Shown in pieces: positions 1 to 64,000 of a stretch of 64,000 bases of DNA. Below the pieces are notes generated by a model. The model did not search any database. It worked only from the letters and a program-made list of their open reading frames with translations, and had not been told where the DNA came from. The stretch is from positions 1 to 64,000 of IMG/VR virus record IMGVR_UViG_3300032180_000007; one strand, given 5' to 3'. The position numbers and the translations under genes are program-made. Position 1 is the stretch's first letter. Each line of letters opens with the position of its first letter. Source of the stretch: a virus.

Positions 1-117
1 GTGCGTGAAATCACGGCAATTATGAAAAACGCTTTTGCTTTCCGTGGCGGTGATCGAGAAGCGGCAAAGGCGCGGCTTGACCGTGTGATAGAGCGGATGA
101 AAGGAGGGACTGAATGA
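1..117 (+). CDS. hypothetical protein, 3' fragment cut by window edge
   Basis: Frame 1 is open from the window start to TGA 115-117. The stop overlaps the next ATG (ATGA). Confidence 0.35.
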   Translation: MREITAIMKNAFAFRGGDREAAKARLDRVIERMKGGTE

Positions 118-242
118 GAATCTGTAGAATTTGTGGTGCACGGGAAAAGCGGGACGAAATGTTTACGACAATGGCGCGATCTATCGGAATCTGTGTGTTT
201 TGTATTAATAAATGGATTATTCATTTCAACAGACAAAATTGA
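114..242 (+). CDS. small CxxC..CxxC zinc-ribbon-like protein (42 aa)
   Basis: ATG 114 follows AAAGGAGGG. Translation is MRICRICGA...CVFC. It is below the ORF-track size cutoff and overlaps the next gene. Confidence 0.35.
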   Translation: MRICRICGAREKRDEMFTTMARSIGICVFCINKWIIHFNRQN

Positions 243-676
243 AAGTTGTGCCTATTACTCTTGAGGAGGCGAACGCCTTTATTCAAGAGCATCACCGGCA
301 CCATAAACCAGTACCCGGCGCAAAATTTTGCGTTGCGGTTGCGACCCGTGATGCGATAGTTGGTGTTGCGATTGTCGGTAGGCCGGTCAGTAGGATGCTT
401 GATGACGGATGGACTCTTGAAGTCAACCGTACATGTACGGACGGAACCAAAAATGCTAACTCAATGCTGTACGGTGCGTGTAGACGTGCTGCGTTTGCTT
501 TGGGCTATCGCGAACTTATAACCTACACTCTGCCATCAGAGAGCGGCGCGAGTCTCAGGGCGGCTGGCTGGAGGTGCATTGGTAAGGCCGGTGGAGGAAA
601 ATGGTCGAGAAAAGCTAGACCGCGAGTTGATACCCATCCAACTCAGACAAAAATTAAATGGGCGGCTGACCTATGA
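212..676 (+). CDS. GNAT-fold acyltransferase-like protein (XF1762/Mom-like family, from memory)
   Basis: 154 aa with EANAFIQEHHRHHKP, VGVAIVGRPVSRMLDDG and TLEVNRTCTDGT motifs. These are typical of small phage GNAT-like proteins. Confidence 0.75.
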   Translation: MDYSFQQTKLKVVPITLEEANAFIQEHHRHHKPVPGAKFCVAVATRDAIVGVAIVGRPVSRMLDDGWTLEVNRTCTDGTKNANSMLYGACRRAAFALGYRELITYTLPSESGASLRAAGWRCIGKAGGGKWSRKARPRVDTHPTQTKIKWAADL

Positions 677-957
677 AAGAATCACCAAAACTCACACTTG
701 AAGGCGCGATATTAGTTTTTCAGACAGCCCGCCGAGTGAAGATTACCAACAGGGCGTGCTCTTTATATCTCAGCTTGCGGCCCTGTATTCGTGTCAGCGG
801 TCGGCGTAAAAAGACGGAGTCAATGGCTGATATGATTATTCGAATTGCAGACAAGGCACTCCAAAACGAGGCTAATGGAATCTTTCATAAGTTTGTGTCA
901 AAACATTCGGAGCCGACCATCGAAACGAAACCGCTGATTAGTAAATTGGTGCAATAG
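673..957 (+). CDS. hypothetical protein
   Basis: ATGA overlap with the upstream stop. 94-aa ORF with no recognisable motif. Confidence 0.5.
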   Translation: MKESPKLTLEGAILVFQTARRVKITNRACSLYLSLRPCIRVSGRRKKTESMADMIIRIADKALQNEANGIFHKFVSKHSEPTIETKPLISKLVQ

Positions 958-980
958 AGCGGATGAAAAGGAGAGATTGA

Positions 981-1214
981 ATGAGAAATCGTTATTTGCA
1001 AGCTGTCCGCGAGGCGATGGCCGCACTTGAGGAAATTGACGCGATAAAACTTGCGGCGCAAGGATTGAGCGCTGAAGCGACCGCCATAAGCAAAGCTCGA
1101 ATTGCGTTAGATAAGCTCCGATTTGAATGCGGCGGCTATTACTGCGACGAAGATGTAGGCCATATCGACTGCGAACAAGGTAAACCTGATTGGGAGGTGA
1201 CTATTGAGCACTGA
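981..1214 (+). CDS. hypothetical protein
   Basis: ATG preceded by AAAAGGAGAG. 77 aa. Confidence 0.6.
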   Translation: MRNRYLQAVREAMAALEEIDAIKLAAQGLSAEATAISKARIALDKLRFECGGYYCDEDVGHIDCEQGKPDWEVTIEH

Positions 1215-1383
1215 CACAATACGCCAAGACGAGTACCCGGATGCAGAGCAAGACACCTACTGCTATACCTGCAATGGTGAGGGAATTATCATCACCTGTA
1301 TTGATGATATCTGCGTCGGAGGTGGCGAGTGTATTCACGGGGACGGCGAAAAGCCGTGTCCTGACTGTGATGGAGGGATTTAA
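1204..1383 (+). CDS. small DnaJ-type CxxCxGxG zinc-finger protein (59 aa)
   Basis: TTG start follows GGGAGG. Translation contains CYTCNGEG and CPDCDGG. The stop overlaps the next ATG (TAATG). It replaces the antisense track ORF 1201-1440. Confidence 0.5.
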   Translation: MSTDTIRQDEYPDAEQDTYCYTCNGEGIIITCIDDICVGGGECIHGDGEKPCPDCDGGI

Positions 1384-2021
1384 TGCTGACCTATAGTGGA
1401 ATTTCAATATGTCCCGATGAGCTGGCCCTACCGACACCACAGGACCTCGCAGTTCAGATGGGCCGGATTACTCGTTACGGAGGGGCCATTTGGTGTCCGT
1501 TGCTATTTCACTCGTTGCTTGTCGCACGAATGGTCGCCGATAAGGTTGATCCAGAACTCGACCTTCTACGAGAGCGGACGATTACGTGGGCTCTCTTCCA
1601 TGACGCTCATGAAATTATCGCTGGCGAGATACCGCACCCGTGGAAGTCTAAGGACCGAGCAGAACAAGAGCGCGCTATCGATTATGTTTTTTACAATCAA
1701 TTGGGATTCGGACCAGCGCAAGTTGACTTAACCGCGCTGAAACAATGCGACCGCGCAGCTATTTATGTTGAGACACAAACGCTTGGTCCGCTCAGTGGAT
1801 CGGAATCGTATCGCAACAAATGGGATCGCGGATTTGAGCCTGGAGATTTAGAGCAGCCATTCTACTACGCGAACCGGTTACGATTGGGTAACTATGCTGA
1901 GGCAAGATTATGCATCAGGGCGGATTCGGGGCCAATTCAGCGCGCCCAGCGATTATTCCAATTGGCCTACGACAGACGATTCGATAGGGTCGTAACAAAT
2001 CTACTGGAGATGACGGAATGA
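1383..2021 (+). CDS. HD-domain phosphohydrolase-like protein
   Basis: LFHSLLVA then ALFHDAHE give the H..HD metal-binding signature. GGAGGG RBS. Confidence 0.7.
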   Translation: MLTYSGISICPDELALPTPQDLAVQMGRITRYGGAIWCPLLFHSLLVARMVADKVDPELDLLRERTITWALFHDAHEIIAGEIPHPWKSKDRAEQERAIDYVFYNQLGFGPAQVDLTALKQCDRAAIYVETQTLGPLSGSESYRNKWDRGFEPGDLEQPFYYANRLRLGNYAEARLCIRADSGPIQRAQRLFQLAYDRRFDRVVTNLLEMTE

Positions 2022-2230
2022 CTATAGATCAACTCCGCACGGACCTGATGACTCTGGCAAGCGAGACGGAAATAAGAGAACTCAAGCGGCTGATTGTCCA
2101 TTGCTGGATTCATTCCGGTTATCAGAATTGTGGTTATGACCAGATGACGACTGAGGAAAGAGCCCTGTTTGATTCAATTACTAAGAACGCAGAAGACATT
2201 ATTTCTTCAATCGGCGACCCACAGCCTTAA
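2018..2230 (+). CDS. hypothetical protein
   Basis: ATGA coupling to the HD gene. 70 aa. Confidence 0.6.
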   Translation: MTIDQLRTDLMTLASETEIRELKRLIVHCWIHSGYQNCGYDQMTTEERALFDSITKNAEDIISSIGDPQP

Positions 2231-2858
2231 CCGCCCGACTCTCCGGGTCGTAATAATCCTTCAGCGCTTCCTCTAAATCCATCATCAACTCAGCTCGGTG
2301 TTGTTTCTCATTCTCCCGATTTTTTGGCGGCCGGAACTCAAACCTGAACGGCGTGGTGATTCGCGGTGCCTCTGCCGACTTCCCATTCTTTGCGCTGCGC
2401 CGACGCGCCACTTCAACCCGTGTTTCTCTAACCGTGTTCCCGTTAGTTCTGACCTGCTCCAGAACTTCGCGCTGCTCCTGGGGGTCACTGAGAGCGGCCA
2501 CGGCCCTGGAATGTGACCAGTCCAACTCGAACGCAAGCGGTCGGTTCTCACGGGCGATATTCTTCACCGCAGATTTGATCTGATCACAGTAGGCCGGTGA
2601 GTAGCGCTCTATGCTGAGGCCATCCAGCGGGTAGAAGTTCTCACCATGCAACCTCTCCCCGTGCAGGAGTGCATCTCCGATGCAAAATTTTAAGTAGGTT
2701 CGAGCACCGTCCAACCGGCCAATCAAGTCTGTTATATCTGAGACTGAGAGTTGAAAGCGGGAGTTGAATTCCAGGCCGTATTCACGGAAGGCGAAGGGTT
2801 GGTTGCGTGCGATCTTCTGATTAGCAGGTAGGATTTGAATTAGTGCATTGTCAGGCAT
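2199..2858 (-). CDS. hypothetical protein
   Basis: 219-aa ORF immediately downstream of the C5 methylase on the same strand. Confidence 0.7.
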   Translation of the reverse strand: MPDNALIQILPANQKIARNQPFAFREYGLEFNSRFQLSVSDITDLIGRLDGARTYLKFCIGDALLHGERLHGENFYPLDGLSIERYSPAYCDQIKSAVKNIARENRPLAFELDWSHSRAVAALSDPQEQREVLEQVRTNGNTVRETRVEVARRRSAKNGKSAEAPRITTPFRFEFRPPKNRENEKQHRAELMMDLEEALKDYYDPESRAVKAVGRRLKK

Positions 2859-2865
2859 AGTTTTT

Positions 2866-2879
2866 TTCTACGAAGTAAT
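2866..2879 (+). repeat. junction motif copy (variant TTCTACGAAGTAAT)
   Basis: Lies between the dcm stop and the 2858 start. Its orientation is opposite to the flanking genes. Confidence 0.6.
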
Positions 2880-4151
2880 TTTTACAATACGTCTTGCAAT
2901 CCACACGGCTATAGGCACCGCGAGACTGTTACCGATCATCCGATATCGCGCCGAGTCGCTGATTTGATTTCCCTGAGCATCCCATTTAGTCCAGTTATCA
3001 GGCAGGCCCATTAATCTCTCGCATTCTAACGGAGTCAGCCTCCGGACCCCAGACGGCGACGATATACCTATTTGCCCACCTCCATTCGGTCGGCTTTGAT
3101 TATGGCTCATCGCTCGCAGCGTGGGTGCTATTCCGCTGATATCTCTGCCGTCATCCTTGGCGCTGAATGCTATCAACTTTGACTCTTGCGATTCATTATC
3201 AGCATACTGTTTGGACGTTAGTGGAGCGGTTATTAGATTATGTGGATAAGAATCTTTTCCCGCGCTTCGACCATGGTGCTTTGAGAAAGAGGCAGTTATC
3301 GGAGAGGCAATCAAAGGCGTTCCCCTACCAGTCCCGTCTTCACTCGCGTCTGCACCTTCCGATGACAAGGCGGGCGTTATCAGAATTCCTGATTCAGCAT
3401 CACGTCCGTTAAAGCCACCTGGGTGTGCTTCAGGCGAAAGCGTACCGCTTATATATTCCTCTCCGTTTGGGTCGAACCGGTAGCCACTGCTAACAGAGCC
3501 GTTCGCAAGTGTTCTGGCAACTTTCTGCCCCGCTTCTCTGCTCGGCGCAGGATTCCAGCACACGCTTTCGGAGTCAAAAAGTACTTCGGCGCAACTTCCG
3601 GTTCCAAGACTTGCGACAATGAAGACACGCTCGCGTCTTTGTGCCAAACCGTCGTATTGAGCATCAAGCACCCGCCACGCGACGCAATACCCGAGTTCAA
3701 GAAGCCCAGAGATGACGGTTTCAAAATCGCTTGCCTCTTCCACTTCCCATTGACGAATACCCAAAGCGCTCGGCGGCGCTTCAACGGGAGACCAACTTGA
3801 TATAAGACCAGGGACGTTCTCCGCAACGACCCACCTTGGCGTAATCTCGCCAATAATGCGAAGAAACTCTGACCATAGCCCTGACCGCTCTCCAGCCAGA
3901 CCTTTGCGGAGTCCAGCCACGGACAGGTCTTGGCAGGGCCAACCCCCGCATATAACATCAACTGGTATGAGTTCTCTCGCGGTTGTGACATCCCTTATCC
4001 TCTCACGATCTGGATAGTGTCGTTCCAACACCCGATTGCAATTATTATCAATCTCTACTTGCCACAGACCGTGCATGCCAGCGCGGTCAAATGCTAAGTC
4101 AAAGGCGCCAATTCCAGTGAATAAACTCCCATAGGTAAGAGTCACAAACAC
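2868..4151 (-). CDS. dcm: DNA (cytosine-5)-methyltransferase
   Basis: Motifs LFTGIG (I), GGWPCQDLS (IV), ENVPGL (VI), QRRERVFIV (VIII), GNSLAVPI (X). Confidence 0.95.
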   Translation of the reverse strand: MFVTLTYGSLFTGIGAFDLAFDRAGMHGLWQVEIDNNCNRVLERHYPDRERIRDVTTARELIPVDVICGGWPCQDLSVAGLRKGLAGERSGLWSEFLRIIGEITPRWVVAENVPGLISSWSPVEAPPSALGIRQWEVEEASDFETVISGLLELGYCVAWRVLDAQYDGLAQRRERVFIVASLGTGSCAEVLFDSESVCWNPAPSREAGQKVARTLANGSVSSGYRFDPNGEEYISGTLSPEAHPGGFNGRDAESGILITPALSSEGADASEDGTGRGTPLIASPITASFSKHHGRSAGKDSYPHNLITAPLTSKQYADNESQESKLIAFSAKDDGRDISGIAPTLRAMSHNQSRPNGGGQIGISSPSGVRRLTPLECERLMGLPDNWTKWDAQGNQISDSARYRMIGNSLAVPIAVWIARRIVKITS

Positions 4152-4163
4152 TCCATACAGAGA

Positions 4164-4343
4164 TCACTGATTAGCAAGCTCTGAATCTGTCTTCCAATAG
4201 CTCGGCGATTCGCGGTCAAGTGCCGCAAGCTCATCACGGGTTTTCTGGACCGTACCAGCCGTCTTGTAATCATTACAGTAGAAAATTCCCTGCCAGCATG
4301 AAGCCTGAAGACAGGCCGAACATACCGTTATTAATTCACTCAT
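4164..4343 (-). CDS. hypothetical Cys-containing protein
   Basis: Start moved to the internal ATG (MSELITV), which follows GAGGTG. 59 aa. Confidence 0.55.
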   Translation of the reverse strand: MSELITVCSACLQASCWQGIFYCNDYKTAGTVQKTRDELAALDRESPSYWKTDSELANQ

Positions 4344-4353
4344 TTTGTCACCT

Positions 4354-4668
4354 CTAAGTCCGCCGCTCATATTTTTGGTGCTCCAATCTTGTCAGCAAAC
4401 AACATCCTTGATAGTGAATGCACCCAGTACCTTTATGTCCAGAGTAAGCGCAGGTACAGATGCCCTCGGCAATGTTCACCGTATAGATCACGCCCCGTTC
4501 TGTCAGACTCGGCACCTGGAAAGTATCGCCGCTGATCAGCCGCGCGGTCAGGGCTACCCGAGCAATGTCAATCGGGCGCTCACTCTCTGTGAGCCGGACA
4601 AGGGCCATGTAGCTGGCTGTCTCGTCGGCTGAGAGCTGAAGTCTAGGTCTTGCGGGTTTTCGGGGCAT
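4354..4668 (-). CDS. SWIM zinc-finger protein
   Basis: CTCAYSGHKGTGCIHY fits the CxCx(n)CxH SWIM pattern. Confidence 0.6.
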   Translation of the reverse strand: MPRKPARPRLQLSADETASYMALVRLTESERPIDIARVALTARLISGDTFQVPSLTERGVIYTVNIAEGICTCAYSGHKGTGCIHYQGCCLLTRLEHQKYERRT

Positions 4669-5056
4669 TGTCCTTACCGTATTCGGGGTGTTTCGAGGCT
4701 ATGTGTCGGGCAATCCTGCTATTCGAAAATGAACGGTTGCAGCAAGGACACACACCACGAGCAACGCGCACCCGCGTTTTCTTTATCGCTATTTGAGCTT
4801 GGCTAAGTTGTCGCCGTACAGAATCCGCCTCATTTTTAGCAAATTCCAACCGCTTGTTTGTATCGGCCAATTCTCGGCGCAACCGTTCGGTCTCATTTTC
4901 TGCGGGATAATATTCAGAGTGACCATTAGGGCAATAGAAAGTCTTGTGATCATCTCGTCGCTGTGTTGCGAAATAATCTGGTAATCCGTAAGGAATCCCA
5001 CATACACAACACTTCAATGTATGCATCACAAATTCTAGGCTGACCTTAGCACTCAT
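4643..5056 (-). CDS. zinc-finger / coiled-coil protein
   Basis: Start set at MSAKV. Contains CCVCG, CPNGH and CPCCN with a central heptad-like segment. Confidence 0.6.
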   Translation of the reverse strand: MSAKVSLEFVMHTLKCCVCGIPYGLPDYFATQRRDDHKTFYCPNGHSEYYPAENETERLRRELADTNKRLEFAKNEADSVRRQLSQAQIAIKKTRVRVARGVCPCCNRSFSNSRIARHIASKHPEYGKDNAPKTRKT

Positions 5057-5519
5057 AGTGCGCGTCCTCCTCCGTCGATACCTCGACAATCTCTCGTAGT
5101 TCTTTCTTCCACCGCTTCGCCTGTCCGTTGTGGACAGTGACGATATATCGGCCTTCTTTAACCACAAAAACCCATCCTTGATTCGTCCAATACTCCGCGT
5201 CCTCAAAATTGTGATTGATTAACTGGAGAACTCGGTATCGTTCCTTCACCGCGAGCCGAGTGGCTTTCCGCATCAGTCCGACAATCGCCTCAGCAGCTCG
5301 TTCTCTGCTTGCCATTCCAGACCGGCGCATATATTGAGTAATCGCGTGATAGGTCGGTTCCCAACCGGGTTGGGTGCGATGAGCAATCAGCGCGTCCGTC
5401 GCCGCAGTTAATTCGGTCACATCATTGCTGTTTCGCCAGCGAATCGCCGCTGTGATCACGGCCTCTTTCAATTGCGTTTCTTCCTTGCTCATCGCCGGAT
5501 ACACCTTTCGTGGACCCAC
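5046..5519 (-). CDS. hypothetical protein
   Basis: 157-aa ORF in the operon. Confidence 0.7.
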   Translation of the reverse strand: MGPRKVYPAMSKEETQLKEAVITAAIRWRNSNDVTELTAATDALIAHRTQPGWEPTYHAITQYMRRSGMASRERAAEAIVGLMRKATRLAVKERYRVLQLINHNFEDAEYWTNQGWVFVVKEGRYIVTVHNGQAKRWKKELREIVEVSTEEDAHYEC

Positions 5520-5581
5520 ATCACCCTACAAGCACGTAACCGCATTGCTTTGAACTAGCGCGGTCACAGTAGGCACATCGT

Positions 5582-5902
5582 TTAGTCATCAGCCCATTCA
5601 TCACGATGTTTTTGTAATGTTGCCGTTTGGCGTTTTGATATACAGAAATTCAGATCCGCATCATAATAAGAGCCACAATACGGACAATGTACATGCTCGT
5701 TATCGTCAGGTAGATCATCTCTGGCAACATCAAACTCATCTCCGCAAATACACAAAGTAACCACCATAGATGCGGTTGAACATAAGTGCGTATCAAAGCA
5801 ATCTTCTTGGCGTTGTTTCATATGCTTTGTTCCTTTCGGACCATCCAATGTAGCCCATATATGAAGCGGGCATTGACACGAGACATTTTCTTTATTTCCC
5901 AT
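5582..5902 (-). CDS. Cys-rich hypothetical protein
   Basis: GGAGGAG lies upstream of the ATG. Contains CICGDE and CPYCG. Confidence 0.55.
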   Translation of the reverse strand: MGNKENVSCQCPLHIWATLDGPKGTKHMKQRQEDCFDTHLCSTASMVVTLCICGDEFDVARDDLPDDNEHVHCPYCGSYYDADLNFCISKRQTATLQKHRDEWADD

Positions 5903-6092
5903 TGCTCCTCCGCTTCTTTGACTTCGGACCAGGCTTGCGAGGCGCTGATTGTCTAAATGTTGCTAGGTCAGCTTCCGTAACATCGAACTCCCCTAAACGA
6001 TTCCTGCGCGCTTTCAGTCGTTTCGATCTAACGTGGTGCAGGACAGCCTGACGTGAGATATTCAAGAGGTTGGCGACTTCGCTGATTTTCAT
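5892..6092 (-). CDS. helix-turn-helix DNA-binding protein (excisionase/MerR-like)
   Basis: MKISEVANLLNISRQAVLHHV is a typical HTH. The tail is basic. Confidence 0.7.
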   Translation of the reverse strand: MKISEVANLLNISRQAVLHHVRSKRLKARRNRLGEFDVTEADLATFRQSAPRKPGPKSKKRRSNGK

Positions 6093-6316
6093 ACAGTTCT
6101 CACTGCTTTTCTTCGGCGCTTGCGTCTAAACGCATCGCCTTGACGCTGACACAATCTGCAACGTTCTCGACCGAGATTCTTTGCTCCACAAAGACAAACC
6201 CATTCTGCCAGTCCTTCACGGACGTGCTTGTATTCGTGTTGAGTGTAAGCAAACCCGCAATTCGAGATGGGCTGACCGCAGATAAGGCAGGGATATCTGG
6301 TAAATAACTTTGTCAT
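6089..6316 (-). CDS. zinc-ribbon protein, first gene of minus operon
   Basis: Start set at ATG 6316 (MTKLF). Contains CLICG and CLCG..CRLC. Confidence 0.6.
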   Translation of the reverse strand: MTKLFTRYPCLICGQPISNCGFAYTQHEYKHVREGLAEWVCLCGAKNLGRERCRLCQRQGDAFRRKRRRKAVRTV

Positions 6317-6324
6317 CGCGGGTG

Positions 6325-6412
6325 ATTGTCGCACGGGCAGAGTCGGAACACAAGAATTATTTTGTCACGACAAATCATTTTCCTTGACACTAGGGTTCGC
6401 CCGTGCGACAAT
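6325..6412. promoter_or_regulatory. divergent control region: 14-bp inverted repeat plus sigma70-like promoter
   Basis: ATTGTCGCACGGGC (6325-6338) pairs with GCCCGTGCGACAAT (6399-6412). TTGACA (6384-6389), a 17-nt spacer and GACAAT (6407-6412) form the promoter. TTGTCacGACAA lies at 6362-6373. Confidence 0.45.
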
Positions 6413-6470
6413 CGCCCCGCTCAACAACAGCGCACGAAGCCCCCAAGGTGATTGCGCGTTGTTCGAGTAA

Positions 6471-6559
6471 GGGACGCGGTCCTTGCCGGGTGCGTTTCGA
6501 GTGTTTCATAGCCCGGTTGCTGGTTTGGGCAAGGAGTGATCTAGATCAGCCCGCGTCCC
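6471..6559 (+). promoter_or_regulatory. long nested hairpin in the 5' leader of the 6575 operon
   Basis: GGGACGCGG 6471-6479 pairs with CCGCGTCCC 6551-6559. Nested inside, CCTTGCC 6481-6487 pairs with GGCAAGG 6528-6534. Confidence 0.35.
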
Positions 6560-6574
6560 TAAAATCCTACTAAA

Positions 6575-7054
6575 ATGCCAATCTACATCTCACCCGAACA
6601 AGCGCGCCGTCACGGGCTCAGTCCCGGCGGGAAGCCCAAGCGACGGCGCAACCCACACCGCTGGGCTCCGTACAAGAGTCACGAAGAATGGGAGTTCTTT
6701 AACGGGGCGGGCTCGTTCATCCTGGCCGAGTTGCTGTGGGGTGTGGAGTCACCAACTGAATACGTCGCAGAGTATGAGCCGGAGACATTTGACCTGCTCG
6801 GGATTGGGTATACCCCAGATGCGCTGTTGACCCGGAACATATTGTGGAAGCCCCGCCTCCAGGCGATTGTTGAAATCAAGGGACCTCTGGCTTATGCGCG
6901 TGAGGGTCGGCGGTCTATTACCTGTCTCAAGCAGCTTGCTGCCAGCCGACCACACTATAAATGCATTCTCGCGGAATGCACCTTTAAGCGCGGTCATGCA
7001 TCCTGGCGGTTCTGGCTCGTTCCCGCAAACGGGCGTAGAAGAGAGTTGAAGTAA
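6575..7054 (+). CDS. PD-(D/E)xK-type nuclease-like protein
   Basis: YTPDALL then AIVEIKG matches the D..(D/E)xK core. Confidence 0.65.
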   Translation: MPIYISPEQARRHGLSPGGKPKRRRNPHRWAPYKSHEEWEFFNGAGSFILAELLWGVESPTEYVAEYEPETFDLLGIGYTPDALLTRNILWKPRLQAIVEIKGPLAYAREGRRSITCLKQLAASRPHYKCILAECTFKRGHASWRFWLVPANGRRRELK

Positions 7055-7402
7055 GTGTCACCAGAATACACGGAATTGTTAGAACGACTCGCGGCAGAAC
7101 CCGATAACTGCGCCTGTGGTCGTCCATTGCGCCATCGTGGTCGCTGCTCAGCCAGACGGGGCCGTAATCGCACAGAATCGCCCCAGGAAGGACCGGAGAA
7201 CCTGGACATCCTGAGCCAAGGCTCAGCCCCGAATCTGTCAGGAGAGCCCCAATACGCGAAATGTGGCCGCTGTGTGGTCCGCGTGCTGGATGCTAGGCGA
7301 GTCCTGGCGGTTCAGCCTGATTGCGGACAGCATGGATTTTTTGGCAAGGTTGATCTTAAGCGCGCTCAGAAGGCGGATGATCTAGCTGCTCAGGGATGGT
7401 GA
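7055..7402 (+). CDS. hypothetical protein
   Basis: GTG start directly after the upstream stop. 115 aa. Confidence 0.5.
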   Translation: MSPEYTELLERLAAEPDNCACGRPLRHRGRCSARRGRNRTESPQEGPENLDILSQGSAPNLSGEPQYAKCGRCVVRVLDARRVLAVQPDCGQHGFFGKVDLKRAQKADDLAAQGW

Positions 7403-7405
7403 GAG

Positions 7406-7666
7406 ATGACAGACAATGATTTCGCCGATTTGCTTACGATTAAGCAAAAACTCTGGCAAGCTATTGCCGCGCTTTCAACCATTTCCTCTGAGGATTATCG
7501 CCAACGAATGCGCGCCGCAGATTCGTATGTTAGAAGCGCGCTTGAACACGTTGAGCGAAGAATAAAAGAGTGGGGTAAGGAGCAGGAAGAGACAGAAGCA
7601 AGGCGGCAGGCTGTGGGGCGTAGTAGGCAGGAAACGCCGCCGGAGCTATCTTCGAATAATGAGTGA
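7406..7666 (+). CDS. hypothetical protein
   Basis: 86-aa helical ORF in the operon. Confidence 0.6.
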   Translation: MTDNDFADLLTIKQKLWQAIAALSTISSEDYRQRMRAADSYVRSALEHVERRIKEWGKEQEETEARRQAVGRSRQETPPELSSNNE

Positions 7667-7705
7667 GATAGAAACTTCAATCTGGCCCGGCCTCTATGGA
7701 GACCG

Positions 7706-8293
7706 ATGGGGATGAAGCAATATAAGCTTATCTACGCCGATCCACCTTGGTGGTACAACCACCGCCTGAATGGTCATACCCGATTTGGACGCGGAGCTGG
7801 CTACTATCCGCTGATGAAGACAACGGAAATTTGCACGCTGCCTGTCCGAGAGCTAGCAGAAGATCGAGCCGTGCTTTTTCTGTGGGCAACATTTCCAACC
7901 CTGCAAGAAGCATTTAAGGTAATAGAAGCATGGGGATTTCGTTATTCAACCGTGGCATTTACTTGGATCAAGCTGAATCCCAAATCAAAATCTTATTTCT
8001 TCGGGACAGGTTATTGTACAAAGTCTAACGCCGAAATCTGTTTGTTGGCATGGAAGGGCCGGCCAATCAAACCTGCAACGGATACGATTAGTTCGTTGAT
8101 TGTATCGCCTCGACAATCGCATAGCAGAAAGCCTGATGAAGCACGAAAACGAATAGAGCAACTTTATCCGTCTCTTTCCAAAATCGAGCTTTTTGCACGT
8201 CCGATTACTGCAATGTGGCCGGTTGCAGAAGGTTGGAATGTGTGGGGAAATCAGATTGAAGAGCAAAACAAATCTCACTACACTAATTTGTGA
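7706..8293 (+). CDS. MT-A70-family N6-adenine DNA methyltransferase
   Basis: Catalytic motif IYADPPWWY (DPPW) and the typical size. Confidence 0.9.
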   Translation: MGMKQYKLIYADPPWWYNHRLNGHTRFGRGAGYYPLMKTTEICTLPVRELAEDRAVLFLWATFPTLQEAFKVIEAWGFRYSTVAFTWIKLNPKSKSYFFGTGYCTKSNAEICLLAWKGRPIKPATDTISSLIVSPRQSHSRKPDEARKRIEQLYPSLSKIELFARPITAMWPVAEGWNVWGNQIEEQNKSHYTNL

Positions 8294-8453
8294 ACTCTGC
8301 AATCAGCCTATTCCAGTAGAGCCCCGGTCTGCTGCTGTGAGATATGCACCCGGCTCTATGGCCCATGCTGCGCCTCGCCTTATGATATCCAGGATTACCG
8401 ATGCGCAGACTGCGCTACGTGAGATTATAACGATGGACGATGGAGCGCATTAG
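8238..8453 (+). CDS. hypothetical protein (doubtful)
   Basis: The ATG lies inside the methylase 3' end and there is no RBS. A competing Cys-rich frame exists. Confidence 0.25.
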   Translation: MCGEIRLKSKTNLTTLICELCNQPIPVEPRSAAVRYAPGSMAHAAPRLMISRITDAQTALREIITMDDGAH

Positions 8454-8938
8454 ACCGATTCTGATTTGTTAAAGCGGCGTGTAGCTTCGTCAGCAACCGC
8501 CTTCAATCCCGCTTCACTCTCACCATTCACATTGTAAATCTCTAGACACTCGCGCCAATTCAACCCTGGTACTTCTATGTGAGGCTTATCGGGTTTGGTC
8601 CAGCGGAAGCCAGCCGACAGTCCTAGCCGTTCGGCTTCTTCGGCAATAATTCCCCAGACAGGATGAGGGTCAGGAAAAGGGTCCGTTGTATTCAGCAAAC
8701 AGAAATCTGCCGCGAGGCCATAGTTGTGAAATGATGCCCCGGCCTTAGCGTTTGTCACGCGCGGTCCTTTGCGACTCCTCCCCTGAGCATAAAGGACTGC
8801 TTGTTCTTGAAAGGTCCGCAGGCCCTGAACGATTCCAATGGTGTACCCTCGCGCGGCCACGGCATTGATCAGTTTTGGTAGCCGCTCTTGTAGGATTGGG
8901 TGCAGAGCCGTGAGCAGTTTCTCGCTTCGCTTATCCAT
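8450..8938 (-). CDS. peptidase M15-type endolysin
   Basis: SFHNYGLAADF and PHIEV zinc-ligand motifs. VanY/M15 fold size. Confidence 0.85.
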   Translation of the reverse strand: MDKRSEKLLTALHPILQERLPKLINAVAARGYTIGIVQGLRTFQEQAVLYAQGRSRKGPRVTNAKAGASFHNYGLAADFCLLNTTDPFPDPHPVWGIIAEEAERLGLSAGFRWTKPDKPHIEVPGLNWRECLEIYNVNGESEAGLKAVADEATRRFNKSESV

Positions 8939-8939
8939 C

Positions 8940-9437
8940 TTACCTCACCGCCAGCAGCTTCACCGATAGATTCGGCTTGCCGCTATTCGGAATCTCGAAC
9001 GTAGATCCAGCAGTAATCACCTCCGCATGCTGCCGGCCGTCAGGCAGCTTCACCCATACCGTAGCCTCCTGAGCCACCCGCTCATGATAGACCAATACGT
9101 ACTTTGGCCGACGCTTCCCCGCAGCCAAGTCAGCCGCGAGGACCTTGTTGGCCCTCTCCAGGTTGGAGATGCGTCCCTGAGCAGCCTCAACATCATCCCT
9201 GAACCGGATCATCTTGGTCTGTAGATGCTGCGTGCGCCGTTCACGAACTAGAGCATCAGCATCATCGCGTATCAGGACTTTCCGCAGAGTTTCGTTGGCG
9301 TAATCTCTGTCGTCGGCCAAGCCTTTACGCTCGACCGCGAGCACCAGAATCACCACGCATGCCGCACAGAATAACACACTGGAGATGATTAGAAGTCGGG
9401 TCAAATAGTGAATACGTTCATATGGATTGTCTGTCAT
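8940..9437 (-). CDS. N-terminal TM, coiled-coil protein (lysis accessory?)
   Basis: Hydrophobic LLIISSVLFCAACVVILVLAV followed by a charged helical region. Confidence 0.65.
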   Translation of the reverse strand: MTDNPYERIHYLTRLLIISSVLFCAACVVILVLAVERKGLADDRDYANETLRKVLIRDDADALVRERRTQHLQTKMIRFRDDVEAAQGRISNLERANKVLAADLAAGKRRPKYVLVYHERVAQEATVWVKLPDGRQHAEVITAGSTFEIPNSGKPNLSVKLLAVR

Positions 9438-9440
9438 GAT

Positions 9441-9926
9441 TTATCTCCCTCCAACAGCAACAGCGGCCAGGGCTCCTATCAGGAGGCCAACTACCAGCGC
9501 GCCAGTCCCGACGGTCTTGAGTAGTGAGTAGGCACGATCCCGCTCCTTGCGAACGCGCGCGAGGTCGTTCGTTAGAATCGCTTTCTGTGCCTTCAACTCT
9601 GCGACGATCAGACCATCCTTTCCTTGTACTTCCTGGTATTTCTTGATCGTCTCGTCAAGCAAGGTCCGTGTTGCTTTGTAGAGTGCGATCTGTTCATCCA
9701 GGAGAGTTCTCATTCCCCTTAAATCGGCATTCTGTGCTTTCAGTTCTGCGATCTGAGCGTCCTTAGCCGCAAGCTCGTTCATGGCCTGCAAGCACGCCCG
9801 ATAGAGTTGCTGTGCAGATATCGGCCTATCGGAGTCTGCCGGCTTCTGTGAGGCGCCGACGTAACTCGGCCTCGACAGCAACATCATCAAGAGCAGCAAT
9901 GCGGTCTGTCTCTTTACTGAACTCAC
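9441..9926 (-). CDS. signal-peptide / coiled-coil / C-terminal TM protein
   Basis: TALLLLMMLLSRPSYVGA signal, heptad-like core, GALVVGLLIGALAAVAV tail. Confidence 0.6.
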   Translation of the reverse strand: MSSVKRQTALLLLMMLLSRPSYVGASQKPADSDRPISAQQLYRACLQAMNELAAKDAQIAELKAQNADLRGMRTLLDEQIALYKATRTLLDETIKKYQEVQGKDGLIVAELKAQKAILTNDLARVRKERDRAYSLLKTVGTGALVVGLLIGALAAVAVGGR

Positions 9927-10272
9927 TGATTATTTCCTCAATCTTTTTGTCGCTTGCTTGAATGCGTATGCTTGCTTGGTTGATGAGTTGGTCCTTTGCC
10001 TCTATCTCAACCCGGAGTGCAACCGCAGCCTTTTTGTTGTCTTCGATCTGTTTGAGAAGAACCGCCTTCTCAGCTTCAGCGGTGGCGATTCTCTCATCAC
10101 TTGCCTTTATCCGCGCATCGGTTACAGCATCTTTTCTGTGGGCGATGAACTGTGTGACCTGGCTGTAGGTACCAAGGACGCCATTCATAGCGACGAGGCC
10201 GGTGATAACCAGGATGCCGAGCTTGAGCGGCAGGGAGAGAGCGCCGAACCAGGTTTTAGGAGTGTCTGTCAT
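9826..10272 (-). CDS. N-terminal TM coiled-coil protein (i-spanin-like topology)
   Basis: LKLGILVITGLVAMNGVL TM followed by a long charged helix. The 3' end overlaps the next ORF by 101 nt. Confidence 0.6.
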   Translation of the reverse strand: MTDTPKTWFGALSLPLKLGILVITGLVAMNGVLGTYSQVTQFIAHRKDAVTDARIKASDERIATAEAEKAVLLKQIEDNKKAAVALRVEIEAKDQLINQASIRIQASDKKIEEIISEFSKETDRIAALDDVAVEAELRRRLTEAGRLR

Positions 10273-10676
10273 GCCGGTTGCTGATCGGTTGGCTTATCGC
10301 TTTCTGCAAGTAACCTCAAAATAATATCGCCGTGGCATTTCGCACCTTCCTTGCACCAGCAAGCGATGTTTTTACCTCTTAAGTTTTCTAGCCATTTAGG
10401 ATTGAGCCTTGCTCTGGCTATTGCATATTCTTCAAATAGCTTAAGTGATTGTTCCAGGCTGGCAACTTGCTGATTACCAAAGTGAGGTGAATCACCGCGA
10501 GTCCACACGTTCCAATCCCCGCTAATATTCCTAAAATAAATGCCAACCTTGAACGGGTTTCCATACTTACCCGGCCTTGTTACGCACGCAACAGGCAAGC
10601 CATTGATGGCATGTGACTCATCCTGTAATCGAAACCCTTTTACGCGCTTTCGTTGGATTCTGCATGCCTTGCTCAT
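10269..10676 (-). CDS. DUF4326-family protein
   Basis: GKYGNPF and NIACWCKEGAKCHGDIIL signature motifs. Confidence 0.8.
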   Translation of the reverse strand: MSKACRIQRKRVKGFRLQDESHAINGLPVACVTRPGKYGNPFKVGIYFRNISGDWNVWTRGDSPHFGNQQVASLEQSLKLFEEYAIARARLNPKWLENLRGKNIACWCKEGAKCHGDIILRLLAESDKPTDQQPA

Positions 10677-10882
10677 TTCGTCGCCGCCTTCCAGCCCTCA
10701 CGTATACGCCCCATCAGGTTGACTTTGTTCCAGGCGCTAAAGGTGAACAGAATCAGAAACGCGCAGACCAGCAAGAGTACCTGCGGTCCCGACACTCGCA
10801 CTGGCCATAAGATCATCAGGGTTGCAACGAACGGTGCGGCCGATCTGATTGCGGCAAGAATCAACTGCCATCGTAATGACAT
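10673..10882 (-). CDS. small two-TM membrane protein (holin candidate)
   Basis: 69 aa with two hydrophobic spans and a basic C-terminus. GGAG RBS. Confidence 0.6.
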   Translation of the reverse strand: MSLRWQLILAAIRSAAPFVATLMILWPVRVSGPQVLLLVCAFLILFTFSAWNKVNLMGRIREGWKAATK

Positions 10883-10886
10883 AATA

Positions 10887-11144
10887 CTAATCTCCGTATC
10901 CGCCGGACCCTAAGTCGCGGCGAAAAGTCAAAGGCGTAACACCAGAGATTGAACCATCAGGGTAGATGATGGTGTCGGAACCAACATCCGACGGAGATAA
11001 GACCGCCACCGGCTTACCACCTTTTTCTATTTGTACAGTCATCCCATGAGCAACGCGGTCTATTACGTCACCCGGTGCTGACCGTAACTCCATCATTGTG
11101 ATCCTTGCTGTCTGACCTCTGAAATCTTTTAGTGGAAGTGGCAT
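10887..11144 (-). CDS. Phd/YefM-like antitoxin-fold protein
   Basis: [29 protein letters not shown] resembles the Phd/YefM N-domain. GGAGG RBS. Confidence 0.6.
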
Positions 11145-11156
11145 TCAGTTACCTCC

Positions 11157-11189
11157 AAACAAACCGGGAGCGGTAGGAGCCGCCCCCGG
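11157..11189 (-). terminator. intrinsic terminator / attenuator
   Basis: On the minus strand, CCGGGGGCGG, a 6-nt loop, CCGCTCCCGG, then TTTGTTT. It sits directly upstream of the Phd-like RBS. Confidence 0.6.
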
Positions 11190-11240
11190 TGAGTATGACA
11201 AGGAAACCAACAGCATGATCAGTGCGGAGTATACCAAATC

Positions 11241-11495
11241 TCAGAGCCCCTTTGGGGATTTTCTAGGTGGTCCCGATGGTCGTTTCTTATATGGTGCGGG
11301 ACGTGGAACCACGCAATCAGGATCACCGCACGCATGTAGTTCAACTGGTTCTTCGACTAACATCCAATCGGTTGCATCGAAATCTTCTCTGGTAAAATAC
11401 GACTCCTGTAGCCCGCCTAACCAGGGGTAGTCGTAATACCGACCGGCTATCTTATCAAGATGTATTGCTATCCCCCGCCCCGGACGTGTGACCAC
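11241..11495 (-). CDS. hypothetical protein
   Basis: GTG start and a weak RBS. 84 aa. Confidence 0.45.
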   Translation of the reverse strand: MVTRPGRGIAIHLDKIAGRYYDYPWLGGLQESYFTREDFDATDWMLVEEPVELHACGDPDCVVPRPAPYKKRPSGPPRKSPKGL

Positions 11496-11983
11496 CGCAA
11501 GTCCTGAGTATTAAATGCCAGCTCATAACGTTGCCGATTCTCTGACCAATAAACTCCCACAGGATAGGCCAACGGGGAATGAATGATTCTGATTTCAGAT
11601 GTACCCCAACTGTACCAGGGCATCCACCCCCGCTCTGTAATGCGCGTCCACACGAAATCAAACATCTCCGTGGGTGTCAGCTTCGCATCCAGGTAATAAC
11701 CACATTCCCTACAGACGCGAATCACGAACGTTGTTAGAGGGCCGATGTGATAGTCCTTGTTCCGCTTCCGACCGTGAGCAAAGCACCATCCAGTGCCGTT
11801 ACAGACAGGCACGGGCGCTACGGGCTGAATCCGCGCCTCGCAGACATCCAACAATCCTTCTGAGCGGAACATTGCCTCTAGCGGTCCTCGCAGGCTACGC
11901 CAGAGTGCTGTCCGTTTGCCTGTCGGGTTCAGCGGACTTCGCTTCATCGGCTTTTTACTTCGTAGTAAATTAGTTCGTTTCAT
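11468..11983 (-). CDS. NinG/Rap- or HNH-like nuclease candidate (weak)
   Basis: Basic N-terminus KKPMKRSPL and Cys/His clusters. An alternative start at 11947 lies just after the 16-nt motif. Confidence 0.55.
   Translation of the reverse strand: MKRTNLLRSKKPMKRSPLNPTGKRTALWRSLRGPLEAMFRSEGLLDVCEARIQPVAPVPVCNGTGWCFAHGRKRNKDYHIGPLTTFVIRVCRECGYYLDAKLTPTEMFDFVWTRITERGWMPWYSWGTSEIRIIHSPLAYPVGVYWSENRQRYELAFNTQDLRWSHVRGGG
11954..11969 (-). repeat. junction motif copy TTTACTACGAAGTAAA
   Basis: Exact 16-mer on the minus strand, 6 nt upstream of ATG 11947. Confidence 0.8.
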
Positions 11984-12591
11984 TTCTTCTCTACGTCTAG
12001 GGGATGTACCATGACTTTCTGACCATTGAAGGTCACCAAATACAAATATTGATTATGACTCGCGGTTAAAATCGGTGGCTCGTACTCCTCACCGTAATAG
12101 CCACCTCTACAACCAGGTTCTCTAATGCCAGTCCGACGAGTAACAACCCTTTCAACTGGCAATGTATTAGACGCTGATAGATCGTGGAACCACATCGCGC
12201 GAACATTGGGAATTGTGCTTGTGTTGATTAGCGGTCGCACAATGCGATCATAGATTGAGCCCTTGATTTCCTTAAACGGGGCACCCAGCCCAAGTTCGAT
12301 AACTACTCTCCTAACATCCTCTATTGGGAGCTTGGTTCTGTCAGCAATGATTTCAAGACCTGCTTGATTCCATTCTTTCTTCGATACAGAATGTACGCCA
12401 ATCTCATAACCGATTCGGACAACAATCCGTGAGAACTCGATCCAGTCGCCCTGAGTGTGAATGGCCTTCGGCCCGGTTTGATTATCCCGCTCAGGCATTC
12501 GATACACGGGCGAAAAGACCGGGATTTTGCTCTCATTGCCAATCCAGGCGTCTAGTACGTCGTCTTCCGATAGGTCAAGCTCGATGTCCAT
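11980..12591 (-). CDS. hypothetical protein
   Basis: 203-aa ORF. ATGA coupling downstream. Confidence 0.7.
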   Translation of the reverse strand: MDIELDLSEDDVLDAWIGNESKIPVFSPVYRMPERDNQTGPKAIHTQGDWIEFSRIVVRIGYEIGVHSVSKKEWNQAGLEIIADRTKLPIEDVRRVVIELGLGAPFKEIKGSIYDRIVRPLINTSTIPNVRAMWFHDLSASNTLPVERVVTRRTGIREPGCRGGYYGEEYEPPILTASHNQYLYLVTFNGQKVMVHPLDVEKK

Positions 12592-12829
12592 ATTTATCTT
12601 CTTTCTCCGTCTCCTCTAACTGCTTACGGCGTTTCTCATTTCCACATGGTTTAGCAGGATCAATACACGTACCGCCAAACACACACATTGCCTCATAAGA
12701 AAACTTGACAGCGCTTACGATGCACCTGTTGCATACGTGGAACGTACCTACATGTTCTAAGTTGGGGTATGTGTCACAATGCCTTGCACCGCAAAGATCA
12801 CATCCAGAATGCCCACATCTATATTTCAT
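12575..12829 (-). CDS. Cys-rich hypothetical protein
   Basis: Start set at MKYRC, which follows AAGGAGG. Confidence 0.6.
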   Translation of the reverse strand: MKYRCGHSGCDLCGARHCDTYPNLEHVGTFHVCNRCIVSAVKFSYEAMCVFGGTCIDPAKPCGNEKRRKQLEETEKEDKYGHRA

Positions 12830-12957
12830 CTCGCTACCTCCTTGGCCAATCGCCTCTGGCACTCGGAGCACAGCACCCACCGGAGAGGCTGATCTTCCAA
12901 GCTCTCCGTGCCCCGCTCGCATTCAGGGCAGATGATGATGGGTTGCGATTTTTTCAT
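12826..12957 (-). CDS. zinc-ribbon micro-protein (43 aa)
   Basis: CPEC..CSEC. ATGA overlaps at both ends. Below the ORF-track cutoff. Confidence 0.5.
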   Translation of the reverse strand: MKKSQPIIICPECERGTESLEDQPLRWVLCSECQRRLAKEVAR

Positions 12958-13277
12958 CCTTGGATTCTCTGTAGCAGGTTATCCAGCGCCTCGCATGCAA
13001 TCAGTTTCTCATGGGCCGTTAAACGATCACCATCAACAATACAATCCCGTTCGCATTCTATTAATTCGCTAACTCGCTCCTCGTCCCGCCGCCGCTGTTC
13101 GCCCAACCGACGACTGCGAACCTCTTCAACCAGTCTGAGAAGATGATTCTTATACCAAGTATCACTGGCAATCTCTTCCCGTGAATATGCGACTGCCTCA
13201 ACATGGTCTAACTCTATATCGGTCAATCTTCCGGTGCCGTGGAAACTCAGTTCTTCGCGGGTCAATATTTTACTCAT
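12954..13277 (-). CDS. hypothetical protein
   Basis: 107-aa acidic helical ORF. Confidence 0.7.
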   Translation of the reverse strand: MSKILTREELSFHGTGRLTDIELDHVEAVAYSREEIASDTWYKNHLLRLVEEVRSRRLGEQRRRDEERVSELIECERDCIVDGDRLTAHEKLIACEALDNLLQRIQG

Positions 13278-13554
13278 CTTGTCTTACAACGACCTCCAAT
13301 ACGCTAAGGGCTCGCCGAATTAACGCCAATGTTTCCCGCCGCGGTCGCTCAGATGAGTAGTCAAGTAATGCCTGATGTAAAACATCTTCTATCACTCCAT
13401 CGGCCTTGCGCCGCTGGCGAAGCTCCTCAATGATTGATAGTACTGTCCCTATATTTATGGACATTGCGGTAAGCTCGCCCTGCTTCAGACCGACCCTAAT
13501 GCGGGCTTTGTACTCCAGCCGCGCCAGTTCTTCATCGCTGATTCTGTCACTCAT
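13270..13554 (-). CDS. hypothetical protein
   Basis: Start set at MSDRI, with ATGA coupling to the upstream stop. Confidence 0.6.
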   Translation of the reverse strand: MSDRISDEELARLEYKARIRVGLKQGELTAMSINIGTVLSIIEELRQRRKADGVIEDVLHQALLDYSSERPRRETLALIRRALSVLEVVVRQDE

Positions 13555-13952
13555 TTCGATTGCTCCCTCTGATATCGTCGCTCCCGAATCGCACTGGCGC
13601 GGCAGGGCCACACTCCGTGACCCCACTGGCACTTTTGCATAGACCACTCATTTACATCGAGCCGAGCGACATCATCGCCGCGCGCACAGCGCGGGCACGT
13701 CTCTTGAATGATCTGCTCTATCTCTGCTTCAAATTCATCGCGGGCAAGATAGTACCGGGCGATGATGAGCGCATCGGAAGGCATTACACCAAATGTCTCG
13801 ATTTCGTTATCAATCTCTACTTGCACCCATCGACGCGAGCCGACCCCAATCACCCGCCCATCTGGTTCATCATTCTCAGTCACGATATACCAATCGTCTC
13901 GTCCCCTGTGCTTATTTCTATTAAACACTTCTACTGCCTCTTGTAGAGTCAT
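13551..13952 (-). CDS. hypothetical protein, first gene of minus block
   Basis: 133-aa ORF facing a divergent intergenic region. Confidence 0.7.
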   Translation of the reverse strand: MTLQEAVEVFNRNKHRGRDDWYIVTENDEPDGRVIGVGSRRWVQVEIDNEIETFGVMPSDALIIARYYLARDEFEAEIEQIIQETCPRCARGDDVARLDVNEWSMQKCQWGHGVWPCRASAIRERRYQREQSK

Positions 13953-14073
13953 TCAGACTTTCTCCCTTTATCCGGTAACAACATCGTCATCATCATAGAA
14001 GGGGCATTGTCTCACGCTTGATTATACAATGCAAGCATTTTGTACTTGACTTTTGAAATTCTTTAGGACTAAG

Positions 14074-14277
14074 ATGGTGCCCGTGATGCAAAGCAGACAG
14101 AAACCATATACGCTCCGGCTTGATGAGCGCATCCTTAATGCGATGCGCAGGGAGGCCAAGCGAGAGCACCGGAGTCTTAACGAGCACGCGAATTATATCT
14201 TGCTGAATTATTATGGCTTGCTTGACGGGCAAAAACCAAAGACGGCCGGTAAGCGGTCGCGTTCTTCCTCCTCGTAA
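14074..14277 (+). CDS. ribbon-helix-helix (Arc/CopG-like) DNA-binding protein
   Basis: KPYTLRLDERILNAMRREAKREHRSLNEHANYIL is a typical RHH. The start is uncertain (14053, 14074 or 14086). TTGACT 14046-14051 and TAAGAT 14070-14075 lie upstream. Confidence 0.7.
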   Translation: MVPVMQSRQKPYTLRLDERILNAMRREAKREHRSLNEHANYILLNYYGLLDGQKPKTAGKRSRSSSS

Positions 14278-14340
14278 CTGAGAAGGCGGGGGCTCGCCTA
14301 GGGAGGTAGTCCCTGCCTAATTTTTCCTGAAAGGGAGATC

Positions 14341-14952
14341 ATGAGAATCACATCTGAGCAATTGACAAAGCATAGGCAGTGGTTGAACGCTGAGGAGGGT
14401 GGTCAGCGCCTGGTCTTGCGAGGCGCGGACCTCAGAGGCGCGGACCTCAGAGGCGCGGACCTCAGAGACGCGGACCTCAGAGACGCGGACCTCAGAGACG
14501 CGGACCTCAGAGGCGCGGACCTCAGAGACGCGGACCTCAGAGGCGCGGACCTCAGAGACGCGGACCTCAGAGGCGCGGTCCTCAGAGACGCGGACCTCAG
14601 AGGCGCGGACCTCAGAGACGCGGACCTCAGAGGCGCGGTCCTCAGCTACCCTGATGATGTGCCGCTAATCGAAAATTTGCATAGCAAGCTGCTGACCGCC
14701 GTTGGTGAGGCGGGCGAGCATCTTGCAATGGGTGCTTGGCATACGTGCAAGACCACTCATTGCCGCGCGGGTCACGCCATAAATCTGGCTGGCGATGCTG
14801 GATACAAATTGGAAGACGCGGTCGGCTCAGCAACCGCTGGTGCTCTCATATATCACCGCGCTTATCCCGACCAAAAAATCCCCAACTTCTATGCAGCCGA
14901 TAAGGTTGCCTTGGCCGACATCAGAGCCTGCGCGGAAAGAGAGGCCAAGTGA
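14341..14952 (+). CDS. pentapeptide-repeat protein with globular C-terminal domain
   Basis: 15 consecutive A(D/V)LR(G/D) pentapeptides. AAAGGGAG RBS. Confidence 0.9.
14422..14646 (+). repeat. 15 tandem copies of a 15-bp unit G(G/A)CGCGG(A/T)CCTCAGA
   Basis: Units differ at only two positions. 14521-14580 and 14581-14640 are identical 60-mers. Confidence 0.95.
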
Positions 14953-15161
14953 GAGACGCATCAGATATATCGATAGAGGCGCAGGAACGGGCCAACGAAA
15001 TCGCATTAGGCGACTCTGCGGATCATTCTTTCACTGGCTGGAGTGATGACCGCGACCTTGGCCCAAACTATAATGGAGATTTGTCGGTGGAGTATATGGA
15101 GCAATGCGATGCTGAAATTCAAACACCCGAAATTAGCGCGCGACTTGTATCTCCTGTGTGA
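14949..15161 (+). CDS. hypothetical acidic protein
   Basis: GTGA overlap with the pentapeptide gene stop. 70 aa. Confidence 0.5.
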
Positions 15162-15189
15162 AAATCTTCGGTTGGAATAAAGTGGAACA

Positions 15190-15342
15190 ATGAAAGCGGG
15201 TGAGCGAATAACTGTTTGTGACGAATGCTTTGATGGTCTTCATTCACACTGTAACGGGCCGGGATGCTATTGTCCCTGCGGTCTTGATGAACAGCTACTA
15301 GATGAACAACTACTAGAAGAAGACGAATTTCTTGATCTTTGA
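15190..15342 (+). CDS. Cys-rich micro-protein (50 aa)
   Basis: CDEC..HSHCNGPGCYCPC. The 3' end (TTGATCTTTGA) coincides with the first TTGAT module border. Confidence 0.35.
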   Translation: MKAGERITVCDECFDGLHSHCNGPGCYCPCGLDEQLLDEQLLEEDEFLDL

Positions 15343-16239
15343 ATTTAAGTTCCAGCAACGTAGCGGCGTTGAAGGAAACGCGAGGCCGGTTGCGGGGCGG
15401 TCCATCGCTTTGGAGAAAATTATGGGATAGGACCGCATCCCAAGCCCTGAAATTCTTCTTAGTGCTGGTGGAGCCAGAATCAAGCCTGGCCTACGTTGCT
15501 GGTAAGTTCCAGCGTGCGGCGGCGTAAGTCGTACCATCGCACAGAGTGGGTAGCCGCAAACGAGACAAAGCGAGCGAAAGCTCAGCGTGAGGCCCACGAA
15601 AGGTCGAGACAAACACTGCCGTGCGTGCTCGGCCCGCACGCTGGATTGATCTTAGGTTATGCTGCCCGGTGGTGACCGCTCATAACTCCTCATCAGAGTG
15701 TGAGGCGTATGCAAATATGCGGCAGCATCCAAGTTCTAACGTGCGGCGCTTCCTATAGCTGGAGTAAGGACAGGGTTGATCTTTCCAGCAGGGACCGAGA
15801 ATCGCGAGCTTGGTCGCGCAGAGACCTGACCCGCACATTGGTTAAGTTCAGCGCGGGCGATAGCAGCTAGCCGGGTAGTCAAGCTGCCGATGTTGAGAGG
15901 TAACAACGAGCACGGCGAGCCGTGAGCAGTAAGCTGACACTCTCTGAATAAAGCCTGGCCTCGCGCTGGATTGAACCGGCAGCTTATGTGCATAGGTAAA
16001 GCGGGTGAAACCTACCACACCCGCTCAAGGCTGGGTGGTAGCCAGATCCTCGAAATAAGCTGCCGGTTGAATCTAATTCTTGTGAGGTGGATATGGGAAA
16101 TAAAACCGCTGGTGAATTACTCGCGGAAGCGCTTAATGAGAATCGGCCAGTTGATGCGGGTGCGTTGAAGCGCGCTATAGAAGAACAACTACACGGTCAG
16201 GCTGTGGTAACTATCCGTGAGTTGCCGGTTGAATCTGAT
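15337..16239 (+). repeat. non-coding array of diverged hairpin modules bounded by TTGAT (IS200/IS605-derived, or a structured RNA)
   Basis: Perfect long-range complements of 12, 12 and 14 bp. Shared sub-motifs recur between modules. There is no credible ORF. Confidence 0.55.
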
Positions 16240-16245
16240 CTTTGA
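16093..16245 (+). CDS. micro-ORF (50 aa), doubtful
   Basis: GAGGTGG sits 2 nt before the ATG. The C-terminus is encoded by the repeat GCCGGTTGAATCTGATCTTTGA. Confidence 0.25.
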   Translation: MGNKTAGELLAEALNENRPVDAGALKRAIEEQLHGQAVVTIRELPVESDL

Positions 16246-17490
16246 GTATTAAAGCTCCAGTATCCAATTCCAAATAATGTATAGATCGTACAAAATCAGA
16301 TTAAAGCCGACAGCAAAACAACGTAGGGCGCTAACGACAATTCTCGCGCTGAGTTGCGACCTATACAATGCATCTCTTCAGGAGAGAAGAGATGCATGGG
16401 CGCTGCGGCGAAAAAGCATCAGCTACCAAGATCAAACTGCATCATTAACTAAGATTAGAGCGGAAGATGAAGACGTACGCACAGTTGCGGTAGATATCGC
16501 ACGTGAGCCATTGCGTCGTGTTGACCGTGCATTCAAAGCATTCATGCGCCGTTGTAGGGCGAAGGAAAAGCCGGGTTTCCCGCGCTTCCGATCAAAGGAA
16601 CGTTACGATTCATTCACATTCGGATTGCCGCGCATCATTGTCGACAGATTGGTGATTCCTAAGCTAGGACACGTCAAGTTCAAAGCAAGCCAAGTATTAA
16701 AGGGGACACTCAAGACGGCCACCATTATTCGTCGTCGCAATCGCTGGGAAGCGCGGATTATTTGTGATGTAGGACTAGCACCAAAAAAAATCGCCATCTC
16801 CACAGTGGTCGGTATTGACCTTGGCCTGACCAACTTCGTTACTCTTAGCAATGGCATAAGCATCGACAATCCGCACTGGCTTAAGCGTCACGAAGCAAAA
16901 ATTGCGCAGGCAAATCAGGCCCTTGCGCGAAAGCAGCGAGGGTCTAACAATCGCGTTCGAGCAAGGCTTGCGTTGAACCGTGCCTACGAACGAGTGGTCG
17001 ATGCGCGCCGTAACTTTATTCATCATGTTAGTAAATATCTGGTCACTAATTACAATTTGATTGCTTATGAGGATCTCAATATCAAAGGGATGGTTCAGAG
17101 CAATTTTAGTAAATCAATCAACGACGCAGCGTGGGGTGAGTTGATATGGCAAATATCGTACAAGGCTGAGAGTGCCGGGCGATGGGCCGTACCAGTAAAT
17201 CCCAAGAACACCAGTCAGATGTGTTCGACATGTGGCACGATAGTTAAGAAAACACTCGCTAACCGCGTACATATCTGCCCATGCGGTCTAACCTTGGACC
17301 GAGACCATAACGCTGCAATAAACATCCTGACTGTAGGGCTCGGTAAGAGCCTTGAGCAGTGACGACTGCCAGAATGTATACTGACCAAGATAAGTATATA
17401 ATTACCTTCCCCGTGGATCGAGAATCAGGGGACCTGCCATGGCGCAGCAAGTTGAGTCAATCCAAAGTAGGCAGGCTCCCCTGAGAATTT
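16240..17490 (+). mobile_element. tnpB-only IS200/IS605-family element (ends approximate)
   Basis: The left border is placed after CTGAT 16235-16239. A right-end hairpin lies at 17426-17438/17470-17483. No tnpA is present. Confidence 0.45.
16277..17362 (+). CDS. tnpB: TnpB (OrfB) RNA-guided RuvC nuclease
   Basis: VVGIDLG (RuvC-I), AYEDLNIKG (RuvC-II), CSTCG..CPCG zinc finger, LDRDHNAAINI (RuvC-III). Confidence 0.95.
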   Translation: MYRSYKIRLKPTAKQRRALTTILALSCDLYNASLQERRDAWALRRKSISYQDQTASLTKIRAEDEDVRTVAVDIAREPLRRVDRAFKAFMRRCRAKEKPGFPRFRSKERYDSFTFGLPRIIVDRLVIPKLGHVKFKASQVLKGTLKTATIIRRRNRWEARIICDVGLAPKKIAISTVVGIDLGLTNFVTLSNGISIDNPHWLKRHEAKIAQANQALARKQRGSNNRVRARLALNRAYERVVDARRNFIHHVSKYLVTNYNLIAYEDLNIKGMVQSNFSKSINDAAWGELIWQISYKAESAGRWAVPVNPKNTSQMCSTCGTIVKKTLANRVHICPCGLTLDRDHNAAINILTVGLGKSLEQ

Positions 17491-17507
17491 GAAATGGAGG
17501 AAGTGAT

Positions 17508-17831
17508 ATGAAGTTACTTCGATCAATTCCTATCGCATTTGCCCTGAGCGCACTCAGTATAAGTGCACTCTTAATTCTAGTACTGTATGGAGGAGTTTAT
17601 CTCACGAAATCCAATGCTCCTACTTTAAGCGACAATCAAACCCTGATCTTCTATGATGAACAGGGGGTCGCCCATAGCGTCAAGGTAGCAGCAATGGCGA
17701 ATAATCCAGAGGGCGGCTTAACTCCCGTCTGGTTAATCACCACTTATGATCATGGAAAGAAAGATAGTGCGATGGGCATGCATCCCGCCGGCTCCTGCAA
17801 GACAATTTGGGTAATTATGGAGGTGGAATGA
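17508..17831 (+). CDS. membrane-anchored/secreted hypothetical protein
   Basis: N-terminal hydrophobic IPIAFALSALSISALLILVLYGG. GGAGG RBS. Confidence 0.65.
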   Translation: MKLLRSIPIAFALSALSISALLILVLYGGVYLTKSNAPTLSDNQTLIFYDEQGVAHSVKVAAMANNPEGGLTPVWLITTYDHGKKDSAMGMHPAGSCKTIWVIMEVE

Positions 17832-17983
17832 AAACAGAGAAAATCGCTTTAGGCGAGCGTGATTGGGACATCTTGATGGGCATGCACCTCGGTAGGCCCT
17901 CACCTGAAGTGCCGCGCATACTAGAAAACATTCAACAGCAATTGATTGCTCTTCGAGCGGCTCCCGCAGCGAGCCCTTCCTAG
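17828..17983 (+). CDS. micro-protein (51 aa)
   Basis: ATGA coupling to the upstream gene. Below the ORF-track cutoff. Confidence 0.45.
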   Translation: MKTEKIALGERDWDILMGMHLGRPSPEVPRILENIQQQLIALRAAPAASPS

Positions 17984-17985
17984 AC

Positions 17986-18023
17986 GGAAAAAACAGTGGG
18001 ACCAGTCGCATGACCGGTCCCAC
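17986..18023 (-). terminator. intrinsic terminator at convergent junction
   Basis: GTGGGACC (17996-18003) pairs with GGTCCCAC (18016-18023). A T-run on the minus strand follows (plus AAAAAA 17988-17993). Confidence 0.7.
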
Positions 18024-18046
18024 CAAAATACCAAAGTTACTTTAGT

Positions 18047-18433
18047 CTACCGCTTTGGGATGATAATAGTAAGCTTCTTTGCTCCATCCGGACTTGATCT
18101 CGCCAGCATCAATGCAACATCCCGTTTTGCTCGCAACGCTCCTATGCGAGAAAACCGTTTGACATTAGCGGCCTTGCCGTCAATGGCGTAGACGAAATCC
18201 ATATCCTCTAACCCGTATTCCTTCCAACACCCGACGCGAATGATGGCCATGCCTGACAAGGCGACGGCCGCTATGCCGGCTTCCGAGTCCTCTTCACCTT
18301 TAGCGCATTCCGTGCAGCCTTTTGGGAGTTCCTCACAGGCTATGAGAGGGTCGAAGCCAGCACCAACACACGTATCAATATTGTCATCGCACTTCGTTCC
18401 CCAATCTGTACAATTGGAATCAAAGTCCCCCAA
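18047..18433 (-). CDS. hypothetical Cys/Asp-rich N-terminus protein
   Basis: 128-aa ORF, the last gene before the terminator. Confidence 0.6.
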   Translation of the reverse strand: MGDFDSNCTDWGTKCDDNIDTCVGAGFDPLIACEELPKGCTECAKGEEDSEAGIAAVALSGMAIIRVGCWKEYGLEDMDFVYAIDGKAANVKRFSRIGALRAKRDVALMLARSSPDGAKKLTIIIPKR

Positions 18434-18450
18434 TTCCGTTTCCTCCTTAT

Positions 18451-18882
18451 CTATTTGACTGGAATTCCTTCTAAGAATGGAGCGTCTACAAATACTCGTC
18501 CCGTTGGTGGAGATGGTTTTTTCTTGCTACGGGTCTGAATTGGACGTGATCGCTTCGGCGTGGCTTCTGCGGCGACTTGTTCTTCGTTGATTTGTCTGAT
18601 CGCCTCAACGAATTTCTCGATAGCCATAATCAGCGGTTTGTCATCAGCAGGAGCAGGCGGTGACTCCGCAACGTGCAGGACAGCCGTATAACCAGACAGG
18701 CAGATTGAGATTACGGTAAGCACCCACCGAATGCCGAACTTGGCTTCGAATCGAGTACCGCGCCGGTCCTCGTATCTGCCATAAAATTCCCCGTTAGTCG
18801 GCCGATGTAATCTATCCTGATCAAGTGGTTTTATTTCCGCTGGGACTGGCGGCAAGCGTCGCGATGGTCGGCGTCCACTCAC
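18451..18882 (-). CDS. hypothetical single-TM protein
   Basis: Central hydrophobic VLTVISICLSGYTAVL with basic termini. Confidence 0.6.
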   Translation of the reverse strand: MSGRRPSRRLPPVPAEIKPLDQDRLHRPTNGEFYGRYEDRRGTRFEAKFGIRWVLTVISICLSGYTAVLHVAESPPAPADDKPLIMAIEKFVEAIRQINEEQVAAEATPKRSRPIQTRSKKKPSPPTGRVFVDAPFLEGIPVK

Positions 18883-18968
18883 TATTCTAACCTCCTCTGT
18901 TCAACAGGGGTCTTAGTTCTCACACCGTAGCAATACAGAAGAGTTGCAGGAGCGAGCACGTTTCTTCT

Positions 18969-19298
18969 TTACGGCTCATCGACAGGAGCCGAAGCTACGA
19001 GATCAAACCCGACCGCATCGCCGACTATAACGGCGACTGCTTCCACGCCGGTAACCTCTCTCACGCCCTCACCGAGATCCGCATCCGCCTTCAGCGTAAT
19101 CAGGGCTTCCCCGGCTTTCAGCGCGACCACCTTAGCAGTCGTTTCTGTGCCGGTATCGGTTAGTTCTGTGACGGTCGCAATCGAGTCGTCAGAACTGGTC
19201 CATTCGGCTGAGTCCGGCTGAATCTTGGTAGGGCTGGCTCCCTTGGATTTCGGCTTCGCGGTCAAAGTAAGCGATTGTCCTTCTTTCAAAATGGCCAT
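18969..19298 (-). CDS. bacterial Ig-like (Big_2-type) domain protein
   Basis: LTLTAKP..WTSSDDSIATV..ALKAGEALITL pattern. Start set at the ATG after AAGGAG. A longer in-frame start up to 19520 is possible. Confidence 0.6.
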   Translation of the reverse strand: MAILKEGQSLTLTAKPKSKGASPTKIQPDSAEWTSSDDSIATVTELTDTGTETTAKVVALKAGEALITLKADADLGEGVREVTGVEAVAVIVGDAVGFDLVASAPVDEP

Positions 19299-19520
19299 TT
19301 TGATATCTCCTTTTACAATTTGTCCACTCTCGTATTCGACTGATGTGAATATTATTTCCTTCTCCGGACCTACCTGAAACTCAACCCACCTCTCATACGC
19401 ACTCACGGCGCGTTCTAGCAACTCGTTAACGCGAAGTCCAAACACATGCTTTACCCGAAATCGCATTACGCGAAAGATAGCACAGGAAAGGAAGAGAACA
19501 AAGGTTTTTCTTGAGGGCAA

Positions 19521-20198
19521 TCACACGTTGGGGCTGGAGTGAGGTTGCTGCTGGTCCACTTCTCGAATCGCCGCAACGATGAAACTACCCTCGCGTGACG
19601 CCAAGCTGATCTGTACTGATCTGGGCGGGCCTTCCTTGCGCCGCAGCGCGAAAGTCCCAACCCCCATCGGCCGGGTAATCGGATCGTATCTATAGCTCCG
19701 TCTGTTAGAGACATGCTGGGGGCGAGATGCTTCCGGGACTAGAATATCGACTGATTGCCCTATCAACTCTACTCGGTCGTAGCCGGAGATCGACTCTAGT
19801 TTTTTATTCACGAACAATATTTTTTGGTCGTCGCTGAAGTCGGTAATTACTACGGCATCAGGAAAGGAATTAATCAGGTCCATGACAATAGAATCGAAAA
19901 GGGTTCGGCGTCCAAACATCAACCAAAATGAGACCGGGTACATGCCAACCCCGAGTACGACCAAGCTTAAGAGCATAAATACGACCCCATTCGGCCAGGG
20001 AGTGGGCATGCGAGAAAAAGAAGACGCAACCATAAAGGCAACATGGAAAACAACACTTATAAAGAGCAGTCCCAATATGCGCGATCTATATTTACGATTG
20101 ACGAATAGCCAAACGGCGGTTATCGCAGCCACAAGGCCATGCGCCAGCATCAGGCCAAGAATAACGATAGTAAATAAGGCGTTCAATTGGTCACTCAT
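19521..20198 (-). CDS. four-TM membrane protein with C-terminal PAS-like domain
   Basis: Four hydrophobic spans, then DAVVITDFSDDQKILFVNKKLESISGYDRVELIGQSVDILVP. Confidence 0.7.
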   Translation of the reverse strand: MSDQLNALFTIVILGLMLAHGLVAAITAVWLFVNRKYRSRILGLLFISVVFHVAFMVASSFSRMPTPWPNGVVFMLLSLVVLGVGMYPVSFWLMFGRRTLFDSIVMDLINSFPDAVVITDFSDDQKILFVNKKLESISGYDRVELIGQSVDILVPEASRPQHVSNRRSYRYDPITRPMGVGTFALRRKEGPPRSVQISLASREGSFIVAAIREVDQQQPHSSPNV

Positions 20199-20485
20199 GA
20201 TTTAGATTTTTTCCTTGTCTCAATACTTTGTTTGATTGCATTCCCCAACTCTTCGGTGGCTCTTAAATGTACGGTTTCTGTCTCTTTAAGCGCCACCATA
20301 AAAGCGTCTCGGTCACTCCTTCGCTCTACCTTTTCGTCTTTGAGATGCTCCTTTAGAACCGTGACTGCTTCGTCCTGGGCTTCTCTGTTAGCTTTGAAAA
20401 GGTAGCGGATGACTCCACCGAAAGAAATGATAACGAACAACGCGAGTGCGAGTGCATAACCCCAGTCTTTTGGGTCTGGGTTCAT
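20195..20485 (-). CDS. single-TM hypothetical protein
   Basis: N-terminal TM YALALALFVIISFGGVI followed by a charged helix. ATGA coupling. Confidence 0.65.
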   Translation of the reverse strand: MNPDPKDWGYALALALFVIISFGGVIRYLFKANREAQDEAVTVLKEHLKDEKVERRSDRDAFMVALKETETVHLRATEELGNAIKQSIETRKKSKS

Positions 20486-20498
20486 TTAGGTGCAAGAC

Positions 20499-20708
20499 TC
20501 ACCAAAGCCGCAACTCGCCTGAGCCGCTGAGGTTCACCAGGAAGTAGAGAATGAAGATGACTGCTATTACGACCACGACTGCGATTGCGTACTTTCTGAT
20601 TGGCTCGGGGATGAAGGTTGTCACTAGCCAATAAATCAACGCCACGATCATCACAAAGACGACTATCGTGATCAAGAGCGGAATCAGTCCCGGCATTGCA
20701 AGCAGCAT
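20499..20708 (-). CDS. small two-TM membrane protein
   Basis: 69 aa, two long hydrophobic spans. The RBS GGAGG sits within a short hairpin. Confidence 0.65.
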   Translation of the reverse strand: MLLAMPGLIPLLITIVVFVMIVALIYWLVTTFIPEPIRKYAIAVVVVIAVIFILYFLVNLSGSGELRLW

Positions 20709-20807
20709 CAGGAGGCCCTCCTGCTAATACAATTTGCATCTACGGGCATCATTCTACCGTAGAATCTCCAACCCCACTAGGAATTTCTTTAGTCCCGTAT
20801 GTCAAGG

Positions 20808-21203
20808 TTAGTCAATCGAATCAAGCGCCCAGCCGAACAGCCAGAGATTCGCAGTAGCAGCGGAGCCATGAGCCGTGGTCAGAGAGAAATATAGAGTGCG
20901 CCCCGTCAGCACCGTGCTCGCTAAGGCAAGAGTCAACGGAAGGAAAAGCCCAGAACCGGTCAGCACGGTGAACACCTGTGTCGAGGGAACGATTGCCGTG
21001 CCGCCTTTGCTCACTGCGGTGTAGATGCCGCCCGCCGCAACGCTCACGCCCAGATTGACGCTGGCATCGGTGAGGAAGATTTGATCGGGAATATACTTTG
21101 CCGATGAGACGACGAACGCTTGATCAGTAACGACGTTCAGATCGACTGACCGAGCGCCCAGTAGCCTATAGCCTGATTTTAGATTGCTCATAAAATACTC
21201 CAC
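20808..21203 (-). CDS. virion-associated hypothetical protein (by position)
   Basis: 131-aa ORF following the fibre gene. Confidence 0.65.
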   Translation of the reverse strand: MEYFMSNLKSGYRLLGARSVDLNVVTDQAFVVSSAKYIPDQIFLTDASVNLGVSVAAGGIYTAVSKGGTAIVPSTQVFTVLTGSGLFLPLTLALASTVLTGRTLYFSLTTAHGSAATANLWLFGWALDSID

Positions 21204-22369
21204 TCCGCTGGTCCAGCCTGAATCTGCATGCTTTCGTACTGAGCTGCGAGCACCTTGGTAGTCGCTCCGTTAATCGTCTCTGACCCGTCCCCGTCTACCG
21301 TGACGGTGTTCGCCGTCGCGTCAATCTTCTGGACGTTGAAGATGTAACCACGACCGGTCGTGCCGTTATAGGCAGCGGACAAAGCAGGGAGTGTGATGGT
21401 GCGATTGGCTCCGGTCGCGTCAACCAGAACGGTGTAGTGGGTTGCGACTGCTAGCGTCAGGTCAGCGGACGTGCTGAGGATAGGCAGGCTTGCTTTGATC
21501 TGCCCGGTAAGGGCGTTGCCAGCGTCGTAGGTGAAATCTATAGAGCCGCTATCCTGGATCAAGACACCCACTCGATCATCCACCGCTTGACTGAAATCCG
21601 AAATCGTAGATGCGGTTTGCGTGCCTGTGTGATTTGCCCTGCTTAATAATTGTGCGTTAGTTGGCTTTCTCACAAGTACTTGCCATCGCGAACTACCCGC
21701 CTGAATAATTACGGTTTCACCTTGAGTTGTTAATGTGATTGTTGCGACGTTAGTTCCCGCTTCAGTTAGTTGCTCAGCCCCATCTGGTTGAATAGTGACT
21801 GTATTAGCAGAGGAATCCGTTTTCTGAATAATGTGCATCTGACCACGCCGGATTCCACTGTCCGCAATATCGTAAGCGTCATTTCCGGTAATACTCGGCA
21901 GTGTGATAGTCCTCGCCGCTCCAGAAGCGCTTACTAACACTGCGAAATGCTCACTTGGAATCAATGTCAGATCGGATGAAATACTTACAATCCCGCGAAA
22001 GTCATCACGCGACTCGCGCATATAGACGGTCAGTCGCAATGGATTCCCTACCGCTTCGACCGCCTGTTCAAGCGTCATCTGAATCATCTGGCCGCGCGTG
22101 ATACTCTTATTTAGCCCCGTGGAGGCACCGCTACTAGGGTCTCCAAGTGTCAACGTAGGACGCTCGCCACTGGATAGGACCGGCGAGCCACCGTCTTTGG
22201 TGTAGTTGATTTTTCCCGTAACGGTGACCGGCCCAGTCCCCGCGTAGACATAAATGTCGTCTATAAATCCGTCTACTGGGGCTTCGAATAGTGCGCCTGT
22301 TATGTCACCCGCTGTAAAGGTATCGTCTAAAATAAATTCTGCAACTGTCGGTCTTATAGGTCCAGACAT
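21188..22369 (-). CDS. tail fibre / receptor-binding-like protein with duplicated domain
   Basis: Two homologous segments (..TITLPS..NTVTIQPDG.. and ..TITLPA..NTVTVDGDG..). Confidence 0.75.
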   Translation of the reverse strand: MSGPIRPTVAEFILDDTFTAGDITGALFEAPVDGFIDDIYVYAGTGPVTVTGKINYTKDGGSPVLSSGERPTLTLGDPSSGASTGLNKSITRGQMIQMTLEQAVEAVGNPLRLTVYMRESRDDFRGIVSISSDLTLIPSEHFAVLVSASGAARTITLPSITGNDAYDIADSGIRRGQMHIIQKTDSSANTVTIQPDGAEQLTEAGTNVATITLTTQGETVIIQAGSSRWQVLVRKPTNAQLLSRANHTGTQTASTISDFSQAVDDRVGVLIQDSGSIDFTYDAGNALTGQIKASLPILSTSADLTLAVATHYTVLVDATGANRTITLPALSAAYNGTTGRGYIFNVQKIDATANTVTVDGDGSETINGATTKVLAAQYESMQIQAGPAEWSIL

Positions 22370-22380
22370 CCAAACCTCCT

Positions 22381-22722
22381 CTAAACTGTCCAGCCCGCCG
22401 CGCTGTTGATCGTCGTTACGAGCGCCAGTGGTGCACGAACAAGCCCAGTCAACGAGGCATCAGCCTCACAGATCAGATCAAAAGATACCACCCCTGGAGT
22501 GAATCCAGATAAATCAATTCCGGTCGCTAAATCGGTGTAGGGATCTCCGCTCTCAGTCTCGCGTGCTTTCAATCTGATTTTCAGGTGACTTCCCGACTGT
22601 AAGGTCCGTCCCGTCGCCGCTTCCGCTTTGATGATGATCGCAGTCGATGTCTCACCCGCCACAAGATCAAAGGTGACGTAGCTGTATCGCAGGTTATTAT
22701 CCGCCGAATCTGTAAGCAGCAT
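22381..22722 (-). CDS. tail-associated hypothetical protein
   Basis: 113-aa ORF within the tail module. Confidence 0.7.
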   Translation of the reverse strand: MLLTDSADNNLRYSYVTFDLVAGETSTAIIIKAEAATGRTLQSGSHLKIRLKARETESGDPYTDLATGIDLSGFTPGVVSFDLICEADASLTGLVRAPLALVTTINSAAGWTV

Positions 22723-22724
22723 TC

Positions 22725-24296
22725 CTAGACCTCATGGTGCTCATTGTCATCGTTAGGATCAAAGTCCGTAAAGGAACGGTTTTGACTATTGACTGGCATG
22801 CAATACAGGTTGAACACGCTTCCATTTATCGGGTAGCACGTATAACTGAGACCGTCGTAAGGACCATCGTACACTGACTGCCCGCGCTCAACGGCGGTCT
22901 TTCTATAGATAAAGAACGACTGGTTTAACTTTTTGTAAAATACCCGCCCGACTAAGGCACCCACTGGCGTATCTGCAATGGTGATTGTCAGGCTTGAATT
23001 GGTGACTTCAACCGTCTCGATATTGTATCCTGGGCTGGACGGGAAATCACCGCTGAATACCTGGTTCGTTGTTCCGTGTCCCTGCATCGCAAGTCCTGCA
23101 ACAATCTGATTAACACGCTGAGAACTGTAAGGACTGCCGGCCGCGCTCACCTCCGCTGTCGTCGGCAACCCATCGCTCTGTACGGTTGTGTCTGTGAAAT
23201 CATTGAATGGTGGATCTAGCAACCCGTCTGGACCCATCGCGGTAGTTCTTACAACGTATTCGTTAAAGACGCCTGGGTAATTACTATCACGCTCATCAGC
23301 GATGGGCGACGGATATCCTACTATTGATCCATGGTCAGTAAAAGTCCTCTTCCAAAATCCCGAATGTGTTATTCCACGGTCATACCCCCATTGGGTTCCG
23401 GCTATAACATAGTCCCACCAGACCGGCATTAATCCGATTGTGATCAGTTCAGCGCCTTGCGCTTTCCTGATCTTTGGCGGCTCAACTTCATCATCGTCAA
23501 ATCCCCCCATCGTGACTTTGTAGTTATCTGTGTCCCACGGGTCGAACGGCTCGAAGACTGGAAACGTGCCAATGAAATCCACCGAATACTTTGCAGCACT
23601 ACTAAGCTTTTTCAGCTTCAGAGCCGCATAGTTTCTCCACCAATCAACAAATAATATATGCCAGAAATTCTGACTACTGATTACCGTAGGGTCGAATAAT
23701 GTGAACGGCGCCGCCCATTCAGCCTCTTCGTGTTCAATCAATGCAATCTCCGCACTATGGTCACTGGAGGCCGCTTCAAGCTTCGCGATCCGCTCCGTCG
23801 GGGATAGTCGTTCTTTCCATTTGTTATTTACACTAGAAATGATCTGATCTGTGGCACCAAAATGAAAACTTAATCCATAGTCCACTGAGTGCAGAAAGGG
23901 AAGCGGCCATACTTGATACGACTGCCGATAGATCGTGCTGTCCGTCCTATCAAGCACGTCTATATCAGCCTCCAATGATCGTGTCGCAAGCGTGGCCTGC
24001 ACCGTGGCACGGTAGTCAGGGTTAGTATCTGAGTCAAGCGTCAGGGTACGATCCTGATCGAAACGAAAGAACTCTCGTTGATGATCGCCAAAACTAGGGA
24101 TTGGCTGTTGAATGAACAACGTGGACAAATCAAGCAGAACAACCTGTAGCTCTCCCTTCACTGGCTTATCTGTAGGATCTTCTATTCGCCTGATCGCGCC
24201 GTATCGCTTCTCACGCGCCGGCGCTTTCTTCGGCTCGGGTTTCCCACGCCGATTGATCGTAATTCTGATCTGGTCGCCAAACTTGAAATCAGGCAT
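22725..24296 (-). CDS. distal tail / baseplate-like structural protein
   Basis: 523-aa ORF. Assigned by synteny downstream of the tape measure. Confidence 0.75.
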   Translation of the reverse strand: MPDFKFGDQIRITINRRGKPEPKKAPAREKRYGAIRRIEDPTDKPVKGELQVVLLDLSTLFIQQPIPSFGDHQREFFRFDQDRTLTLDSDTNPDYRATVQATLATRSLEADIDVLDRTDSTIYRQSYQVWPLPFLHSVDYGLSFHFGATDQIISSVNNKWKERLSPTERIAKLEAASSDHSAEIALIEHEEAEWAAPFTLFDPTVISSQNFWHILFVDWWRNYAALKLKKLSSAAKYSVDFIGTFPVFEPFDPWDTDNYKVTMGGFDDDEVEPPKIRKAQGAELITIGLMPVWWDYVIAGTQWGYDRGITHSGFWKRTFTDHGSIVGYPSPIADERDSNYPGVFNEYVVRTTAMGPDGLLDPPFNDFTDTTVQSDGLPTTAEVSAAGSPYSSQRVNQIVAGLAMQGHGTTNQVFSGDFPSSPGYNIETVEVTNSSLTITIADTPVGALVGRVFYKKLNQSFFIYRKTAVERGQSVYDGPYDGLSYTCYPINGSVFNLYCMPVNSQNRSFTDFDPNDDNEHHEV

Positions 24297-26088
24297 TTAG
24301 CACTATCCCCGTCGCAATCATCGATACATCGAATTGAGGCGTGTTGAGATTCCGCCCCTCGATCTTGTATCCCGTAATGAAGACGGTGAACTCATTCCCC
24401 TGTAGGTCTACTAATGTTCGCAAGCTCCCACGCCTCATGCTCAGGTCAATACCAGCGAGCGGGACACTGACCTTTTGCGGTGAGGCCCCTTGAGTATCAA
24501 GAAGTCTCTGAGCGAGCGTCAGGGCTATGGGGAATGGAATATCGCCAGCGTCCAGCGTTGCGGGCACACGCACACCGAAGGTCGCCTCTGCCGCCTCGTT
24601 TCTCAATAGCATGGTCACCGTCTGTTCGGCTTGGCCCATGCGAGCAGCGAGTGTACCCGTGTGCTGTACCGTCTTAGTCTGTTCCGGACGCCCGGCAAGG
24701 TGGTCGATCTTCTGATAATCGACCTCGATCTGATCAGGGCCTATCTCTCTCCAGCGCTCGATAATTGTTGTGATTGGCTGAGCAAGCTGTACCTCCGCGT
24801 CTTCTGGGAAGTCGTTGGTCCGATTCGCCTCGTACAGACTGATCTTTGTGGGGTGCTCGGGATCATCGGGATTGTCGACAACAAGAATCGTTCCAGTGAT
24901 CTGGGTTATCTCCCAAGTCTTAATCTGCACATCTGGATTCGATTGCGAGGTTGTCCAGCGAATCTGATTCGTCTCGGTCTGCACTTGGCGCATCAGGAGC
25001 GTGTCATCATCTGGCAATCGTGTAAGCAGTTGGATGATCTTCGTGTAGCCAATCTTCAGCCGATAATCATAGTCATATGAATCCGTCTGAGTCTCAATGG
25101 AGATTTCTCTGTAGATTCCATCGGCAACCGCGTATACTCGCGACTCAATCTTCCAGATAATCTCTCGTGTGATCTGATCAGGATTGTCAGGATTGCCGTG
25201 GAATTCCTTGACGAAACGACTGACCACGGTGCGCTGGAAACCAGGCTCGCCAAAGGTCCCAACCTCCTGCGACTCCTGATCGACCCGGTCAATGATATCC
25301 TCACCAACCGCAACGCTGTTCTCTCGATAGGAAAACAGCACCGCCGTAATAATTCGGGCCGACTGTTTCTCCCGGTCGGCAGTGACGTACTTCGCCGGCC
25401 CCAACCCTCGAACTGGAAGCGAAGGCGGTAACACGCCCTGCGGATCGACGATCAAGAGTCTATCAGCATCATCCGCGCTGTAGACCGGCTTGAATATCTC
25501 TATTTGACTAGAAACAACCGAATGAAAACTTGACTGTAAGCCAAAGACGGCTTGTTTGATTGGGTAGGTCGGGACGTTGGTTACTATCTCCGCAAACCCA
25601 CACGATTCGATGTAAGAAAATTGCAATAATTGGGCTAGGTCTAGATCCTCAACTCGTCTGAAGACTGGCTCGATGACCACGCCCTCGCTATCAATAACGT
25701 CGCCCCGAACTGATTGCGAGGCAGTAACAATGCCCATCTGCTCTGGGTCGTATAGGACAACGGGATTACGCGGGGCCAGCTCCCAGCGGTCGGCGATGGA
25801 GTTGATTGCCGTGACCGTGACTTGGCTGTTGAGGCGTTCCACGTGAAACGCAGTGCCGAGCACTCTGCCGACATCCATCAGGGATGCGTATTCCAGAGTG
25901 CCGCTTTTCTGAATTCCAATCTCGAATTGAACCGGTAGGGATTCGTCAAAGACGGGTTCGAAGTCGGCAAGTGTGGCAGTGAGTTGAGCGCCTATAACTC
26001 CATCAGGGACATCAAACGTAAAATCCGTAATACCGATTTCGTCGGTGTTGCTTGTGAAGCGCGCGGTTATTCCGTAGTCTCTGGCCAT
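24289..26088 (-). CDS. distal tail / baseplate-like structural protein
   Basis: 599-aa ORF. Assigned by synteny. Confidence 0.75.
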   Translation of the reverse strand: MARDYGITARFTSNTDEIGITDFTFDVPDGVIGAQLTATLADFEPVFDESLPVQFEIGIQKSGTLEYASLMDVGRVLGTAFHVERLNSQVTVTAINSIADRWELAPRNPVVLYDPEQMGIVTASQSVRGDVIDSEGVVIEPVFRRVEDLDLAQLLQFSYIESCGFAEIVTNVPTYPIKQAVFGLQSSFHSVVSSQIEIFKPVYSADDADRLLIVDPQGVLPPSLPVRGLGPAKYVTADREKQSARIITAVLFSYRENSVAVGEDIIDRVDQESQEVGTFGEPGFQRTVVSRFVKEFHGNPDNPDQITREIIWKIESRVYAVADGIYREISIETQTDSYDYDYRLKIGYTKIIQLLTRLPDDDTLLMRQVQTETNQIRWTTSQSNPDVQIKTWEITQITGTILVVDNPDDPEHPTKISLYEANRTNDFPEDAEVQLAQPITTIIERWREIGPDQIEVDYQKIDHLAGRPEQTKTVQHTGTLAARMGQAEQTVTMLLRNEAAEATFGVRVPATLDAGDIPFPIALTLAQRLLDTQGASPQKVSVPLAGIDLSMRRGSLRTLVDLQGNEFTVFITGYKIEGRNLNTPQFDVSMIATGIVLNA

Positions 26089-26091
26089 AGA

Positions 26092-26313
26092 TCACCGGAT
26101 TTTGCCTTGAGGACAATTCTCGATTGCGATTTCCGCGATCTTTTCCCAGTTAATATGATCAAAATCCCCTTCAGTCACACAAAGTACATCACCTTTATTG
26201 GATATGCTTAACGTCACCTCGCCAACGACGACTCTATCTAAATCCCTTCCAGGATTCTCAAGAACTTGCAATCCACCAATCTTTGCCTTACTAGCTAAAA
26301 ATCTCCGTTGCAT
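26092..26313 (-). CDS. small tail-module protein
   Basis: Start trimmed to the internal ATG (MQRRF), which removes the overlap with the upstream ORF. Confidence 0.55.
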   Translation of the reverse strand: MQRRFLASKAKIGGLQVLENPGRDLDRVVVGEVTLSISNKGDVLCVTEGDFDHINWEKIAEIAIENCPQGKIR

Positions 26314-26326
26314 AAGTCTTGCCTTT

Positions 26327-26524
26327 CTACCGTGCGGAGTCCAGGGTTTCGCTGATGGCGTCAACAAAAACAACCGTGCCCTCACCGCTGGTGATGTCCG
26401 CAGCAAGCAGCATTGGCACGGGTGCGAGGCGACTGCCGATATCAACTGAAAGAAAGAGCGGGAACCGATGAGTGACCGGCTCCTCGATCACGGTGCGGAA
26501 GATTGGAATAATGATTCCGGGCAT
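26327..26524 (-). CDS. small tail-module protein
   Basis: 65-aa ORF abutting the upstream stop. Confidence 0.6.
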   Translation of the reverse strand: MPGIIIPIFRTVIEEPVTHRFPLFLSVDIGSRLAPVPMLLAADITSGEGTVVFVDAISETLDSAR

Positions 26525-27574
26525 TTACGATACCCATCCGGCATCGCTTGTGGCTGCACCCTCAAGAGCGATGTCGCAAATATAGGGATTGCTCTCGGAG
26601 TTGGCTCCTTCGGGCACAACCAGACGCACGTGAAAGAAAGCCACTCCATCGGCAGTCATCACGCCTGTCTCTTCTCCGTCTGTGGTCAGGTCAATGTCAT
26701 CTACTCCCCAAACACCGGGTGCACCGTCGAAGTCCACGGCCATCTGTATGAACAGCGGATTCCAGATAAGCACGTTGGCAATATCGGAATTGACTGCGGC
26801 TTGGCTCAATTTGAATTCCACGTCAGTCAGGCCAGAGGAGGTGAATTTGTAGAAGTCGTTCACGTTTAATCCAACGGATGTCCCTGTCGCGCCGGTCTCC
26901 AGGTTGACAACATTCACCGTTGAGCCGTCTACTTTCACATCCATGGTCTTGCTGGAACCTGAGCCAGAGACGTTCAGGACGCTGACGGCATAGGGCACGA
27001 TCTGATTCCCAGTCAGTTTCTCTGTCGCGCCTGCCGCGAATGCCCGGACATTCTCAAACACCTGGCCAGTCTTCCACCAGTCTTTTACTCGCTTGATAAT
27101 CCGCGCCTTGCAATTGATTCCGCTCGCAGTCCCACTGTTGTGAACTCGAATTCGATAGGATGTAGAGGGCACGCTCGCGTCCGGCGGGAAGGCGTTCATT
27201 CCCCCAAACGATCTGCCTACTCGAACTTCAGCGGCCCAAGAACTCGTGAAGCTCCCGCTGCTAGAAAATATCAGCGTCACGCCCGGTACGATTTTCTTAT
27301 ATTGGGTTGAAGCGTTCAGGCTGATGCTGTGACTATTATTCGGTGATTTTCCATAAGGATTATTGGGAGAGGCTGTTGAAACTGTCACGGTCGCCGAGAC
27401 GCCAGCAACGACGCTGCTGAAAGCAAGAATGTAGGTATCGGCGATTGCCTGGCCACTTGCGTTCGCGGTTGCCGAACTGACGGGCGTGCCGGTGCTGTTC
27501 GTGAGCCGGGCATCAGAATCAACCCATGTCCCACTACCGGATATTTCCTCGATCTGACCTATCAACCCAGCCAT
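26525..27574 (-). CDS. tail structural protein
   Basis: 349-aa Ser/Thr/Gly/Val-rich beta-type sequence. Confidence 0.75.
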   Translation of the reverse strand: MAGLIGQIEEISGSGTWVDSDARLTNSTGTPVSSATANASGQAIADTYILAFSSVVAGVSATVTVSTASPNNPYGKSPNNSHSISLNASTQYKKIVPGVTLIFSSSGSFTSSWAAEVRVGRSFGGMNAFPPDASVPSTSYRIRVHNSGTASGINCKARIIKRVKDWWKTGQVFENVRAFAAGATEKLTGNQIVPYAVSVLNVSGSGSSKTMDVKVDGSTVNVVNLETGATGTSVGLNVNDFYKFTSSGLTDVEFKLSQAAVNSDIANVLIWNPLFIQMAVDFDGAPGVWGVDDIDLTTDGEETGVMTADGVAFFHVRLVVPEGANSESNPYICDIALEGAATSDAGWVS

Positions 27575-27747
27575 TAGTCAATCCCGAACACTTCATCGGC
27601 CTTTTGTGCTGCCTTCACTCCATCTGAATCAACAGGCTGATATATGCACTTACGCGCACAGTCGTAACACCATGCTCCGCGCGGATCAGATTCGTCGCGA
27701 TGATGATCATAGCGATGACCGCAGACACATAAAGGATAGGCACTCAT
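27574..27747 (-). CDS. Cys/His-rich micro-protein (57 aa)
   Basis: ATGA overlap upstream and TAATG overlap downstream. Contains CVCGH..CYDCARKC. Below the track cutoff. Confidence 0.55.
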   Translation of the reverse strand: MSAYPLCVCGHRYDHHRDESDPRGAWCYDCARKCIYQPVDSDGVKAAQKADEVFGID

Positions 27748-28157
27748 ACAGTTTTGAACCTCATCGTGACGCCACCATCAATGTATTGGATGATGCGCCC
27801 GTTGCCGTAGCTCAACCAGTCTTTGCCATCTACCTTACAGCTGGCGTTGATCGTATGGAATCCATCGGTCAGGTTCACATTAAACGGAAGCTGATCTTCG
27901 AGCGCGTCATTAATTGCATCTATCACGTCCTGGAGCGTTGTCAGAGGCGCTTGCTTCCACAGCACACCGAACTGGAGTCCCTTGCCCTCATGATCCATTG
28001 ATGCAGTGTAAACCGTGGCGTCTGCCGCCTGTCTGCTATTTGTGTGACGGGTAGATTTCAGATTCGCGCCGTCCAGGATATAGACCTCACACTCGCTCCC
28101 GTCCAGGTCCAGGGTTACACCTGCGATTGAGCCTTCAGCTATTCCGAGTCCCGGCAT
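27744..28157 (-). CDS. distal tail protein candidate
   Basis: 137-aa ORF immediately after the tape measure. Confidence 0.7.
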   Translation of the reverse strand: MPGLGIAEGSIAGVTLDLDGSECEVYILDGANLKSTRHTNSRQAADATVYTASMDHEGKGLQFGVLWKQAPLTTLQDVIDAINDALEDQLPFNVNLTDGFHTINASCKVDGKDWLSYGNGRIIQYIDGGVTMRFKTV

Positions 28158-30154
28158 TATTCGGCTCCCGGCGCCGGCCCGAGGCGCTGTATCGTCGTGG
28201 CCCTCTGTGGGTCAAGAATAGTGATGGTGGTCTGTGCGTTGATTACAGTCCTAGCCGCTTCAAGCAATTGTTTGGTCTGCTCAGCCTGACTTGCTTGCTG
28301 CTTAACCGCGTCTTCCTTTAATTGCAACTCAAGCTGTGCCCGCTGCTCGATCAAACGCAGTTGAGTGTCGAACAGATCAGCGGTCAGTTTCTCCGGTGAG
28401 ACTCGCCCGATAGCGCCCAAGGCGAAATCAAGCTGAGCGGCCAAAGCCGAACGTCCTGCGGCGCTAGAAGGATCGAATTGAGCGAGCTTGGTCTGAGAAT
28501 CACGGATTGCTTTTTCCGCCAGTTCTATAGCCCTCTGATCGACCGTGGAGCGTTGGCCTATCGCACGTTCTTTGGCGAGCAGATCAAACTGCTCTCGTGA
28601 TGTCAGGGTGCCTTCGCTGCGCCTGGTTTCAATTTCTTTGACAATCGCGTCCTTGGCCGCGCGGTCGGCTGCGAGGCTCTCAGTCCGCTGTGCTCTGATC
28701 TGTTCACCTCTCAACAGCAGATCGGCAATACGCCCCTCACCGGCCAGCTCCGCTTTGAAGATGTCGAGATTCTTAAGTTGCTCGTTCGCTTTAATGAAGG
28801 CGTCGGTAATCCCTTTACCTGCATCAACGAATTGTTCCTTGAACGCGCGGACTCGTTGACTGCTCTCGTCAAAGATTCTCGCAAAAGGATTGTCGCCCGA
28901 GAGCCGAGCGTTGAGCGCTTCGAAGGATGATCGGAGTTCGCGTTGTAGAGCTATTTCTTCCTTGGCCCGCTGCGCGGATTCACTTCGTGCCTGATCGACC
29001 TGTTGTCTGATCGACACTTCTTGTTCAAGCGCGGTCTTGATCTTCTCCACCCCTTTCGCGAACCCTTCGTCGTCCAGTTTGCCCGCAAGAAACGCCTCCC
29101 GTAGTCCCCGCAACTTCTCGGCCGTAGCGTCCAGGGCACCGGCATCACTAGCCAGTTGCCGCAGGCTCTTGGAGGCCGTGTCAAAGATGTTCTCTTCACC
29201 GCGCTGGAATTTGCGCCCTTCAAGTTGACGGGTCAGTGTCTCAATTGCCCTAACCCGTTGCTGAATTTCTTCAGCAGTCGTGAACTCGCCCTTGAAACGG
29301 TCCTGGATGAACTTGAACTGATCGAAGCCGGGCAAGCCCTGACTCTCAGTGATCTCTTTGATAGCCGATCTTAAGTCATCAAGTACTTGCTTACGTCCGC
29401 CGACGCCTCCTACGAGACCGCGATTGACCTGAGCTTGCAGGAGCTTCAATCGCTCGTCTGCTTTAGTCGCCTCATCTGACAAGGACTTTAGCGCGAGGAT
29501 GACGGCACCGATTCCGAGAACGATAGGCCCCCCGCCGGCGAGCGCCCCTCCAACATCCAACACGTCTGCGAGTACGCTGCGGAAGCCAATCTCTTGCTTG
29601 AGGGTATTCTTCAACTCAGCAGCTACGTGTTGCAGCCGGCCAGTGCCTATAGCGGCTCGTTCTGCCGCTGACCCTGTCGCCAGAAATCCCCTCGATGCGC
29701 CAGCGCTGGCCTGTTCCGTCTCCTTAAGCGTATTGCGTATGATTCGCAAATTATCGTCGTTAAGAGTGCGTTCGTTGAGAGCACGGGCGGCAGCGTTGAA
29801 TTTGGCAAGCGCCGCCCCTTCCGTCTGTCCACCTATAGCTGCGCCGACATTCCCGAAAGCGCCGCCGCGAGCACCGGGAATAATACGTGTGGGGTCTATG
29901 GCTTTATCAGGCGCGATTCTTGACAGGGCTTGCGATGTTTTGGTCGCTTGTTGCTCAACTGCTTGTAGTGCTGAGAGGACCTGCCCGCGCGCTATTTGCC
30001 CAAGTCGCGATAGTTCTAGTTCGGAACCAGCAACGGATACTTTGAGATTCTCAAAGCCCCGCTCAAGCTTCTTCTCGGCAGCATCCACGGCAGCAAGATC
30101 AGTTATGGTCTTGCTGGTATCAGAGGCAATGATCAGTTCTGCTCGTTCAGGCAT
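28157..30154 (-). CDS. tail tape measure protein
   Basis: 665 aa, long Ala/Gln/Arg/Glu helical repeats, central Gly-rich hydrophobic patch GGALAGGGPIVLGIGAVILAL. Sits after the chaperone pair. Confidence 0.85.
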   Translation of the reverse strand: MPERAELIIASDTSKTITDLAAVDAAEKKLERGFENLKVSVAGSELELSRLGQIARGQVLSALQAVEQQATKTSQALSRIAPDKAIDPTRIIPGARGGAFGNVGAAIGGQTEGAALAKFNAAARALNERTLNDDNLRIIRNTLKETEQASAGASRGFLATGSAAERAAIGTGRLQHVAAELKNTLKQEIGFRSVLADVLDVGGALAGGGPIVLGIGAVILALKSLSDEATKADERLKLLQAQVNRGLVGGVGGRKQVLDDLRSAIKEITESQGLPGFDQFKFIQDRFKGEFTTAEEIQQRVRAIETLTRQLEGRKFQRGEENIFDTASKSLRQLASDAGALDATAEKLRGLREAFLAGKLDDEGFAKGVEKIKTALEQEVSIRQQVDQARSESAQRAKEEIALQRELRSSFEALNARLSGDNPFARIFDESSQRVRAFKEQFVDAGKGITDAFIKANEQLKNLDIFKAELAGEGRIADLLLRGEQIRAQRTESLAADRAAKDAIVKEIETRRSEGTLTSREQFDLLAKERAIGQRSTVDQRAIELAEKAIRDSQTKLAQFDPSSAAGRSALAAQLDFALGAIGRVSPEKLTADLFDTQLRLIEQRAQLELQLKEDAVKQQASQAEQTKQLLEAARTVINAQTTITILDPQRATTIQRLGPAPGAE

Positions 30155-30614
30155 CTGCCGGTCTCCAGAGTCGTGCGTACCGCGCTTGACCGCGTCTCGT
30201 CAAAACTATGCGCGCCAGAATCGCAATCGTCTCATCCCAGTCGGGCAAAATCTTCTCATCCGAATCAGAGAGCATTTTAACAACAAACAAATAGGCTGAG
30301 GCGATTTTTTCAGGGCTAAACTTAAAGGGCCAATCCTGACCATTCCCGTATCGCTTCGCCGATTCACCAATGAGGCCACGATATAGATAGCTACCCTTGG
30401 CATTCCGCAACCCTTCAATCGTCTGCCTCTGACTTCGGGTAAGCGGGCACTTCGGGCAATTGTTTTGTGGGTCGTAGTGTTGAATGCGCTCTTTGGAGCA
30501 GGTAGGGCAATCATACTGGGGGCCTAAATTGTCAACTCGTATAAGGTGCTCCTCATATTTCCAGGCGTAGAGATTAAACGCCGCGAAAAAACTCTTCGGG
30601 CCAAATCCCATCAC
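30147..30614 (-). CDS. tail assembly chaperone, downstream ORF of the pair
   Basis: Overlaps the 3' end of 30574-30951 in another frame. A T6 run lies in the overlap. Confidence 0.6.
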   Translation of the reverse strand: MMGFGPKSFFAAFNLYAWKYEEHLIRVDNLGPQYDCPTCSKERIQHYDPQNNCPKCPLTRSQRQTIEGLRNAKGSYLYRGLIGESAKRYGNGQDWPFKFSPEKIASAYLFVVKMLSDSDEKILPDWDETIAILARIVLTRRGQARYARLWRPADA

Positions 30615-30951
30615 GCGCGACAGACCATGCCGCAGCAGCTATTTCACGGGCATTAGCTGATTCTTTGTCTGCGCCGCCAAAGTATAGTTCAATCTGTTCT
30701 TTCAAATTCCCTTCTAACGGCCAATCATCAAAGCCAGTAGGAGTCTCTATCAATCTCGCCTTTAGATGTTGTAATAAGACTCGCGGGCCAGCCTCTTCAT
30801 CGCTCAACTCTAGAATTCTTTTCTGCTCCTCAGCATCCACCTCTGATTGTGGCAGGCGAGCAAACTTCCATTCGGTAACAATCTTCTTGTCCTGAATCGT
30901 GTAGGTGTGGCGTACAGGTATCACGCCTAGCGTTTGTTTTGTAAAACCCAT
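30574..30951 (-). CDS. tail assembly chaperone, upstream ORF of the pair
   Basis: 125 aa, acidic, between the major tail protein and the tape measure. Confidence 0.7.
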   Translation of the reverse strand: MGFTKQTLGVIPVRHTYTIQDKKIVTEWKFARLPQSEVDAEEQKRILELSDEEAGPRVLLQHLKARLIETPTGFDDWPLEGNLKEQIELYFGGADKESANAREIAAAAWSVARDGIWPEEFFRGV

Positions 30952-30961
30952 TCAAATCTCC

Positions 30962-32002
30962 CTATAACAAGTAGGCCGTCGCTTGTGTGTTGACCACGGT
31001 CATATTCATCGGGGTCGCTGCGTTCCCTGGAACGATGAGCGGCTGGTGCACGATTCGGAGCCCCGCTTCTGAGACCTCGCCAAACCAGTCCTGCGCCGGC
31101 GACCCTTCGCGGATAACACCCGATGGAACCGTGATTGTGATTCCCGAAGTGGCGCTACCGATTCTCCAGGCGCTCGCAGCCACGGTGAGGTTCTTCGCCT
31201 TGGTGTGCAATGTGTCATTAAGACGACCTCCAACGCCAAGATTGAGTGCCTGTGTCAACACGTTCCCTTGCTCGATTCGTTTAATGTCCTGGCTCGCAAG
31301 CGGGAATAGAAAATCTCCAGTCGGTAAGGAATTACTCATCGTGAACTCTGCGCTCAATGCGGTGTGGTTCGCATCGGTCCCCGACAACAGATTCTCGCTA
31401 TCGAGAGTAAGAGCGCCATCCACTAATCGAAGTGGAGTATAGCTCGAACAGTCTGGAGGCGTATAACCCACTGCCGCCGCAAGATCACCTTTGCCTATGA
31501 TCTCTACCTGGCAAAGGACTTCATCGCCTTGACTCGCTGCGGTGATCGTAAAGTTATTCACAACACAGTCCTGCATCTTGATCCCAGGGTCAGATGCCGC
31601 CGAGTCCGCGAAGATCGCAATGACGGTGAAAAAAGGCAGAACAAACAGTCTCTCAGCAAGGCGTGTGATCGCGTGTGTGTAGTTGCCCGATACCGGGCCG
31701 GTCGGAGAAGCAGCGACACCCATTGCGTAAGCGGCCATCACTGGAGCAGACTTGATATCGAGATTAAATTCCAGGCGCAGCCGGGCGTAGCGAGTCAACT
31801 CCTGCAAGCCGATAATATTTCGGCCCAAGCAGTCGGGAATTTCTTTGATATTGCGGACAGGTTCTATATGGCTACGGCCCTCAGTGAGATTGAACAGAGT
31901 ATCAAGCGCCCCGTTTGATAACGGGGTCCCGAAGGCGGACTGCTTCGCTCCCGTGCCGCTATAGGCGACTGCTAACAAGATTCGTCTAAGACTCGCCATC
32001 AT
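30962..32002 (-). CDS. major tail protein candidate
   Basis: 346-aa ORF directly upstream of the chaperone pair. Confidence 0.65.
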   Translation of the reverse strand: MMASLRRILLAVAYSGTGAKQSAFGTPLSNGALDTLFNLTEGRSHIEPVRNIKEIPDCLGRNIIGLQELTRYARLRLEFNLDIKSAPVMAAYAMGVAASPTGPVSGNYTHAITRLAERLFVLPFFTVIAIFADSAASDPGIKMQDCVVNNFTITAASQGDEVLCQVEIIGKGDLAAAVGYTPPDCSSYTPLRLVDGALTLDSENLLSGTDANHTALSAEFTMSNSLPTGDFLFPLASQDIKRIEQGNVLTQALNLGVGGRLNDTLHTKAKNLTVAASAWRIGSATSGITITVPSGVIREGSPAQDWFGEVSEAGLRIVHQPLIVPGNAATPMNMTVVNTQATAYLL

Positions 32003-32008
32003 CTCTCC

Positions 32009-32266
32009 TTATACAATTCGCTTATAGCCCGGCATGCAGCTAATGATCAATCGCGCCTGGTCTGAATACCAGCCTTCTTTCTGCATCTCCGCGTCGGGCA
32101 ATTCAATCGTCATCATCCCTATCGTGATCTTTATCGGCGGTTCATCATCCACGAACATGGGTATATTCGTATCGGGCTCATCAAGGGGGTTCTCACGCGG
32201 GGCCACCGGCTTAGCGTTCCTCACGCCGGTCCATCTGATATTTGGTTTCGGCTCTTCGTCTTCCAT
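32009..32266 (-). CDS. hypothetical protein
   Basis: 85-aa ORF in the structural operon. Confidence 0.6.
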   Translation of the reverse strand: MEDEEPKPNIRWTGVRNAKPVAPRENPLDEPDTNIPMFVDDEPPIKITIGMMTIELPDAEMQKEGWYSDQARLIISCMPGYKRIV

Positions 32267-32268
32267 CT

Positions 32269-32652
32269 TTACACCGTCGCATCGATCAAGCAGCGAATCT
32301 TAAATGTACCATTAGCCGCGTCCGTGCTGGTGATAAAAATCTTGGTTATGTCGCCCGCGAACGGCAGAGTGATTCCGCTGAGGTAGTTCCACTGCCACAC
32401 TCCTCCTGCGGCCAATGTGATCGTTTCCTGTGGCGCGCCCGATGAATTGGTCTTGATCGTGCCGGCAACATCAGTCTGAATATAGATTGATTTGAGCTGT
32501 GATATATCAATGACGAGGGCAACTTCAGTCGGCCCAGCGCCAGCCGCCATCGCTATATCGCGGTTGTCCTCAGCGTCAGCGGTCATAGCAACGGGCGTGC
32601 GGAGTTGTTCAGAGCCGCTCGCATAGGTCAGTGTCAGTGTGTGAGTGGGCAT
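32269..32652 (-). CDS. tail-module structural protein
   Basis: 127-aa beta-rich ORF. Confidence 0.65.
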   Translation of the reverse strand: MPTHTLTLTYASGSEQLRTPVAMTADAEDNRDIAMAAGAGPTEVALVIDISQLKSIYIQTDVAGTIKTNSSGAPQETITLAAGGVWQWNYLSGITLPFAGDITKIFITSTDAANGTFKIRCLIDATV

Positions 32653-32665
32653 GTCGTAAATCCTT

Positions 32666-33205
32666 TCACTCGATAATCTCGGCTTCCAGACACGAATCTA
32701 TTATCACCTGGACCGCAATCCTAAGCGGACGCGCATGTACTTGCACGGCATCTTCGCCGCTATTATTCCTGATAGGCCCGGAGCTTGTTTCGGGTAGCTG
32801 AAGAAAGAGGCTCTGCACGCTGCTCCCAAGGCCAAGTTCGTGATTCGCCCGCGCGTTGAACGTTGTTCGAAGGGCGGCGGTGACATCTCGGAATACCTGT
32901 GTCGAAGTCTGATCATCACTCCGCTTATCATCATAGGGCAATAAGAAAGCGCCCTGGAATTGCTCGGTCTGGATAATGCTGAACCCGGCACCTCGTATTG
33001 ATGATGAGCCCAACCAGTCCAGGACAATACCCTGCGGTTTGCCGTCGCTATTCAGGCTTTGGAGCAGTCGTACTAATTCGTCTACATCGTCGGCTGCCTC
33101 GATGAATCGCTGGCGCGTAAACACGCGGTCAGTTAGTTCGTCGTGAGCCCCAGCCATCAGTTCGGCTATCGCGTCAAGAATTTCATTCCAGGTAACGTTA
33201 GCCAT
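32666..33205 (-). CDS. head-tail joining / tail completion candidate
   Basis: 179-aa ORF. Assigned by position. Confidence 0.65.
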   Translation of the reverse strand: MANVTWNEILDAIAELMAGAHDELTDRVFTRQRFIEAADDVDELVRLLQSLNSDGKPQGIVLDWLGSSSIRGAGFSIIQTEQFQGAFLLPYDDKRSDDQTSTQVFRDVTAALRTTFNARANHELGLGSSVQSLFLQLPETSSGPIRNNSGEDAVQVHARPLRIAVQVIIDSCLEAEIIE

Positions 33206-33821
33206 TAATGAGCCCTGCGATTCCCTTTTCGATCTGCGAGACTGCGTGATTAATCGCGCCTCGCTTCACAAATAACACTCGCGTGAATAGTCGCGGTGCT
33301 TTTATTCCGCGTCGTTGAATAGAACGCCCGATCAGGAACGCCAAAGATTTCTGTTCAGAGAGCAAGGCATTCCGGGGCAGCGTGGCCATGAGTCTCTTGG
33401 TTGCTCTCAGGCGTTTCTTGATGATCGCTATGTTCGACTCAAGCACCTTGGCCTTGACCGGCTTTGCCTGTCTGATAGTGCGCTTGGCTCGCCGGGTCCT
33501 ACTCAATCGCATATTCTTCCTACGGACATAGGCCAGCATTGCCGCAGGAGGAGGTTGTTTGCCTCCGGCTGCCCGTCCGGTCTGCTGGCTGAAGACTGAA
33601 TGCGGAGCTTGTCCCTCGAGGTGCAACGCCTGGCGTGTTGACTGGCCGGTCACGTAGAACACGGTCTTTTGCCGGGATTCTCCGGTGTCGCGTTTCGTGT
33701 TCTGTTTGATCCAATCCGCCATTTCCTTCCCAAGCAGATTCAACTCACGTGTCACAATCGCACCAGAGCCTCGCGCCGCTCGCCCAAACTTCCCATCGTA
33801 TTTGAATCTAACTACAGCCAT
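33198..33821 (-). CDS. head-tail joining protein (possibly HK97 gp10-like)
   Basis: 207 aa. The TKRDTGESR segment and position resemble the gp10 family (weak). Confidence 0.6.
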   Translation of the reverse strand: MAVVRFKYDGKFGRAARGSGAIVTRELNLLGKEMADWIKQNTKRDTGESRQKTVFYVTGQSTRQALHLEGQAPHSVFSQQTGRAAGGKQPPPAAMLAYVRRKNMRLSRTRRAKRTIRQAKPVKAKVLESNIAIIKKRLRATKRLMATLPRNALLSEQKSLAFLIGRSIQRRGIKAPRLFTRVLFVKRGAINHAVSQIEKGIAGLING

Positions 33822-33827
33822 CTTTCT

Positions 33828-34079
33828 TTACTGCATGGGGATTGATGCCGAATCGCCATTAATCGAGTCGGAGCCAGACTTCCATTCCTGATTTTTTGCG
33901 ATTTCGACCGCAAGCGCCTTGGTCAACTCCTGAATCTGATTTGCGTCCTGCCTGAGCCGCTGATCTATGAGGCTGATCGCGGTGAGAATGTTCTGCTGAT
34001 CAAGCCGAGTGAGCGCGGGCTGAGTCACCTGTGACAACACGGCGTCCAACATCTTCAATGCTTCTTCTGCTGTTAGCAT
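33828..34079 (-). CDS. hypothetical coiled-coil protein
   Basis: 83-aa helical ORF. Confidence 0.6.
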   Translation of the reverse strand: MLTAEEALKMLDAVLSQVTQPALTRLDQQNILTAISLIDQRLRQDANQIQELTKALAVEIAKNQEWKSGSDSINGDSASIPMQ

Positions 34080-34099
34080 TATCGCCCTCTCCTTCCTTT

Positions 34100-35128
34100 T
34101 TATTTAATCAACTTCAACGTAGTTCTTAACACATCAAGTAGTTGATTTAACGTGGCTCTGGCTTCTACATCAACGTTTGAACCGCCACTCACATTCGCAA
34201 TTACTGGTCCGACATTTCCAAAGTCTATCGAAGGCGCTTTGAATGTGATAGCGCCATTCGGAGCGATTTGTAGTCGCTCGTTTGCTATTTGATAACCGCC
34301 CGTCACTAAGCTGATTCCGCCGTTGATGCTTTCCGCAGCAATGGTTACACCGCCATCATCCAACCCTCGTACAAAGGTCGTGCGCGGCTTGAGAATCCCA
34401 TCTGCGGCAAAACCAGAATTAGTATAAGCGAAGATTCCGAATTCTTTGCCAGTGTTGGCATTCTTCCCAACACATACCCACGATTGCGCCGCAGGCCCAC
34501 TGTCCGAGTTTGTAATATGTATCTGATTCGCTCCATTCCAATTTCGCGCAGCATGAATTTTGGCATTCACGCTGGGTGTTTCAGTTCCAACCGCAAACGT
34601 ACTTCCAAAGAATCCCCCTTGTACTCCCCATCCACCGGGAGAAAAGAGAATGGGTCCACTCGGAGTAATGATCGCAAGACCGTTAGCGCCTTGACCCTCC
34701 AAAAACGTTCGGTTCGGCTTAAACATGGGGCCCAGTTCTGGAAAAGTTGAACCAAAATGCCAGAGCCCGCCGTATTGCCCTTGAACTCCAGACATACCCA
34801 CAAGAATGCCGGCCGCACCACTTGGATTGACGTTCTGAAAATATATGTCTGTTATCGCAGGGTTGTCGAATTTCCCGTAAATCGGGATGTCCGTAGTGGG
34901 TACTCCAGTTCCGATTCCAAGCTTTGCGAATGTGCCAGTGCCGCTCGCTGGCGGTACGGGTGGACTTCCCGGAGTTACCATAATCGCAAGTACGTCACCA
35001 CTCGGAGTATCAACACTCGCCGTTCCGCTTGCGGTTGGGTATACCGCCGTTGAACTACCATCAGCATTTCCAGTTATCGCGACGTTTTTTGTGACACCAG
35101 ATGGAACCGTAATTGAAATTTCGCTCAT
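34100..35128 (-). CDS. Gly/Thr/Ser-rich fibre- or decoration-like protein
   Basis: 342-aa beta-type composition. Confidence 0.7.
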   Translation of the reverse strand: MSEISITVPSGVTKNVAITGNADGSSTAVYPTASGTASVDTPSGDVLAIMVTPGSPPVPPASGTGTFAKLGIGTGVPTTDIPIYGKFDNPAITDIYFQNVNPSGAAGILVGMSGVQGQYGGLWHFGSTFPELGPMFKPNRTFLEGQGANGLAIITPSGPILFSPGGWGVQGGFFGSTFAVGTETPSVNAKIHAARNWNGANQIHITNSDSGPAAQSWVCVGKNANTGKEFGIFAYTNSGFAADGILKPRTTFVRGLDDGGVTIAAESINGGISLVTGGYQIANERLQIAPNGAITFKAPSIDFGNVGPVIANVSGGSNVDVEARATLNQLLDVLRTTLKLIK

Positions 35129-35200
35129 CGCTCTCCTTTTGGTTTTTTCTTAAAAGAAATTCGTCCGGGCCGTAGTTAGAAATGTGTTCACATAGTATCG

Positions 35201-37306
35201 TTAATTCCTCGCTTTGCCAGTGTAGATTAGCGTCTCACCGCTAAGCTTCTCGACTAACCTGATCATCCGTGTCATGTCGACGGTGATAAATCTGCCGTCA
35301 CGTTCTGAATAGACACTCCAGGCCATATCTTCCGACCGGCCTCCTGGAATTCGACGGAAGTTATGAGGTGACAGAAGCGTCTCATTTCCCGCCGCGTCCT
35401 TCACGTACTGCTCACCCGATCGCTGATACAAAGCGGTTGTTGACGCTCCAAGCGTCGGTGCCGTCGCCCCGTTATCGCCGAATACCAACACCTTGCCGGC
35501 GTTGGCAGAAGGGACCGTCGTTGTTCCAATGAGTGCGTTGCCGTTCACTGAGGCATTGCCAGCGCTGGTTAGCGTAAGGGTGCTTTTATAAGCACCCGCG
35601 GAGGTTATTCCGCCAAGGATTAAATCCATGTCAGCACCGGAAGTTAACCAATTACAAAAAACTGCTGCCGATGTTCCCCCGACCTGAATTACTACACCAG
35701 TGCCCGCCCCGTTGTTTTTATAGACATCAAACACCGCCTCAAGGGAAGTATTTGATGTATTACTCCTGATACTCGCCGCCGCTCCGCTGTTGCCAGTTTT
35801 ACTAGTACCGTTCCCGATATGAACTTCGCCATTTCCTTGACCTACAATTCGGAGCCCGATATTCGTATCGTCCCCAGTTGCGGTAAAAGACGGTTTACCT
35901 CCGGTTGCGGCATTAGCCAATGTAATTTCGTTGACTGCGCTCGTCGTGGCCGTGAGCTTCATCAACTCGTTGCTATTCGTATCATTGACACTTGTGACAA
36001 TATTCGGTGAAGTGAATACCTGAATCCCTGTGAATGTTTGGCCAGCGTCTCTGCGCGCTAAGGTCTGTGCTGCATCATCAATCGTCAGGGTTCGCGCAGC
36101 GGTAGGACCGCTGAACGTCAAGTGCTGGCTGCTAATCAGCAACTTGGTATCTGCATCAGGAAGCGTGACCGTCCTATTACCCGCTGGGGCTCCGGTAAGT
36201 TTTATCGAGTGACTCCCAAACGTCCCTGAACCGTATATGTACACATTGCGCCAAGGTGTAGCAGCCGCCCCTAGATCAAGCGTAGTTTGGGGAATCAGCG
36301 AAGCATTCACTGACACGGATGCCAAATTCGATAGCGCGGTATTGGCTCCACTTGAGCCGGACGCGCTCAACACAGCGCCCGACATAGATAAGCCAGAGCC
36401 TATCGAGATTTCTTCCACGGCCCCGGCGCTCGCGGTCGTTCGCCCCAGAAGTCGCGCTGTATTCTGAGTCAGCCCGCTTGCAGTGACGAGCCCTGGTGCG
36501 ACGTAATCCGTTCCCGCTCCAGCCGCGCTAAAGGCAGACGTACCGTTGCCTTTCACGAGACCGGTCAGCGTTGGTGCTCCCGTGCCTCCCTGAGCTACGG
36601 TCACTAATGCGTTGTCAGTTAGCACTGTCGCCGATGCGTCAGGGAGCGTGAAGGTCTTCTCCGTCGCGGTCGGGCCAGAGAATTTAGCGAAGCCATTACC
36701 CGTGCCTCCACGAGCGGACCCTAATATGCCGCTAGTGAGCTTAGAGACATCAAGAGAGGGGATGTCCGAGGCCGCAAGCGTATCCCACAACGAGGCATTA
36801 GCGCCCGACGCACGTAGGAATTTGTTCGCATCTCCAAGAACGGGAGAGGGCAAGAGGGATGTATCAACATTCAGTGTGAGCGCGGCTCCAAGAGCAACGG
36901 CGCCGCCTCCGGTCAACCGGTTCGCCGTCCCATTCACGGTCAACGAAGAATTGGCAAGTTGGGCATTGGTGATTCCCGCAGTCGCGCTTAATTCTGTCGT
37001 GGTTATTCCTGAGAGTCGGGCAAGGGGCAGGATGCCACTGTTGAGATCGGCTGCACTCCGAGTTGTGATGTCAGCTAAGCTTGACGTGGTTTTATTGATT
37101 TGAGCCCACGTGTAATCATTGGAGGCCGCGACAATCGCGCCCGTGCGCCCGAAGACCGATGTTACTTGAGCCAGTTGGCTGAATAAATTGGTGAGTTGGA
37201 CCTTTTTGCTCCCCGCAGCACCCAAAGAGACACGTTGTATCTCCATCAGGTCTGTACTGATCGGAGTCGTCAGCTCGGTAAGGTCTTTGATTTCAGAGTC
37301 AGCCAT
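35201..37306 (-). CDS. fibre-like protein
   Basis: 701 aa with recurring ..ARGGTG.. and ..AQGGTGA.. segments. Ala/Gly/Thr/Ser-rich. Confidence 0.75.
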   Translation of the reverse strand: MADSEIKDLTELTTPISTDLMEIQRVSLGAAGSKKVQLTNLFSQLAQVTSVFGRTGAIVAASNDYTWAQINKTTSSLADITTRSAADLNSGILPLARLSGITTTELSATAGITNAQLANSSLTVNGTANRLTGGGAVALGAALTLNVDTSLLPSPVLGDANKFLRASGANASLWDTLAASDIPSLDVSKLTSGILGSARGGTGNGFAKFSGPTATEKTFTLPDASATVLTDNALVTVAQGGTGAPTLTGLVKGNGTSAFSAAGAGTDYVAPGLVTASGLTQNTARLLGRTTASAGAVEEISIGSGLSMSGAVLSASGSSGANTALSNLASVSVNASLIPQTTLDLGAAATPWRNVYIYGSGTFGSHSIKLTGAPAGNRTVTLPDADTKLLISSQHLTFSGPTAARTLTIDDAAQTLARRDAGQTFTGIQVFTSPNIVTSVNDTNSNELMKLTATTSAVNEITLANAATGGKPSFTATGDDTNIGLRIVGQGNGEVHIGNGTSKTGNSGAAASIRSNTSNTSLEAVFDVYKNNGAGTGVVIQVGGTSAAVFCNWLTSGADMDLILGGITSAGAYKSTLTLTSAGNASVNGNALIGTTTVPSANAGKVLVFGDNGATAPTLGASTTALYQRSGEQYVKDAAGNETLLSPHNFRRIPGGRSEDMAWSVYSERDGRFITVDMTRMIRLVEKLSGETLIYTGKARN

Positions 37307-37307
37307 T

Positions 37308-37739
37308 TTATGTCGCTACAAGGCGCCGCGAGGAGCCGTCCGCAATCAATCTAATGCTGCCATCGGCCATGAGTCGGAAGTTTCCGGCTATCTCAAAAGT
37401 TTCACCAGTAGCATTCAGCATGAAAGTCCAAACACGCCGCCACGTCCCAGATGGTTTCTTTCTCCCGTCTTGAGCAATCCTATAGACCTTGGTATTGATC
37501 GAAAACGCTTGTGCTTGTTCAAGGTCACTCGCTGTAGCTGATTCTGATTCGGCGATTTTCAACACGATCAGCTCATTCGGGTCAACGCCTTCGGCTGCGT
37601 GCCAACCTGTAGAGAGAGTTAGAATCAATGAATAGCCTTTATCGGAGTCGTGATCGAGAAGATTGATAGTGGCTCCCGTACCGCGTGCGGCTTCTCGCAT
37701 TAGATCGAGAGCTTTTGCCGCTTGTGTCGTCAAGTCCAT
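37308..37739 (-). CDS. hypothetical structural-module protein
   Basis: 143-aa ORF. Confidence 0.65.
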   Translation of the reverse strand: MDLTTQAAKALDLMREAARGTGATINLLDHDSDKGYSLILTLSTGWHAAEGVDPNELIVLKIAESESATASDLEQAQAFSINTKVYRIAQDGRKKPSGTWRRVWTFMLNATGETFEIAGNFRLMADGSIRLIADGSSRRLVAT

Positions 37740-38233
37740 CAGGCAAGTCCCACCGATTCATACCGCGAGGCCATCGCCAAGCAATTATCAATCACATGAT
37801 TACGATCAAGTTGCTGACCGTCTACAACAGCCCGATAAGACTGGGCGGCAAGACCTGCTTTCAAGGTCCATCCGGCGCAGGCAGCACGGTTGAAATCCCA
37901 TCGTAGATCGTAATCTTTTCCATCTTCCTGCCAGACCAAATCGCCATCGCTGATAGTCGCATCGCGTGATAATGGGAAGTCGGGCTCTTCCTCTCCAGGC
38001 AGCCCATCATCGGTGAGCCTGATCAATCTATACCTGTGACCGTTCCGGACGGTCGGCATAATCATCAAGCCAACAAAAGGGCTTATGTCTCCGTCCTCGT
38101 CGCCCAACTCATCCCATAATGCAGCAAGCCGCGCCTCGTCAAGCAGGCTCCCCAATTCATCAGAAGACAAGGTCGGGTCCACCTCGAAGTCAACCATTTT
38201 GCCCAGTTTTGTCAAAGCTTCATCTCGCGTCAT
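37739..38233 (-). CDS. head-completion / connector candidate
   Basis: 164-aa acidic ORF downstream of the capsid genes. Confidence 0.6.
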   Translation of the reverse strand: MTRDEALTKLGKMVDFEVDPTLSSDELGSLLDEARLAALWDELGDEDGDISPFVGLMIMPTVRNGHRYRLIRLTDDGLPGEEEPDFPLSRDATISDGDLVWQEDGKDYDLRWDFNRAACAGWTLKAGLAAQSYRAVVDGQQLDRNHVIDNCLAMASRYESVGLA

Positions 38234-38559
38234 TTCTTCTGTTTCTTTTTCGACTGATCAACGGAAACAACTTGGCTCGTCGGCGTTGTCTCAGCGGCTT
38301 CGGTGCCGGTGTTAGTGAGCCCGTATTGCTTAGCCGTTTCAAGCGGAAGAACACCGCCCTTCGCCACGAGTAGGGTAAGCTTCTCAGGGTCTTTATTTCC
38401 TACTACTCGACCATCTTTAGTCAGGTAGTAACGTTCAGGAGAAACCCAAGTTCCTTTAGCCATGTATGTCCTCTCAGGTAGATCAAAGTGAACGGGACCG
38501 TAAGGCACGGTCCCTTTGCACGAAGCGTGATCCTGTCCACATATCAAGCAACGCATCAC
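38230..38559 (-). CDS. hypothetical protein
   Basis: 109-aa ORF with ATGA coupling. Confidence 0.6.
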   Translation of the reverse strand: MMRCLICGQDHASCKGTVPYGPVHFDLPERTYMAKGTWVSPERYYLTKDGRVVGNKDPEKLTLLVAKGGVLPLETAKQYGLTNTGTEAAETTPTSQVVSVDQSKKKQKK

Positions 38560-39446
38560 ACAGTCTGGAGATAATAGAGATCAACGGTCAGAGAGCCCAA
38601 CGTGTTGACCAGGCCAAAATCAGAAGCGCCGGTAACCGTCAACGTCACCGTTGCCGCAGTCAGATGATCCCGATTTCCACTGGGAGCGCCCATTTCTTTT
38701 TGCCCAGTCGTCAGCACTGACGGCGTACCTGTATTGTAGCGGTCAACGTCTGAGCCATCGCCAATTGTCAGCACGGCGGTGGTATCACCCGACAGTGCGA
38801 CGTTGACAAGAACCCGTGAGTACAAGAAGACCGCACCGGCAGGAATCTGCGTGGTCATCGTTTTCGTCCCGCTTGTGCCTGTACCGTCGGTGAACTCAGA
38901 AATCAACACCGTTTGGCTGATCTTTCCGATCTTCGGCACGCTCTGCTTGACCAAGGTGACCGATGAATCCTGCAACTCATTGGTCCCGACTTTGGCGACC
39001 GGCGTATCGAGATTGAAATCAATGATCCCCACGGTCGCGCTTTTCGTTACGACCACACCTACACGTTGGACCGTGTCGTCCGCACCCGATGGTGCGGTCA
39101 GAGTCCATCCGCCAGCCGTCGTAGACAAATAGACTGGGTCGCCAACGGCACTCGCGGAGTTCGTGTTCTGCGCGGTCAAACGGTGGGTCTTATAGACATA
39201 CCCATTCGAGCCATTCGCAATCGCATCACGAATGATGTATTCGGCGGGCGTCCCTCCTGCGTCCGCATCTGATGCCACCACCTGCGGCAAGCCACTTGTC
39301 GTGTCATACCCGGATAGATAAACCAATGTGCCTGCCGCAAGACTTCCACCTGTCGCATTGTGAACCTGGAGCGGTCTGGCTGATGCTGTCGCGAAACCGG
39401 TGCCGCTCTCGCGGGCTTGGCCGGCCGTCGGGTCAAGATACCCCAT
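38556..39446 (-). CDS. capsid-associated (decoration-like) protein
   Basis: 296 aa. The N-terminal part resembles the adjacent 118-aa DUF2190-like protein. Confidence 0.65.
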   Translation of the reverse strand: MGYLDPTAGQARESGTGFATASARPLQVHNATGGSLAAGTLVYLSGYDTTSGLPQVVASDADAGGTPAEYIIRDAIANGSNGYVYKTHRLTAQNTNSASAVGDPVYLSTTAGGWTLTAPSGADDTVQRVGVVVTKSATVGIIDFNLDTPVAKVGTNELQDSSVTLVKQSVPKIGKISQTVLISEFTDGTGTSGTKTMTTQIPAGAVFLYSRVLVNVALSGDTTAVLTIGDGSDVDRYNTGTPSVLTTGQKEMGAPSGNRDHLTAATVTLTVTGASDFGLVNTLGSLTVDLYYLQTV

Positions 39447-39502
39447 AGTCGTTTCTCCTTAAACAAGGCAGTCTACGGACTGCCTGTTATGCTTGTGCGA
39501 TT

Positions 39503-39859
39503 CTAGGACTCTGCTCCCCAAGTACCAACATCTTCCGTGGTCTCCCATTCACCGGCCTTGACGCATTCGACTGAGATGCGCTCCCCGATTGCGTTGGCAG
39601 TGATGTACTTGCCGGCCGCTTGTTGCACGCCAGTAGGTAGCGAGATTGTCTCGGTCCCGTTTGGATCGAGACGTAGCTCTTGCGCAGCCTTGACTACGAA
39701 GCGATACCACTGACCTACAGTCGCCGCTGGCAGGGCAAAGGTGACAGCTCCCGACGCGGCAGTGTTGGTGAACGTCTTGCCGACATCATTTGTGGTTACG
39801 GTGTAGTCAGCGGTTTTCGCTTCGACTGTCCGTAATGCTCTGCTATTCAGTGTTGACAT
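39503..39859 (-). CDS. DUF2190-like head decoration candidate
   Basis: 118-aa beta protein directly after the major capsid gene. Confidence 0.65.
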   Translation of the reverse strand: MSTLNSRALRTVEAKTADYTVTTNDVGKTFTNTAASGAVTFALPAATVGQWYRFVVKAAQELRLDPNGTETISLPTGVQQAAGKYITANAIGERISVECVKAGEWETTEDVGTWGAES

Positions 39860-39917
39860 GTTTCCTCCAAGTTTGGCGGGCCGTATCGCCGCGCTTAATT
39901 ATGCAGTCAGCTTCTTA

Positions 39918-41255
39918 TCACGCAGTCAAATCGGCTAAAACGAATGCTTTGGGTCTGAGCAAACCAAAGGCAGCCCTCATTTCTGCAAGTATTGCGACCA
40001 AATTTCGCACGAAGAAGTCGGAATGAGAATTGCTCATCGAGATTGCTGTCTCCATTCGGTCCCAGAGAACGGCCAGCTTCCAGTCAGCTACAACGGCGGT
40101 GCCCTCCGTCATTCCCTCTGACTCAATGACCGGCAATCCCCACAGTCGCGGCTCGCCTTCAGTGCGAGGCCCGCCCCAATAGAACCGACCTTCATTGTCC
40201 TTGAGCAAGTCGAACTGCTCCCAGTCGTTCGGATGCATGACCCAGGCTGTCGGCATCGCGCGCCCGGTCACACGGACTTTAGTTCGAGCCTTGCGGGTCG
40301 TCGTCACAATATCAGTTGTGAACGCCTGCGCTGTGGTGCCCGATACAGTGAGGACACCAGAGAAGTTCTCACCGCTCCCACTGCCGGTGAGAATCTGGTC
40401 TTCAAGCTCCTCCTCTACTCCATACCGGAGAAAGGCATCAATGTAGGTCCGAAGCTGGCCCGCATCTGCCAGCGCGCGCGTGGTAACCGGAATCCAATGC
40501 GCGATTGTCTTCACTGTCTCCGACACGCGCAGGGTGGCCAGTGCTGATTCGGGCTTTGCGCCACTTCCGTCACCCGTCGCGGTTGCTTCAGCAGTTGGCG
40601 CAGCCGCGTTAGTGACACCGGTTATCCGCACGTACTCGACAGTGTCGCTGCTTGTCTCACCGATGGTGATCAGATCGCGGATGTTCAGTGGGCGCCGGTA
40701 GGACTCATCCACAATCGGCTTGAAGTCAGGGAACACAAACGGCCCGCCGGTTGTCGATCCAGCCCCGGTGATAACAGCCTTCAAATATTCCATTATCTGA
40801 GATTCGCTGTATCGCCGACGAAGTAGGCTTTTCACCTGGACCTGCGGAGAGTTGATCGTCCTTTGAGCGCCGCTCTTGAAGCCCTGTTGATTCTGCTCCC
40901 GCCAACCCTTGAAGTTCTCATCCTCAAGGACGATATCGCTCAATGATTTGAACGGATTCATCCGGGTCTGAGCATCAGGGTCAGCACCGCTGAAAGGCGG
41001 TCGATTTGTTTTTGTAAGATCATCGTTACGAGCTTTAGTCTCGTCCCGCAGACCAAGGATTTCCTTCAAGGAACCGGCCTTTTCTTGCAGTTCCTCAATT
41101 TCCTTGTTGAGACTTTTTACTTGCTTGATTTCATCATCGGTTTCTGACCGGCTTGCTTTATCAGCCGCATCAAAAATTGCTTGGACCTGGTTGTTCTTGG
41201 TCGCTATATCAGTGAGCCACTGATTAAGCTCCTCACGTCGCTTATCTGTTTTCAT
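39918..41255 (-). CDS. major capsid protein, HK97-like
   Basis: 445 aa with an N-terminal coiled delta-like region. Sits after the protease. Confidence 0.85.
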   Translation of the reverse strand: MKTDKRREELNQWLTDIATKNNQVQAIFDAADKASRSETDDEIKQVKSLNKEIEELQEKAGSLKEILGLRDETKARNDDLTKTNRPPFSGADPDAQTRMNPFKSLSDIVLEDENFKGWREQNQQGFKSGAQRTINSPQVQVKSLLRRRYSESQIMEYLKAVITGAGSTTGGPFVFPDFKPIVDESYRRPLNIRDLITIGETSSDTVEYVRITGVTNAAAPTAEATATGDGSGAKPESALATLRVSETVKTIAHWIPVTTRALADAGQLRTYIDAFLRYGVEEELEDQILTGSGSGENFSGVLTVSGTTAQAFTTDIVTTTRKARTKVRVTGRAMPTAWVMHPNDWEQFDLLKDNEGRFYWGGPRTEGEPRLWGLPVIESEGMTEGTAVVADWKLAVLWDRMETAISMSNSHSDFFVRNLVAILAEMRAAFGLLRPKAFVLADLTA

Positions 41256-41264
41256 GAATATCTC

Positions 41265-42710
41265 CTAAATGGTTACGAGTTGTCGCGCTCTATGCTGAAG
41301 TCTTAGAGACTGCGACAACATTGCGCGTTTCTCCGTTTCGTCCGCCATCGGCTTCGACTCTTCCAGCAACGCTTGGCAGTCGTTTAACGCGCCTTGCATT
41401 GATTCAACAAGAGTCATCAGCCTGGAACGATTCTTTTCAGAGAGAACGCGACCCGCCTTTACACGCGCTCCATGGTTAGCTTTGTAGCGCGCAACAATTC
41501 CCTTCGTGGCGGATACCACCATTGAGGAGTGATCGTCGATATCAATACTCCGAGCGGAAAGGATATCCTCTTCACTCGGATTGATAAGAGCTTTCAAATA
41601 AAATTCGCGGTCCCCACCAGTCTCAACATAGTCCTCGATCTGGCCCTGGACCAGCATAACTAATCTGCTGTGATATTCGTTCGTCGCTTCTTCCAATAAC
41701 GGAGCTAGGTCAAACTCGGTTCCCGCAGCCGCATTGCCGGCCGCTGCCATTGCAAGTTTCCTTACAACGTCACAATAGACATTCCATAGCTGCCAACTCG
41801 TATAAGCCTGCTCTTCGAGTTGATCCTCAAACATTCCCTTGAGTGATTTGGGAGTTGCTTGCTCTTCAGCAAATTCCTTCAGAGTTTCATACTTAATTCC
41901 GAGCCCGCGAGACAGGGCCTTCAATCGGGATATAGACGGCCTCTTTTCGCCCTTCAGGATAGATTCAATGTCTGCTTCGTCGGTCATCGCCTCACGTGCA
42001 AGACTCTTAACGATATCAACACGTTGTCTGCCATCATCAACAAGATCATCAACGTATTGGGTGAGCCGCTCCGCGAGGGTCTTCATTGGCTTCTTAGGCT
42101 TCTTGGAATACTTTTCTTCGTCTTCCTCGCCCTCCAGCTTTAGTTCTTCCTTGTCTTCCTCTTCTTCGATTTTGGTGAGCTTGATGCCGGCTAGAGATTT
42201 TACCGTTATTGCTCTATTGAGCGGCTCCATCGGGCGGGGAGTCAGACTTCCCTCTGCTATCGGCCAACGTGATAGCCAGCCATCATCAGCGCGCTTTACT
42301 CTATGTCCGGGTGCGCCCGATGACCAACCGATCTTACCAGCCTTGACTGCTCCAAAAACCGCCTTCTCATAATCGTCGGCGATATTAAGGACTGTCTCCG
42401 CCCAGATTCCTATTGCATCGCGTTTGGTTTTCAGAGGCTTGAAGGTCCGGTCTGCAAGCGCCTCTATCGTCTTGAGCGTAGTAGCATCAACCGACTTAGT
42501 GTCGTCTGGCAGGATTGGAAAGCCATGCTCGAAGATACATTCCTGGCCGTCGCCGTCATTTGGCCCAAGGTAGCTTTTTACCGTGAAATAATCACCGCTC
42601 AGGTCTTTATGATCACCGACCTTGAATCTAACGAGATAACCACCTACGCGGCCCTTGTCGTCTAGAGCTTTTACGCAATCACCGAAGTAGAGCAGCACGT
42701 CATCAGGCAT
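41265..42710 (-). CDS. prohead protease / scaffold fusion candidate
   Basis: The N-terminus GYLVRFKVGDHKDLSGDYF resembles the S78 protease family. A central EEEDKEELKLEGEEDEE acidic helical scaffold-like region follows. Confidence 0.7.
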   Translation of the reverse strand: MPDDVLLYFGDCVKALDDKGRVGGYLVRFKVGDHKDLSGDYFTVKSYLGPNDGDGQECIFEHGFPILPDDTKSVDATTLKTIEALADRTFKPLKTKRDAIGIWAETVLNIADDYEKAVFGAVKAGKIGWSSGAPGHRVKRADDGWLSRWPIAEGSLTPRPMEPLNRAITVKSLAGIKLTKIEEEEDKEELKLEGEEDEEKYSKKPKKPMKTLAERLTQYVDDLVDDGRQRVDIVKSLAREAMTDEADIESILKGEKRPSISRLKALSRGLGIKYETLKEFAEEQATPKSLKGMFEDQLEEQAYTSWQLWNVYCDVVRKLAMAAAGNAAAGTEFDLAPLLEEATNEYHSRLVMLVQGQIEDYVETGGDREFYLKALINPSEEDILSARSIDIDDHSSMVVSATKGIVARYKANHGARVKAGRVLSEKNRSRLMTLVESMQGALNDCQALLEESKPMADETEKRAMLSQSLRLQHRARQLVTI

Positions 42711-42850
42711 TCAAGAGCCTCACGCTCAAGTTTGCCCCAACAGGATTGAGCCAAATATTACACGAGATTGGGATTTTGTCACGCAGAAAAATCTAGAGAG
42801 CCCGGCAACCGGTGTCCGTTTCCTGTTGGGTTTCGGTATGCGCGGGCTCC

Positions 42851-43258
42851 CTATTGCTTCAAGACTCTGCCTCTTAACCCGACCAATTCAAGCATCGTGA
42901 CGGTCGGCTCTGCATAATAAACCCGGCGACACTTAGATAGCGGACACCTACCAGCGAACCCATAACAGATACCAAGCTCGTCTAGTAGTATTTCCAGCAT
43001 CACAGTGATGTCACGATAGGCAATCTGTCGCTTCACATCCGTGAAATGGTTATGTCGGCAATAGACCGCTATCGTGTCCCATTGGTGGTTAGGCGGGCGA
43101 ACCAGGGTAAGATTATTGATTCCCGTGTTGAACAGCTCGGCAACTCTTCTTACGTTAGGAACAATCCAGATTTCGCCACTCAACTTACTGTAATAAGCGC
43201 GCAGACGATCCCTTCGCGATAAGAGTTCTGGAGTGCGTTTTATGAGTGCTGAAGTCAT
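42851..43258 (-). CDS. hypothetical protein
   Basis: 135-aa ORF with ATGA coupling upstream. Confidence 0.6.
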   Translation of the reverse strand: MTSALIKRTPELLSRRDRLRAYYSKLSGEIWIVPNVRRVAELFNTGINNLTLVRPPNHQWDTIAVYCRHNHFTDVKRQIAYRDITVMLEILLDELGICYGFAGRCPLSKCRRVYYAEPTVTMLELVGLRGRVLKQ

Positions 43259-43851
43259 CTATAAACCAATGCACATCGATCCCTAGCCAAACATGTTCTT
43301 GCACCAATCGCCGGCAAAGTTCCTATCTCTACCCATCCTTCTTTCGTCGCGGCGATGCAGCCATCACAGTGTTGTGCTCCGCGTTCAAGGATATTCTTTT
43401 CTTCAGAGAATCCCGCGTCAAGCATTCCGCCGCGTCGTGCGCCTTCGTATGTCCCCACGCCTGAGTCCGCATATAGAGTTGCCCTACTGATTAGAGCGTC
43501 ATTCAACTCTACGTCTCCGCTGTCGATTTCATTCGCCAGATTGCGTAGATATCCCGTCTCGCTTCTCATGCGCGCCCCTAACCGCCCCAGTTCTACCTGA
43601 GTAACTTGTTTATTCCCTCCAGCGGCGAGTTGAGTCATGGCCATGTGCATCGGCTTAATTTCGTCTCGCACCTGGAAATACCATTCGGAGGTATTGATTT
43701 CTCCATTTACAAGACGTTGGGTTATCGCCGCGACTCGCTCTTTTGTTCCATCAACGGCGGCATCTATCCATTCTCTGATTTGCGAGGCCGGAACCTGCTT
43801 GCCACGCTCCGTGATGTAGACTCGTCTCTCGGGATTCCATCGGTAGGGCAT
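43255..43851 (-). CDS. head morphogenesis protein (SPP1 gp7 / Mu F-like)
   Basis: 198 aa, follows the portal. C-terminal QHCDGC..ARTCLARDRC. Confidence 0.65.
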   Translation of the reverse strand: MPYRWNPERRVYITERGKQVPASQIREWIDAAVDGTKERVAAITQRLVNGEINTSEWYFQVRDEIKPMHMAMTQLAAGGNKQVTQVELGRLGARMRSETGYLRNLANEIDSGDVELNDALISRATLYADSGVGTYEGARRGGMLDAGFSEEKNILERGAQHCDGCIAATKEGWVEIGTLPAIGARTCLARDRCALVYR

Positions 43852-43854
43852 CGC

Positions 43855-44139
43855 TTAGCCGCAAGTGGGGCATCTATCAAAAACAGACGCAAGCCGTTGC
43901 AGCCATGACTGACGCCTTGGCTCACTGATCACCAAGGGAGACAAAAAAGAATGGCTAGGCGACATCACCATACATTTCACTCCGAACCGCTCGGTAAATT
44001 TGTCTCTTAGCGCCTCACACTCTTCAAGAGACACGGGAGTAGGCATAATTAGCAGATATCCTATTTGTCCGTTAGGGCTATCGATCTGATGTATCTGCAC
44101 TGTATAATCTACGAGGTGTTTAATACTTCGGATACTCAT
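43855..44139 (-). CDS. hypothetical protein
   Basis: 94-aa ORF with ATGA coupling. Confidence 0.6.
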   Translation of the reverse strand: MSIRSIKHLVDYTVQIHQIDSPNGQIGYLLIMPTPVSLEECEALRDKFTERFGVKCMVMSPSHSFLSPLVISEPRRQSWLQRLASVFDRCPTCG

Positions 44140-45638
44140 CTAGTACCTCCGTTCGGTTTCACCGGTTCTACATCCGCATCAATCAGGTCTTTTGCGTCAT
44201 CTGGGATGTAAGGATTCTTTCTCCACCACTCGGCGCCTTCCTCTTTGTCCTTCTTTGTTGGGCGTGCTTTCAAGAATCGCTTGTTATTAACTGATTCTGG
44301 TTCCGGTAAGCCAAGATCGAATGGACTGCCAGCGGCGCTCACATCGGCAAAGAAAACATCGTCACGTACAGGATCAGGCTTATAACCGATTGCCTCTCTA
44401 TACTCACCTCGCGTAATTCCATTCGCCTGCCACTGCTCGGTTGCGATCTTTGAGTCAGCCGCCTTGTCTCGTTGCATTGGCGGTGTCTGGCTATAGTCCC
44501 ATCTAACCTCAAGATCATCCGTGAACCCAAACTCACCAAGCAGATTTTTCTTGAGGGCTCTGGCAATCCTGCTATGCAGAGGAACGATATAACTTCGGTA
44601 GTCGTTCGCAAGGTACTGACGCACATTATCGAATGTGTCTCGCGTCTCACCAGTCCAGTTGAGACTTATAGGCGAGATGCCCATCACTGAGCAGAACAAT
44701 TCCTGCGGGACCTTGCGAATCTCACGGAAGCCAAATCCCGAATAGTCGTAGCCGAGCTTCTCAGCCCGCGCCCTTCCGGAAATGACAAGCGGCTCGCCGG
44801 CAGAGTCACCGGTCATCTTTCTGACAAGCTCCTCCTTAATAGCAGAGGTACTGCCCGTGAACGGCGTATTGCTGTCCCCGAGCGAGACGACTAGCGGCGG
44901 CACAAGACCATTCCTGAGAAGCACGGCCATCAACCCCGATGCTTGCTGATCTGTGTAGAATTCACGAAGCAGGCAGGACATACGGCTCATCCCGCATCGC
45001 GTATCCATGTCTATCCCGTATCGAATTGCGATTACGTTGTCGGGATGCACCTTAACATATTGACCGTTACGATAAATCTCGTAGTAAGAAATGAACTCGG
45101 TGCCGTTCTGCGGCCAGCGCGGGCGAATCGACCAGTGAGGTTCCCACCATAATTCACGCACACGTCCCGCCGTGCTCATAAGATCGCCTGAGCCAGTGCG
45201 AATCTTGAGGATGTAGGCCGTAGCAAAGGTGAGCCAGCTTAAGGCGATTCCATCAAGCAGTGTGCTTGAGTCGTAATACTCGTTGGGCTCATTCCATAGA
45301 TCGATCAGTGGGCTGTCTTCAACCTCAGTCTCTTTGCGGTCACTGCCAATCTCAACAACCTGAAGCCTGGCAGAATTCAAGTTGCGCTCAACCCAGCCTA
45401 CACCGGACATCACGAGAGATGAGAGGCGCAGGTCTCCCACTTCAGCCGAATAATCAATTCGAGAGTTGGCGAATCTCCACGGCCAGATAGGAGCGCCGGA
45501 CTGTGATTGACCTATCCAGCCAGAGAACCAATTCGAGAAAGTCAGCTTGGCCTTTAGCGCAAGGAAACGAGGAATGCTTAGCTCGTGAACACGGTCAAGC
45601 GATTGAGTCTTGGCTTTAACTGAGGTGAAGAATTTCAT
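44136..45638 (-). CDS. portal protein
   Basis: 500-aa ORF downstream of the large terminase. Typical size and position. Confidence 0.8.
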   Translation of the reverse strand: MKFFTSVKAKTQSLDRVHELSIPRFLALKAKLTFSNWFSGWIGQSQSGAPIWPWRFANSRIDYSAEVGDLRLSSLVMSGVGWVERNLNSARLQVVEIGSDRKETEVEDSPLIDLWNEPNEYYDSSTLLDGIALSWLTFATAYILKIRTGSGDLMSTAGRVRELWWEPHWSIRPRWPQNGTEFISYYEIYRNGQYVKVHPDNVIAIRYGIDMDTRCGMSRMSCLLREFYTDQQASGLMAVLLRNGLVPPLVVSLGDSNTPFTGSTSAIKEELVRKMTGDSAGEPLVISGRARAEKLGYDYSGFGFREIRKVPQELFCSVMGISPISLNWTGETRDTFDNVRQYLANDYRSYIVPLHSRIARALKKNLLGEFGFTDDLEVRWDYSQTPPMQRDKAADSKIATEQWQANGITRGEYREAIGYKPDPVRDDVFFADVSAAGSPFDLGLPEPESVNNKRFLKARPTKKDKEEGAEWWRKNPYIPDDAKDLIDADVEPVKPNGGTR

Positions 45639-45949
45639 TAGTCCGGTTGGTTCATCCAGGCTTCCACAGCATTACACATTGTATCGGCTTCGTCATTTCC
45701 TGGCGTCTTCAATGATTTCAAATCGAACTTAATAGCAATGTCCGTTGTCCCGTTTGATAGCTTGATGATGTTGGGAGGCAGATTGCTATTAAAGACCACT
45801 GGAAAATCGAAGAGCGTCGGCGGGGTAGGATCATCACGCTCTTGACGCTGTGCAGCAAACGTACCTGTGTTCGACGTTTCCGCAAGACGGATATCGGTAA
45901 CATCGTTGCCCGCTACATCATACAGTCGAACAAGTCTAAGTGATTCCAT
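45638..45949 (-). CDS. hypothetical protein
   Basis: 103-aa ORF between terminase and portal. Confidence 0.6.
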   Translation of the reverse strand: MESLRLVRLYDVAGNDVTDIRLAETSNTGTFAAQRQERDDPTPPTLFDFPVVFNSNLPPNIIKLSNGTTDIAIKFDLKSLKTPGNDEADTMCNAVEAWMNQPD

Positions 45950-46016
45950 CGTCGCTTCCTTTCACGCGGAGTATAAACCCTACTAACCCTACATAGAAAG
46001 CAGAATCTTTCGATAC

Positions 46017-47561
46017 CTATGCCCAATCCCAGCTATTCAGGAGCCGCTTCAATGCCTGAGTCATAGCATCCTGCTCATCATCGTAATCAGCGTAGGGAAA
46101 CATACACGTTCGTTGAATGAACGGCTCTACCCACCAGTACAGATCAGGGTGAGGTAGATAAACATTCCCTGATTGAATCTCCGGACTTGCGGCGTACATA
46201 CGCGCGATCTTTCCCCCATCAGCGGGGAGCGCTATCAATCCACTGACCTTGTGATTTAAACTACTCGCAACCGCAGAGCCGTTCGCCGCCTTTTCAATAA
46301 TCTTTGCGATTGCATTCGGGTAGTCTCTGCACATCGCCTGTACTTGTTCACATGTCGCAGCGAAATCCCATTGACCGCGCCTCTGATTGATCAGGAATTT
46401 ATCGGCTGCAAGCTTTCCCCATACCTGGCCGGCAACAAAATCAGGATTACCACTCTTAGAGGACTGGACATCGTCAAAACTCATATCCCAACTCTGAATC
46501 ATTTCATCAAATCGGTCAGGTAACACCACGGCTTGATAATCCTTGAATGTTCCGTCTAGTTGTTCGACCTTAACCAGACGGAGATTTGAATCCTTAAACT
46601 GCCAATATCGAAACCAGTGTCGTTTGATAATTCCACCGCCTGGTGGCGCGGGCTGCTGCTGGAGTTGGCCGGACGCTCCGTACACTCCAAGAATGGTTTC
46701 CATGCTTTGTACGGCTGATGCGTTGAACCGATCGGGACATAACAACTCTCCCGCATTCTCACGTGGGTCTTTGAAACCAATAGACGTGAAGCACCGCCGC
46801 TTAGGGTCAAGCTTCATTGGCAACATCAGATGTTCGTACCCACCCAGTTTCTCGAGATAAAACCCGCTCACATCTTCCTGATGTAGTCTCTGCATGATTA
46901 CTACCTCTGGAGCGTCGGCTGATGAACCACGCAACGCCCAGGTTCCCTTTACCCAATCTATGACACCGTGTCTGATCGTATCGGATTCTGCCTCTTCGAT
47001 ATTATGAGGATCATCAAGAATACGAATATGGGCGCGCTCGCCGGTGGCACCGCCAACGGAGGCAGCTATGCGAAACCCTCTATGATCATTCGTATAGCTA
47101 GTCTTCTGATTCTGATCGGATGTGAGGACGAAGCTACTTCCCCAACGATCTTGGAACCACTTAGACTGGATGAGCCAGCGAGATTTTACTGCGTCACGAG
47201 TCGAAAGAGGCATAGCATAACTCGCAGTCAGGAACCGACGCCACGGATTGTGTATCCAATCAAAAACCGGCCAATACACGGACCAACATAACGATTTCAT
47301 CAGTCCTGGAGGGACATTTACGACTAGCTTAGTGAGTTGGCCCTTGCTGATTGCCTCAGCGTGCTCGCACATCGCTTCTATGTGCCAAGACTTGATGTAT
47401 GCGGTCGCTGGCTCAAGCACGTGCCAGCCCTGAAGAATAAATTCTGAGAGGCTCCGCTCCGCAGCCTCCTTGCTCTCTAAAAAACTCGCGTGGTCAGATT
47501 GTTGGGATTTCGCAATGTGGTAGGCAGTGACTTCCGAACCAATGATGTGCAGGATGTTCAT
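46017..47561 (-). CDS. terL: terminase large subunit
   Basis: Walker-A-like VPPGLMKS, Walker-B-like RILDDPH. 514 aa. Confidence 0.85.
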   Translation of the reverse strand: MNILHIIGSEVTAYHIAKSQQSDHASFLESKEAAERSLSEFILQGWHVLEPATAYIKSWHIEAMCEHAEAISKGQLTKLVVNVPPGLMKSLCWSVYWPVFDWIHNPWRRFLTASYAMPLSTRDAVKSRWLIQSKWFQDRWGSSFVLTSDQNQKTSYTNDHRGFRIAASVGGATGERAHIRILDDPHNIEEAESDTIRHGVIDWVKGTWALRGSSADAPEVVIMQRLHQEDVSGFYLEKLGGYEHLMLPMKLDPKRRCFTSIGFKDPRENAGELLCPDRFNASAVQSMETILGVYGASGQLQQQPAPPGGGIIKRHWFRYWQFKDSNLRLVKVEQLDGTFKDYQAVVLPDRFDEMIQSWDMSFDDVQSSKSGNPDFVAGQVWGKLAADKFLINQRRGQWDFAATCEQVQAMCRDYPNAIAKIIEKAANGSAVASSLNHKVSGLIALPADGGKIARMYAASPEIQSGNVYLPHPDLYWWVEPFIQRTCMFPYADYDDEQDAMTQALKRLLNSWDWA

Positions 47562-47860
47562 TGCGTTTTTAGCTTCTGACTTAGCAACTCCTCTTGAACA
47601 ATTCGTGCTGCCTGCTCGTAATCAAGGTCACCAGAGTCACGCCATTCAATAACTCGCCATGCCTCACGCAACTCTCGTGTCTTAGTTTCTACTAGTTCTC
47701 TGAAATCTTCTAGATAAGAGGCCAGTTCTTGTGTACGGTCTGCTAGATTTAGAGCACCTACACCCTTGAGCGCCGTAGCCATGCGAGCTAATTGCTTCTC
47801 ATACCTGAGAAGGTCTTCTCCGTCCTGATGACACATATGACGATAGCTTCCACCGCTCAT
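47558..47860 (-). CDS. hypothetical protein
   Basis: 100-aa ORF with ATGA coupling on both sides. Confidence 0.6.
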   Translation of the reverse strand: MSGGSYRHMCHQDGEDLLRYEKQLARMATALKGVGALNLADRTQELASYLEDFRELVETKTRELREAWRVIEWRDSGDLDYEQAARIVQEELLSQKLKTQ

Positions 47861-48516
47861 TCTCCAAGCCCCTCCAAATCTGTTTCCTCGAAGCCAAGCC
47901 CGCGAAGTTTCTCCATGGTTTCCTTGTGGGAGAGTCCTGCCTCACGAGATTTCTTGTAGCAGACTTTTGCGATTAGCACTGGGTCCGCAGGAATTGATTG
48001 AGTTTGTATCGGGCCACCTTCGGGACCGCTCAACTCTTGCACTTGTTTGTTGTATTGTGGGAAGCGCATTTTGATCAGCGCTTCCGCCGCTCGCCAGTCT
48101 CCATTCTCATAGCCAATGATCTTTCCGTCCTCGTCAAGAATGGGTTTTCCACGGCCCGCAGACTGTATGATATGGAGGTTTTGAGCGAGTCCAGAATAGG
48201 CTGCTTCATGCACCTTGTTGAAGAATTGGACATAGGGATTGCCGTCACCTATCAGCTCTTCTGGTATATGAAACTCCTGTCCGCGAGTCGGTAGCTGTAT
48301 TTGATGTTCCTTGAGAATATTCTCAGCCGTTCTCATCCAGGCGCGAAAAGTATCGTAGCTGATTCCGCTTGCGGCACAAGCATCGTGATACTTCATTCCA
48401 ACACGAATATTTTTGATCAGCTTCTCGACGATGGGAGTTTGAAATAGTGAAGGCCGGCCTACCTTTCTTGTCGGTCTGCGATCATGCGCCACAAGAGGTT
48501 TTTTAGATTTCGGCAT
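47857..48516 (-). CDS. terS: terminase small subunit candidate
   Basis: N-terminal basic region plus HTH-like VGMKYHDACAASGISYDTFRAW. Sits upstream of terL. Confidence 0.65.
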   Translation of the reverse strand: MPKSKKPLVAHDRRPTRKVGRPSLFQTPIVEKLIKNIRVGMKYHDACAASGISYDTFRAWMRTAENILKEHQIQLPTRGQEFHIPEELIGDGNPYVQFFNKVHEAAYSGLAQNLHIIQSAGRGKPILDEDGKIIGYENGDWRAAEALIKMRFPQYNKQVQELSGPEGGPIQTQSIPADPVLIAKVCYKKSREAGLSHKETMEKLRGLGFEETDLEGLGE

Positions 48517-48532
48517 TGCGTTCTATTGTACT

Positions 48533-48910
48533 TCAGAAGTCAACTGGACGAGCCTTGTTGACTGCACACCGAGCATAAATAGCTACGGCGTTCTGATTCC
48601 TAACAAACGAATCACCCTCATTAGGATCAATAATCAATATGGGGTACTGACGCCAATAAATCGTGAGTCCGTCAGGATCATTACCAAATCGGTCAGTAAA
48701 GGCAGCATACCATTTGCCAAATAAATCAACACAATCAATTGGCTGATTTATATCGAAATGCTGAACAGGAGATTTGATCATCTCTATCAGCCATTGTCCA
48801 CTACCCGAATAAACAATATCTGACGCTATGTGTACGAAGGATTGATTCCATTGTTTCAGTTGGGGTATGTCAATGAGTACCTCGATTCTATGGTTCATAC
48901 TAACTCCCAA
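48533..48910 (-). CDS. hypothetical protein
   Basis: 125-aa ORF. Confidence 0.6.
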   Translation of the reverse strand: MGVSMNHRIEVLIDIPQLKQWNQSFVHIASDIVYSGSGQWLIEMIKSPVQHFDINQPIDCVDLFGKWYAAFTDRFGNDPDGLTIYWRQYPILIIDPNEGDSFVRNQNAVAIYARCAVNKARPVDF

Positions 48911-48921
48911 GACTCGATCAG

Positions 48922-49146
48922 TTATTGATTGCGATACTTCGCGAAGTTCTGAGCGGCCCAGACCAAATACTCTTCAAGCTCTCGTATCAATTTTGTCTCG
49001 ATTATATGATCAGATGAGTTGTTGATCACAGGCTGAACTATCTTCACGCCTTTGATCATCCTGATCGCATTCAAGAGATACTCCGCGTCATCTATGCGAA
49101 TCTCGCGATCAAAGATCACAGTGCAACCGTTGATTCTATCGGTCAT
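48922..49146 (-). CDS. hypothetical protein
   Basis: 74-aa ORF, the first after the terminator. Confidence 0.6.
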   Translation of the reverse strand: MTDRINGCTVIFDREIRIDDAEYLLNAIRMIKGVKIVQPVINNSSDHIIETKLIRELEEYLVWAAQNFAKYRNQ

Positions 49147-49169
49147 TTTTCTAAATCTCCTTTAGATAA

Positions 49170-49215
49170 CAAAAATAGGGGCGGGTGCTGTCCCTGACAC
49201 CCGCCCTCTTTGTTG
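49170..49215. terminator. bidirectional intrinsic terminator
   Basis: GGGCGGGTG 49179-49187 pairs with CACCCGCCC 49198-49206. T-rich tracts flank it on both strands. Confidence 0.7.
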
Positions 49216-49355
49216 CGGCCGTTAGGATAAAGAAAAGGAGTTGATGCTCAGATAATATCATGCTGTGCAAGTCCCCATTTCGGGGTGTCCTATTCACTCA
49301 GAACAACACCGAGTAGCCAGAGTACTAAGAGTAGCAGTGTGTCCATCCCGCAAGA

Positions 49356-49934
49356 CTACTCTTTCTGTTTGATCGGCGCAAACGGGGGCGTCGATCCCGG
49401 TGAATCGCTGGGCAGCGTCTCGTCTGGGTGCTCCTGTCTGTACAAGCGCCGCTCCTTCCGGCTAATCACGCCATCCTCGTTCGTATCAGCAGGATGAACC
49501 TGCTGCTTCTCTGGCTCAGTCGGTGTGACCGGCTCGGCTTGCGGAGGCGAGCCCCCTGGTGCATTCGTCCCCCATTCGGGGGGCGGCTCTATACCAGTGA
49601 ATGCCGCTATTCGTTTACGCTCAGCCGCTGCCAACTCCGAGTGAGGGTCTCTCGTCTGCTCCTCTTCAACGTATAGCAAGCCGTGCGGCATGCGACCTAA
49701 CGACCAATCTTCCCCGGCCCAACCGGGGTTCAGCCGGGTCAGTGCTGGAGTATTACCCGCCCCGGCAAGAATCACCTCCTCAACTCGGTGGCCCTTCGCG
49801 TCCGAATCCACTTGCTGATCGCGGATTACATGGATAACAACCGCGCTCGGCGTCCCGTCTTCCGCGAATCTGTGGATCGTGGCAGGGTTTGTGCGCCCAT
49901 CGAAAAACACCCAAATATTTTGTTTAGTTGACAT
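49356..49934 (-). CDS. hypothetical protein with EF-hand-like loop
   Basis: 192 aa. DTNEDGVISRKE matches the DxNxDGxIxxxE calcium-loop spacing. Pro-rich linker. Confidence 0.65.
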   Translation of the reverse strand: MSTKQNIWVFFDGRTNPATIHRFAEDGTPSAVVIHVIRDQQVDSDAKGHRVEEVILAGAGNTPALTRLNPGWAGEDWSLGRMPHGLLYVEEEQTRDPHSELAAAERKRIAAFTGIEPPPEWGTNAPGGSPPQAEPVTPTEPEKQQVHPADTNEDGVISRKERRLYRQEHPDETLPSDSPGSTPPFAPIKQKE

Positions 49935-49945
49935 GGTTTCTCCGT

Positions 49946-49960
49946 TTTACTTCGTAGAAA
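49946..49960 (-). repeat. junction motif copy (variant TTTCTACGAAGTAAA)
   Basis: On the minus strand upstream of GGAG and ATG 49934. Confidence 0.7.
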
Positions 49961-49966
49961 AAATTC

Positions 49967-50341
49967 TTATACGTCAATTCCGTTCTTCTTCAGCAACTCC
50001 CGGAACTCCTGCCACTCCTTCTTGTCGTATCGGTCTTGACCTACCGCTTTCGTCCAGAGTGAATGAAAAATATCGTTAAGCTTCCTATGATTACAACTTG
50101 ACCTTCCATTAATAAGCAGTTGCATCTCGGCCAACTTTAGCAGGGCCAAATCGGATAGCGGAACTAATGCCAATGTTTGACGATCAGATATCTGCGCTTG
50201 GTCACCCTCAATGGAAATGATCTTTTGGATTACACTGTGCCCCTTAGCAATGACCAGGTCGCCAACACTCAAGGAGTTTCTATCAGTTTCCCGATATGCA
50301 AAATTGATGGCTGCTTCAATTGCTCTCTTCTCATCTGTCAT
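49967..50341 (-). CDS. hypothetical protein
   Basis: 124-aa ORF. Confidence 0.65.
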   Translation of the reverse strand: MTDEKRAIEAAINFAYRETDRNSLSVGDLVIAKGHSVIQKIISIEGDQAQISDRQTLALVPLSDLALLKLAEMQLLINGRSSCNHRKLNDIFHSLWTKAVGQDRYDKKEWQEFRELLKKNGIDV

Positions 50342-50352
50342 AGGATCACCGG

Positions 50353-50511
50353 CTACTCATTTCTTTCCAGGCCCGAACTGACTTTGTGAATCTCTCCTTG
50401 AACAGTCTGCCCGACGTTCGCGTTGACCAGATAATTACTGACCAACTCTGGCGCAAGACTGGACTGCAATTCTACAGAGGACTCATCATCCTCAATAACG
50501 ATTTTTGTCAT
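50353..50511 (-). CDS. micro-protein (52 aa)
   Basis: ATGA overlap with the upstream stop. Below the track cutoff. Confidence 0.45.
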   Translation of the reverse strand: MTKIVIEDDESSVELQSSLAPELVSNYLVNANVGQTVQGEIHKVSSGLERNE

Positions 50512-50846
50512 TTCTTCTTCGCATCCTTCCGTTTGCGGATTGGCTTGCGCCAGGATTCTATTATAGTCTTGCAGGCTGGACAGTTCTTGACATCATTAGT
50601 CGCGGGACCAGGATTCGAACCTGGACGGCCTGTTTCAGCCACCGCCCCTGTCGAGGCACCCTCCGCTTGCCCCGGCACGGGCGGCGAGTCTTCCATTCCT
50701 CCATCCCGCGCGTATTCCCGACAGATTCTCTCCAGTGCCGGCGTCCGCCCGACTCGCCATTCAGTAGCCATTGTGTCTACGATGTGTAACACATCTTCTG
50801 CGAGCCTGAAATGGATTGACTGTTTCACGTGCCACATCGTAGTCAC
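50508..50846 (-). CDS. hypothetical protein (contains tRNA-like nucleotide element)
   Basis: 112-aa ORF with no clear RBS. The middle is low-complexity and coincides with a T-arm-like sequence. Confidence 0.45.
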   Translation of the reverse strand: MTTMWHVKQSIHFRLAEDVLHIVDTMATEWRVGRTPALERICREYARDGGMEDSPPVPGQAEGASTGAVAETGRPGSNPGPATNDVKNCPACKTIIESWRKPIRKRKDAKKK

Positions 50847-50929
50847 ATCGTGTCAAGATGTCAATCACCTTAGACACTTTTCTCCTTAAGTAATTTTTGA
50901 ATGATTACCTTTGATTACATCGCTTACAA

Positions 50930-51436
50930 CTAGAACCTCGACAGTGCGTCTGCTTTCTTTAACACCCTTTTGGCTAATCGCCGAGCGCGTTTTTGCCGCT
51001 GGTGCCGCTCCATATCTTCTTGACGCGCCTGGACCTTTGCCAAGTGCGCATTCTTTGTTGTTACCGAGTCCTTGTCAAGATACTCATCAACAATCATTGT
51101 GCCTTTTGCCATGTTTATTGTTGCTTCTATAACGTGTAGATTCCAGGGGACGTGCAGGCCGCAAACACCATCTCCTTTCAGAGGAATGATATGATCAACG
51201 TGATATTGTTTCCGCGCCCGGCCGTATGCTGTGCTGAAGTGGTTTTTGATCTGCGCCCTCATATAAATACGAATGAGTAATTTCTTATATTTCCACCTAC
51301 ATTTTGCCCATTTGGGACAAGCTCGCCCAACTCGTTTAAGAGATAAGTGATAAACGACCAAAGCTTGTTTCTCTAATTCTGCTTTTAATTCTGGATGTAA
51401 GTTATCCCTCATAAATTCCTCTCTTCTCGCGGACAT
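50930..51436 (-). CDS. HNH endonuclease
   Basis: HVDHIIPLKGDGVCGLHVPWNLHVIEATINMAKG gives the H-N-H core. It lies upstream of the terminase genes. Confidence 0.85.
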   Translation of the reverse strand: MSARREEFMRDNLHPELKAELEKQALVVYHLSLKRVGRACPKWAKCRWKYKKLLIRIYMRAQIKNHFSTAYGRARKQYHVDHIIPLKGDGVCGLHVPWNLHVIEATINMAKGTMIVDEYLDKDSVTTKNAHLAKVQARQEDMERHQRQKRARRLAKRVLKKADALSRF

Positions 51437-51595
51437 TTAACCATAAATTGCTTTAAGATGTGCCGGCGCAAAGGGCAACTCGCTCACGTGTACGCCAGTG
51501 CCAGAACAACCATGATGTTTCCCGTGTGAAACGATATGTCCGCCTCTAGATAGGTTGATCTTCCTTTCACACACGGGACAATAAAGCCATCTCAT
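51437..51595 (-). CDS. zinc-ribbon micro-protein (52 aa)
   Basis: CPVC..HGKHHGCSG. Its stop abuts the HNH ATG. Below the track cutoff. Confidence 0.5.
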   Translation of the reverse strand: MRWLYCPVCERKINLSRGGHIVSHGKHHGCSGTGVHVSELPFAPAHLKAIYG

Positions 51596-51758
51596 ATATA
51601 AAGGCAAAATCTTGTATCGTGGCTTTGGAGCGCATTTATCAATCTCCTTCGGATGTCGGGATAGCCGACTCAGAGAGCTGGAATCTCACAGACCATTTCC
51701 ATCTGATCGACCAAGCAGATTTGTCTCATCTCAACTCGCGTGTGCTACAATCGCCGGT

Positions 51759-51863
51759 ATGAAATCAAAGAAACCACGCCAAAGAATCGCCCCGCCCCGG
51801 CATTCGGTCTGCAAGGCCGGAGTGTTTGTTGTCAGAAAACAAAAGAGGAATAAAAAGAAATGA
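51759..51863 (+). CDS. basic micro-peptide (34 aa), doubtful
   Basis: The ATG lies 7 nt after the extended -10 TGCTACAAT (51743-51751). ATGA overlap with the next gene. Confidence 0.3.
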   Translation: MKSKKPRQRIAPPRHSVCKAGVFVVRKQKRNKKK

Positions 51864-52636
51864 TCCTTCAGGCCGCACGCGAGGCCCTCAAACTTGTCCG
51901 AGTTCAAACCGATTCGATCCTTGTGCCTTATTCATGTGGGAAAGATTCAAGTGTGGTTCTTGATCTATGTGCAGACATCTTTGATCGAGTTCAACCCTAT
52001 TATTTTTACCGGGTGCCGAACCTAGATATTGCAGAGCGAATGCTGAAGCGCGCCGAGCATCGCTACGGAGTAAGCATCATTCGTTTGCCAGCCCCCGATC
52101 TATCGGAGGTATTCAAGCACGCTCTTTTACAGCCTCACTGGGCCGCGCTTGACGAGATTCCGAAAGTCACCGGGACCGATATGGAAGATTTTATTCGCCG
52201 ACAGACTGGCATAGATTGGATTGCAAGCGGCAAACGTTGTTCAGATTCTCTTCCGAGACGTGCAATGCTCCGACAATGCGGAGGGTGTAATTTCAAGAGT
52301 CGGATTATCTACCCGATCTGGTTGTGGAATCGCCCTGACGTTCTGTCGTATCTTAGGCTGCATCGCATTCCTAAACCACCGGAGTTCGGCAGAAAAGAAC
52401 AAGGCGGGATTGATTTTCACATTGAGACATTTCGATATTTGAAGAAGTATTATCCAGAAGATTGGAAACGATACCTGGAGGTATTCCCTTATGCGGAAGC
52501 GTGCATCATTGCAGCCGATCAACGTAGAGACCGTGAGCAGACAAGCAATCAAACCTCACCCGAAGAATCCCCGTTTGATCAACGACGCAGCCCGAGCAGA
52601 ACTGGAGCGCGGTCTCGACAAGTACGGCCTGCTTGA
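51860..52636 (+). CDS. PAPS-reductase-family (PP-loop) protein
   Basis: VPYSCGKDSSVVLDL PP-loop variant. The C-terminal tail after about 52490 looks like read-through. Confidence 0.8.
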   Translation: MILQAAREALKLVRVQTDSILVPYSCGKDSSVVLDLCADIFDRVQPYYFYRVPNLDIAERMLKRAEHRYGVSIIRLPAPDLSEVFKHALLQPHWAALDEIPKVTGTDMEDFIRRQTGIDWIASGKRCSDSLPRRAMLRQCGGCNFKSRIIYPIWLWNRPDVLSYLRLHRIPKPPEFGRKEQGGIDFHIETFRYLKKYYPEDWKRYLEVFPYAEACIIAADQRRDREQTSNQTSPEESPFDQRRSPSRTGARSRQVRPA

Positions 52637-53402
52637 AACCATCACTGTTAATCGCACGACGGGATTTATTTTGTCCGGCCATCAGCGAGTCGAGTGGCTT
52701 GATCGAAAAAATAAGCACCGCGATTACGATCTGACGGTCAGCTATGTTGATATCGATCCCAGAGATGAAGTCAACGTAATGGTCCGGCTGAACAACGAGC
52801 GGGCACAAGGCGAATACGACCTTGATATGCTCCACACCTCTTTGCTTGAGGGCGAGCTTGATACCGATCTTGCAGGTATAGACGTGGTCCAGCTTGAGAC
52901 TTGGTTCCCTGATGATTCAGAACTGTCGTGGTTATTTTCTGACGCACCAGAGTCGGTCGTCAGAGATGCCGAAGTGCTGAATAAGATAGTCGAGGGACGC
53001 AAGGGAGTGCACACCAAGAGAGATAGCAGTGCCGGCGGGAACCTCGATACCGAAACTTATTTTGTGGTGGTTTTTCCTACCAGATTTGATAAGGAAAAAT
53101 TCTTGCTTTCGCGAGGAATCGCGAAGCAGGAGAGATACATTGCCTACCAGCGTTTATTCGACCAGCAAGCTTCCAATGGGACCGGGAAGAGGCCCGGCAT
53201 ACCGCGGAAGGGCGCGGGGGTATCGAGAGCAGCAGGCTCGGTCAGGAGCCAGCAGAACGGACCGCGCGCGAATGGGTCCGGTGGACACTCAGCTAACGGC
53301 AGACAGTCCCGCACCGCAGTGACGCCGAGAATGCAGCCGAAGGCCAAGTCTTCGTCGCGAGGTACTTCTATGCCCCGTTCTTCAAGAAAGGCTCGGCCTT
53401 GA
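52491..53402 (+). CDS. ParB-like nuclease-domain protein
   Basis: IKPHPKNPRL and GFILSGHQRVEW motifs. GGAGG RBS. The 3' third is low-complexity and antisense to the ASCH gene. Confidence 0.75.
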   Translation: MRKRASLQPINVETVSRQAIKPHPKNPRLINDAARAELERGLDKYGLLETITVNRTTGFILSGHQRVEWLDRKNKHRDYDLTVSYVDIDPRDEVNVMVRLNNERAQGEYDLDMLHTSLLEGELDTDLAGIDVVQLETWFPDDSELSWLFSDAPESVVRDAEVLNKIVEGRKGVHTKRDSSAGGNLDTETYFVVVFPTRFDKEKFLLSRGIAKQERYIAYQRLFDQQASNGTGKRPGIPRKGAGVSRAAGSVRSQQNGPRANGSGGHSANGRQSRTAVTPRMQPKAKSSSRGTSMPRSSRKARP

Positions 53403-53545
53403 ACGAGACTGTCGCGGCTATGGCCAGCCACGATAGCCAGTGAGCCCCGATAGCGGGTTGACCATCCCCGGTTTTCGATGCGCTTCGGGCCGTGAATGAT
53501 TGCCCAGGCCCAGGGTTGATGAATGACAAGTCCTCTTATGATCAT
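53144..53545 (-). CDS. ASCH-domain protein
   Basis: VIHQPWAWAIIHGPKRIENRGW and C-terminal FRGMPGLFPV resemble the ASCH fold. Confidence 0.75.
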   Translation of the reverse strand: MIIRGLVIHQPWAWAIIHGPKRIENRGWSTRYRGSLAIVAGHSRDSLVQGRAFLEERGIEVPRDEDLAFGCILGVTAVRDCLPLAECPPDPFARGPFCWLLTEPAALDTPAPFRGMPGLFPVPLEACWSNKRW

Positions 53546-53682
53546 TTTTTTACTTCGTAGTAAACTTCGAATTTGATCATGTAATCACACCCGATCACGC
53601 TACACCAGATGCGATCACCGGACATAAACATTGGTTTGCCGCAGTGCTCCGCACACACGGTTTGTTCGTGTTCTCTGTCCAT
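53542..53682 (-). CDS. Cys-rich micro-protein (46 aa)
   Basis: ATGA overlap with the ASCH start. CAEHCG..CSVIGC. The 3' end carries the 16-nt motif. Confidence 0.45.
   Translation of the reverse strand: MDREHEQTVCAEHCGKPMFMSGDRIWCSVIGCDYMIKFEVYYEVKK
53549..53564 (-). repeat. junction motif copy TTTACTACGAAGTAAA
   Basis: Exact 16-mer on the minus strand, 3 nt upstream of the ASCH ATG 53545. Confidence 0.8.
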
Positions 53683-53687
53683 CAATA

Positions 53688-53900
53688 TTACAGGCATGAT
53701 CGCTCCTCGCAATCACAGTCATCGTCGTGGACTTCGCGTACCCATGAGGCCGCCTCGCGCGCTGAGTCGAACTCAAAGCTAACCTCTGCCTCGTAAGGTC
53801 TGCGTCGTAGCCCTACGATGCCCTCTTCCGAGCAGGTCAGTATTAGCGCAACGCGGTATTCGTCGCCACATTCAGCTTTCGCTATAGTTTCTCGTGCCAT
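53688..53900 (-). CDS. hypothetical protein
   Basis: 70-aa ORF. Confidence 0.6.
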   Translation of the reverse strand: MARETIAKAECGDEYRVALILTCSEEGIVGLRRRPYEAEVSFEFDSAREAASWVREVHDDDCDCEERSCL

Positions 53901-53937
53901 GTTCCATCCTCCATCGCCTAAATTTTCTGCCCCCTCT

Positions 53938-54123
53938 TCATTGGGGAATGTCTTCTCTCATTCTCAGCGCGGTCAAGCCGTAGCCTGCCGCACGGCGGGC
54001 GATAGCCCCTGCTCGATCAGCATCGCCTTCGGCTGCAAGCTGGGCTGCTGCTTGCCCCAACATCGCGGCGTTGGCCTCCAATCCGCTCTGGATAGATTCA
54101 AGGGTCGCTTGTTCTTCGGTCAC
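53938..54123 (-). CDS. hypothetical Ala-rich protein
   Basis: GTGA overlap with the upstream stop. 61 aa. Confidence 0.45.
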   Translation of the reverse strand: MTEEQATLESIQSGLEANAAMLGQAAAQLAAEGDADRAGAIARRAAGYGLTALRMREDIPQ

Positions 54124-54395
54124 CGCCTCACCACCTTGTCAATCTTTTCGATCTGCTCAACCTCGTGTCTCAGACAGATCGAGTGAGACCCGACCGTCCG
54201 AATCCCCTGTTCCTGCTCGCACCAGGCGCACGGGGCGTCGGTTAGCGTGAGTTGGGAGGCTGGCAGGCTGATGTAGCGGCCGGTGTCGATCTTGACCACG
54301 TACCGGCCGCTATCGGTGATACCGATGACGGTCCCAACGCCGCTGTCTGCGGCGAACGTCGCGGTGGCTCTCACCCTGCTACCGATTGTAATCAT
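54120..54395 (-). CDS. hypothetical protein with CAWC..GSHSIC.RH motif
   Basis: Start set at MITIG (ATGA coupling). The motif is shared with 55432-55656. Confidence 0.6.
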   Translation of the reverse strand: MITIGSRVRATATFAADSGVGTVIGITDSGRYVVKIDTGRYISLPASQLTLTDAPCAWCEQEQGIRTVGSHSICLRHEVEQIEKIDKVVRR

Positions 54396-54592
54396 AGTTT
54401 CTCCAGTCTCTCTTCGTTGGGAATGGTCATGCCGCACTGATTGAGGGCGAACTCCGCGAGGCGCGCACCATCGGGCCAAAGGTAATTGAGCGGGCCGTCA
54501 TAAGGGCGCAGGCCGGTTATGGTGTCTCGGTGGGGAAGCCACCACACTTCAATAGTGTCCCCGACTTTCAGGTCAGCACCTCTGACGATCAT
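54392..54592 (-). CDS. hypothetical protein
   Basis: Start set at MIVRG, which follows GGAGG. Confidence 0.6.
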   Translation of the reverse strand: MIVRGADLKVGDTIEVWWLPHRDTITGLRPYDGPLNYLWPDGARLAEFALNQCGMTIPNEERLEKL

Positions 54593-54738
54593 AATTCCTC
54601 CAGTCTGCGAATTAGGCTCGCCCATCGACCAGGCGTCCCCGCATAAATACCACGCTGCTGACTCTCTTCATTCTCAACTTTGAGAGCCACCATCATTTCA
54701 GCGAACAGATCCACATCGACTACCCTGTCTCTACTCAT
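54589..54738 (-). CDS. micro-protein (49 aa)
   Basis: ATGA overlap downstream. Fills a gap otherwise empty. Below the track cutoff. Confidence 0.45.
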   Translation of the reverse strand: MSRDRVVDVDLFAEMMVALKVENEESQQRGIYAGTPGRWASLIRRLEEL

Positions 54739-54889
54739 AGATCACCCCAGTGCATTGCCATTCCCCGATGGCAACGCGAATATTGGCCTCAGCCTCTGTC
54801 GACAGAAGCCGGCCAGATTGATCAACTAAGTCTCCCCGCTCATCGCGGTAGACTTTGAATCCGTCTAGATCGGTAAATACGAGTCTCAT
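54731..54889 (-). CDS. micro-protein (52 aa)
   Basis: ATGA overlap with the upstream stop. Below the track cutoff. Confidence 0.45.
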   Translation of the reverse strand: MRLVFTDLDGFKVYRDERGDLVDQSGRLLSTEAEANIRVAIGEWQCTGVIYE

Positions 54890-55272
54890 TCTTCCTCCCA
54901 TCCCTCACGAATCATCTGAGAACAAGACCAGCACGCTTGACCGCTTTCGTCGGTTTCCTGCAATGCCTCCATTTCTTCGCGAGGCATTGCGGCCAAACAG
55001 CAGTCTTTACAGACCGGCCCAGTTTCGTCTATTCGGGTTGCTTCGTTCGCGCCCTGACTCAGCCAGATTTCGTTTTCCGAAAATCCGCCCTCAACAAGCG
55101 CGTCAAAAGGAAGCCGGACAACAAAACCAGCGTGCGCGCTAGTTCCAGCAAGGCGCCCGTTTGAAACGTAAACTGGCGTAGCAACACAGATTACCCCGGC
55201 GCCGTCCGCCTCGTGTTCAAGGCCCCGAGCGCAGCCTAGCGATACGCGGATTTCTGAGTATTTTTCTGCCAA
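54886..55272 (-). CDS. hypothetical protein
   Basis: 128-aa ORF. Confidence 0.65.
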   Translation of the reverse strand: MAEKYSEIRVSLGCARGLEHEADGAGVICVATPVYVSNGRLAGTSAHAGFVVRLPFDALVEGGFSENEIWLSQGANEATRIDETGPVCKDCCLAAMPREEMEALQETDESGQACWSCSQMIREGWEEE

Positions 55273-55306
55273 TCATTAAACATTTCGTGCGTTGGTTCAA
55301 AACTTT

Positions 55307-55435
55307 TCATGTCGTCTCCTTTTCTTTCTGTCCCCTACAGGTCGCGCAGAAACTCCCCTCGCAGCCGTAGGAGATTCGCGACTCAAGCTCATCGCAATCA
55401 ACCCAGCGACCGCAGCCGTCGCATTGGCCATTCAT
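55307..55435 (-). CDS. zinc-ribbon micro-protein (42 aa)
   Basis: Start set at MNGQCDGCG (ATGA coupling). C-terminal CATC. Confidence 0.5.
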   Translation of the reverse strand: MNGQCDGCGRWVDCDELESRISYGCEGSFCATCRGQKEKETT

Positions 55436-55656
55436 GATACCCTCGCCGCGAAAAATTTCTGCAACTCTTCTTTCTGGTGTCTCGCACAAATCCCGTGCGA
55501 GCCCGATGATTGTACGCCAGCGTCTCGCTGACACCACGCGCAGGGGTTAGTCTGCTCCTCATTGCACGTAGCGTAGTGCACGCCGACCGGCATCACCAAA
55601 CAATTCGGGCAATGCCAAATCTCAAGTCCTTTTTCGGTTTGTGTTTGCGTATTCAT
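55432..55656 (-). CDS. hypothetical protein with CAWC..GSHGIC.RH motif
   Basis: 74 aa. Contains CPNC and a C-terminal motif paralogous to 54120-54395. Confidence 0.6.
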   Translation of the reverse strand: MNTQTQTEKGLEIWHCPNCLVMPVGVHYATCNEEQTNPCAWCQRDAGVQSSGSHGICARHQKEELQKFFAARVS

Positions 55657-55708
55657 AATTATTCTATTCGCAACTTTCGTTCTCTCTGTAAGTGCTTATA
55701 TTCCAGCA

Positions 55709-55894
55709 CTACGGAGCGAACGTGTTGCAAATAGCAGCAACCTGTTCGTGGTCCTGCTGCTGCAAATCTACACACTCGCACTGAGCCCGAGTAGTAGAAC
55801 TGCGAATCTCCGGAATTGAAAGAGGGCAGCCGGGAGCGTGGCCGGCTGCGTATCGGCTCAGGTATAGTGCGGAGATTTGGTGCGGATCAGTCAT
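55709..55894 (-). CDS. hypothetical protein
   Basis: Start trimmed to MTDPH. 8-nt overlap with the upstream stop. Confidence 0.45.
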   Translation of the reverse strand: MTDPHQISALYLSRYAAGHAPGCPLSIPEIRSSTTRAQCECVDLQQQDHEQVAAICNTFAP

Positions 55895-56117
55895 TACAGG
55901 ACTCCCAATATTCGGCGACTGAGCCAAAATTCGAGTGCTTGTAATCGTCAAAAAAGATCAGCGCGGTCGGGCTGTCAGTTTTGAATGTCTGTGCAAGAAA
56001 CTCGCGATAGGTCGCCTTCTCTGGTGTCGCGTCGTGACACCAGGGGCACAGCATCATCCGCGACCGTTCGCGATACGCGACTTGTTCTTCCGCTCCGCAA
56101 ATTCTGCAATAAACCAT
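55887..56117 (-). CDS. zinc-ribbon protein
   Basis: CRICG..CPWCH. 76 aa. Confidence 0.6.
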   Translation of the reverse strand: MVYCRICGAEEQVAYRERSRMMLCPWCHDATPEKATYREFLAQTFKTDSPTALIFFDDYKHSNFGSVAEYWESCND

Positions 56118-56168
56118 TTCCGTCCTCCACGGACCAGGCCGTAGCCTGGTTTCGCCGCTTACGGTTCG

Positions 56169-56597
56169 TCAGCGTGGTTGTTCTGATCTGAGTTTTTCAA
56201 CAATATCTTCAAGCCGTGAAATTTGGGCTCTGAGCGCATCGTATCGCACTGAACAGTACAGCGCTTTTATCCGCTCAGGGCTAATCGCAGAGGACCAAGT
56301 AACCGCATATTGGTTCATTCGCTCGCCGTCCTCGGTCTTGACCCACTCAACGTCACCTGGCACCAAAAACCTTTCCGGAACAGTCACGACAGAGTTGGTG
56401 GCCCACGAATCAAAGTAGACTCGCGCAAATCCTTCGTCCACGAAAGCGATTGCGTTGATTGCCCCTGCTTGGTTTGACGATGTGTCGCGGAGCATTACCC
56501 ACGTCGAATCCTCGATCTGTACACGCCGACAAAAGTCAAGCGCCGTGAGTCCGCGTTCATTGTAGCTTGTAAATCCCAATTGAATAGTAAATGGCAT
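56169..56597 (-). CDS. hypothetical protein
   Basis: 142-aa ORF. Confidence 0.7.
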   Translation of the reverse strand: MPFTIQLGFTSYNERGLTALDFCRRVQIEDSTWVMLRDTSSNQAGAINAIAFVDEGFARVYFDSWATNSVVTVPERFLVPGDVEWVKTEDGERMNQYAVTWSSAISPERIKALYCSVRYDALRAQISRLEDIVEKLRSEQPR

Positions 56598-56663
56598 ATT
56601 CGTTCTCCCTTTTTACGCCCATAGGCGATTCAAAGATATCCGGCGTCGATCTCCGGTACGACG

Positions 56664-57020
56664 TTAGGCGAGTCGCGCATCTGCATCCTCGCGCAGTTCT
56701 GCTAAGCGCCGGTCGCGCTCAGCGTTCACCGCCTCAACAAAACGCGGGTCGTCGGGGCCTTGGCGGGGGTCAATTCCCGCGTCGAGACAGAACTTGTATT
56801 CATACAGCAGCAATCCTTTCGGGTTGCAAATCTCACAATTTGCCGCGTCTTGGACACTGACATGATCAGTATGCTCACGCTCCGCTCTCAGACGTGCGAC
56901 TGTCGCCGCGCACGCTGAGCAATTCGAAGAATCGAAGTGGAAATAGTCTGGGGCGAACTCGCTGGTACATTCCTCGCTGTGTCCCCCAACAAAATCGTAC
57001 TCGTTTTCTCGTTTACCCAT
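56664..57020 (-). CDS. hypothetical protein, first gene of minus early block
   Basis: 118-aa ORF facing the divergent control region. Confidence 0.7.
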   Translation of the reverse strand: MGKRENEYDFVGGHSEECTSEFAPDYFHFDSSNCSACAATVARLRAEREHTDHVSVQDAANCEICNPKGLLLYEYKFCLDAGIDPRQGPDDPRFVEAVNAERDRRLAELREDADARLA

Positions 57021-57120
57021 TTCTCTCTCCCGTCACTCGTTGCTCTTGTCACGATTAGAACTATAGCGCACGTGCGAGAGATTGTCAACAGAAAAAGTCA
57101 CGTACGCTCGAAGTATTTTC

Positions 57121-57155
57121 TTGACGAGAGAGTATCTATATTGTATATAGATACT
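57121..57155 (+). promoter_or_regulatory. sigma70-like promoter overlapped by a 25-bp palindrome
   Basis: TTGACG 57121-57126, a 17-nt spacer, TATATA 57144-57149. The palindrome AGTATCTATAT-tgt-ATATAGATACT spans 57131-57155 and ends 1 nt before the ATG. Confidence 0.55.
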
Positions 57156-57353
57156 ATGCACGACACGCTCACCGTCCACGAGGCCGCAAGCATAGTAGGC
57201 GTCTCCGCCGACCGGATGCGCCAGTTCATCCGTGAGGGGCGGATTCCGCACCAAAAATTCGGCCCCGTCTATACCGTGCAACGAAAGCACTTAGCGCGCC
57301 TGCGAAACCGAAAGAATGGTCGCCCTAAAAAATCTCTCACGCCCACGAAATAG
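57156..57353 (+). CDS. helix-turn-helix DNA-binding protein
   Basis: LTVHEAASIVGVSADRMRQFIREGRIP is an HTH. The ATG lies 7 nt after the -10 with no SD, so the mRNA is a leaderless candidate. Confidence 0.7.
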   Translation: MHDTLTVHEAASIVGVSADRMRQFIREGRIPHQKFGPVYTVQRKHLARLRNRKNGRPKKSLTPTK

Positions 57354-57438
57354 TTATTGACAATCTCTCGCGTCCGTGCTAGAGTATTACTGTGATGAGG
57401 GCGAGCGCGACAGGGCTAACACGCACAGCGAGGACAGT

Positions 57439-57606
57439 ATGAATGTTGAAGAAGTTCAAGAATTAGCATGTTTGTACAATGAGGAGTTTGGTGACGCGGA
57501 ACTCGATAAAGAGTGGACTGAAACAGCCTACAATGATCTCGGGCGTGCGGAGCAGGAACAAATTTCCTGGGCTGACTTTCACGACGCGATTCAAGCCAGC
57601 AGGTAA
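57439..57606 (+). CDS. acidic hypothetical protein
   Basis: Start set at the ATG after GAGGA. 55 aa. Confidence 0.5.
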   Translation: MNVEEVQELACLYNEEFGDAELDKEWTETAYNDLGRAEQEQISWADFHDAIQASR

Positions 57607-57670
57607 CTGGCGCATAGGGCGCACCCGTGGCCAGCGGGGTCTGGCCGGGAAAGGGAATCAGGGGATACAG

Positions 57671-57856
57671 ATGGCTAATACGATTCAGATCGACTATCTC
57701 GACCAGGACGGTAATCTGGTCGGTACGTATCAGACCGGGGAAGATAACACTCCTGAGATTCGGGCGGAATGGGACAGATGGCTGAATGATAGCGCCGTGG
57801 AGCATCCGGGCGCACCAGCCGAGTGGTCAGAGTACAGGCTAGTCAGCGGTGCGTAG
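57671..57856 (+). CDS. hypothetical protein
   Basis: Start set at the ATG after AGGGGA. 61 aa. Confidence 0.5.
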   Translation: MANTIQIDYLDQDGNLVGTYQTGEDNTPEIRAEWDRWLNDSAVEHPGAPAEWSEYRLVSGA

Positions 57857-58002
57857 CTCTTAGGCCCGCCCGTGGCTCCTGATGCTAGCCTCGGCAATGC
57901 AGAGGCGAGTTAACTCCACGGGCGGGCTCCCAACCGAGACGCGACCTTTAGCGGATTGAGGGCCAGTAGAGCTTGCTCCTGAGCCCAAGATGGAGGAAGG
58001 AA

Positions 58003-58167
58003 ATGGGAAGTGACGCAGAATGGTACTATGATTTCTTCAACGCGCTCACTGAGCAAGAACGTGGGGCGTTGGACATCGAGAAGTTTAATGAGATTACGGC
58101 ACTCCGCAATTCTCACACTCTTATGCCGTTCGCAGCAATAGAGCGGTATAGGAGATCAACGGAATAA
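58003..58167 (+). CDS. hypothetical protein
   Basis: Start set at the ATG after GGAGGAAGG. 54 aa. Confidence 0.5.
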   Translation: MGSDAEWYYDFFNALTEQERGALDIEKFNEITALRNSHTLMPFAAIERYRRSTE

Positions 58168-58263
58168 GCCTGCGCAGTCTCAACCCCGCGTAGTCCCTTA
58201 CGAGGGGCGGGCAGGATAAACGGCAGGGCAAGCGTCCTCAAGGACGTAAAAGGAGATAATGCA

Positions 58264-58464
58264 ATGCTGAAAAGTAAGAGGACGTATATATCTTCGTTCG
58301 AAGCGAATGAGATCGAAAAGCTCTTCGATAAGCAGGTCTCATCGTTGCTCGCGGAGATAGAACTCACCCCCACGCTTGACACGGTAGCGGTGAGATTTTC
58401 GTGCGCGTGCGTGCGCTTGGCGGGACGACGTGCGCGGACGACACAGCAGTGCTCGACGCGGTAA
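58264..58464 (+). CDS. hypothetical protein
   Basis: AAAGGAG RBS. 66 aa. Confidence 0.5.
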   Translation: MLKSKRTYISSFEANEIEKLFDKQVSSLLAEIELTPTLDTVAVRFSCACVRLAGRRARTTQQCSTR

Positions 58465-58571
58465 GTGACCTGGATTGCCAGAAGTGGATCACGCGATATC
58501 GCAGCACTGGGCGGCTCGCTTGATGTTTGCCCGCAAGCTTGCCGGTCTGAATAGCAGGCATTGGAGGTAAG

Positions 58572-58790
58572 TTGAAACGATTGTTATTAATTCTCTTTTT
58601 GGCCTGCGGAGTCTTTGTCAACTCCGCGATATACAACAGAAGTTCGACCCCATCTGTCCAGGCGCAGGAGCCGATTGAGCCGGAATTCAACCCAGAGGAA
58701 TCGGGTAGTTGTCCGAGAGGCAAGAAGCTCGTGTGCTGTGGCACACGATGTGGAATGCTGCCGGGCACCTACATTTGTTGGTGCCAGTGA
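58572..58790 (+). CDS. secreted cysteine-rich small protein
   Basis: TTG start after GGAGG. Signal-like MKRLLLILFLACGVFVNSA. Six Cys in the last 30 residues. Confidence 0.55.
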   Translation: MKRLLLILFLACGVFVNSAIYNRSSTPSVQAQEPIEPEFNPEESGSCPRGKKLVCCGTRCGMLPGTYICWCQ

Positions 58791-58890
58791 GCACGAGGAT
58801 TCGCAGGGGAGCAGGGCCAACCCGTTCATTCACCACTGGTAGGCTAAAGACGGGAGAGCTTAAACCTGGCCGCTGCTCCCTTCGCGATAA

Positions 58891-59400
58891 ATGAAGAGCA
58901 AGCTGCCCCGAGTCACAGAAATCCTGGCCAATGCCGGCCTGATCGACACACGATGGTTCAAGCCGGAGCACGCTGAACGCGGCACGCTGGTGCACGCGGC
59001 CTGCCAGTACGATGACTGGGGCGAGACCGATCAGGTGCCACTGGCCCCTGAGTTGGCCGGCTATCTGGAGGCGTGGCGTCGGTTCCAGCGTGAGAACGCC
59101 TGGGAGTGTGAAGCGATTGAGCAGCCGGTCAGCACTGCCGAGTACACGGGCACCCTGGACCGCGCCGGCCGGCTCGGGCCGTGGAGAGCAATCCTCGATA
59201 TCAAGACTGGGGCCGTGGGCTCGTGGGTGCGCTATCAGCTCGTCGCCTACGCGAACGCCTATCAACCGGGTGTGATGTTCCGGCGCGTCGCAGTTAGGCT
59301 CAGCGCTGATGGTCACTATCAGATCAAAGAGTTTTCAGTCGCGGAGTTTATCCGTGACAGACAAGAATGGTTGAGGATGGTCAGACAATATGGGCGATAA
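58891..59400 (+). CDS. PD-(D/E)xK (RecB/Cas4-like) nuclease
   Basis: GTLDRAG, AILDIKTG and YQLVAYA give the D..DxK..QxxxY pattern. Confidence 0.75.
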   Translation: MKSKLPRVTEILANAGLIDTRWFKPEHAERGTLVHAACQYDDWGETDQVPLAPELAGYLEAWRRFQRENAWECEAIEQPVSTAEYTGTLDRAGRLGPWRAILDIKTGAVGSWVRYQLVAYANAYQPGVMFRRVAVRLSADGHYQIKEFSVAEFIRDRQEWLRMVRQYGR

Positions 59401-60103
59401 CGGATTTGATGAACAGCAAGCCCTGGAACTCGAACGCGAGGGCCAAGCCTGGAGCAGCATCACATTGCCTGCGGTAGCGGAGTGGGATGCTGAGGTTTGC
59501 AACTTCGCTGCGCGACTCATGGACGACAGCAATCGGTTCCTGCGGTCAGTCCAGGACTGCTTCGAACCAGAGACCAAGCGCCGCTTTGAGGCTCACAAAC
59601 AGCTTACGACGTGGCGGAAGCGCGTGGAAGGGCCTGCCAGTCTCTTGCAAGCTCGTATCAAGACTGATACCGCTGCGTTTCTGCGCCTTGAGCGCGATCG
59701 GGCTGAAGCTGAGCGCCAGCGTCTCCAGGCTCAGGCCGACGAAGACGCGCGCCAAGCAACCCTGGCCGCAGCCATTGAAGCCGAAGAGTTAGGGATGGAT
59801 GACGAATCTATTGAGATGGTGCTGTCCACGCCGGTCCAGGCTGAAATTGTGCGGGCACCGGAGATTTCGCGAGTCGCCGGCGTTACCACGCGCGAGGACT
59901 GGAAAGCGCGTGTTGTTGATCTGCCGGCTCTCCTGCATTATTTGGCGGACCATAAAGAACTGCGCCCGCTTGCGGTCGAGACGAAGATTATTGCGGTCGT
60001 GCAAGCATCGCTGAACAAGCTCGCGAGCGTCCACCAGCGTGAGCTAAATATCCCCGGAGTCGAGGCATATCCCGATGTCCGGGGTGTGAAGACTGGGAGA
60101 TAG
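59390..60103 (+). CDS. coiled-coil hypothetical protein (recombination module)
   Basis: 237-aa ORF between the nuclease and the annealase-like gene. Confidence 0.7.
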   Translation: MGDNGFDEQQALELEREGQAWSSITLPAVAEWDAEVCNFAARLMDDSNRFLRSVQDCFEPETKRRFEAHKQLTTWRKRVEGPASLLQARIKTDTAAFLRLERDRAEAERQRLQAQADEDARQATLAAAIEAEELGMDDESIEMVLSTPVQAEIVRAPEISRVAGVTTREDWKARVVDLPALLHYLADHKELRPLAVETKIIAVVQASLNKLASVHQRELNIPGVEAYPDVRGVKTGR

Positions 60104-60171
60104 ATCAGCAAAGCTGAGCGTGATGGGGATGTAACCAGGCACCTCTACAATGATTTGGTCAGAGTTCAAAA

Positions 60172-60187
60172 ATTACTACGAAGTAAA
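60172..60187 (+). repeat. junction motif copy ATTACTACGAAGTAAA
   Basis: 8 nt upstream of ATG 60196. Confidence 0.8.
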
Positions 60188-60195
60188 AAGGGGAT

Positions 60196-61455
60196 ATGAT
60201 GAGTTCAAACAGTTTACAACGAATTGAGCAACAAGCAATTGCTTATCAGGAGGATGAACTTTCCATTGAGCAAGTACTTGCCCAGGTGCAGAAAATCCAG
60301 TTGGTCATGGAGCGGGTGATGAAAAGCGGCGAGCACTTTGGAGTTATACCGGGAACAAATAAACCGACGCTCCTAAAGCCTGGTGCTGAAAAGTTGTGCC
60401 TTACGTTTCGACTCGACCCACAGTATGAATCCACTGAAACCTATGACGGCGCGCACCTGACCGTGAAAAGCCGGTGTACCCTCTACCATATTACTACGGG
60501 GAATCGTCTTGGAAGCGGCGAGGGCTCCTGCTCGACTAAAGAGGCTAAATACGCCTATAGAAAAGGCGAGCGCACATGTCCGGGCTGTGGTGCTGCGGCG
60601 ATAATCAAGGGCAAAGCCGAATATGGCGGCGGATGGGTTTGTTTCGGTAAGAAGGGCGGCTGTGGTGCCAAGTACGAGGATGGCGATCAGTCCATCGAAG
60701 GGCAGCAAACTGGTCGTATTGCAAACCCTGACCTAGCTGATCAATACAATACCGTTCTGAAAATGGCGAACAAGAGATCGTTGGTTGCTGCGGTTCTTAA
60801 TGTAACTGCCGCCTCCGACATATTCACTCAGGATTTGGAAGAGCAGGAACGACCTAGCGGTTCCGAACCGGCGCATGATCCGCTTGCTGAATGGCGCAAT
60901 AGATTTGCCCAAGCAATGACGGCAGACGAATTCACTGCTCTGATTGCTGAAGCCAGAACGGTGCCAGCCGCAATTCTCAAACAAGTCGGAAAGCTGCTCG
61001 GACAAGCAGCAAAAGATAGAGGGCTCAAACTCAGCACGGATAAGACCAAATTCGAATTGCAGAATGAAGCTACCAAATCAACCGCGCAGTCTCCCGCTGA
61101 ACCCGCTGAGCCAGAGCCGCTCGTTAAACAGCCGGTGATATTCCCCACCGGACCGAGTTCGGGGCAGCCCGTGCCGGCCGGCACGCAACAAACAGAATCT
61201 TGGCTGCGAGACATCGCTGCTGACGAAACCGCTTGGGAGTGCACCCATAAGCGCACTCGTGAGAGGCTCATGATTAAGCTCCAGGCTGGCTTCGCTGCCG
61301 GTCTAAGCAAATCTGAAATGGTGGGCGATAGGCGGGTTATGTCGCTCACAAAAGAACAGATTGAATTGTTGGTGGCAGAACTGGAGCACAAGGTCACTGA
61401 GCGGGAGACCGCGAAAGCGGCTCCTGCTGCTACTTTGCCGGGGGTGAAAGTATGA
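60196..61455 (+). CDS. putative ssDNA-binding/annealing-type protein with inserted zinc ribbon (function uncertain)
   Basis: 419 aa. Contains LLKPGAEKL, CPGCG..CGAKY and NTVLKMANKRSLVAAVLNV. Sits next to the nuclease. Confidence 0.7.
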   Translation: MMSSNSLQRIEQQAIAYQEDELSIEQVLAQVQKIQLVMERVMKSGEHFGVIPGTNKPTLLKPGAEKLCLTFRLDPQYESTETYDGAHLTVKSRCTLYHITTGNRLGSGEGSCSTKEAKYAYRKGERTCPGCGAAAIIKGKAEYGGGWVCFGKKGGCGAKYEDGDQSIEGQQTGRIANPDLADQYNTVLKMANKRSLVAAVLNVTAASDIFTQDLEEQERPSGSEPAHDPLAEWRNRFAQAMTADEFTALIAEARTVPAAILKQVGKLLGQAAKDRGLKLSTDKTKFELQNEATKSTAQSPAEPAEPEPLVKQPVIFPTGPSSGQPVPAGTQQTESWLRDIAADETAWECTHKRTRERLMIKLQAGFAAGLSKSEMVGDRRVMSLTKEQIELLVAELEHKVTERETAKAAPAATLPGVKV

Positions 61456-61598
61456 CAAAAGAAGAACGCGATGTTGTTGTTAAGGCGGCTCGCGAATTCC
61501 CACCCAATCATTGGAAATATTGGCGGGCTCATGGCCACGACTGACCAGCTACCGCGCTCGCGAAGTTTCGCGGCGAACCAATTTATTTGGATTTGGAG

Positions 61599-61733
61599 AT
61601 GTCCGACATAGGCCAGGTCGTACTTGTTAGAGCCTTTTGGGAAATTGATCAGGAGTTTCGTGATTACGTAAAGTTATTAGACCGCGACCCGCTGAAGTGC
61701 GCGGAAGAACTCCTGCGCCGAATCAAAGTATGA
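61599..61733 (+). CDS. micro-protein (44 aa), doubtful
   Basis: ATGA overlap with the next gene. The RBS spacing is poor. Confidence 0.3.
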   Translation: MSDIGQVVLVRAFWEIDQEFRDYVKLLDRDPLKCAEELLRRIKV

Positions 61734-62029
61734 AACTACTGCGCCTCATTCGCCGGCTGCTCTCGGTAGACCACCCGGTCCCGCTCGGGCAGCCGCACTA
61801 CGCGCCGGTGTTGATTCTGTGCCTGGACTGCGAGCCCTGTGAGACTGAGCCCGCCTGGTCGCGACAGTACGGCGCTCGGCGCCTGCTGATCAGACGTGCT
61901 GGCGTTTGGTGCTGCTCGACCTGTGGAAGTCGTGAATGGTTGCTCGCGTCATCCGCGGTGCCAGCCGTGGACGTACAGCGGGTTCTGGCTGCAATCGAGT
62001 GGAGAGAGTCAATGTTTACTACGAAGTAA
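61730..62029 (+). CDS. Cys-rich hypothetical protein
   Basis: Start set at MKLLRL. Contains CLDCEPC and CCSTCG. Confidence 0.55.
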   Translation: MKLLRLIRRLLSVDHPVPLGQPHYAPVLILCLDCEPCETEPAWSRQYGARRLLIRRAGVWCCSTCGSREWLLASSAVPAVDVQRVLAAIEWRESMFTTK

Positions 62030-62030
62030 A
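62015..62030 (+). repeat. junction motif copy TTTACTACGAAGTAAA
   Basis: Exact 16-mer, 14 nt upstream of ATG 62045. Confidence 0.8.
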
Positions 62031-62044
62031 GTCGGAGGGGATTT

Positions 62045-62428
62045 ATGAGTAAAAAAATTGAGCATACACCAGGAGAGGCAGGGTGGACATGGATGACCTT
62101 TACCGGAGATTTGAATTTTCCGTGCGAACAACCCATCGCATTAGTGGCCGGTAGTAAGGATATCGTTCTGGCCACGGGTGACGACGAGGGGTCTTGGCTG
62201 GAGTTTCGGACGGATGCCGACCAGGAATTACTGGCTCGATATCGCGAAGCACCACACGAATGCAGTATTCCTGATTGTCTGGGTGACCTGAACCGCAGGA
62301 AGCTAGAGCTGCTAGAGCAGGCCGTCGAGCTTATTGTGCTTGCACGTAGAGCGACAGATCCCCACAGCCAAGATCGCGGTAAGGTGGAATACTGGCTCGC
62401 CCGATACGATGAACTGGAGGAAAAATGA
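62045..62428 (+). CDS. hypothetical protein
   Basis: GGAGGGG RBS. 127 aa. Confidence 0.7.
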   Translation: MSKKIEHTPGEAGWTWMTFTGDLNFPCEQPIALVAGSKDIVLATGDDEGSWLEFRTDADQELLARYREAPHECSIPDCLGDLNRRKLELLEQAVELIVLARRATDPHSQDRGKVEYWLARYDELEEK

Positions 62429-62745
62429 GCGCTGACTACAATCAAATTATCGAGTCGCTAGTCGGCAGTGAAATCTGTTTCTGCAACGGCTGTGAGGTCG
62501 TCAAAGACTCGGTTATTGATTACAGGTGCGATCAGTGTGGGTACATCGGTCGCGCTGGCACGTTGGAGTGCTGTTGCTACGAGGACTGGGCGCGGGATTG
62601 TACGCCAAAAGGACCTGGACCGGGCTGCCCACACGGGACGGTTGTATGTCCTCTCTGTGTAGACGGACACCGAAGCGTTGCGGACTTAGCCTCGGCGTTA
62701 GTTGAAAATCTGAAAAAGTCGAGGCCGAATCAGGAGGGAAAATGA
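62425..62745 (+). CDS. Cys-rich hypothetical protein
   Basis: ATGA coupling. Multiple CxxC pairs. Confidence 0.7.
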   Translation: MSADYNQIIESLVGSEICFCNGCEVVKDSVIDYRCDQCGYIGRAGTLECCCYEDWARDCTPKGPGPGCPHGTVVCPLCVDGHRSVADLASALVENLKKSRPNQEGK

Positions 62746-63113
62746 GTAGCCGGATTGAATATAGATCAGGAAAATGGTATCCAACAAAACCACAATGCTA
62801 CTATCTAAGCGTTATCTTGCTGAACCAAAACAACGATGGTTGGGCTGCGGTCTGCCTCCAGCTAGATATCGCTGCTCAAGGCAGGTCTCTCGAAGACGTA
62901 ATGGGTTCTTTCGAACGGACAGTCATCAGTCAGGTGGCCTTAGACCTCAACCAAGACCGAAAGCCTTTCCAGGACATCAGACAATCACCAATAGAATATT
63001 GGCATCTATTCCAATCTGCACAGTTCTTTGCTTACCCTCGTCCTCTCAGAATCCCAGAATATATCACTGAGGTCATGATTACTGTAGAATACCGAATAGC
63101 ATTTTCTGGTTGA
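62742..63113 (+). CDS. hypothetical protein (possible HicB/UPF0150-like fold, weak)
   Basis: ATGA coupling. Contains GWAAVCLQLDIAAQGRSLEDVMGSFERTV. Confidence 0.6.
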   Translation: MSSRIEYRSGKWYPTKPQCYYLSVILLNQNNDGWAAVCLQLDIAAQGRSLEDVMGSFERTVISQVALDLNQDRKPFQDIRQSPIEYWHLFQSAQFFAYPRPLRIPEYITEVMITVEYRIAFSG

Positions 63114-63201
63114 CATTCGCCCCTATATTTCGTATTCTATCGCCCGCGAGGAATGGCAAGCCACGCACGGTTCTTTTGAGAGCAACGCGACGTAAAGATT
63201 G

Positions 63202-63300
63202 AGCCCTTACCGGGGCTCGATGGCAGCGATGATCCGGTTTTGCCGCCGGGAAGCCGCGTTGCCGTCGCGTGTCGTCAGTCCCGGTAAGGGCTTTTGCTTT
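63202..63300 (+). terminator. long hairpin plus U-tract terminator
   Basis: AGCCCTTACCGGG 63202-63214 pairs with CCCGGTAAGGGCT 63280-63292. An inner 10-bp helix joins 63219-63228 and 63257-63266. TTTGCTTT follows. Confidence 0.6.
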
Positions 63301-63384
63301 GGGTACTCGGTTCGGAATGACACCGCGCGTGGTGACAAATCAGGGTCTTAGAATCGAGTACCTAAACTAAAAGGGCTTTTCAAC

Positions 63385-63795
63385 ATGAAGAGTTGGGTGC
63401 GAGAACAAATCACAGCGCGGAGAGAAGGACGCCAGCCCTATTCCGACCACGCATCAACGGAGAGAAAAGGAAAGCAAATGGACCAAACTCCAGATACAGG
63501 CAAGGCAATAGATATCTTAACGCCACGCGCACAACAGGAGCTTCAACAAGCGAAGGCGTTGCTTGAAAGAGCGGATGCGCAAGAGTTATATGCATTGTTT
63601 GAAAAAGCTCAAAAAGAGAATGCCGAACTTGCAAATTCCTTAATGCGTGTGATGACACACTATTCGGGGTCTTCATCGGTTCCACGATATGAGCCCGCAA
63701 GTAACGTAGTCGAGGCGATGGAACGAGTTGCTATCACCGCACTACAACTCGCTCGCGATGTCGCAATTAACAATGGGCATAAGGATGATATTTGA
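63385..63795 (+). CDS. hypothetical helical protein
   Basis: 136-aa ORF. An internal start at 63478 is possible. Confidence 0.55.
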   Translation: MKSWVREQITARREGRQPYSDHASTERKGKQMDQTPDTGKAIDILTPRAQQELQQAKALLERADAQELYALFEKAQKENAELANSLMRVMTHYSGSSSVPRYEPASNVVEAMERVAITALQLARDVAINNGHKDDI

Positions 63796-64000
63796 GATTG
63801 ACACGTGGCCACGGTAGCGCCGGGAAGTCGCCAAAGTAGGCCAGCTAACCGAGAAGGCGCCGGCGTGAAGTCAATGTGCAGTGTGGCCCATTTAATCAAA
63901 GAGGTAGGTAGATGAGCGAGGAGCAGTCTGCTGTACCTGCCGACAAGTGTGGGGATGACTGATAGCGAGGAGCTAAGGGATTCCCCGGCGGGCTGGTCAT

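Follow-up and report, generated by a model that had tools for sequence, protein, structure and literature searches.

In an uncultivated phage of 67 kb, a 16-bp motif precedes six genes, or up to eight when weaker sites are counted. The motif most likely serves as a DNA site for a ParB/Noc-like regulator that the phage itself encodes, and not as an RNA hairpin. Within the window, the 64,000-nt stretch analyzed as a whole, exactly six sites matched TTTACTACGAAGTAAA on the better strand with three or fewer mismatches. All six were within zero to two mismatches, compared with an expectation of ∼0.3 (0.32 from shuffles), and none of 100 shuffled windows matched the observed count. The next-best matches in the reconstructed 67,097-bp genome had four mismatches, so the family was sharply bounded. 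The claim of the sequence-only reading that three identical 16-mers lie beyond chance was therefore borne out. Its placement of the copies at gene junctions near starts also held, as 6/6 ended 3 to 14 nt before an ATG (2858, 11947, 49934, 53545, 60196, and 62045); by our own estimate, a random site has a ∼2% chance of ending 3 to 14 nt 5′ of a start (∼115 genes in 67 kb). The locations given for the copies were real, with two (49946 to 49960 and 2866 to 2879) drawn slightly short. Two weaker sites upstream of a terS-like gene were added through comparison with related phages. The sites and associated genes were as follows.

2199 to 2858, minus strand: candidate binder gene, encoding a 219-aa orphan protein with a predicted ParB/Noc/Spo0J-type DNA-binding domain
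2864 to 2879, plus strand: copy with two mismatches, ending 5 nt short of ATG 2858 (ParB/Noc-DBD-like gene)
4164 to 4668, minus strand: SWIM-like gene (4354 to 4668) and small Cys/His-rich ORF (4164 to 4370)
11954 to 11969, minus strand: exact copy of TTTACTACGAAGTAAA, ending 6 nt before ATG 11947
48527 to 48543, minus strand: seventh copy, a diverged 17-bp (8+1+8) form, TTGACTTCTGAAGTACA, 10 nt before ATG 48516 (terS-like)
48936 to 48947, no strand assigned: possible eighth copy, a weak site that is a perfect palindrome, ACTTCGCGAAGT, with the same core and a spacing of 2
49946 to 49961, minus strand: copy with one mismatch (T at position 4), 11 nt before ATG 49934
53549 to 53564, minus strand: exact copy, ending 3 nt short of ATG 53545 (ASCH gene)
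60172 to 60187, plus strand: copy with one mismatch (A at position 1), 8 nt from ATG 60196
62015 to 62030, plus strand: exact copy, 14 nt before ATG 62045

All six genes preceded by a main-form copy start with ATG. At two sites, the upstream stop codon was part of the motif, as the TAA of a 99-aa gene at 62015 and as the TAG of the C5 methylase gene at 2864, where the copy is inverted relative to the surrounding minus-strand genes, as had been noted before. The copy at 53549 was inside the final codons of an upstream 51-aa gene in ATGA overlap, and that at 60172 was within a 92-nt intergenic gap, with the upstream stop 68 nt away and a 419-aa phrog_10048 protein (annealase-like) encoded downstream. 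For the 11947 gene, the public gene call starts at an in-frame ATG at 11983, in ATGA overlap with the upstream stop; if that start is used, the copy corresponds to codons 5 to 10. A GGAGG Shine-Dalgarno sequence separated the motif from ATG 62045, and a GGAG was found between the motif and ATG 49934, the start of a 192-aa ORFan, while three window sites had no Shine-Dalgarno sequence in this interval. The copies were read in three different frames, TTT ACT ACG AAG TAA at 62015, gTT TAC TAC GAA GTA AAa at 53549, and ATT ACT TCG TAG (reverse) at 2864, supporting the earlier view that selection acts on the nucleotides and not on a peptide. A degenerate relative previously suspected at 48527 to 48542, upstream of terS, was likewise upheld, since TTGACTTCTGAAGTACA matches the 17-bp form of a related phage. 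The exact pattern ACTTC-N0-2-GAAGT occurred twice, compared with 0.17 expected, and the palindrome at 48936 lies close to the 3′ end of the gene at 48922 to 49146.

A contiguous 8+8 palindrome, TTTACTAC-GAAGTAAA, with a central CpG fits the motif better than a stem-loop around an asymmetric ACGA core, as first described. Fourteen of 16 positions were palindromic, and symmetry was broken solely at positions 7 and 10; half-site spacings of 0, 1, and 2 coexisted in the window. The hairpin proposed earlier was not supported. The best isolated RNA hairpin among the window sites was −1.9 kcal/mol, the predicted energy was 0 for the 2864, 49946, and 48527 variants (3/7 sites folded), and in context the hairpin was part of the minimum-energy fold at 2/6 sites, with nonsignificant z-scores. 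Among ∼10 deviations from the motif, no compensatory changes were found, and the half-sites decayed independently of each other. Nor was polarity supported, as the orientation bias (5/6 co-oriented with transcription) was not significant (two-sided P ∼ 0.22) and the central bases were oriented 3:2 and 4:2 relative to transcription in two related phages.

Protein binding to DNA, raised in the sequence-only reading, remained a reasonable idea. Of the binders it suggested (14074, 57156, and 5892), only 5892 to 6092 had a match to a DNA-binding family, a weak HTH_17, and a better candidate absent from that list is the protein encoded directly downstream of the inverted 2864 copy. This protein was an ORFan by word-based search and had 35 remote homologues; 16/36 family members gave weak Pfam HTH_ParB matches, below the Pfam cutoff. 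An alignment-based AlphaFold2 model (pLDDT 84.6) had ParB/Noc/Spo0J structures as all of its top 22 Foldseek PDB matches, with a target-normalized TM-score of 0.75 for the Noc DNA-binding domain (6y93_A) and modest E-values of 0.05 to 0.5. Neither the ParB N-terminal CTPase (ParB/Srx) domain nor a ParA partner was detected for the 219-aa protein.

At gene starts in two distant phages that also encode the protein family, the half-site of the motif was found again. L064 and L065 (homologue P0242, ∼30% identical) contained five copies of TTACTTC[C/G]GAAGTAA in ∼13 kb, of which four ended 0 to 16 nt ahead of a start codon and one abutted the ATG of a small ORF at the head of the P0242 operon. L067 (homologue P0248, ∼30% identical) contained six identical copies of TTACTTTGCAAGTAA in 20.7 kb, one of them 9 nt before a small ORF at the head of the P0248 operon. 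A copy thus preceded the ParB-like gene or its operon in 3/3 motif-bearing phages, and overall ∼15/18 sites in the three phages ended 0 to 16 nt before a start. At 60172 in the window and 6843 in L064, the motif was at the ATG despite a long intergenic gap. Copies within coding sequence were found at L064 2916 and L067 14699. The window and L064 have orthologous terS-like genes, each with a copy at its 5′ end, before the ATG in the former and within codons 13 to 18 in the latter. The same arms, 1 of 1,024 possible 5-mer arms, were recovered independently twice, which is unlikely to have arisen by chance. Among ∼290 other loci, collected via single motif matches and terL/annealase homology, none encoded the ParB-like family and none had three or more copies. 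Two further family-encoding contigs, L066 (12.6 kb) and L303 (20.9 kb), lacked the motif. In L064, L066, and L067, a SWIM-like/Cys-His pair directly precedes the ParB-DBD-like gene; in the window, the C5 methylase gene (2868 to 4151) separates the pair from it.

The closest analogues appear to be the start-associated sequences (SAS) of Cluster K phages, the dyad repeats of Cluster O phages, and the OB sites of KorB. SAS are 13-bp nonpalindromic repeats that include the Shine-Dalgarno core AGGAG, are present at 11 to 19 per genome, 3 to 7 bp upstream of mostly ATG starts, and have a function that is still unknown (PMC3203893). Points of resemblance to the present motif are that SAS are short repeats just 5′ of starts, mostly ATG, belong to nonstructural genes, often contain the upstream stop codon, have one inverted copy per genome, and are conserved across subclusters beside unrelated genes (PMC3203893). 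The present motif differs in being a 16- to 17-bp palindrome without a Shine-Dalgarno sequence, in its mixed orientation in relatives, and in having a candidate cognate DNA-binding protein. The 17-bp Cluster O repeats (TGTTCGGNNNCCGAACA) are similarly palindromic (7-3-7), with invariant arms, a variable center, and no meaningful orientation, and lie mainly at junctions or gene 5′ ends away from promoters; however, they exceed 30 copies per genome, differ in sequence, and were reported to lack a close link to translation starts (PMC4351075). They were predicted to bind a dimeric protein in a role other than transcription initiation, but no binder was proposed, and parB-like proteins were dismissed only as genome-stability functions (PMC4351075). 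In architecture, the motif matches parS (TGTTTCAC-GTGAAACA) and the Noc-binding site (TATTTCCC-GGGAAATA) (PMC7383237), and it resembles the core TTTAGCGGCTAAA of the OB site of KorB, a global regulator of its own replicon (PMC11790492). These contiguous palindromes of 13 to 16 bp have a C-G step at the center, occur several times per replicon, and are read by a ParB-type helix-turn-helix domain (PMC7383237, PMC11790492). Unlike those systems, the phage protein has the DNA-binding-domain fold alone, and the sites differ in sequence and abut start codons, not promoters or the origin.

Several other explanations were considered. An mRNA-level translational operator, hairpin or single stranded, self-acting or recognized by an RNA-binding protein of the phage or host (compare T4 RegA and the RNA-phage coat-protein operators), would set downstream translation. 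It would account for the distance to starts, the location beside the start and not the stop in the two long gaps, the sites without a Shine-Dalgarno sequence, and the uniform ATG starts, and a hairpin is always possible because the three phages all retain the palindrome. Nevertheless, we consider it unlikely. The hairpins are weak (at most −1.9 to −3.6 kcal/mol), no Rfam match was found, and the arms are conserved, not covarying, over ∼30% protein identity, with variation instead in central bases and orientation. Inverted copies would form different loops (ACGA/UCGU, CCG/CGG, and UGC/GCA) and yet are as precisely positioned, and at 2864, in front of the putative regulator's own gene, the sense RNA retains only 4/6 pairs. 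A site for a conserved host factor, recruited by the phages at gene starts in a host with TTGACA/TATAAT-type promoters, is improbable. Retention of the half-site while the phage proteins diverged to ∼30% identity would be explained by a slowly evolving host protein, and L066 and L303 have the family without the motif, but central bases and spacing vary between phages, and the copy that precedes the ParB-like gene or its operon in every motif-bearing phage points to autoregulation. We know of no bacterial operator consensus that fits (LexA, TyrR, LacI family, NarL, CpxR, and TrpR, compared by eye).

The analogy with mycobacteriophage stoperators, drawn in the earlier reading, was not sustained. 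Cluster A stoperators are operator copies in short intra-operon junctions, thought to halt elongating RNA polymerase, and the multiple, mostly co-oriented copies in such junctions here, none of them at a promoter, recall them; stoperators are, however, asymmetric, strictly oriented, related by shared sequence to the early-promoter operator, and bound by a temperate-phage immunity repressor (summarized in PMC4351075). Here, the sites are nearly palindromic and mixed in orientation in relatives, they number just 6 to 8, the consensus divergent early promoters at 57060 to 57385 carry no copy, and the proteins scanned yielded no integrase, immunity repressor, or partition gene, making a polar roadblock of this type quite improbable. 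Exchange of gene modules through junction microhomology has been proposed for lambdoid linker sequences and T4 promoter-early stem-loops. The same 14- to 15-bp core at gene boundaries of mosaic, distant phages, beside nonorthologous genes, might serve likewise, and a phage exonuclease/annealase pair might use it, as an exonuclease-like gene and an annealase-like gene adjoin two copies. Such a linker leaves the palindromy, the copy before the ParB-like operon in 3/3 phages, and the retention within the L064 terS-like coding sequence unexplained and is very improbable. Least probable was a promoter for a phage-specific RNA polymerase or sigma factor, as had also been suggested. Copies are upstream of genes, mostly co-oriented, and sharply conserved across 16 bp, but starts lie 0 to 16 nt downstream, one overlapping the motif, so that a leader would have no space. 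Besides being palindromic, the site occurs in both orientations and in part within coding sequence, no sigma-70 enrichment was found upstream of sites, and the proteins scanned (largest ORF, 701 aa) yielded neither an RNA polymerase nor a sigma factor. The earlier observation was confirmed, and its interpretation was partly supported.

The most plausible reading, if still tentative, is a genome-wide operator set for a CTPase-less ParB-fold protein acting within operons. Counting against the ParB-like binder, its link to the motif is only correlative, and shared ancestry could explain the co-occurrence, as other genes are common to the three motif-bearing phages. The difference between 8+8, the main form in the window, and 8+1+8 in relatives, with three spacings coexisting, fits poorly with a single rigid dimer. 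The tight start-codon proximity, including the gaps at 60172 and 6843 (L064), is a prediction of a translation-level element. Because the sites lack accompanying promoters, how regulation would work at the level of DNA is conjecture. On the operator reading, the repeats would act as operators in double-stranded DNA, bound by a dimeric, sequence-specific DNA-binding protein of the phage, likeliest the 219-aa ParB/Noc-fold protein, with each monomer reading a TTACT(T) half-site. The operator directly before the 2199 to 2858 gene suggests autoregulation; KorB is also autoregulated. The remaining operators would mark the 5′ edge of a small regulon comprising the ASCH, annealase-like, and terS-like genes and three ORFans. 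As the sites are in operons, off sigma-70 promoters, and abut starts, the protein would act after transcription initiation, probably in repression rather than activation. Once bound, it may form a local roadblock or gate for RNA polymerase entering the downstream cistron, and the coupled ribosome would then be affected too.

The genome-wide pattern search that the sequence-only reading had proposed was run with mismatches tolerated. The 16-mer TTTACTACGAAGTAAA was found at exactly six sites in the window, with zero to two mismatches on the better strand.

Motif copies in the window
11954-11969, minus strand: exact
53549-53564, minus strand: exact
62015-62030, plus strand: exact
60172-60187, plus strand: one mismatch
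49946-49961, minus strand: one mismatch
2864-2879, plus strand: two mismatches, inverted

Shuffled sequence was expected to yield 0.32 matches, and none of 100 shuffles attained the observed count. The window proved to be a circular permutation of a ~67.1-kb metagenomic phage contig (ENA ERZ27257219 k141_2695911; loci L056 and L058), and the 3.1 kb absent from the window, which includes a DEAD-box helicase gene, held no copy within four mismatches. Since the next best matches in the whole genome have four mismatches, the motif family is sharply bounded. No conservation between copies was found outside the 16 bp when a longer repeat unit was looked for. In the direction of the adjacent genes, all six copies end 3 to 14 nt 5′ of an ATG, which upholds the earlier claim of non-random placement at gene junctions. 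The motif lacks GGAG, and any Shine-Dalgarno sequence present sits between it and the ATG. The argument that selection acts on the nucleotides, made from the different reading frames in which copies overlap coding sequence, was also borne out, and at two sites the upstream reading frame even ends on the motif's own stop codon, TAA at 62015 and TAG at 2864. For the gene starting at 11947, the public call puts the start 36 nt further 5′, in an ATGA overlap, which would make the motif codons 5 to 10. The motif is real, non-random, and conserved.

Two of the downstream genes have features of their own. The ASCH gene (53144-53545, minus strand; phrog_3193, E = 7e-31; Pfam ASCH) is overlapped by ~260 nt by a 303-aa plus-strand ORF at 52491-53402 without a family match, and the public gene call gives this opposite-strand ORF and omits ASCH. 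The 419-aa protein encoded after the 60172 copy (60196-61455, plus strand) belongs through its N-terminal half to a very large family (phrog_10048, function unknown; 6107 matches, up to 81% identity over ~50% of the length), and its C-terminal half appears to be unique.

The motif had been described as a hairpin-capable 6-bp stem around an asymmetric ACGA core. It is more economically parsed as a contiguous 8+8 palindrome, TTTACTAC joined to GAAGTAAA, with a central CpG and with 14/16 positions palindromic, symmetry failing only at positions 7 and 10. The hairpin itself fared poorly. As isolated RNA the consensus folded at -1.9 kcal/mol (range in the window, 0 to -1.9), and the variants at 2864, 49946, and 48527 formed no hairpin. 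In 70-nt contexts, the hairpin appeared in the minimum-energy fold at two of six sites, and no fold had a significant z-score. The window deviations, at positions 1, 4, and 16, each disrupt a pair and none is compensated; among ~10 deviations in the window and its relatives, no compensatory change was found. The Rfam scan of the whole window at the gathering score returned no match, which removes a known RNA family from consideration.

No terminator-like or sigma-70-like site coincided with a motif copy. As an intrinsic terminator the motif was rejected, its stem being A+T-rich and followed by A's rather than a U-tract, with no site listed by the terminator scan. A sigma-70 promoter was rejected as well, with best upstream scores (mean, 6.75) equal to those at random positions (6.2 ± 1.7). 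Known host operators, compared by eye only, were likewise set aside. At 49179-49206 on the minus strand there is a strong hairpin resembling an intrinsic terminator, with 8 G-C pairs among its 10 and a T-run behind it; it lies directly 3′ of the 192-aa gene bearing the 49946 copy and divides that gene from the terS-proximal genes. The genome's clear consensus promoters are a divergent, near-consensus sigma-70 pair at 57060-57088 (minus) and 57357-57385 (plus), reading TTGACA-17-TATAGT and TTGACA-17-TAGAGT with an upstream TG. This pair is probably the early control region; it has no motif copy, and the small ORFs flanking it had no family matches.

The proposed polarity and the analogy with mycobacteriophage stoperators found little support. 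Five of the six window copies are oriented alike relative to transcription, a bias that is not significant alone (p ~0.22), and the orientation of the central bases was mixed in the relatives described below (3:2 in contigs L064/L065 and 4:2 in L067). Cluster A stoperators are asymmetric 13-bp sites strictly oriented with transcription, whereas the motif is largely palindromic and of mixed orientation. The stoperator site also serves as the early-promoter operator for the immunity repressor, whereas the motif is missing at 57060-57385; the proteins scanned included neither a repressor nor an integrase. Taken together, the hairpin, polarity, and stoperator reading was right only in part.

A candidate binding protein is encoded beside the inverted copy.

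2199-2858, minus strand: 219-aa ORF behind a C5 DNA methylase gene, with 5 nt separating the ORF's ATG from the end of the inverted copy at 2864

From its single sequence, the protein gave a weak match to Pfam HTH_ParB (E = 2.7e-4, narrowly missing the cut-off), weak PDB sequence matches to Caulobacter ParB chains, and a weak match to the NCBIfam Noc model. A word-indexed search returned no relatives (an ORFan), and an exhaustive HMMER search recovered 35 remote homologues at 23 to 31% identity. Of the resulting 36-member ParB-DBD-like family, 16 members matched HTH_ParB weakly and 7 matched DUF1016_N. Two or three members seem to be fused to DNA methyltransferase domains, one with Pfam MT-A70, one with N6_N4_Mtase, and the third on the author's reading of the alignment. 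AlphaFold2 gave a confident model with the homologue alignment (pLDDT, 84.6) and an unusable one from the single sequence (pLDDT, 41). The best 22 Foldseek matches of the confident model against the PDB were all ParB, Noc, or Spo0J, and the best relative to target length was the site-bound Noc DNA-binding domain 6y93_A (TM-score, 0.75 normalised to the target), aligned over 104 columns of its 105 residues. Well-superposed matches (rmsd of ~3 Å or less) span ~70 to 105 columns, the size of the DNA-binding domain, and longer alignments had rmsd values of 6 to 14 Å. In BFVD, the model resembled only uncharacterised and DUF3102 phage proteins. No ParB CTPase (ParB/Srx) domain was detected in the protein, with no Pfam ParBc match, and neither the ~70 proteins searched nor the precomputed Pfam calls contained a ParA-type ATPase. 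The DNA-binding-domain fold is present in 2199-2858, and adjacency together with co-occurrence in L064 and L067 makes the protein a candidate partner of the motif.

The window also carries an unusually rich set of DNA-modification genes, and family members elsewhere are methyltransferase-fused or methyltransferase-adjacent.

DNA-modification genes in the window
212-676: Mom-like (weak match)
2868-4151: C5 methylase
7706-8293: MT-A70 adenine methylase
10269-10676: DUF4326 protein

Close relatives were scarce. There were no DNA-level relatives in INPHARED or E. coli genomes, and the terL protein reached ≤38% identity to isolated phages and ≤56% to metagenomic proteins. One close relative was found, a 24.5-kb Logan contig from SRR9648402. 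Scanning IMG/VR with the exact 16-mer gave 41 hits, all single and consistent with chance, and the L064-type and L067-type motifs likewise gave single sites only; seeding scans of IMG/VR and JGI metagenomes with proteins brought up no close relative either. The comparison was therefore made on contigs encoding remote homologues of the 219-aa protein, leaving out L301 and L302 as too short to inform. The closest homologue, P0242 (~30% identity), is encoded by L064/L065, where five copies of a 17-bp palindrome, TTTACTTC[C/G]GAAGTAAA, with arms identical to those of the window, lie within ~13 kb.

Palindrome copies in L064/L065
SSB gene: 16 nt ahead of the ATG, the motif enclosing the upstream TAA
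a further ATG: 5 nt ahead of it
PAPS-reductase-like gene: 2 nt ahead of the ATG
first, small ORF of the P0242 operon: directly adjoining the ATG
terS-like gene: within codons 13 to 18

In L067, which encodes homologue P0248, six identical copies of TTACTTTGCAAGTAA occur in 20.7 kb at junctions or start regions. The P0248 operon opens with a small Cys/His-rich ORF, and one of the copies ends 9 nt ahead of it. In L064, L065, and L067, the distance from the motif to the start codon downstream is 0 to 16 nt for most sites. None of ~290 control loci, obtained through single motif matches or terL or annealase homology, had three or more copies, and none encoded the ParB-DBD-like family. The motif was absent from two family-encoding contigs, L066 (P0245) and L303 (P0252). 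In a conserved module, the ParB-like gene of the window, L064, L066, and L067 follows a SWIM-like gene and a small zinc-ribbon-like ORF; the window, L065, L067, and L303 have a DNA methyltransferase gene next to it or close by. The motif-bearing phages are not independent samples, because they have a few further genes in common with the window (terS-like, SWIM-like, HD-domain, and 171-aa and 127-aa ORFans).

Other repeats were noted in these contigs. L303 has a different 17-bp (8+1+8) palindrome, ATATTTCGCCGAAATAT, at the intergenic positions 820-836 and 7008-7024, with its core again at 20339. L067 has a second repeat distinct from the palindrome, the 12-mer TAATGTTAGACT, in four copies (9244, 14220, 17539, and 17989), of which at least that at 9244 is just upstream of a gene start (9266).

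Guided by L064, the relative suspected upstream of terS was identified as a diverged 8+1+8 copy, and a further element lay upstream of it.

48527-48543: diverged 8+1+8 copy, TTGACTTCTGAAGTACA, ending 10 nt before the terS-like ATG at 48516
48936-48947: ACTTCGCGAAGT, ~400 nt upstream of the terS-proximal copy

When the 8+8 palindrome and these extra sites are counted, the window holds six to eight copies. Exact ACTTC-N0-2-GAAGT occurred twice in the window (0.17 expected), and TTACTT-N2-3-AAGTAA with ≤2 mismatches occurred 11 times (2.5 expected). In both the window and L064, the terS-like orthologue keeps the element at its 5′ end, outside the coding sequence in one and inside it in the other, which favours a function that resides in the nucleotides and belongs to the gene start. 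The first codons of gene 17508-17831 (17508-17535, plus strand) read ATGAAGTTACTTCGA, with the half-site cores everted, GAAGT then ACTTC; this is probably chance.

Elsewhere, a TnpB-type gene at 16277-17362 (plus strand; Pfam OrfB_IS605, Cas12f1-like TNB, and HTH_OrfB_IS605; phrog_506 "transposase," E = 5e-98) follows a direct repeat of ~13 bp, GCCGGTTGAATCT, at ~16063 and ~16225; no TnpA gene was seen, and with no copy nearby, a link between the motif and this element was ruled out. A pentapeptide-repeat protein (14341-14952, plus strand; Pfam Pentapeptide, E = 2e-29) is encoded at a divergent junction. Proteins of this type can mimic DNA.

Arms that are conserved rather than covarying, half-sites that decay independently, mixed orientation, and negligible hairpin energy fit recognition of duplex DNA by a dimer and poorly fit an RNA structure. 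In each of the three phages with the motif, moreover, a copy stands ahead of the gene for the ParB-fold protein or of that gene's operon, as is classically seen for DNA-binding proteins that regulate their own synthesis. Together, these observations favour the motif set as genome-wide DNA operators for the 219-aa protein, an interpretation whose binder and sign of regulation we infer and to which we give somewhat less than an even chance. A symmetric dimer of the ParB/Noc-fold protein would recognise the palindrome in duplex DNA and would regulate its own synthesis through the copy before its gene or operon. Since the sites lie inside operons and away from promoters, any effect must follow initiation, as the authors of the Cluster O study likewise concluded for dyad repeats (PMC4351075); the protein may act as a roadblock or gate where the downstream cistron begins. 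The downstream genes suggest that the regulon may comprise DNA-metabolism and packaging functions: ASCH, putative annealase-like, and terS-like genes, the regulator itself, and three ORFans in the window, and SSB, an RNase T-like exonuclease, an AAA_25 ATPase, and a PAPS-reductase-like protein in the relatives. The weak points of this operator interpretation are the 1-bp variation in spacing, even inside the window, the two family-encoding contigs without the motif, the phylogenetic non-independence of the motif-bearing phages, and the very tight proximity to start codons. This last point is the best argument for the main rival, an operator acting at the mRNA level, which we regard as unlikely.

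Among known systems, the closest positional analogue is the Start-Associated Sequence (SAS) of Cluster K mycobacteriophages, which lies 3 to 7 bp before mostly ATG starts, contains stop codons, has one inverted copy, and is of unknown function (PMC3203893). Start proximity is common to both, but the SAS is an asymmetric 13-mer with a Shine-Dalgarno core, AGGAG, and the motif has neither property. In architecture, the motif comes nearest to the Cluster O 17-bp dyad repeats and to the ParB-parS, Noc-NBS, and KorB-OB sites. The 16-bp sites read by ParB and Noc, TGTTTCAC-GTGAAACA and TATTTCCC-GGGAAATA (PMC7383237), are 8+8 palindromes centred on a C-G step, exactly the architecture of the phage motif, and KorB is a ParB-family global repressor with the site TTTAGCGGCTAAA (PMC11790492). 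The motif shares with these sites a contiguous 13- to 16-bp palindrome in multiple copies per replicon, whereas the N-terminal ParB/Srx CTPase domain of their proteins, responsible for clamp loading and sliding, was not detected in the phage protein. We class the motif as a genome-wide, operator-like junction repeat outside the SAS, dyad-repeat, ParB-type, and stoperator families.

Short genome-wide junction repeats (SAS and Cluster O) have been catalogued in phages since 2011, in papers that offer neither a binder nor a mechanism. What is new here is the pairing of a junction repeat with a specific, foldable candidate protein, with the clear prediction that a helix-turn-helix dimer of ParB type binds an 8+8 palindrome and with a half-site conserved across phages whose proteins share only ~30% identity. 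For annotation, the lesson is that the motif explains several start-codon ambiguities. If the pairing is confirmed, the ParB/Noc DNA-binding fold would gain a new regulatory role without CTP. It is possible, though doubtful, that an undescribed phage system is represented, in which a CTPase-less ParB/Noc-fold protein, in a module with the SWIM-like gene, the zinc-ribbon-like ORF, and nearby methyltransferases, would use start-abutting TTACT half-site operators, conserved across very divergent uncultivated phages, to gate, inside operons and at the interface of transcription and translation, the expression of genes for DNA metabolism and packaging. Such a system, if true, could serve as a model of how the start-associated and dyad repeats of actinobacteriophages work.
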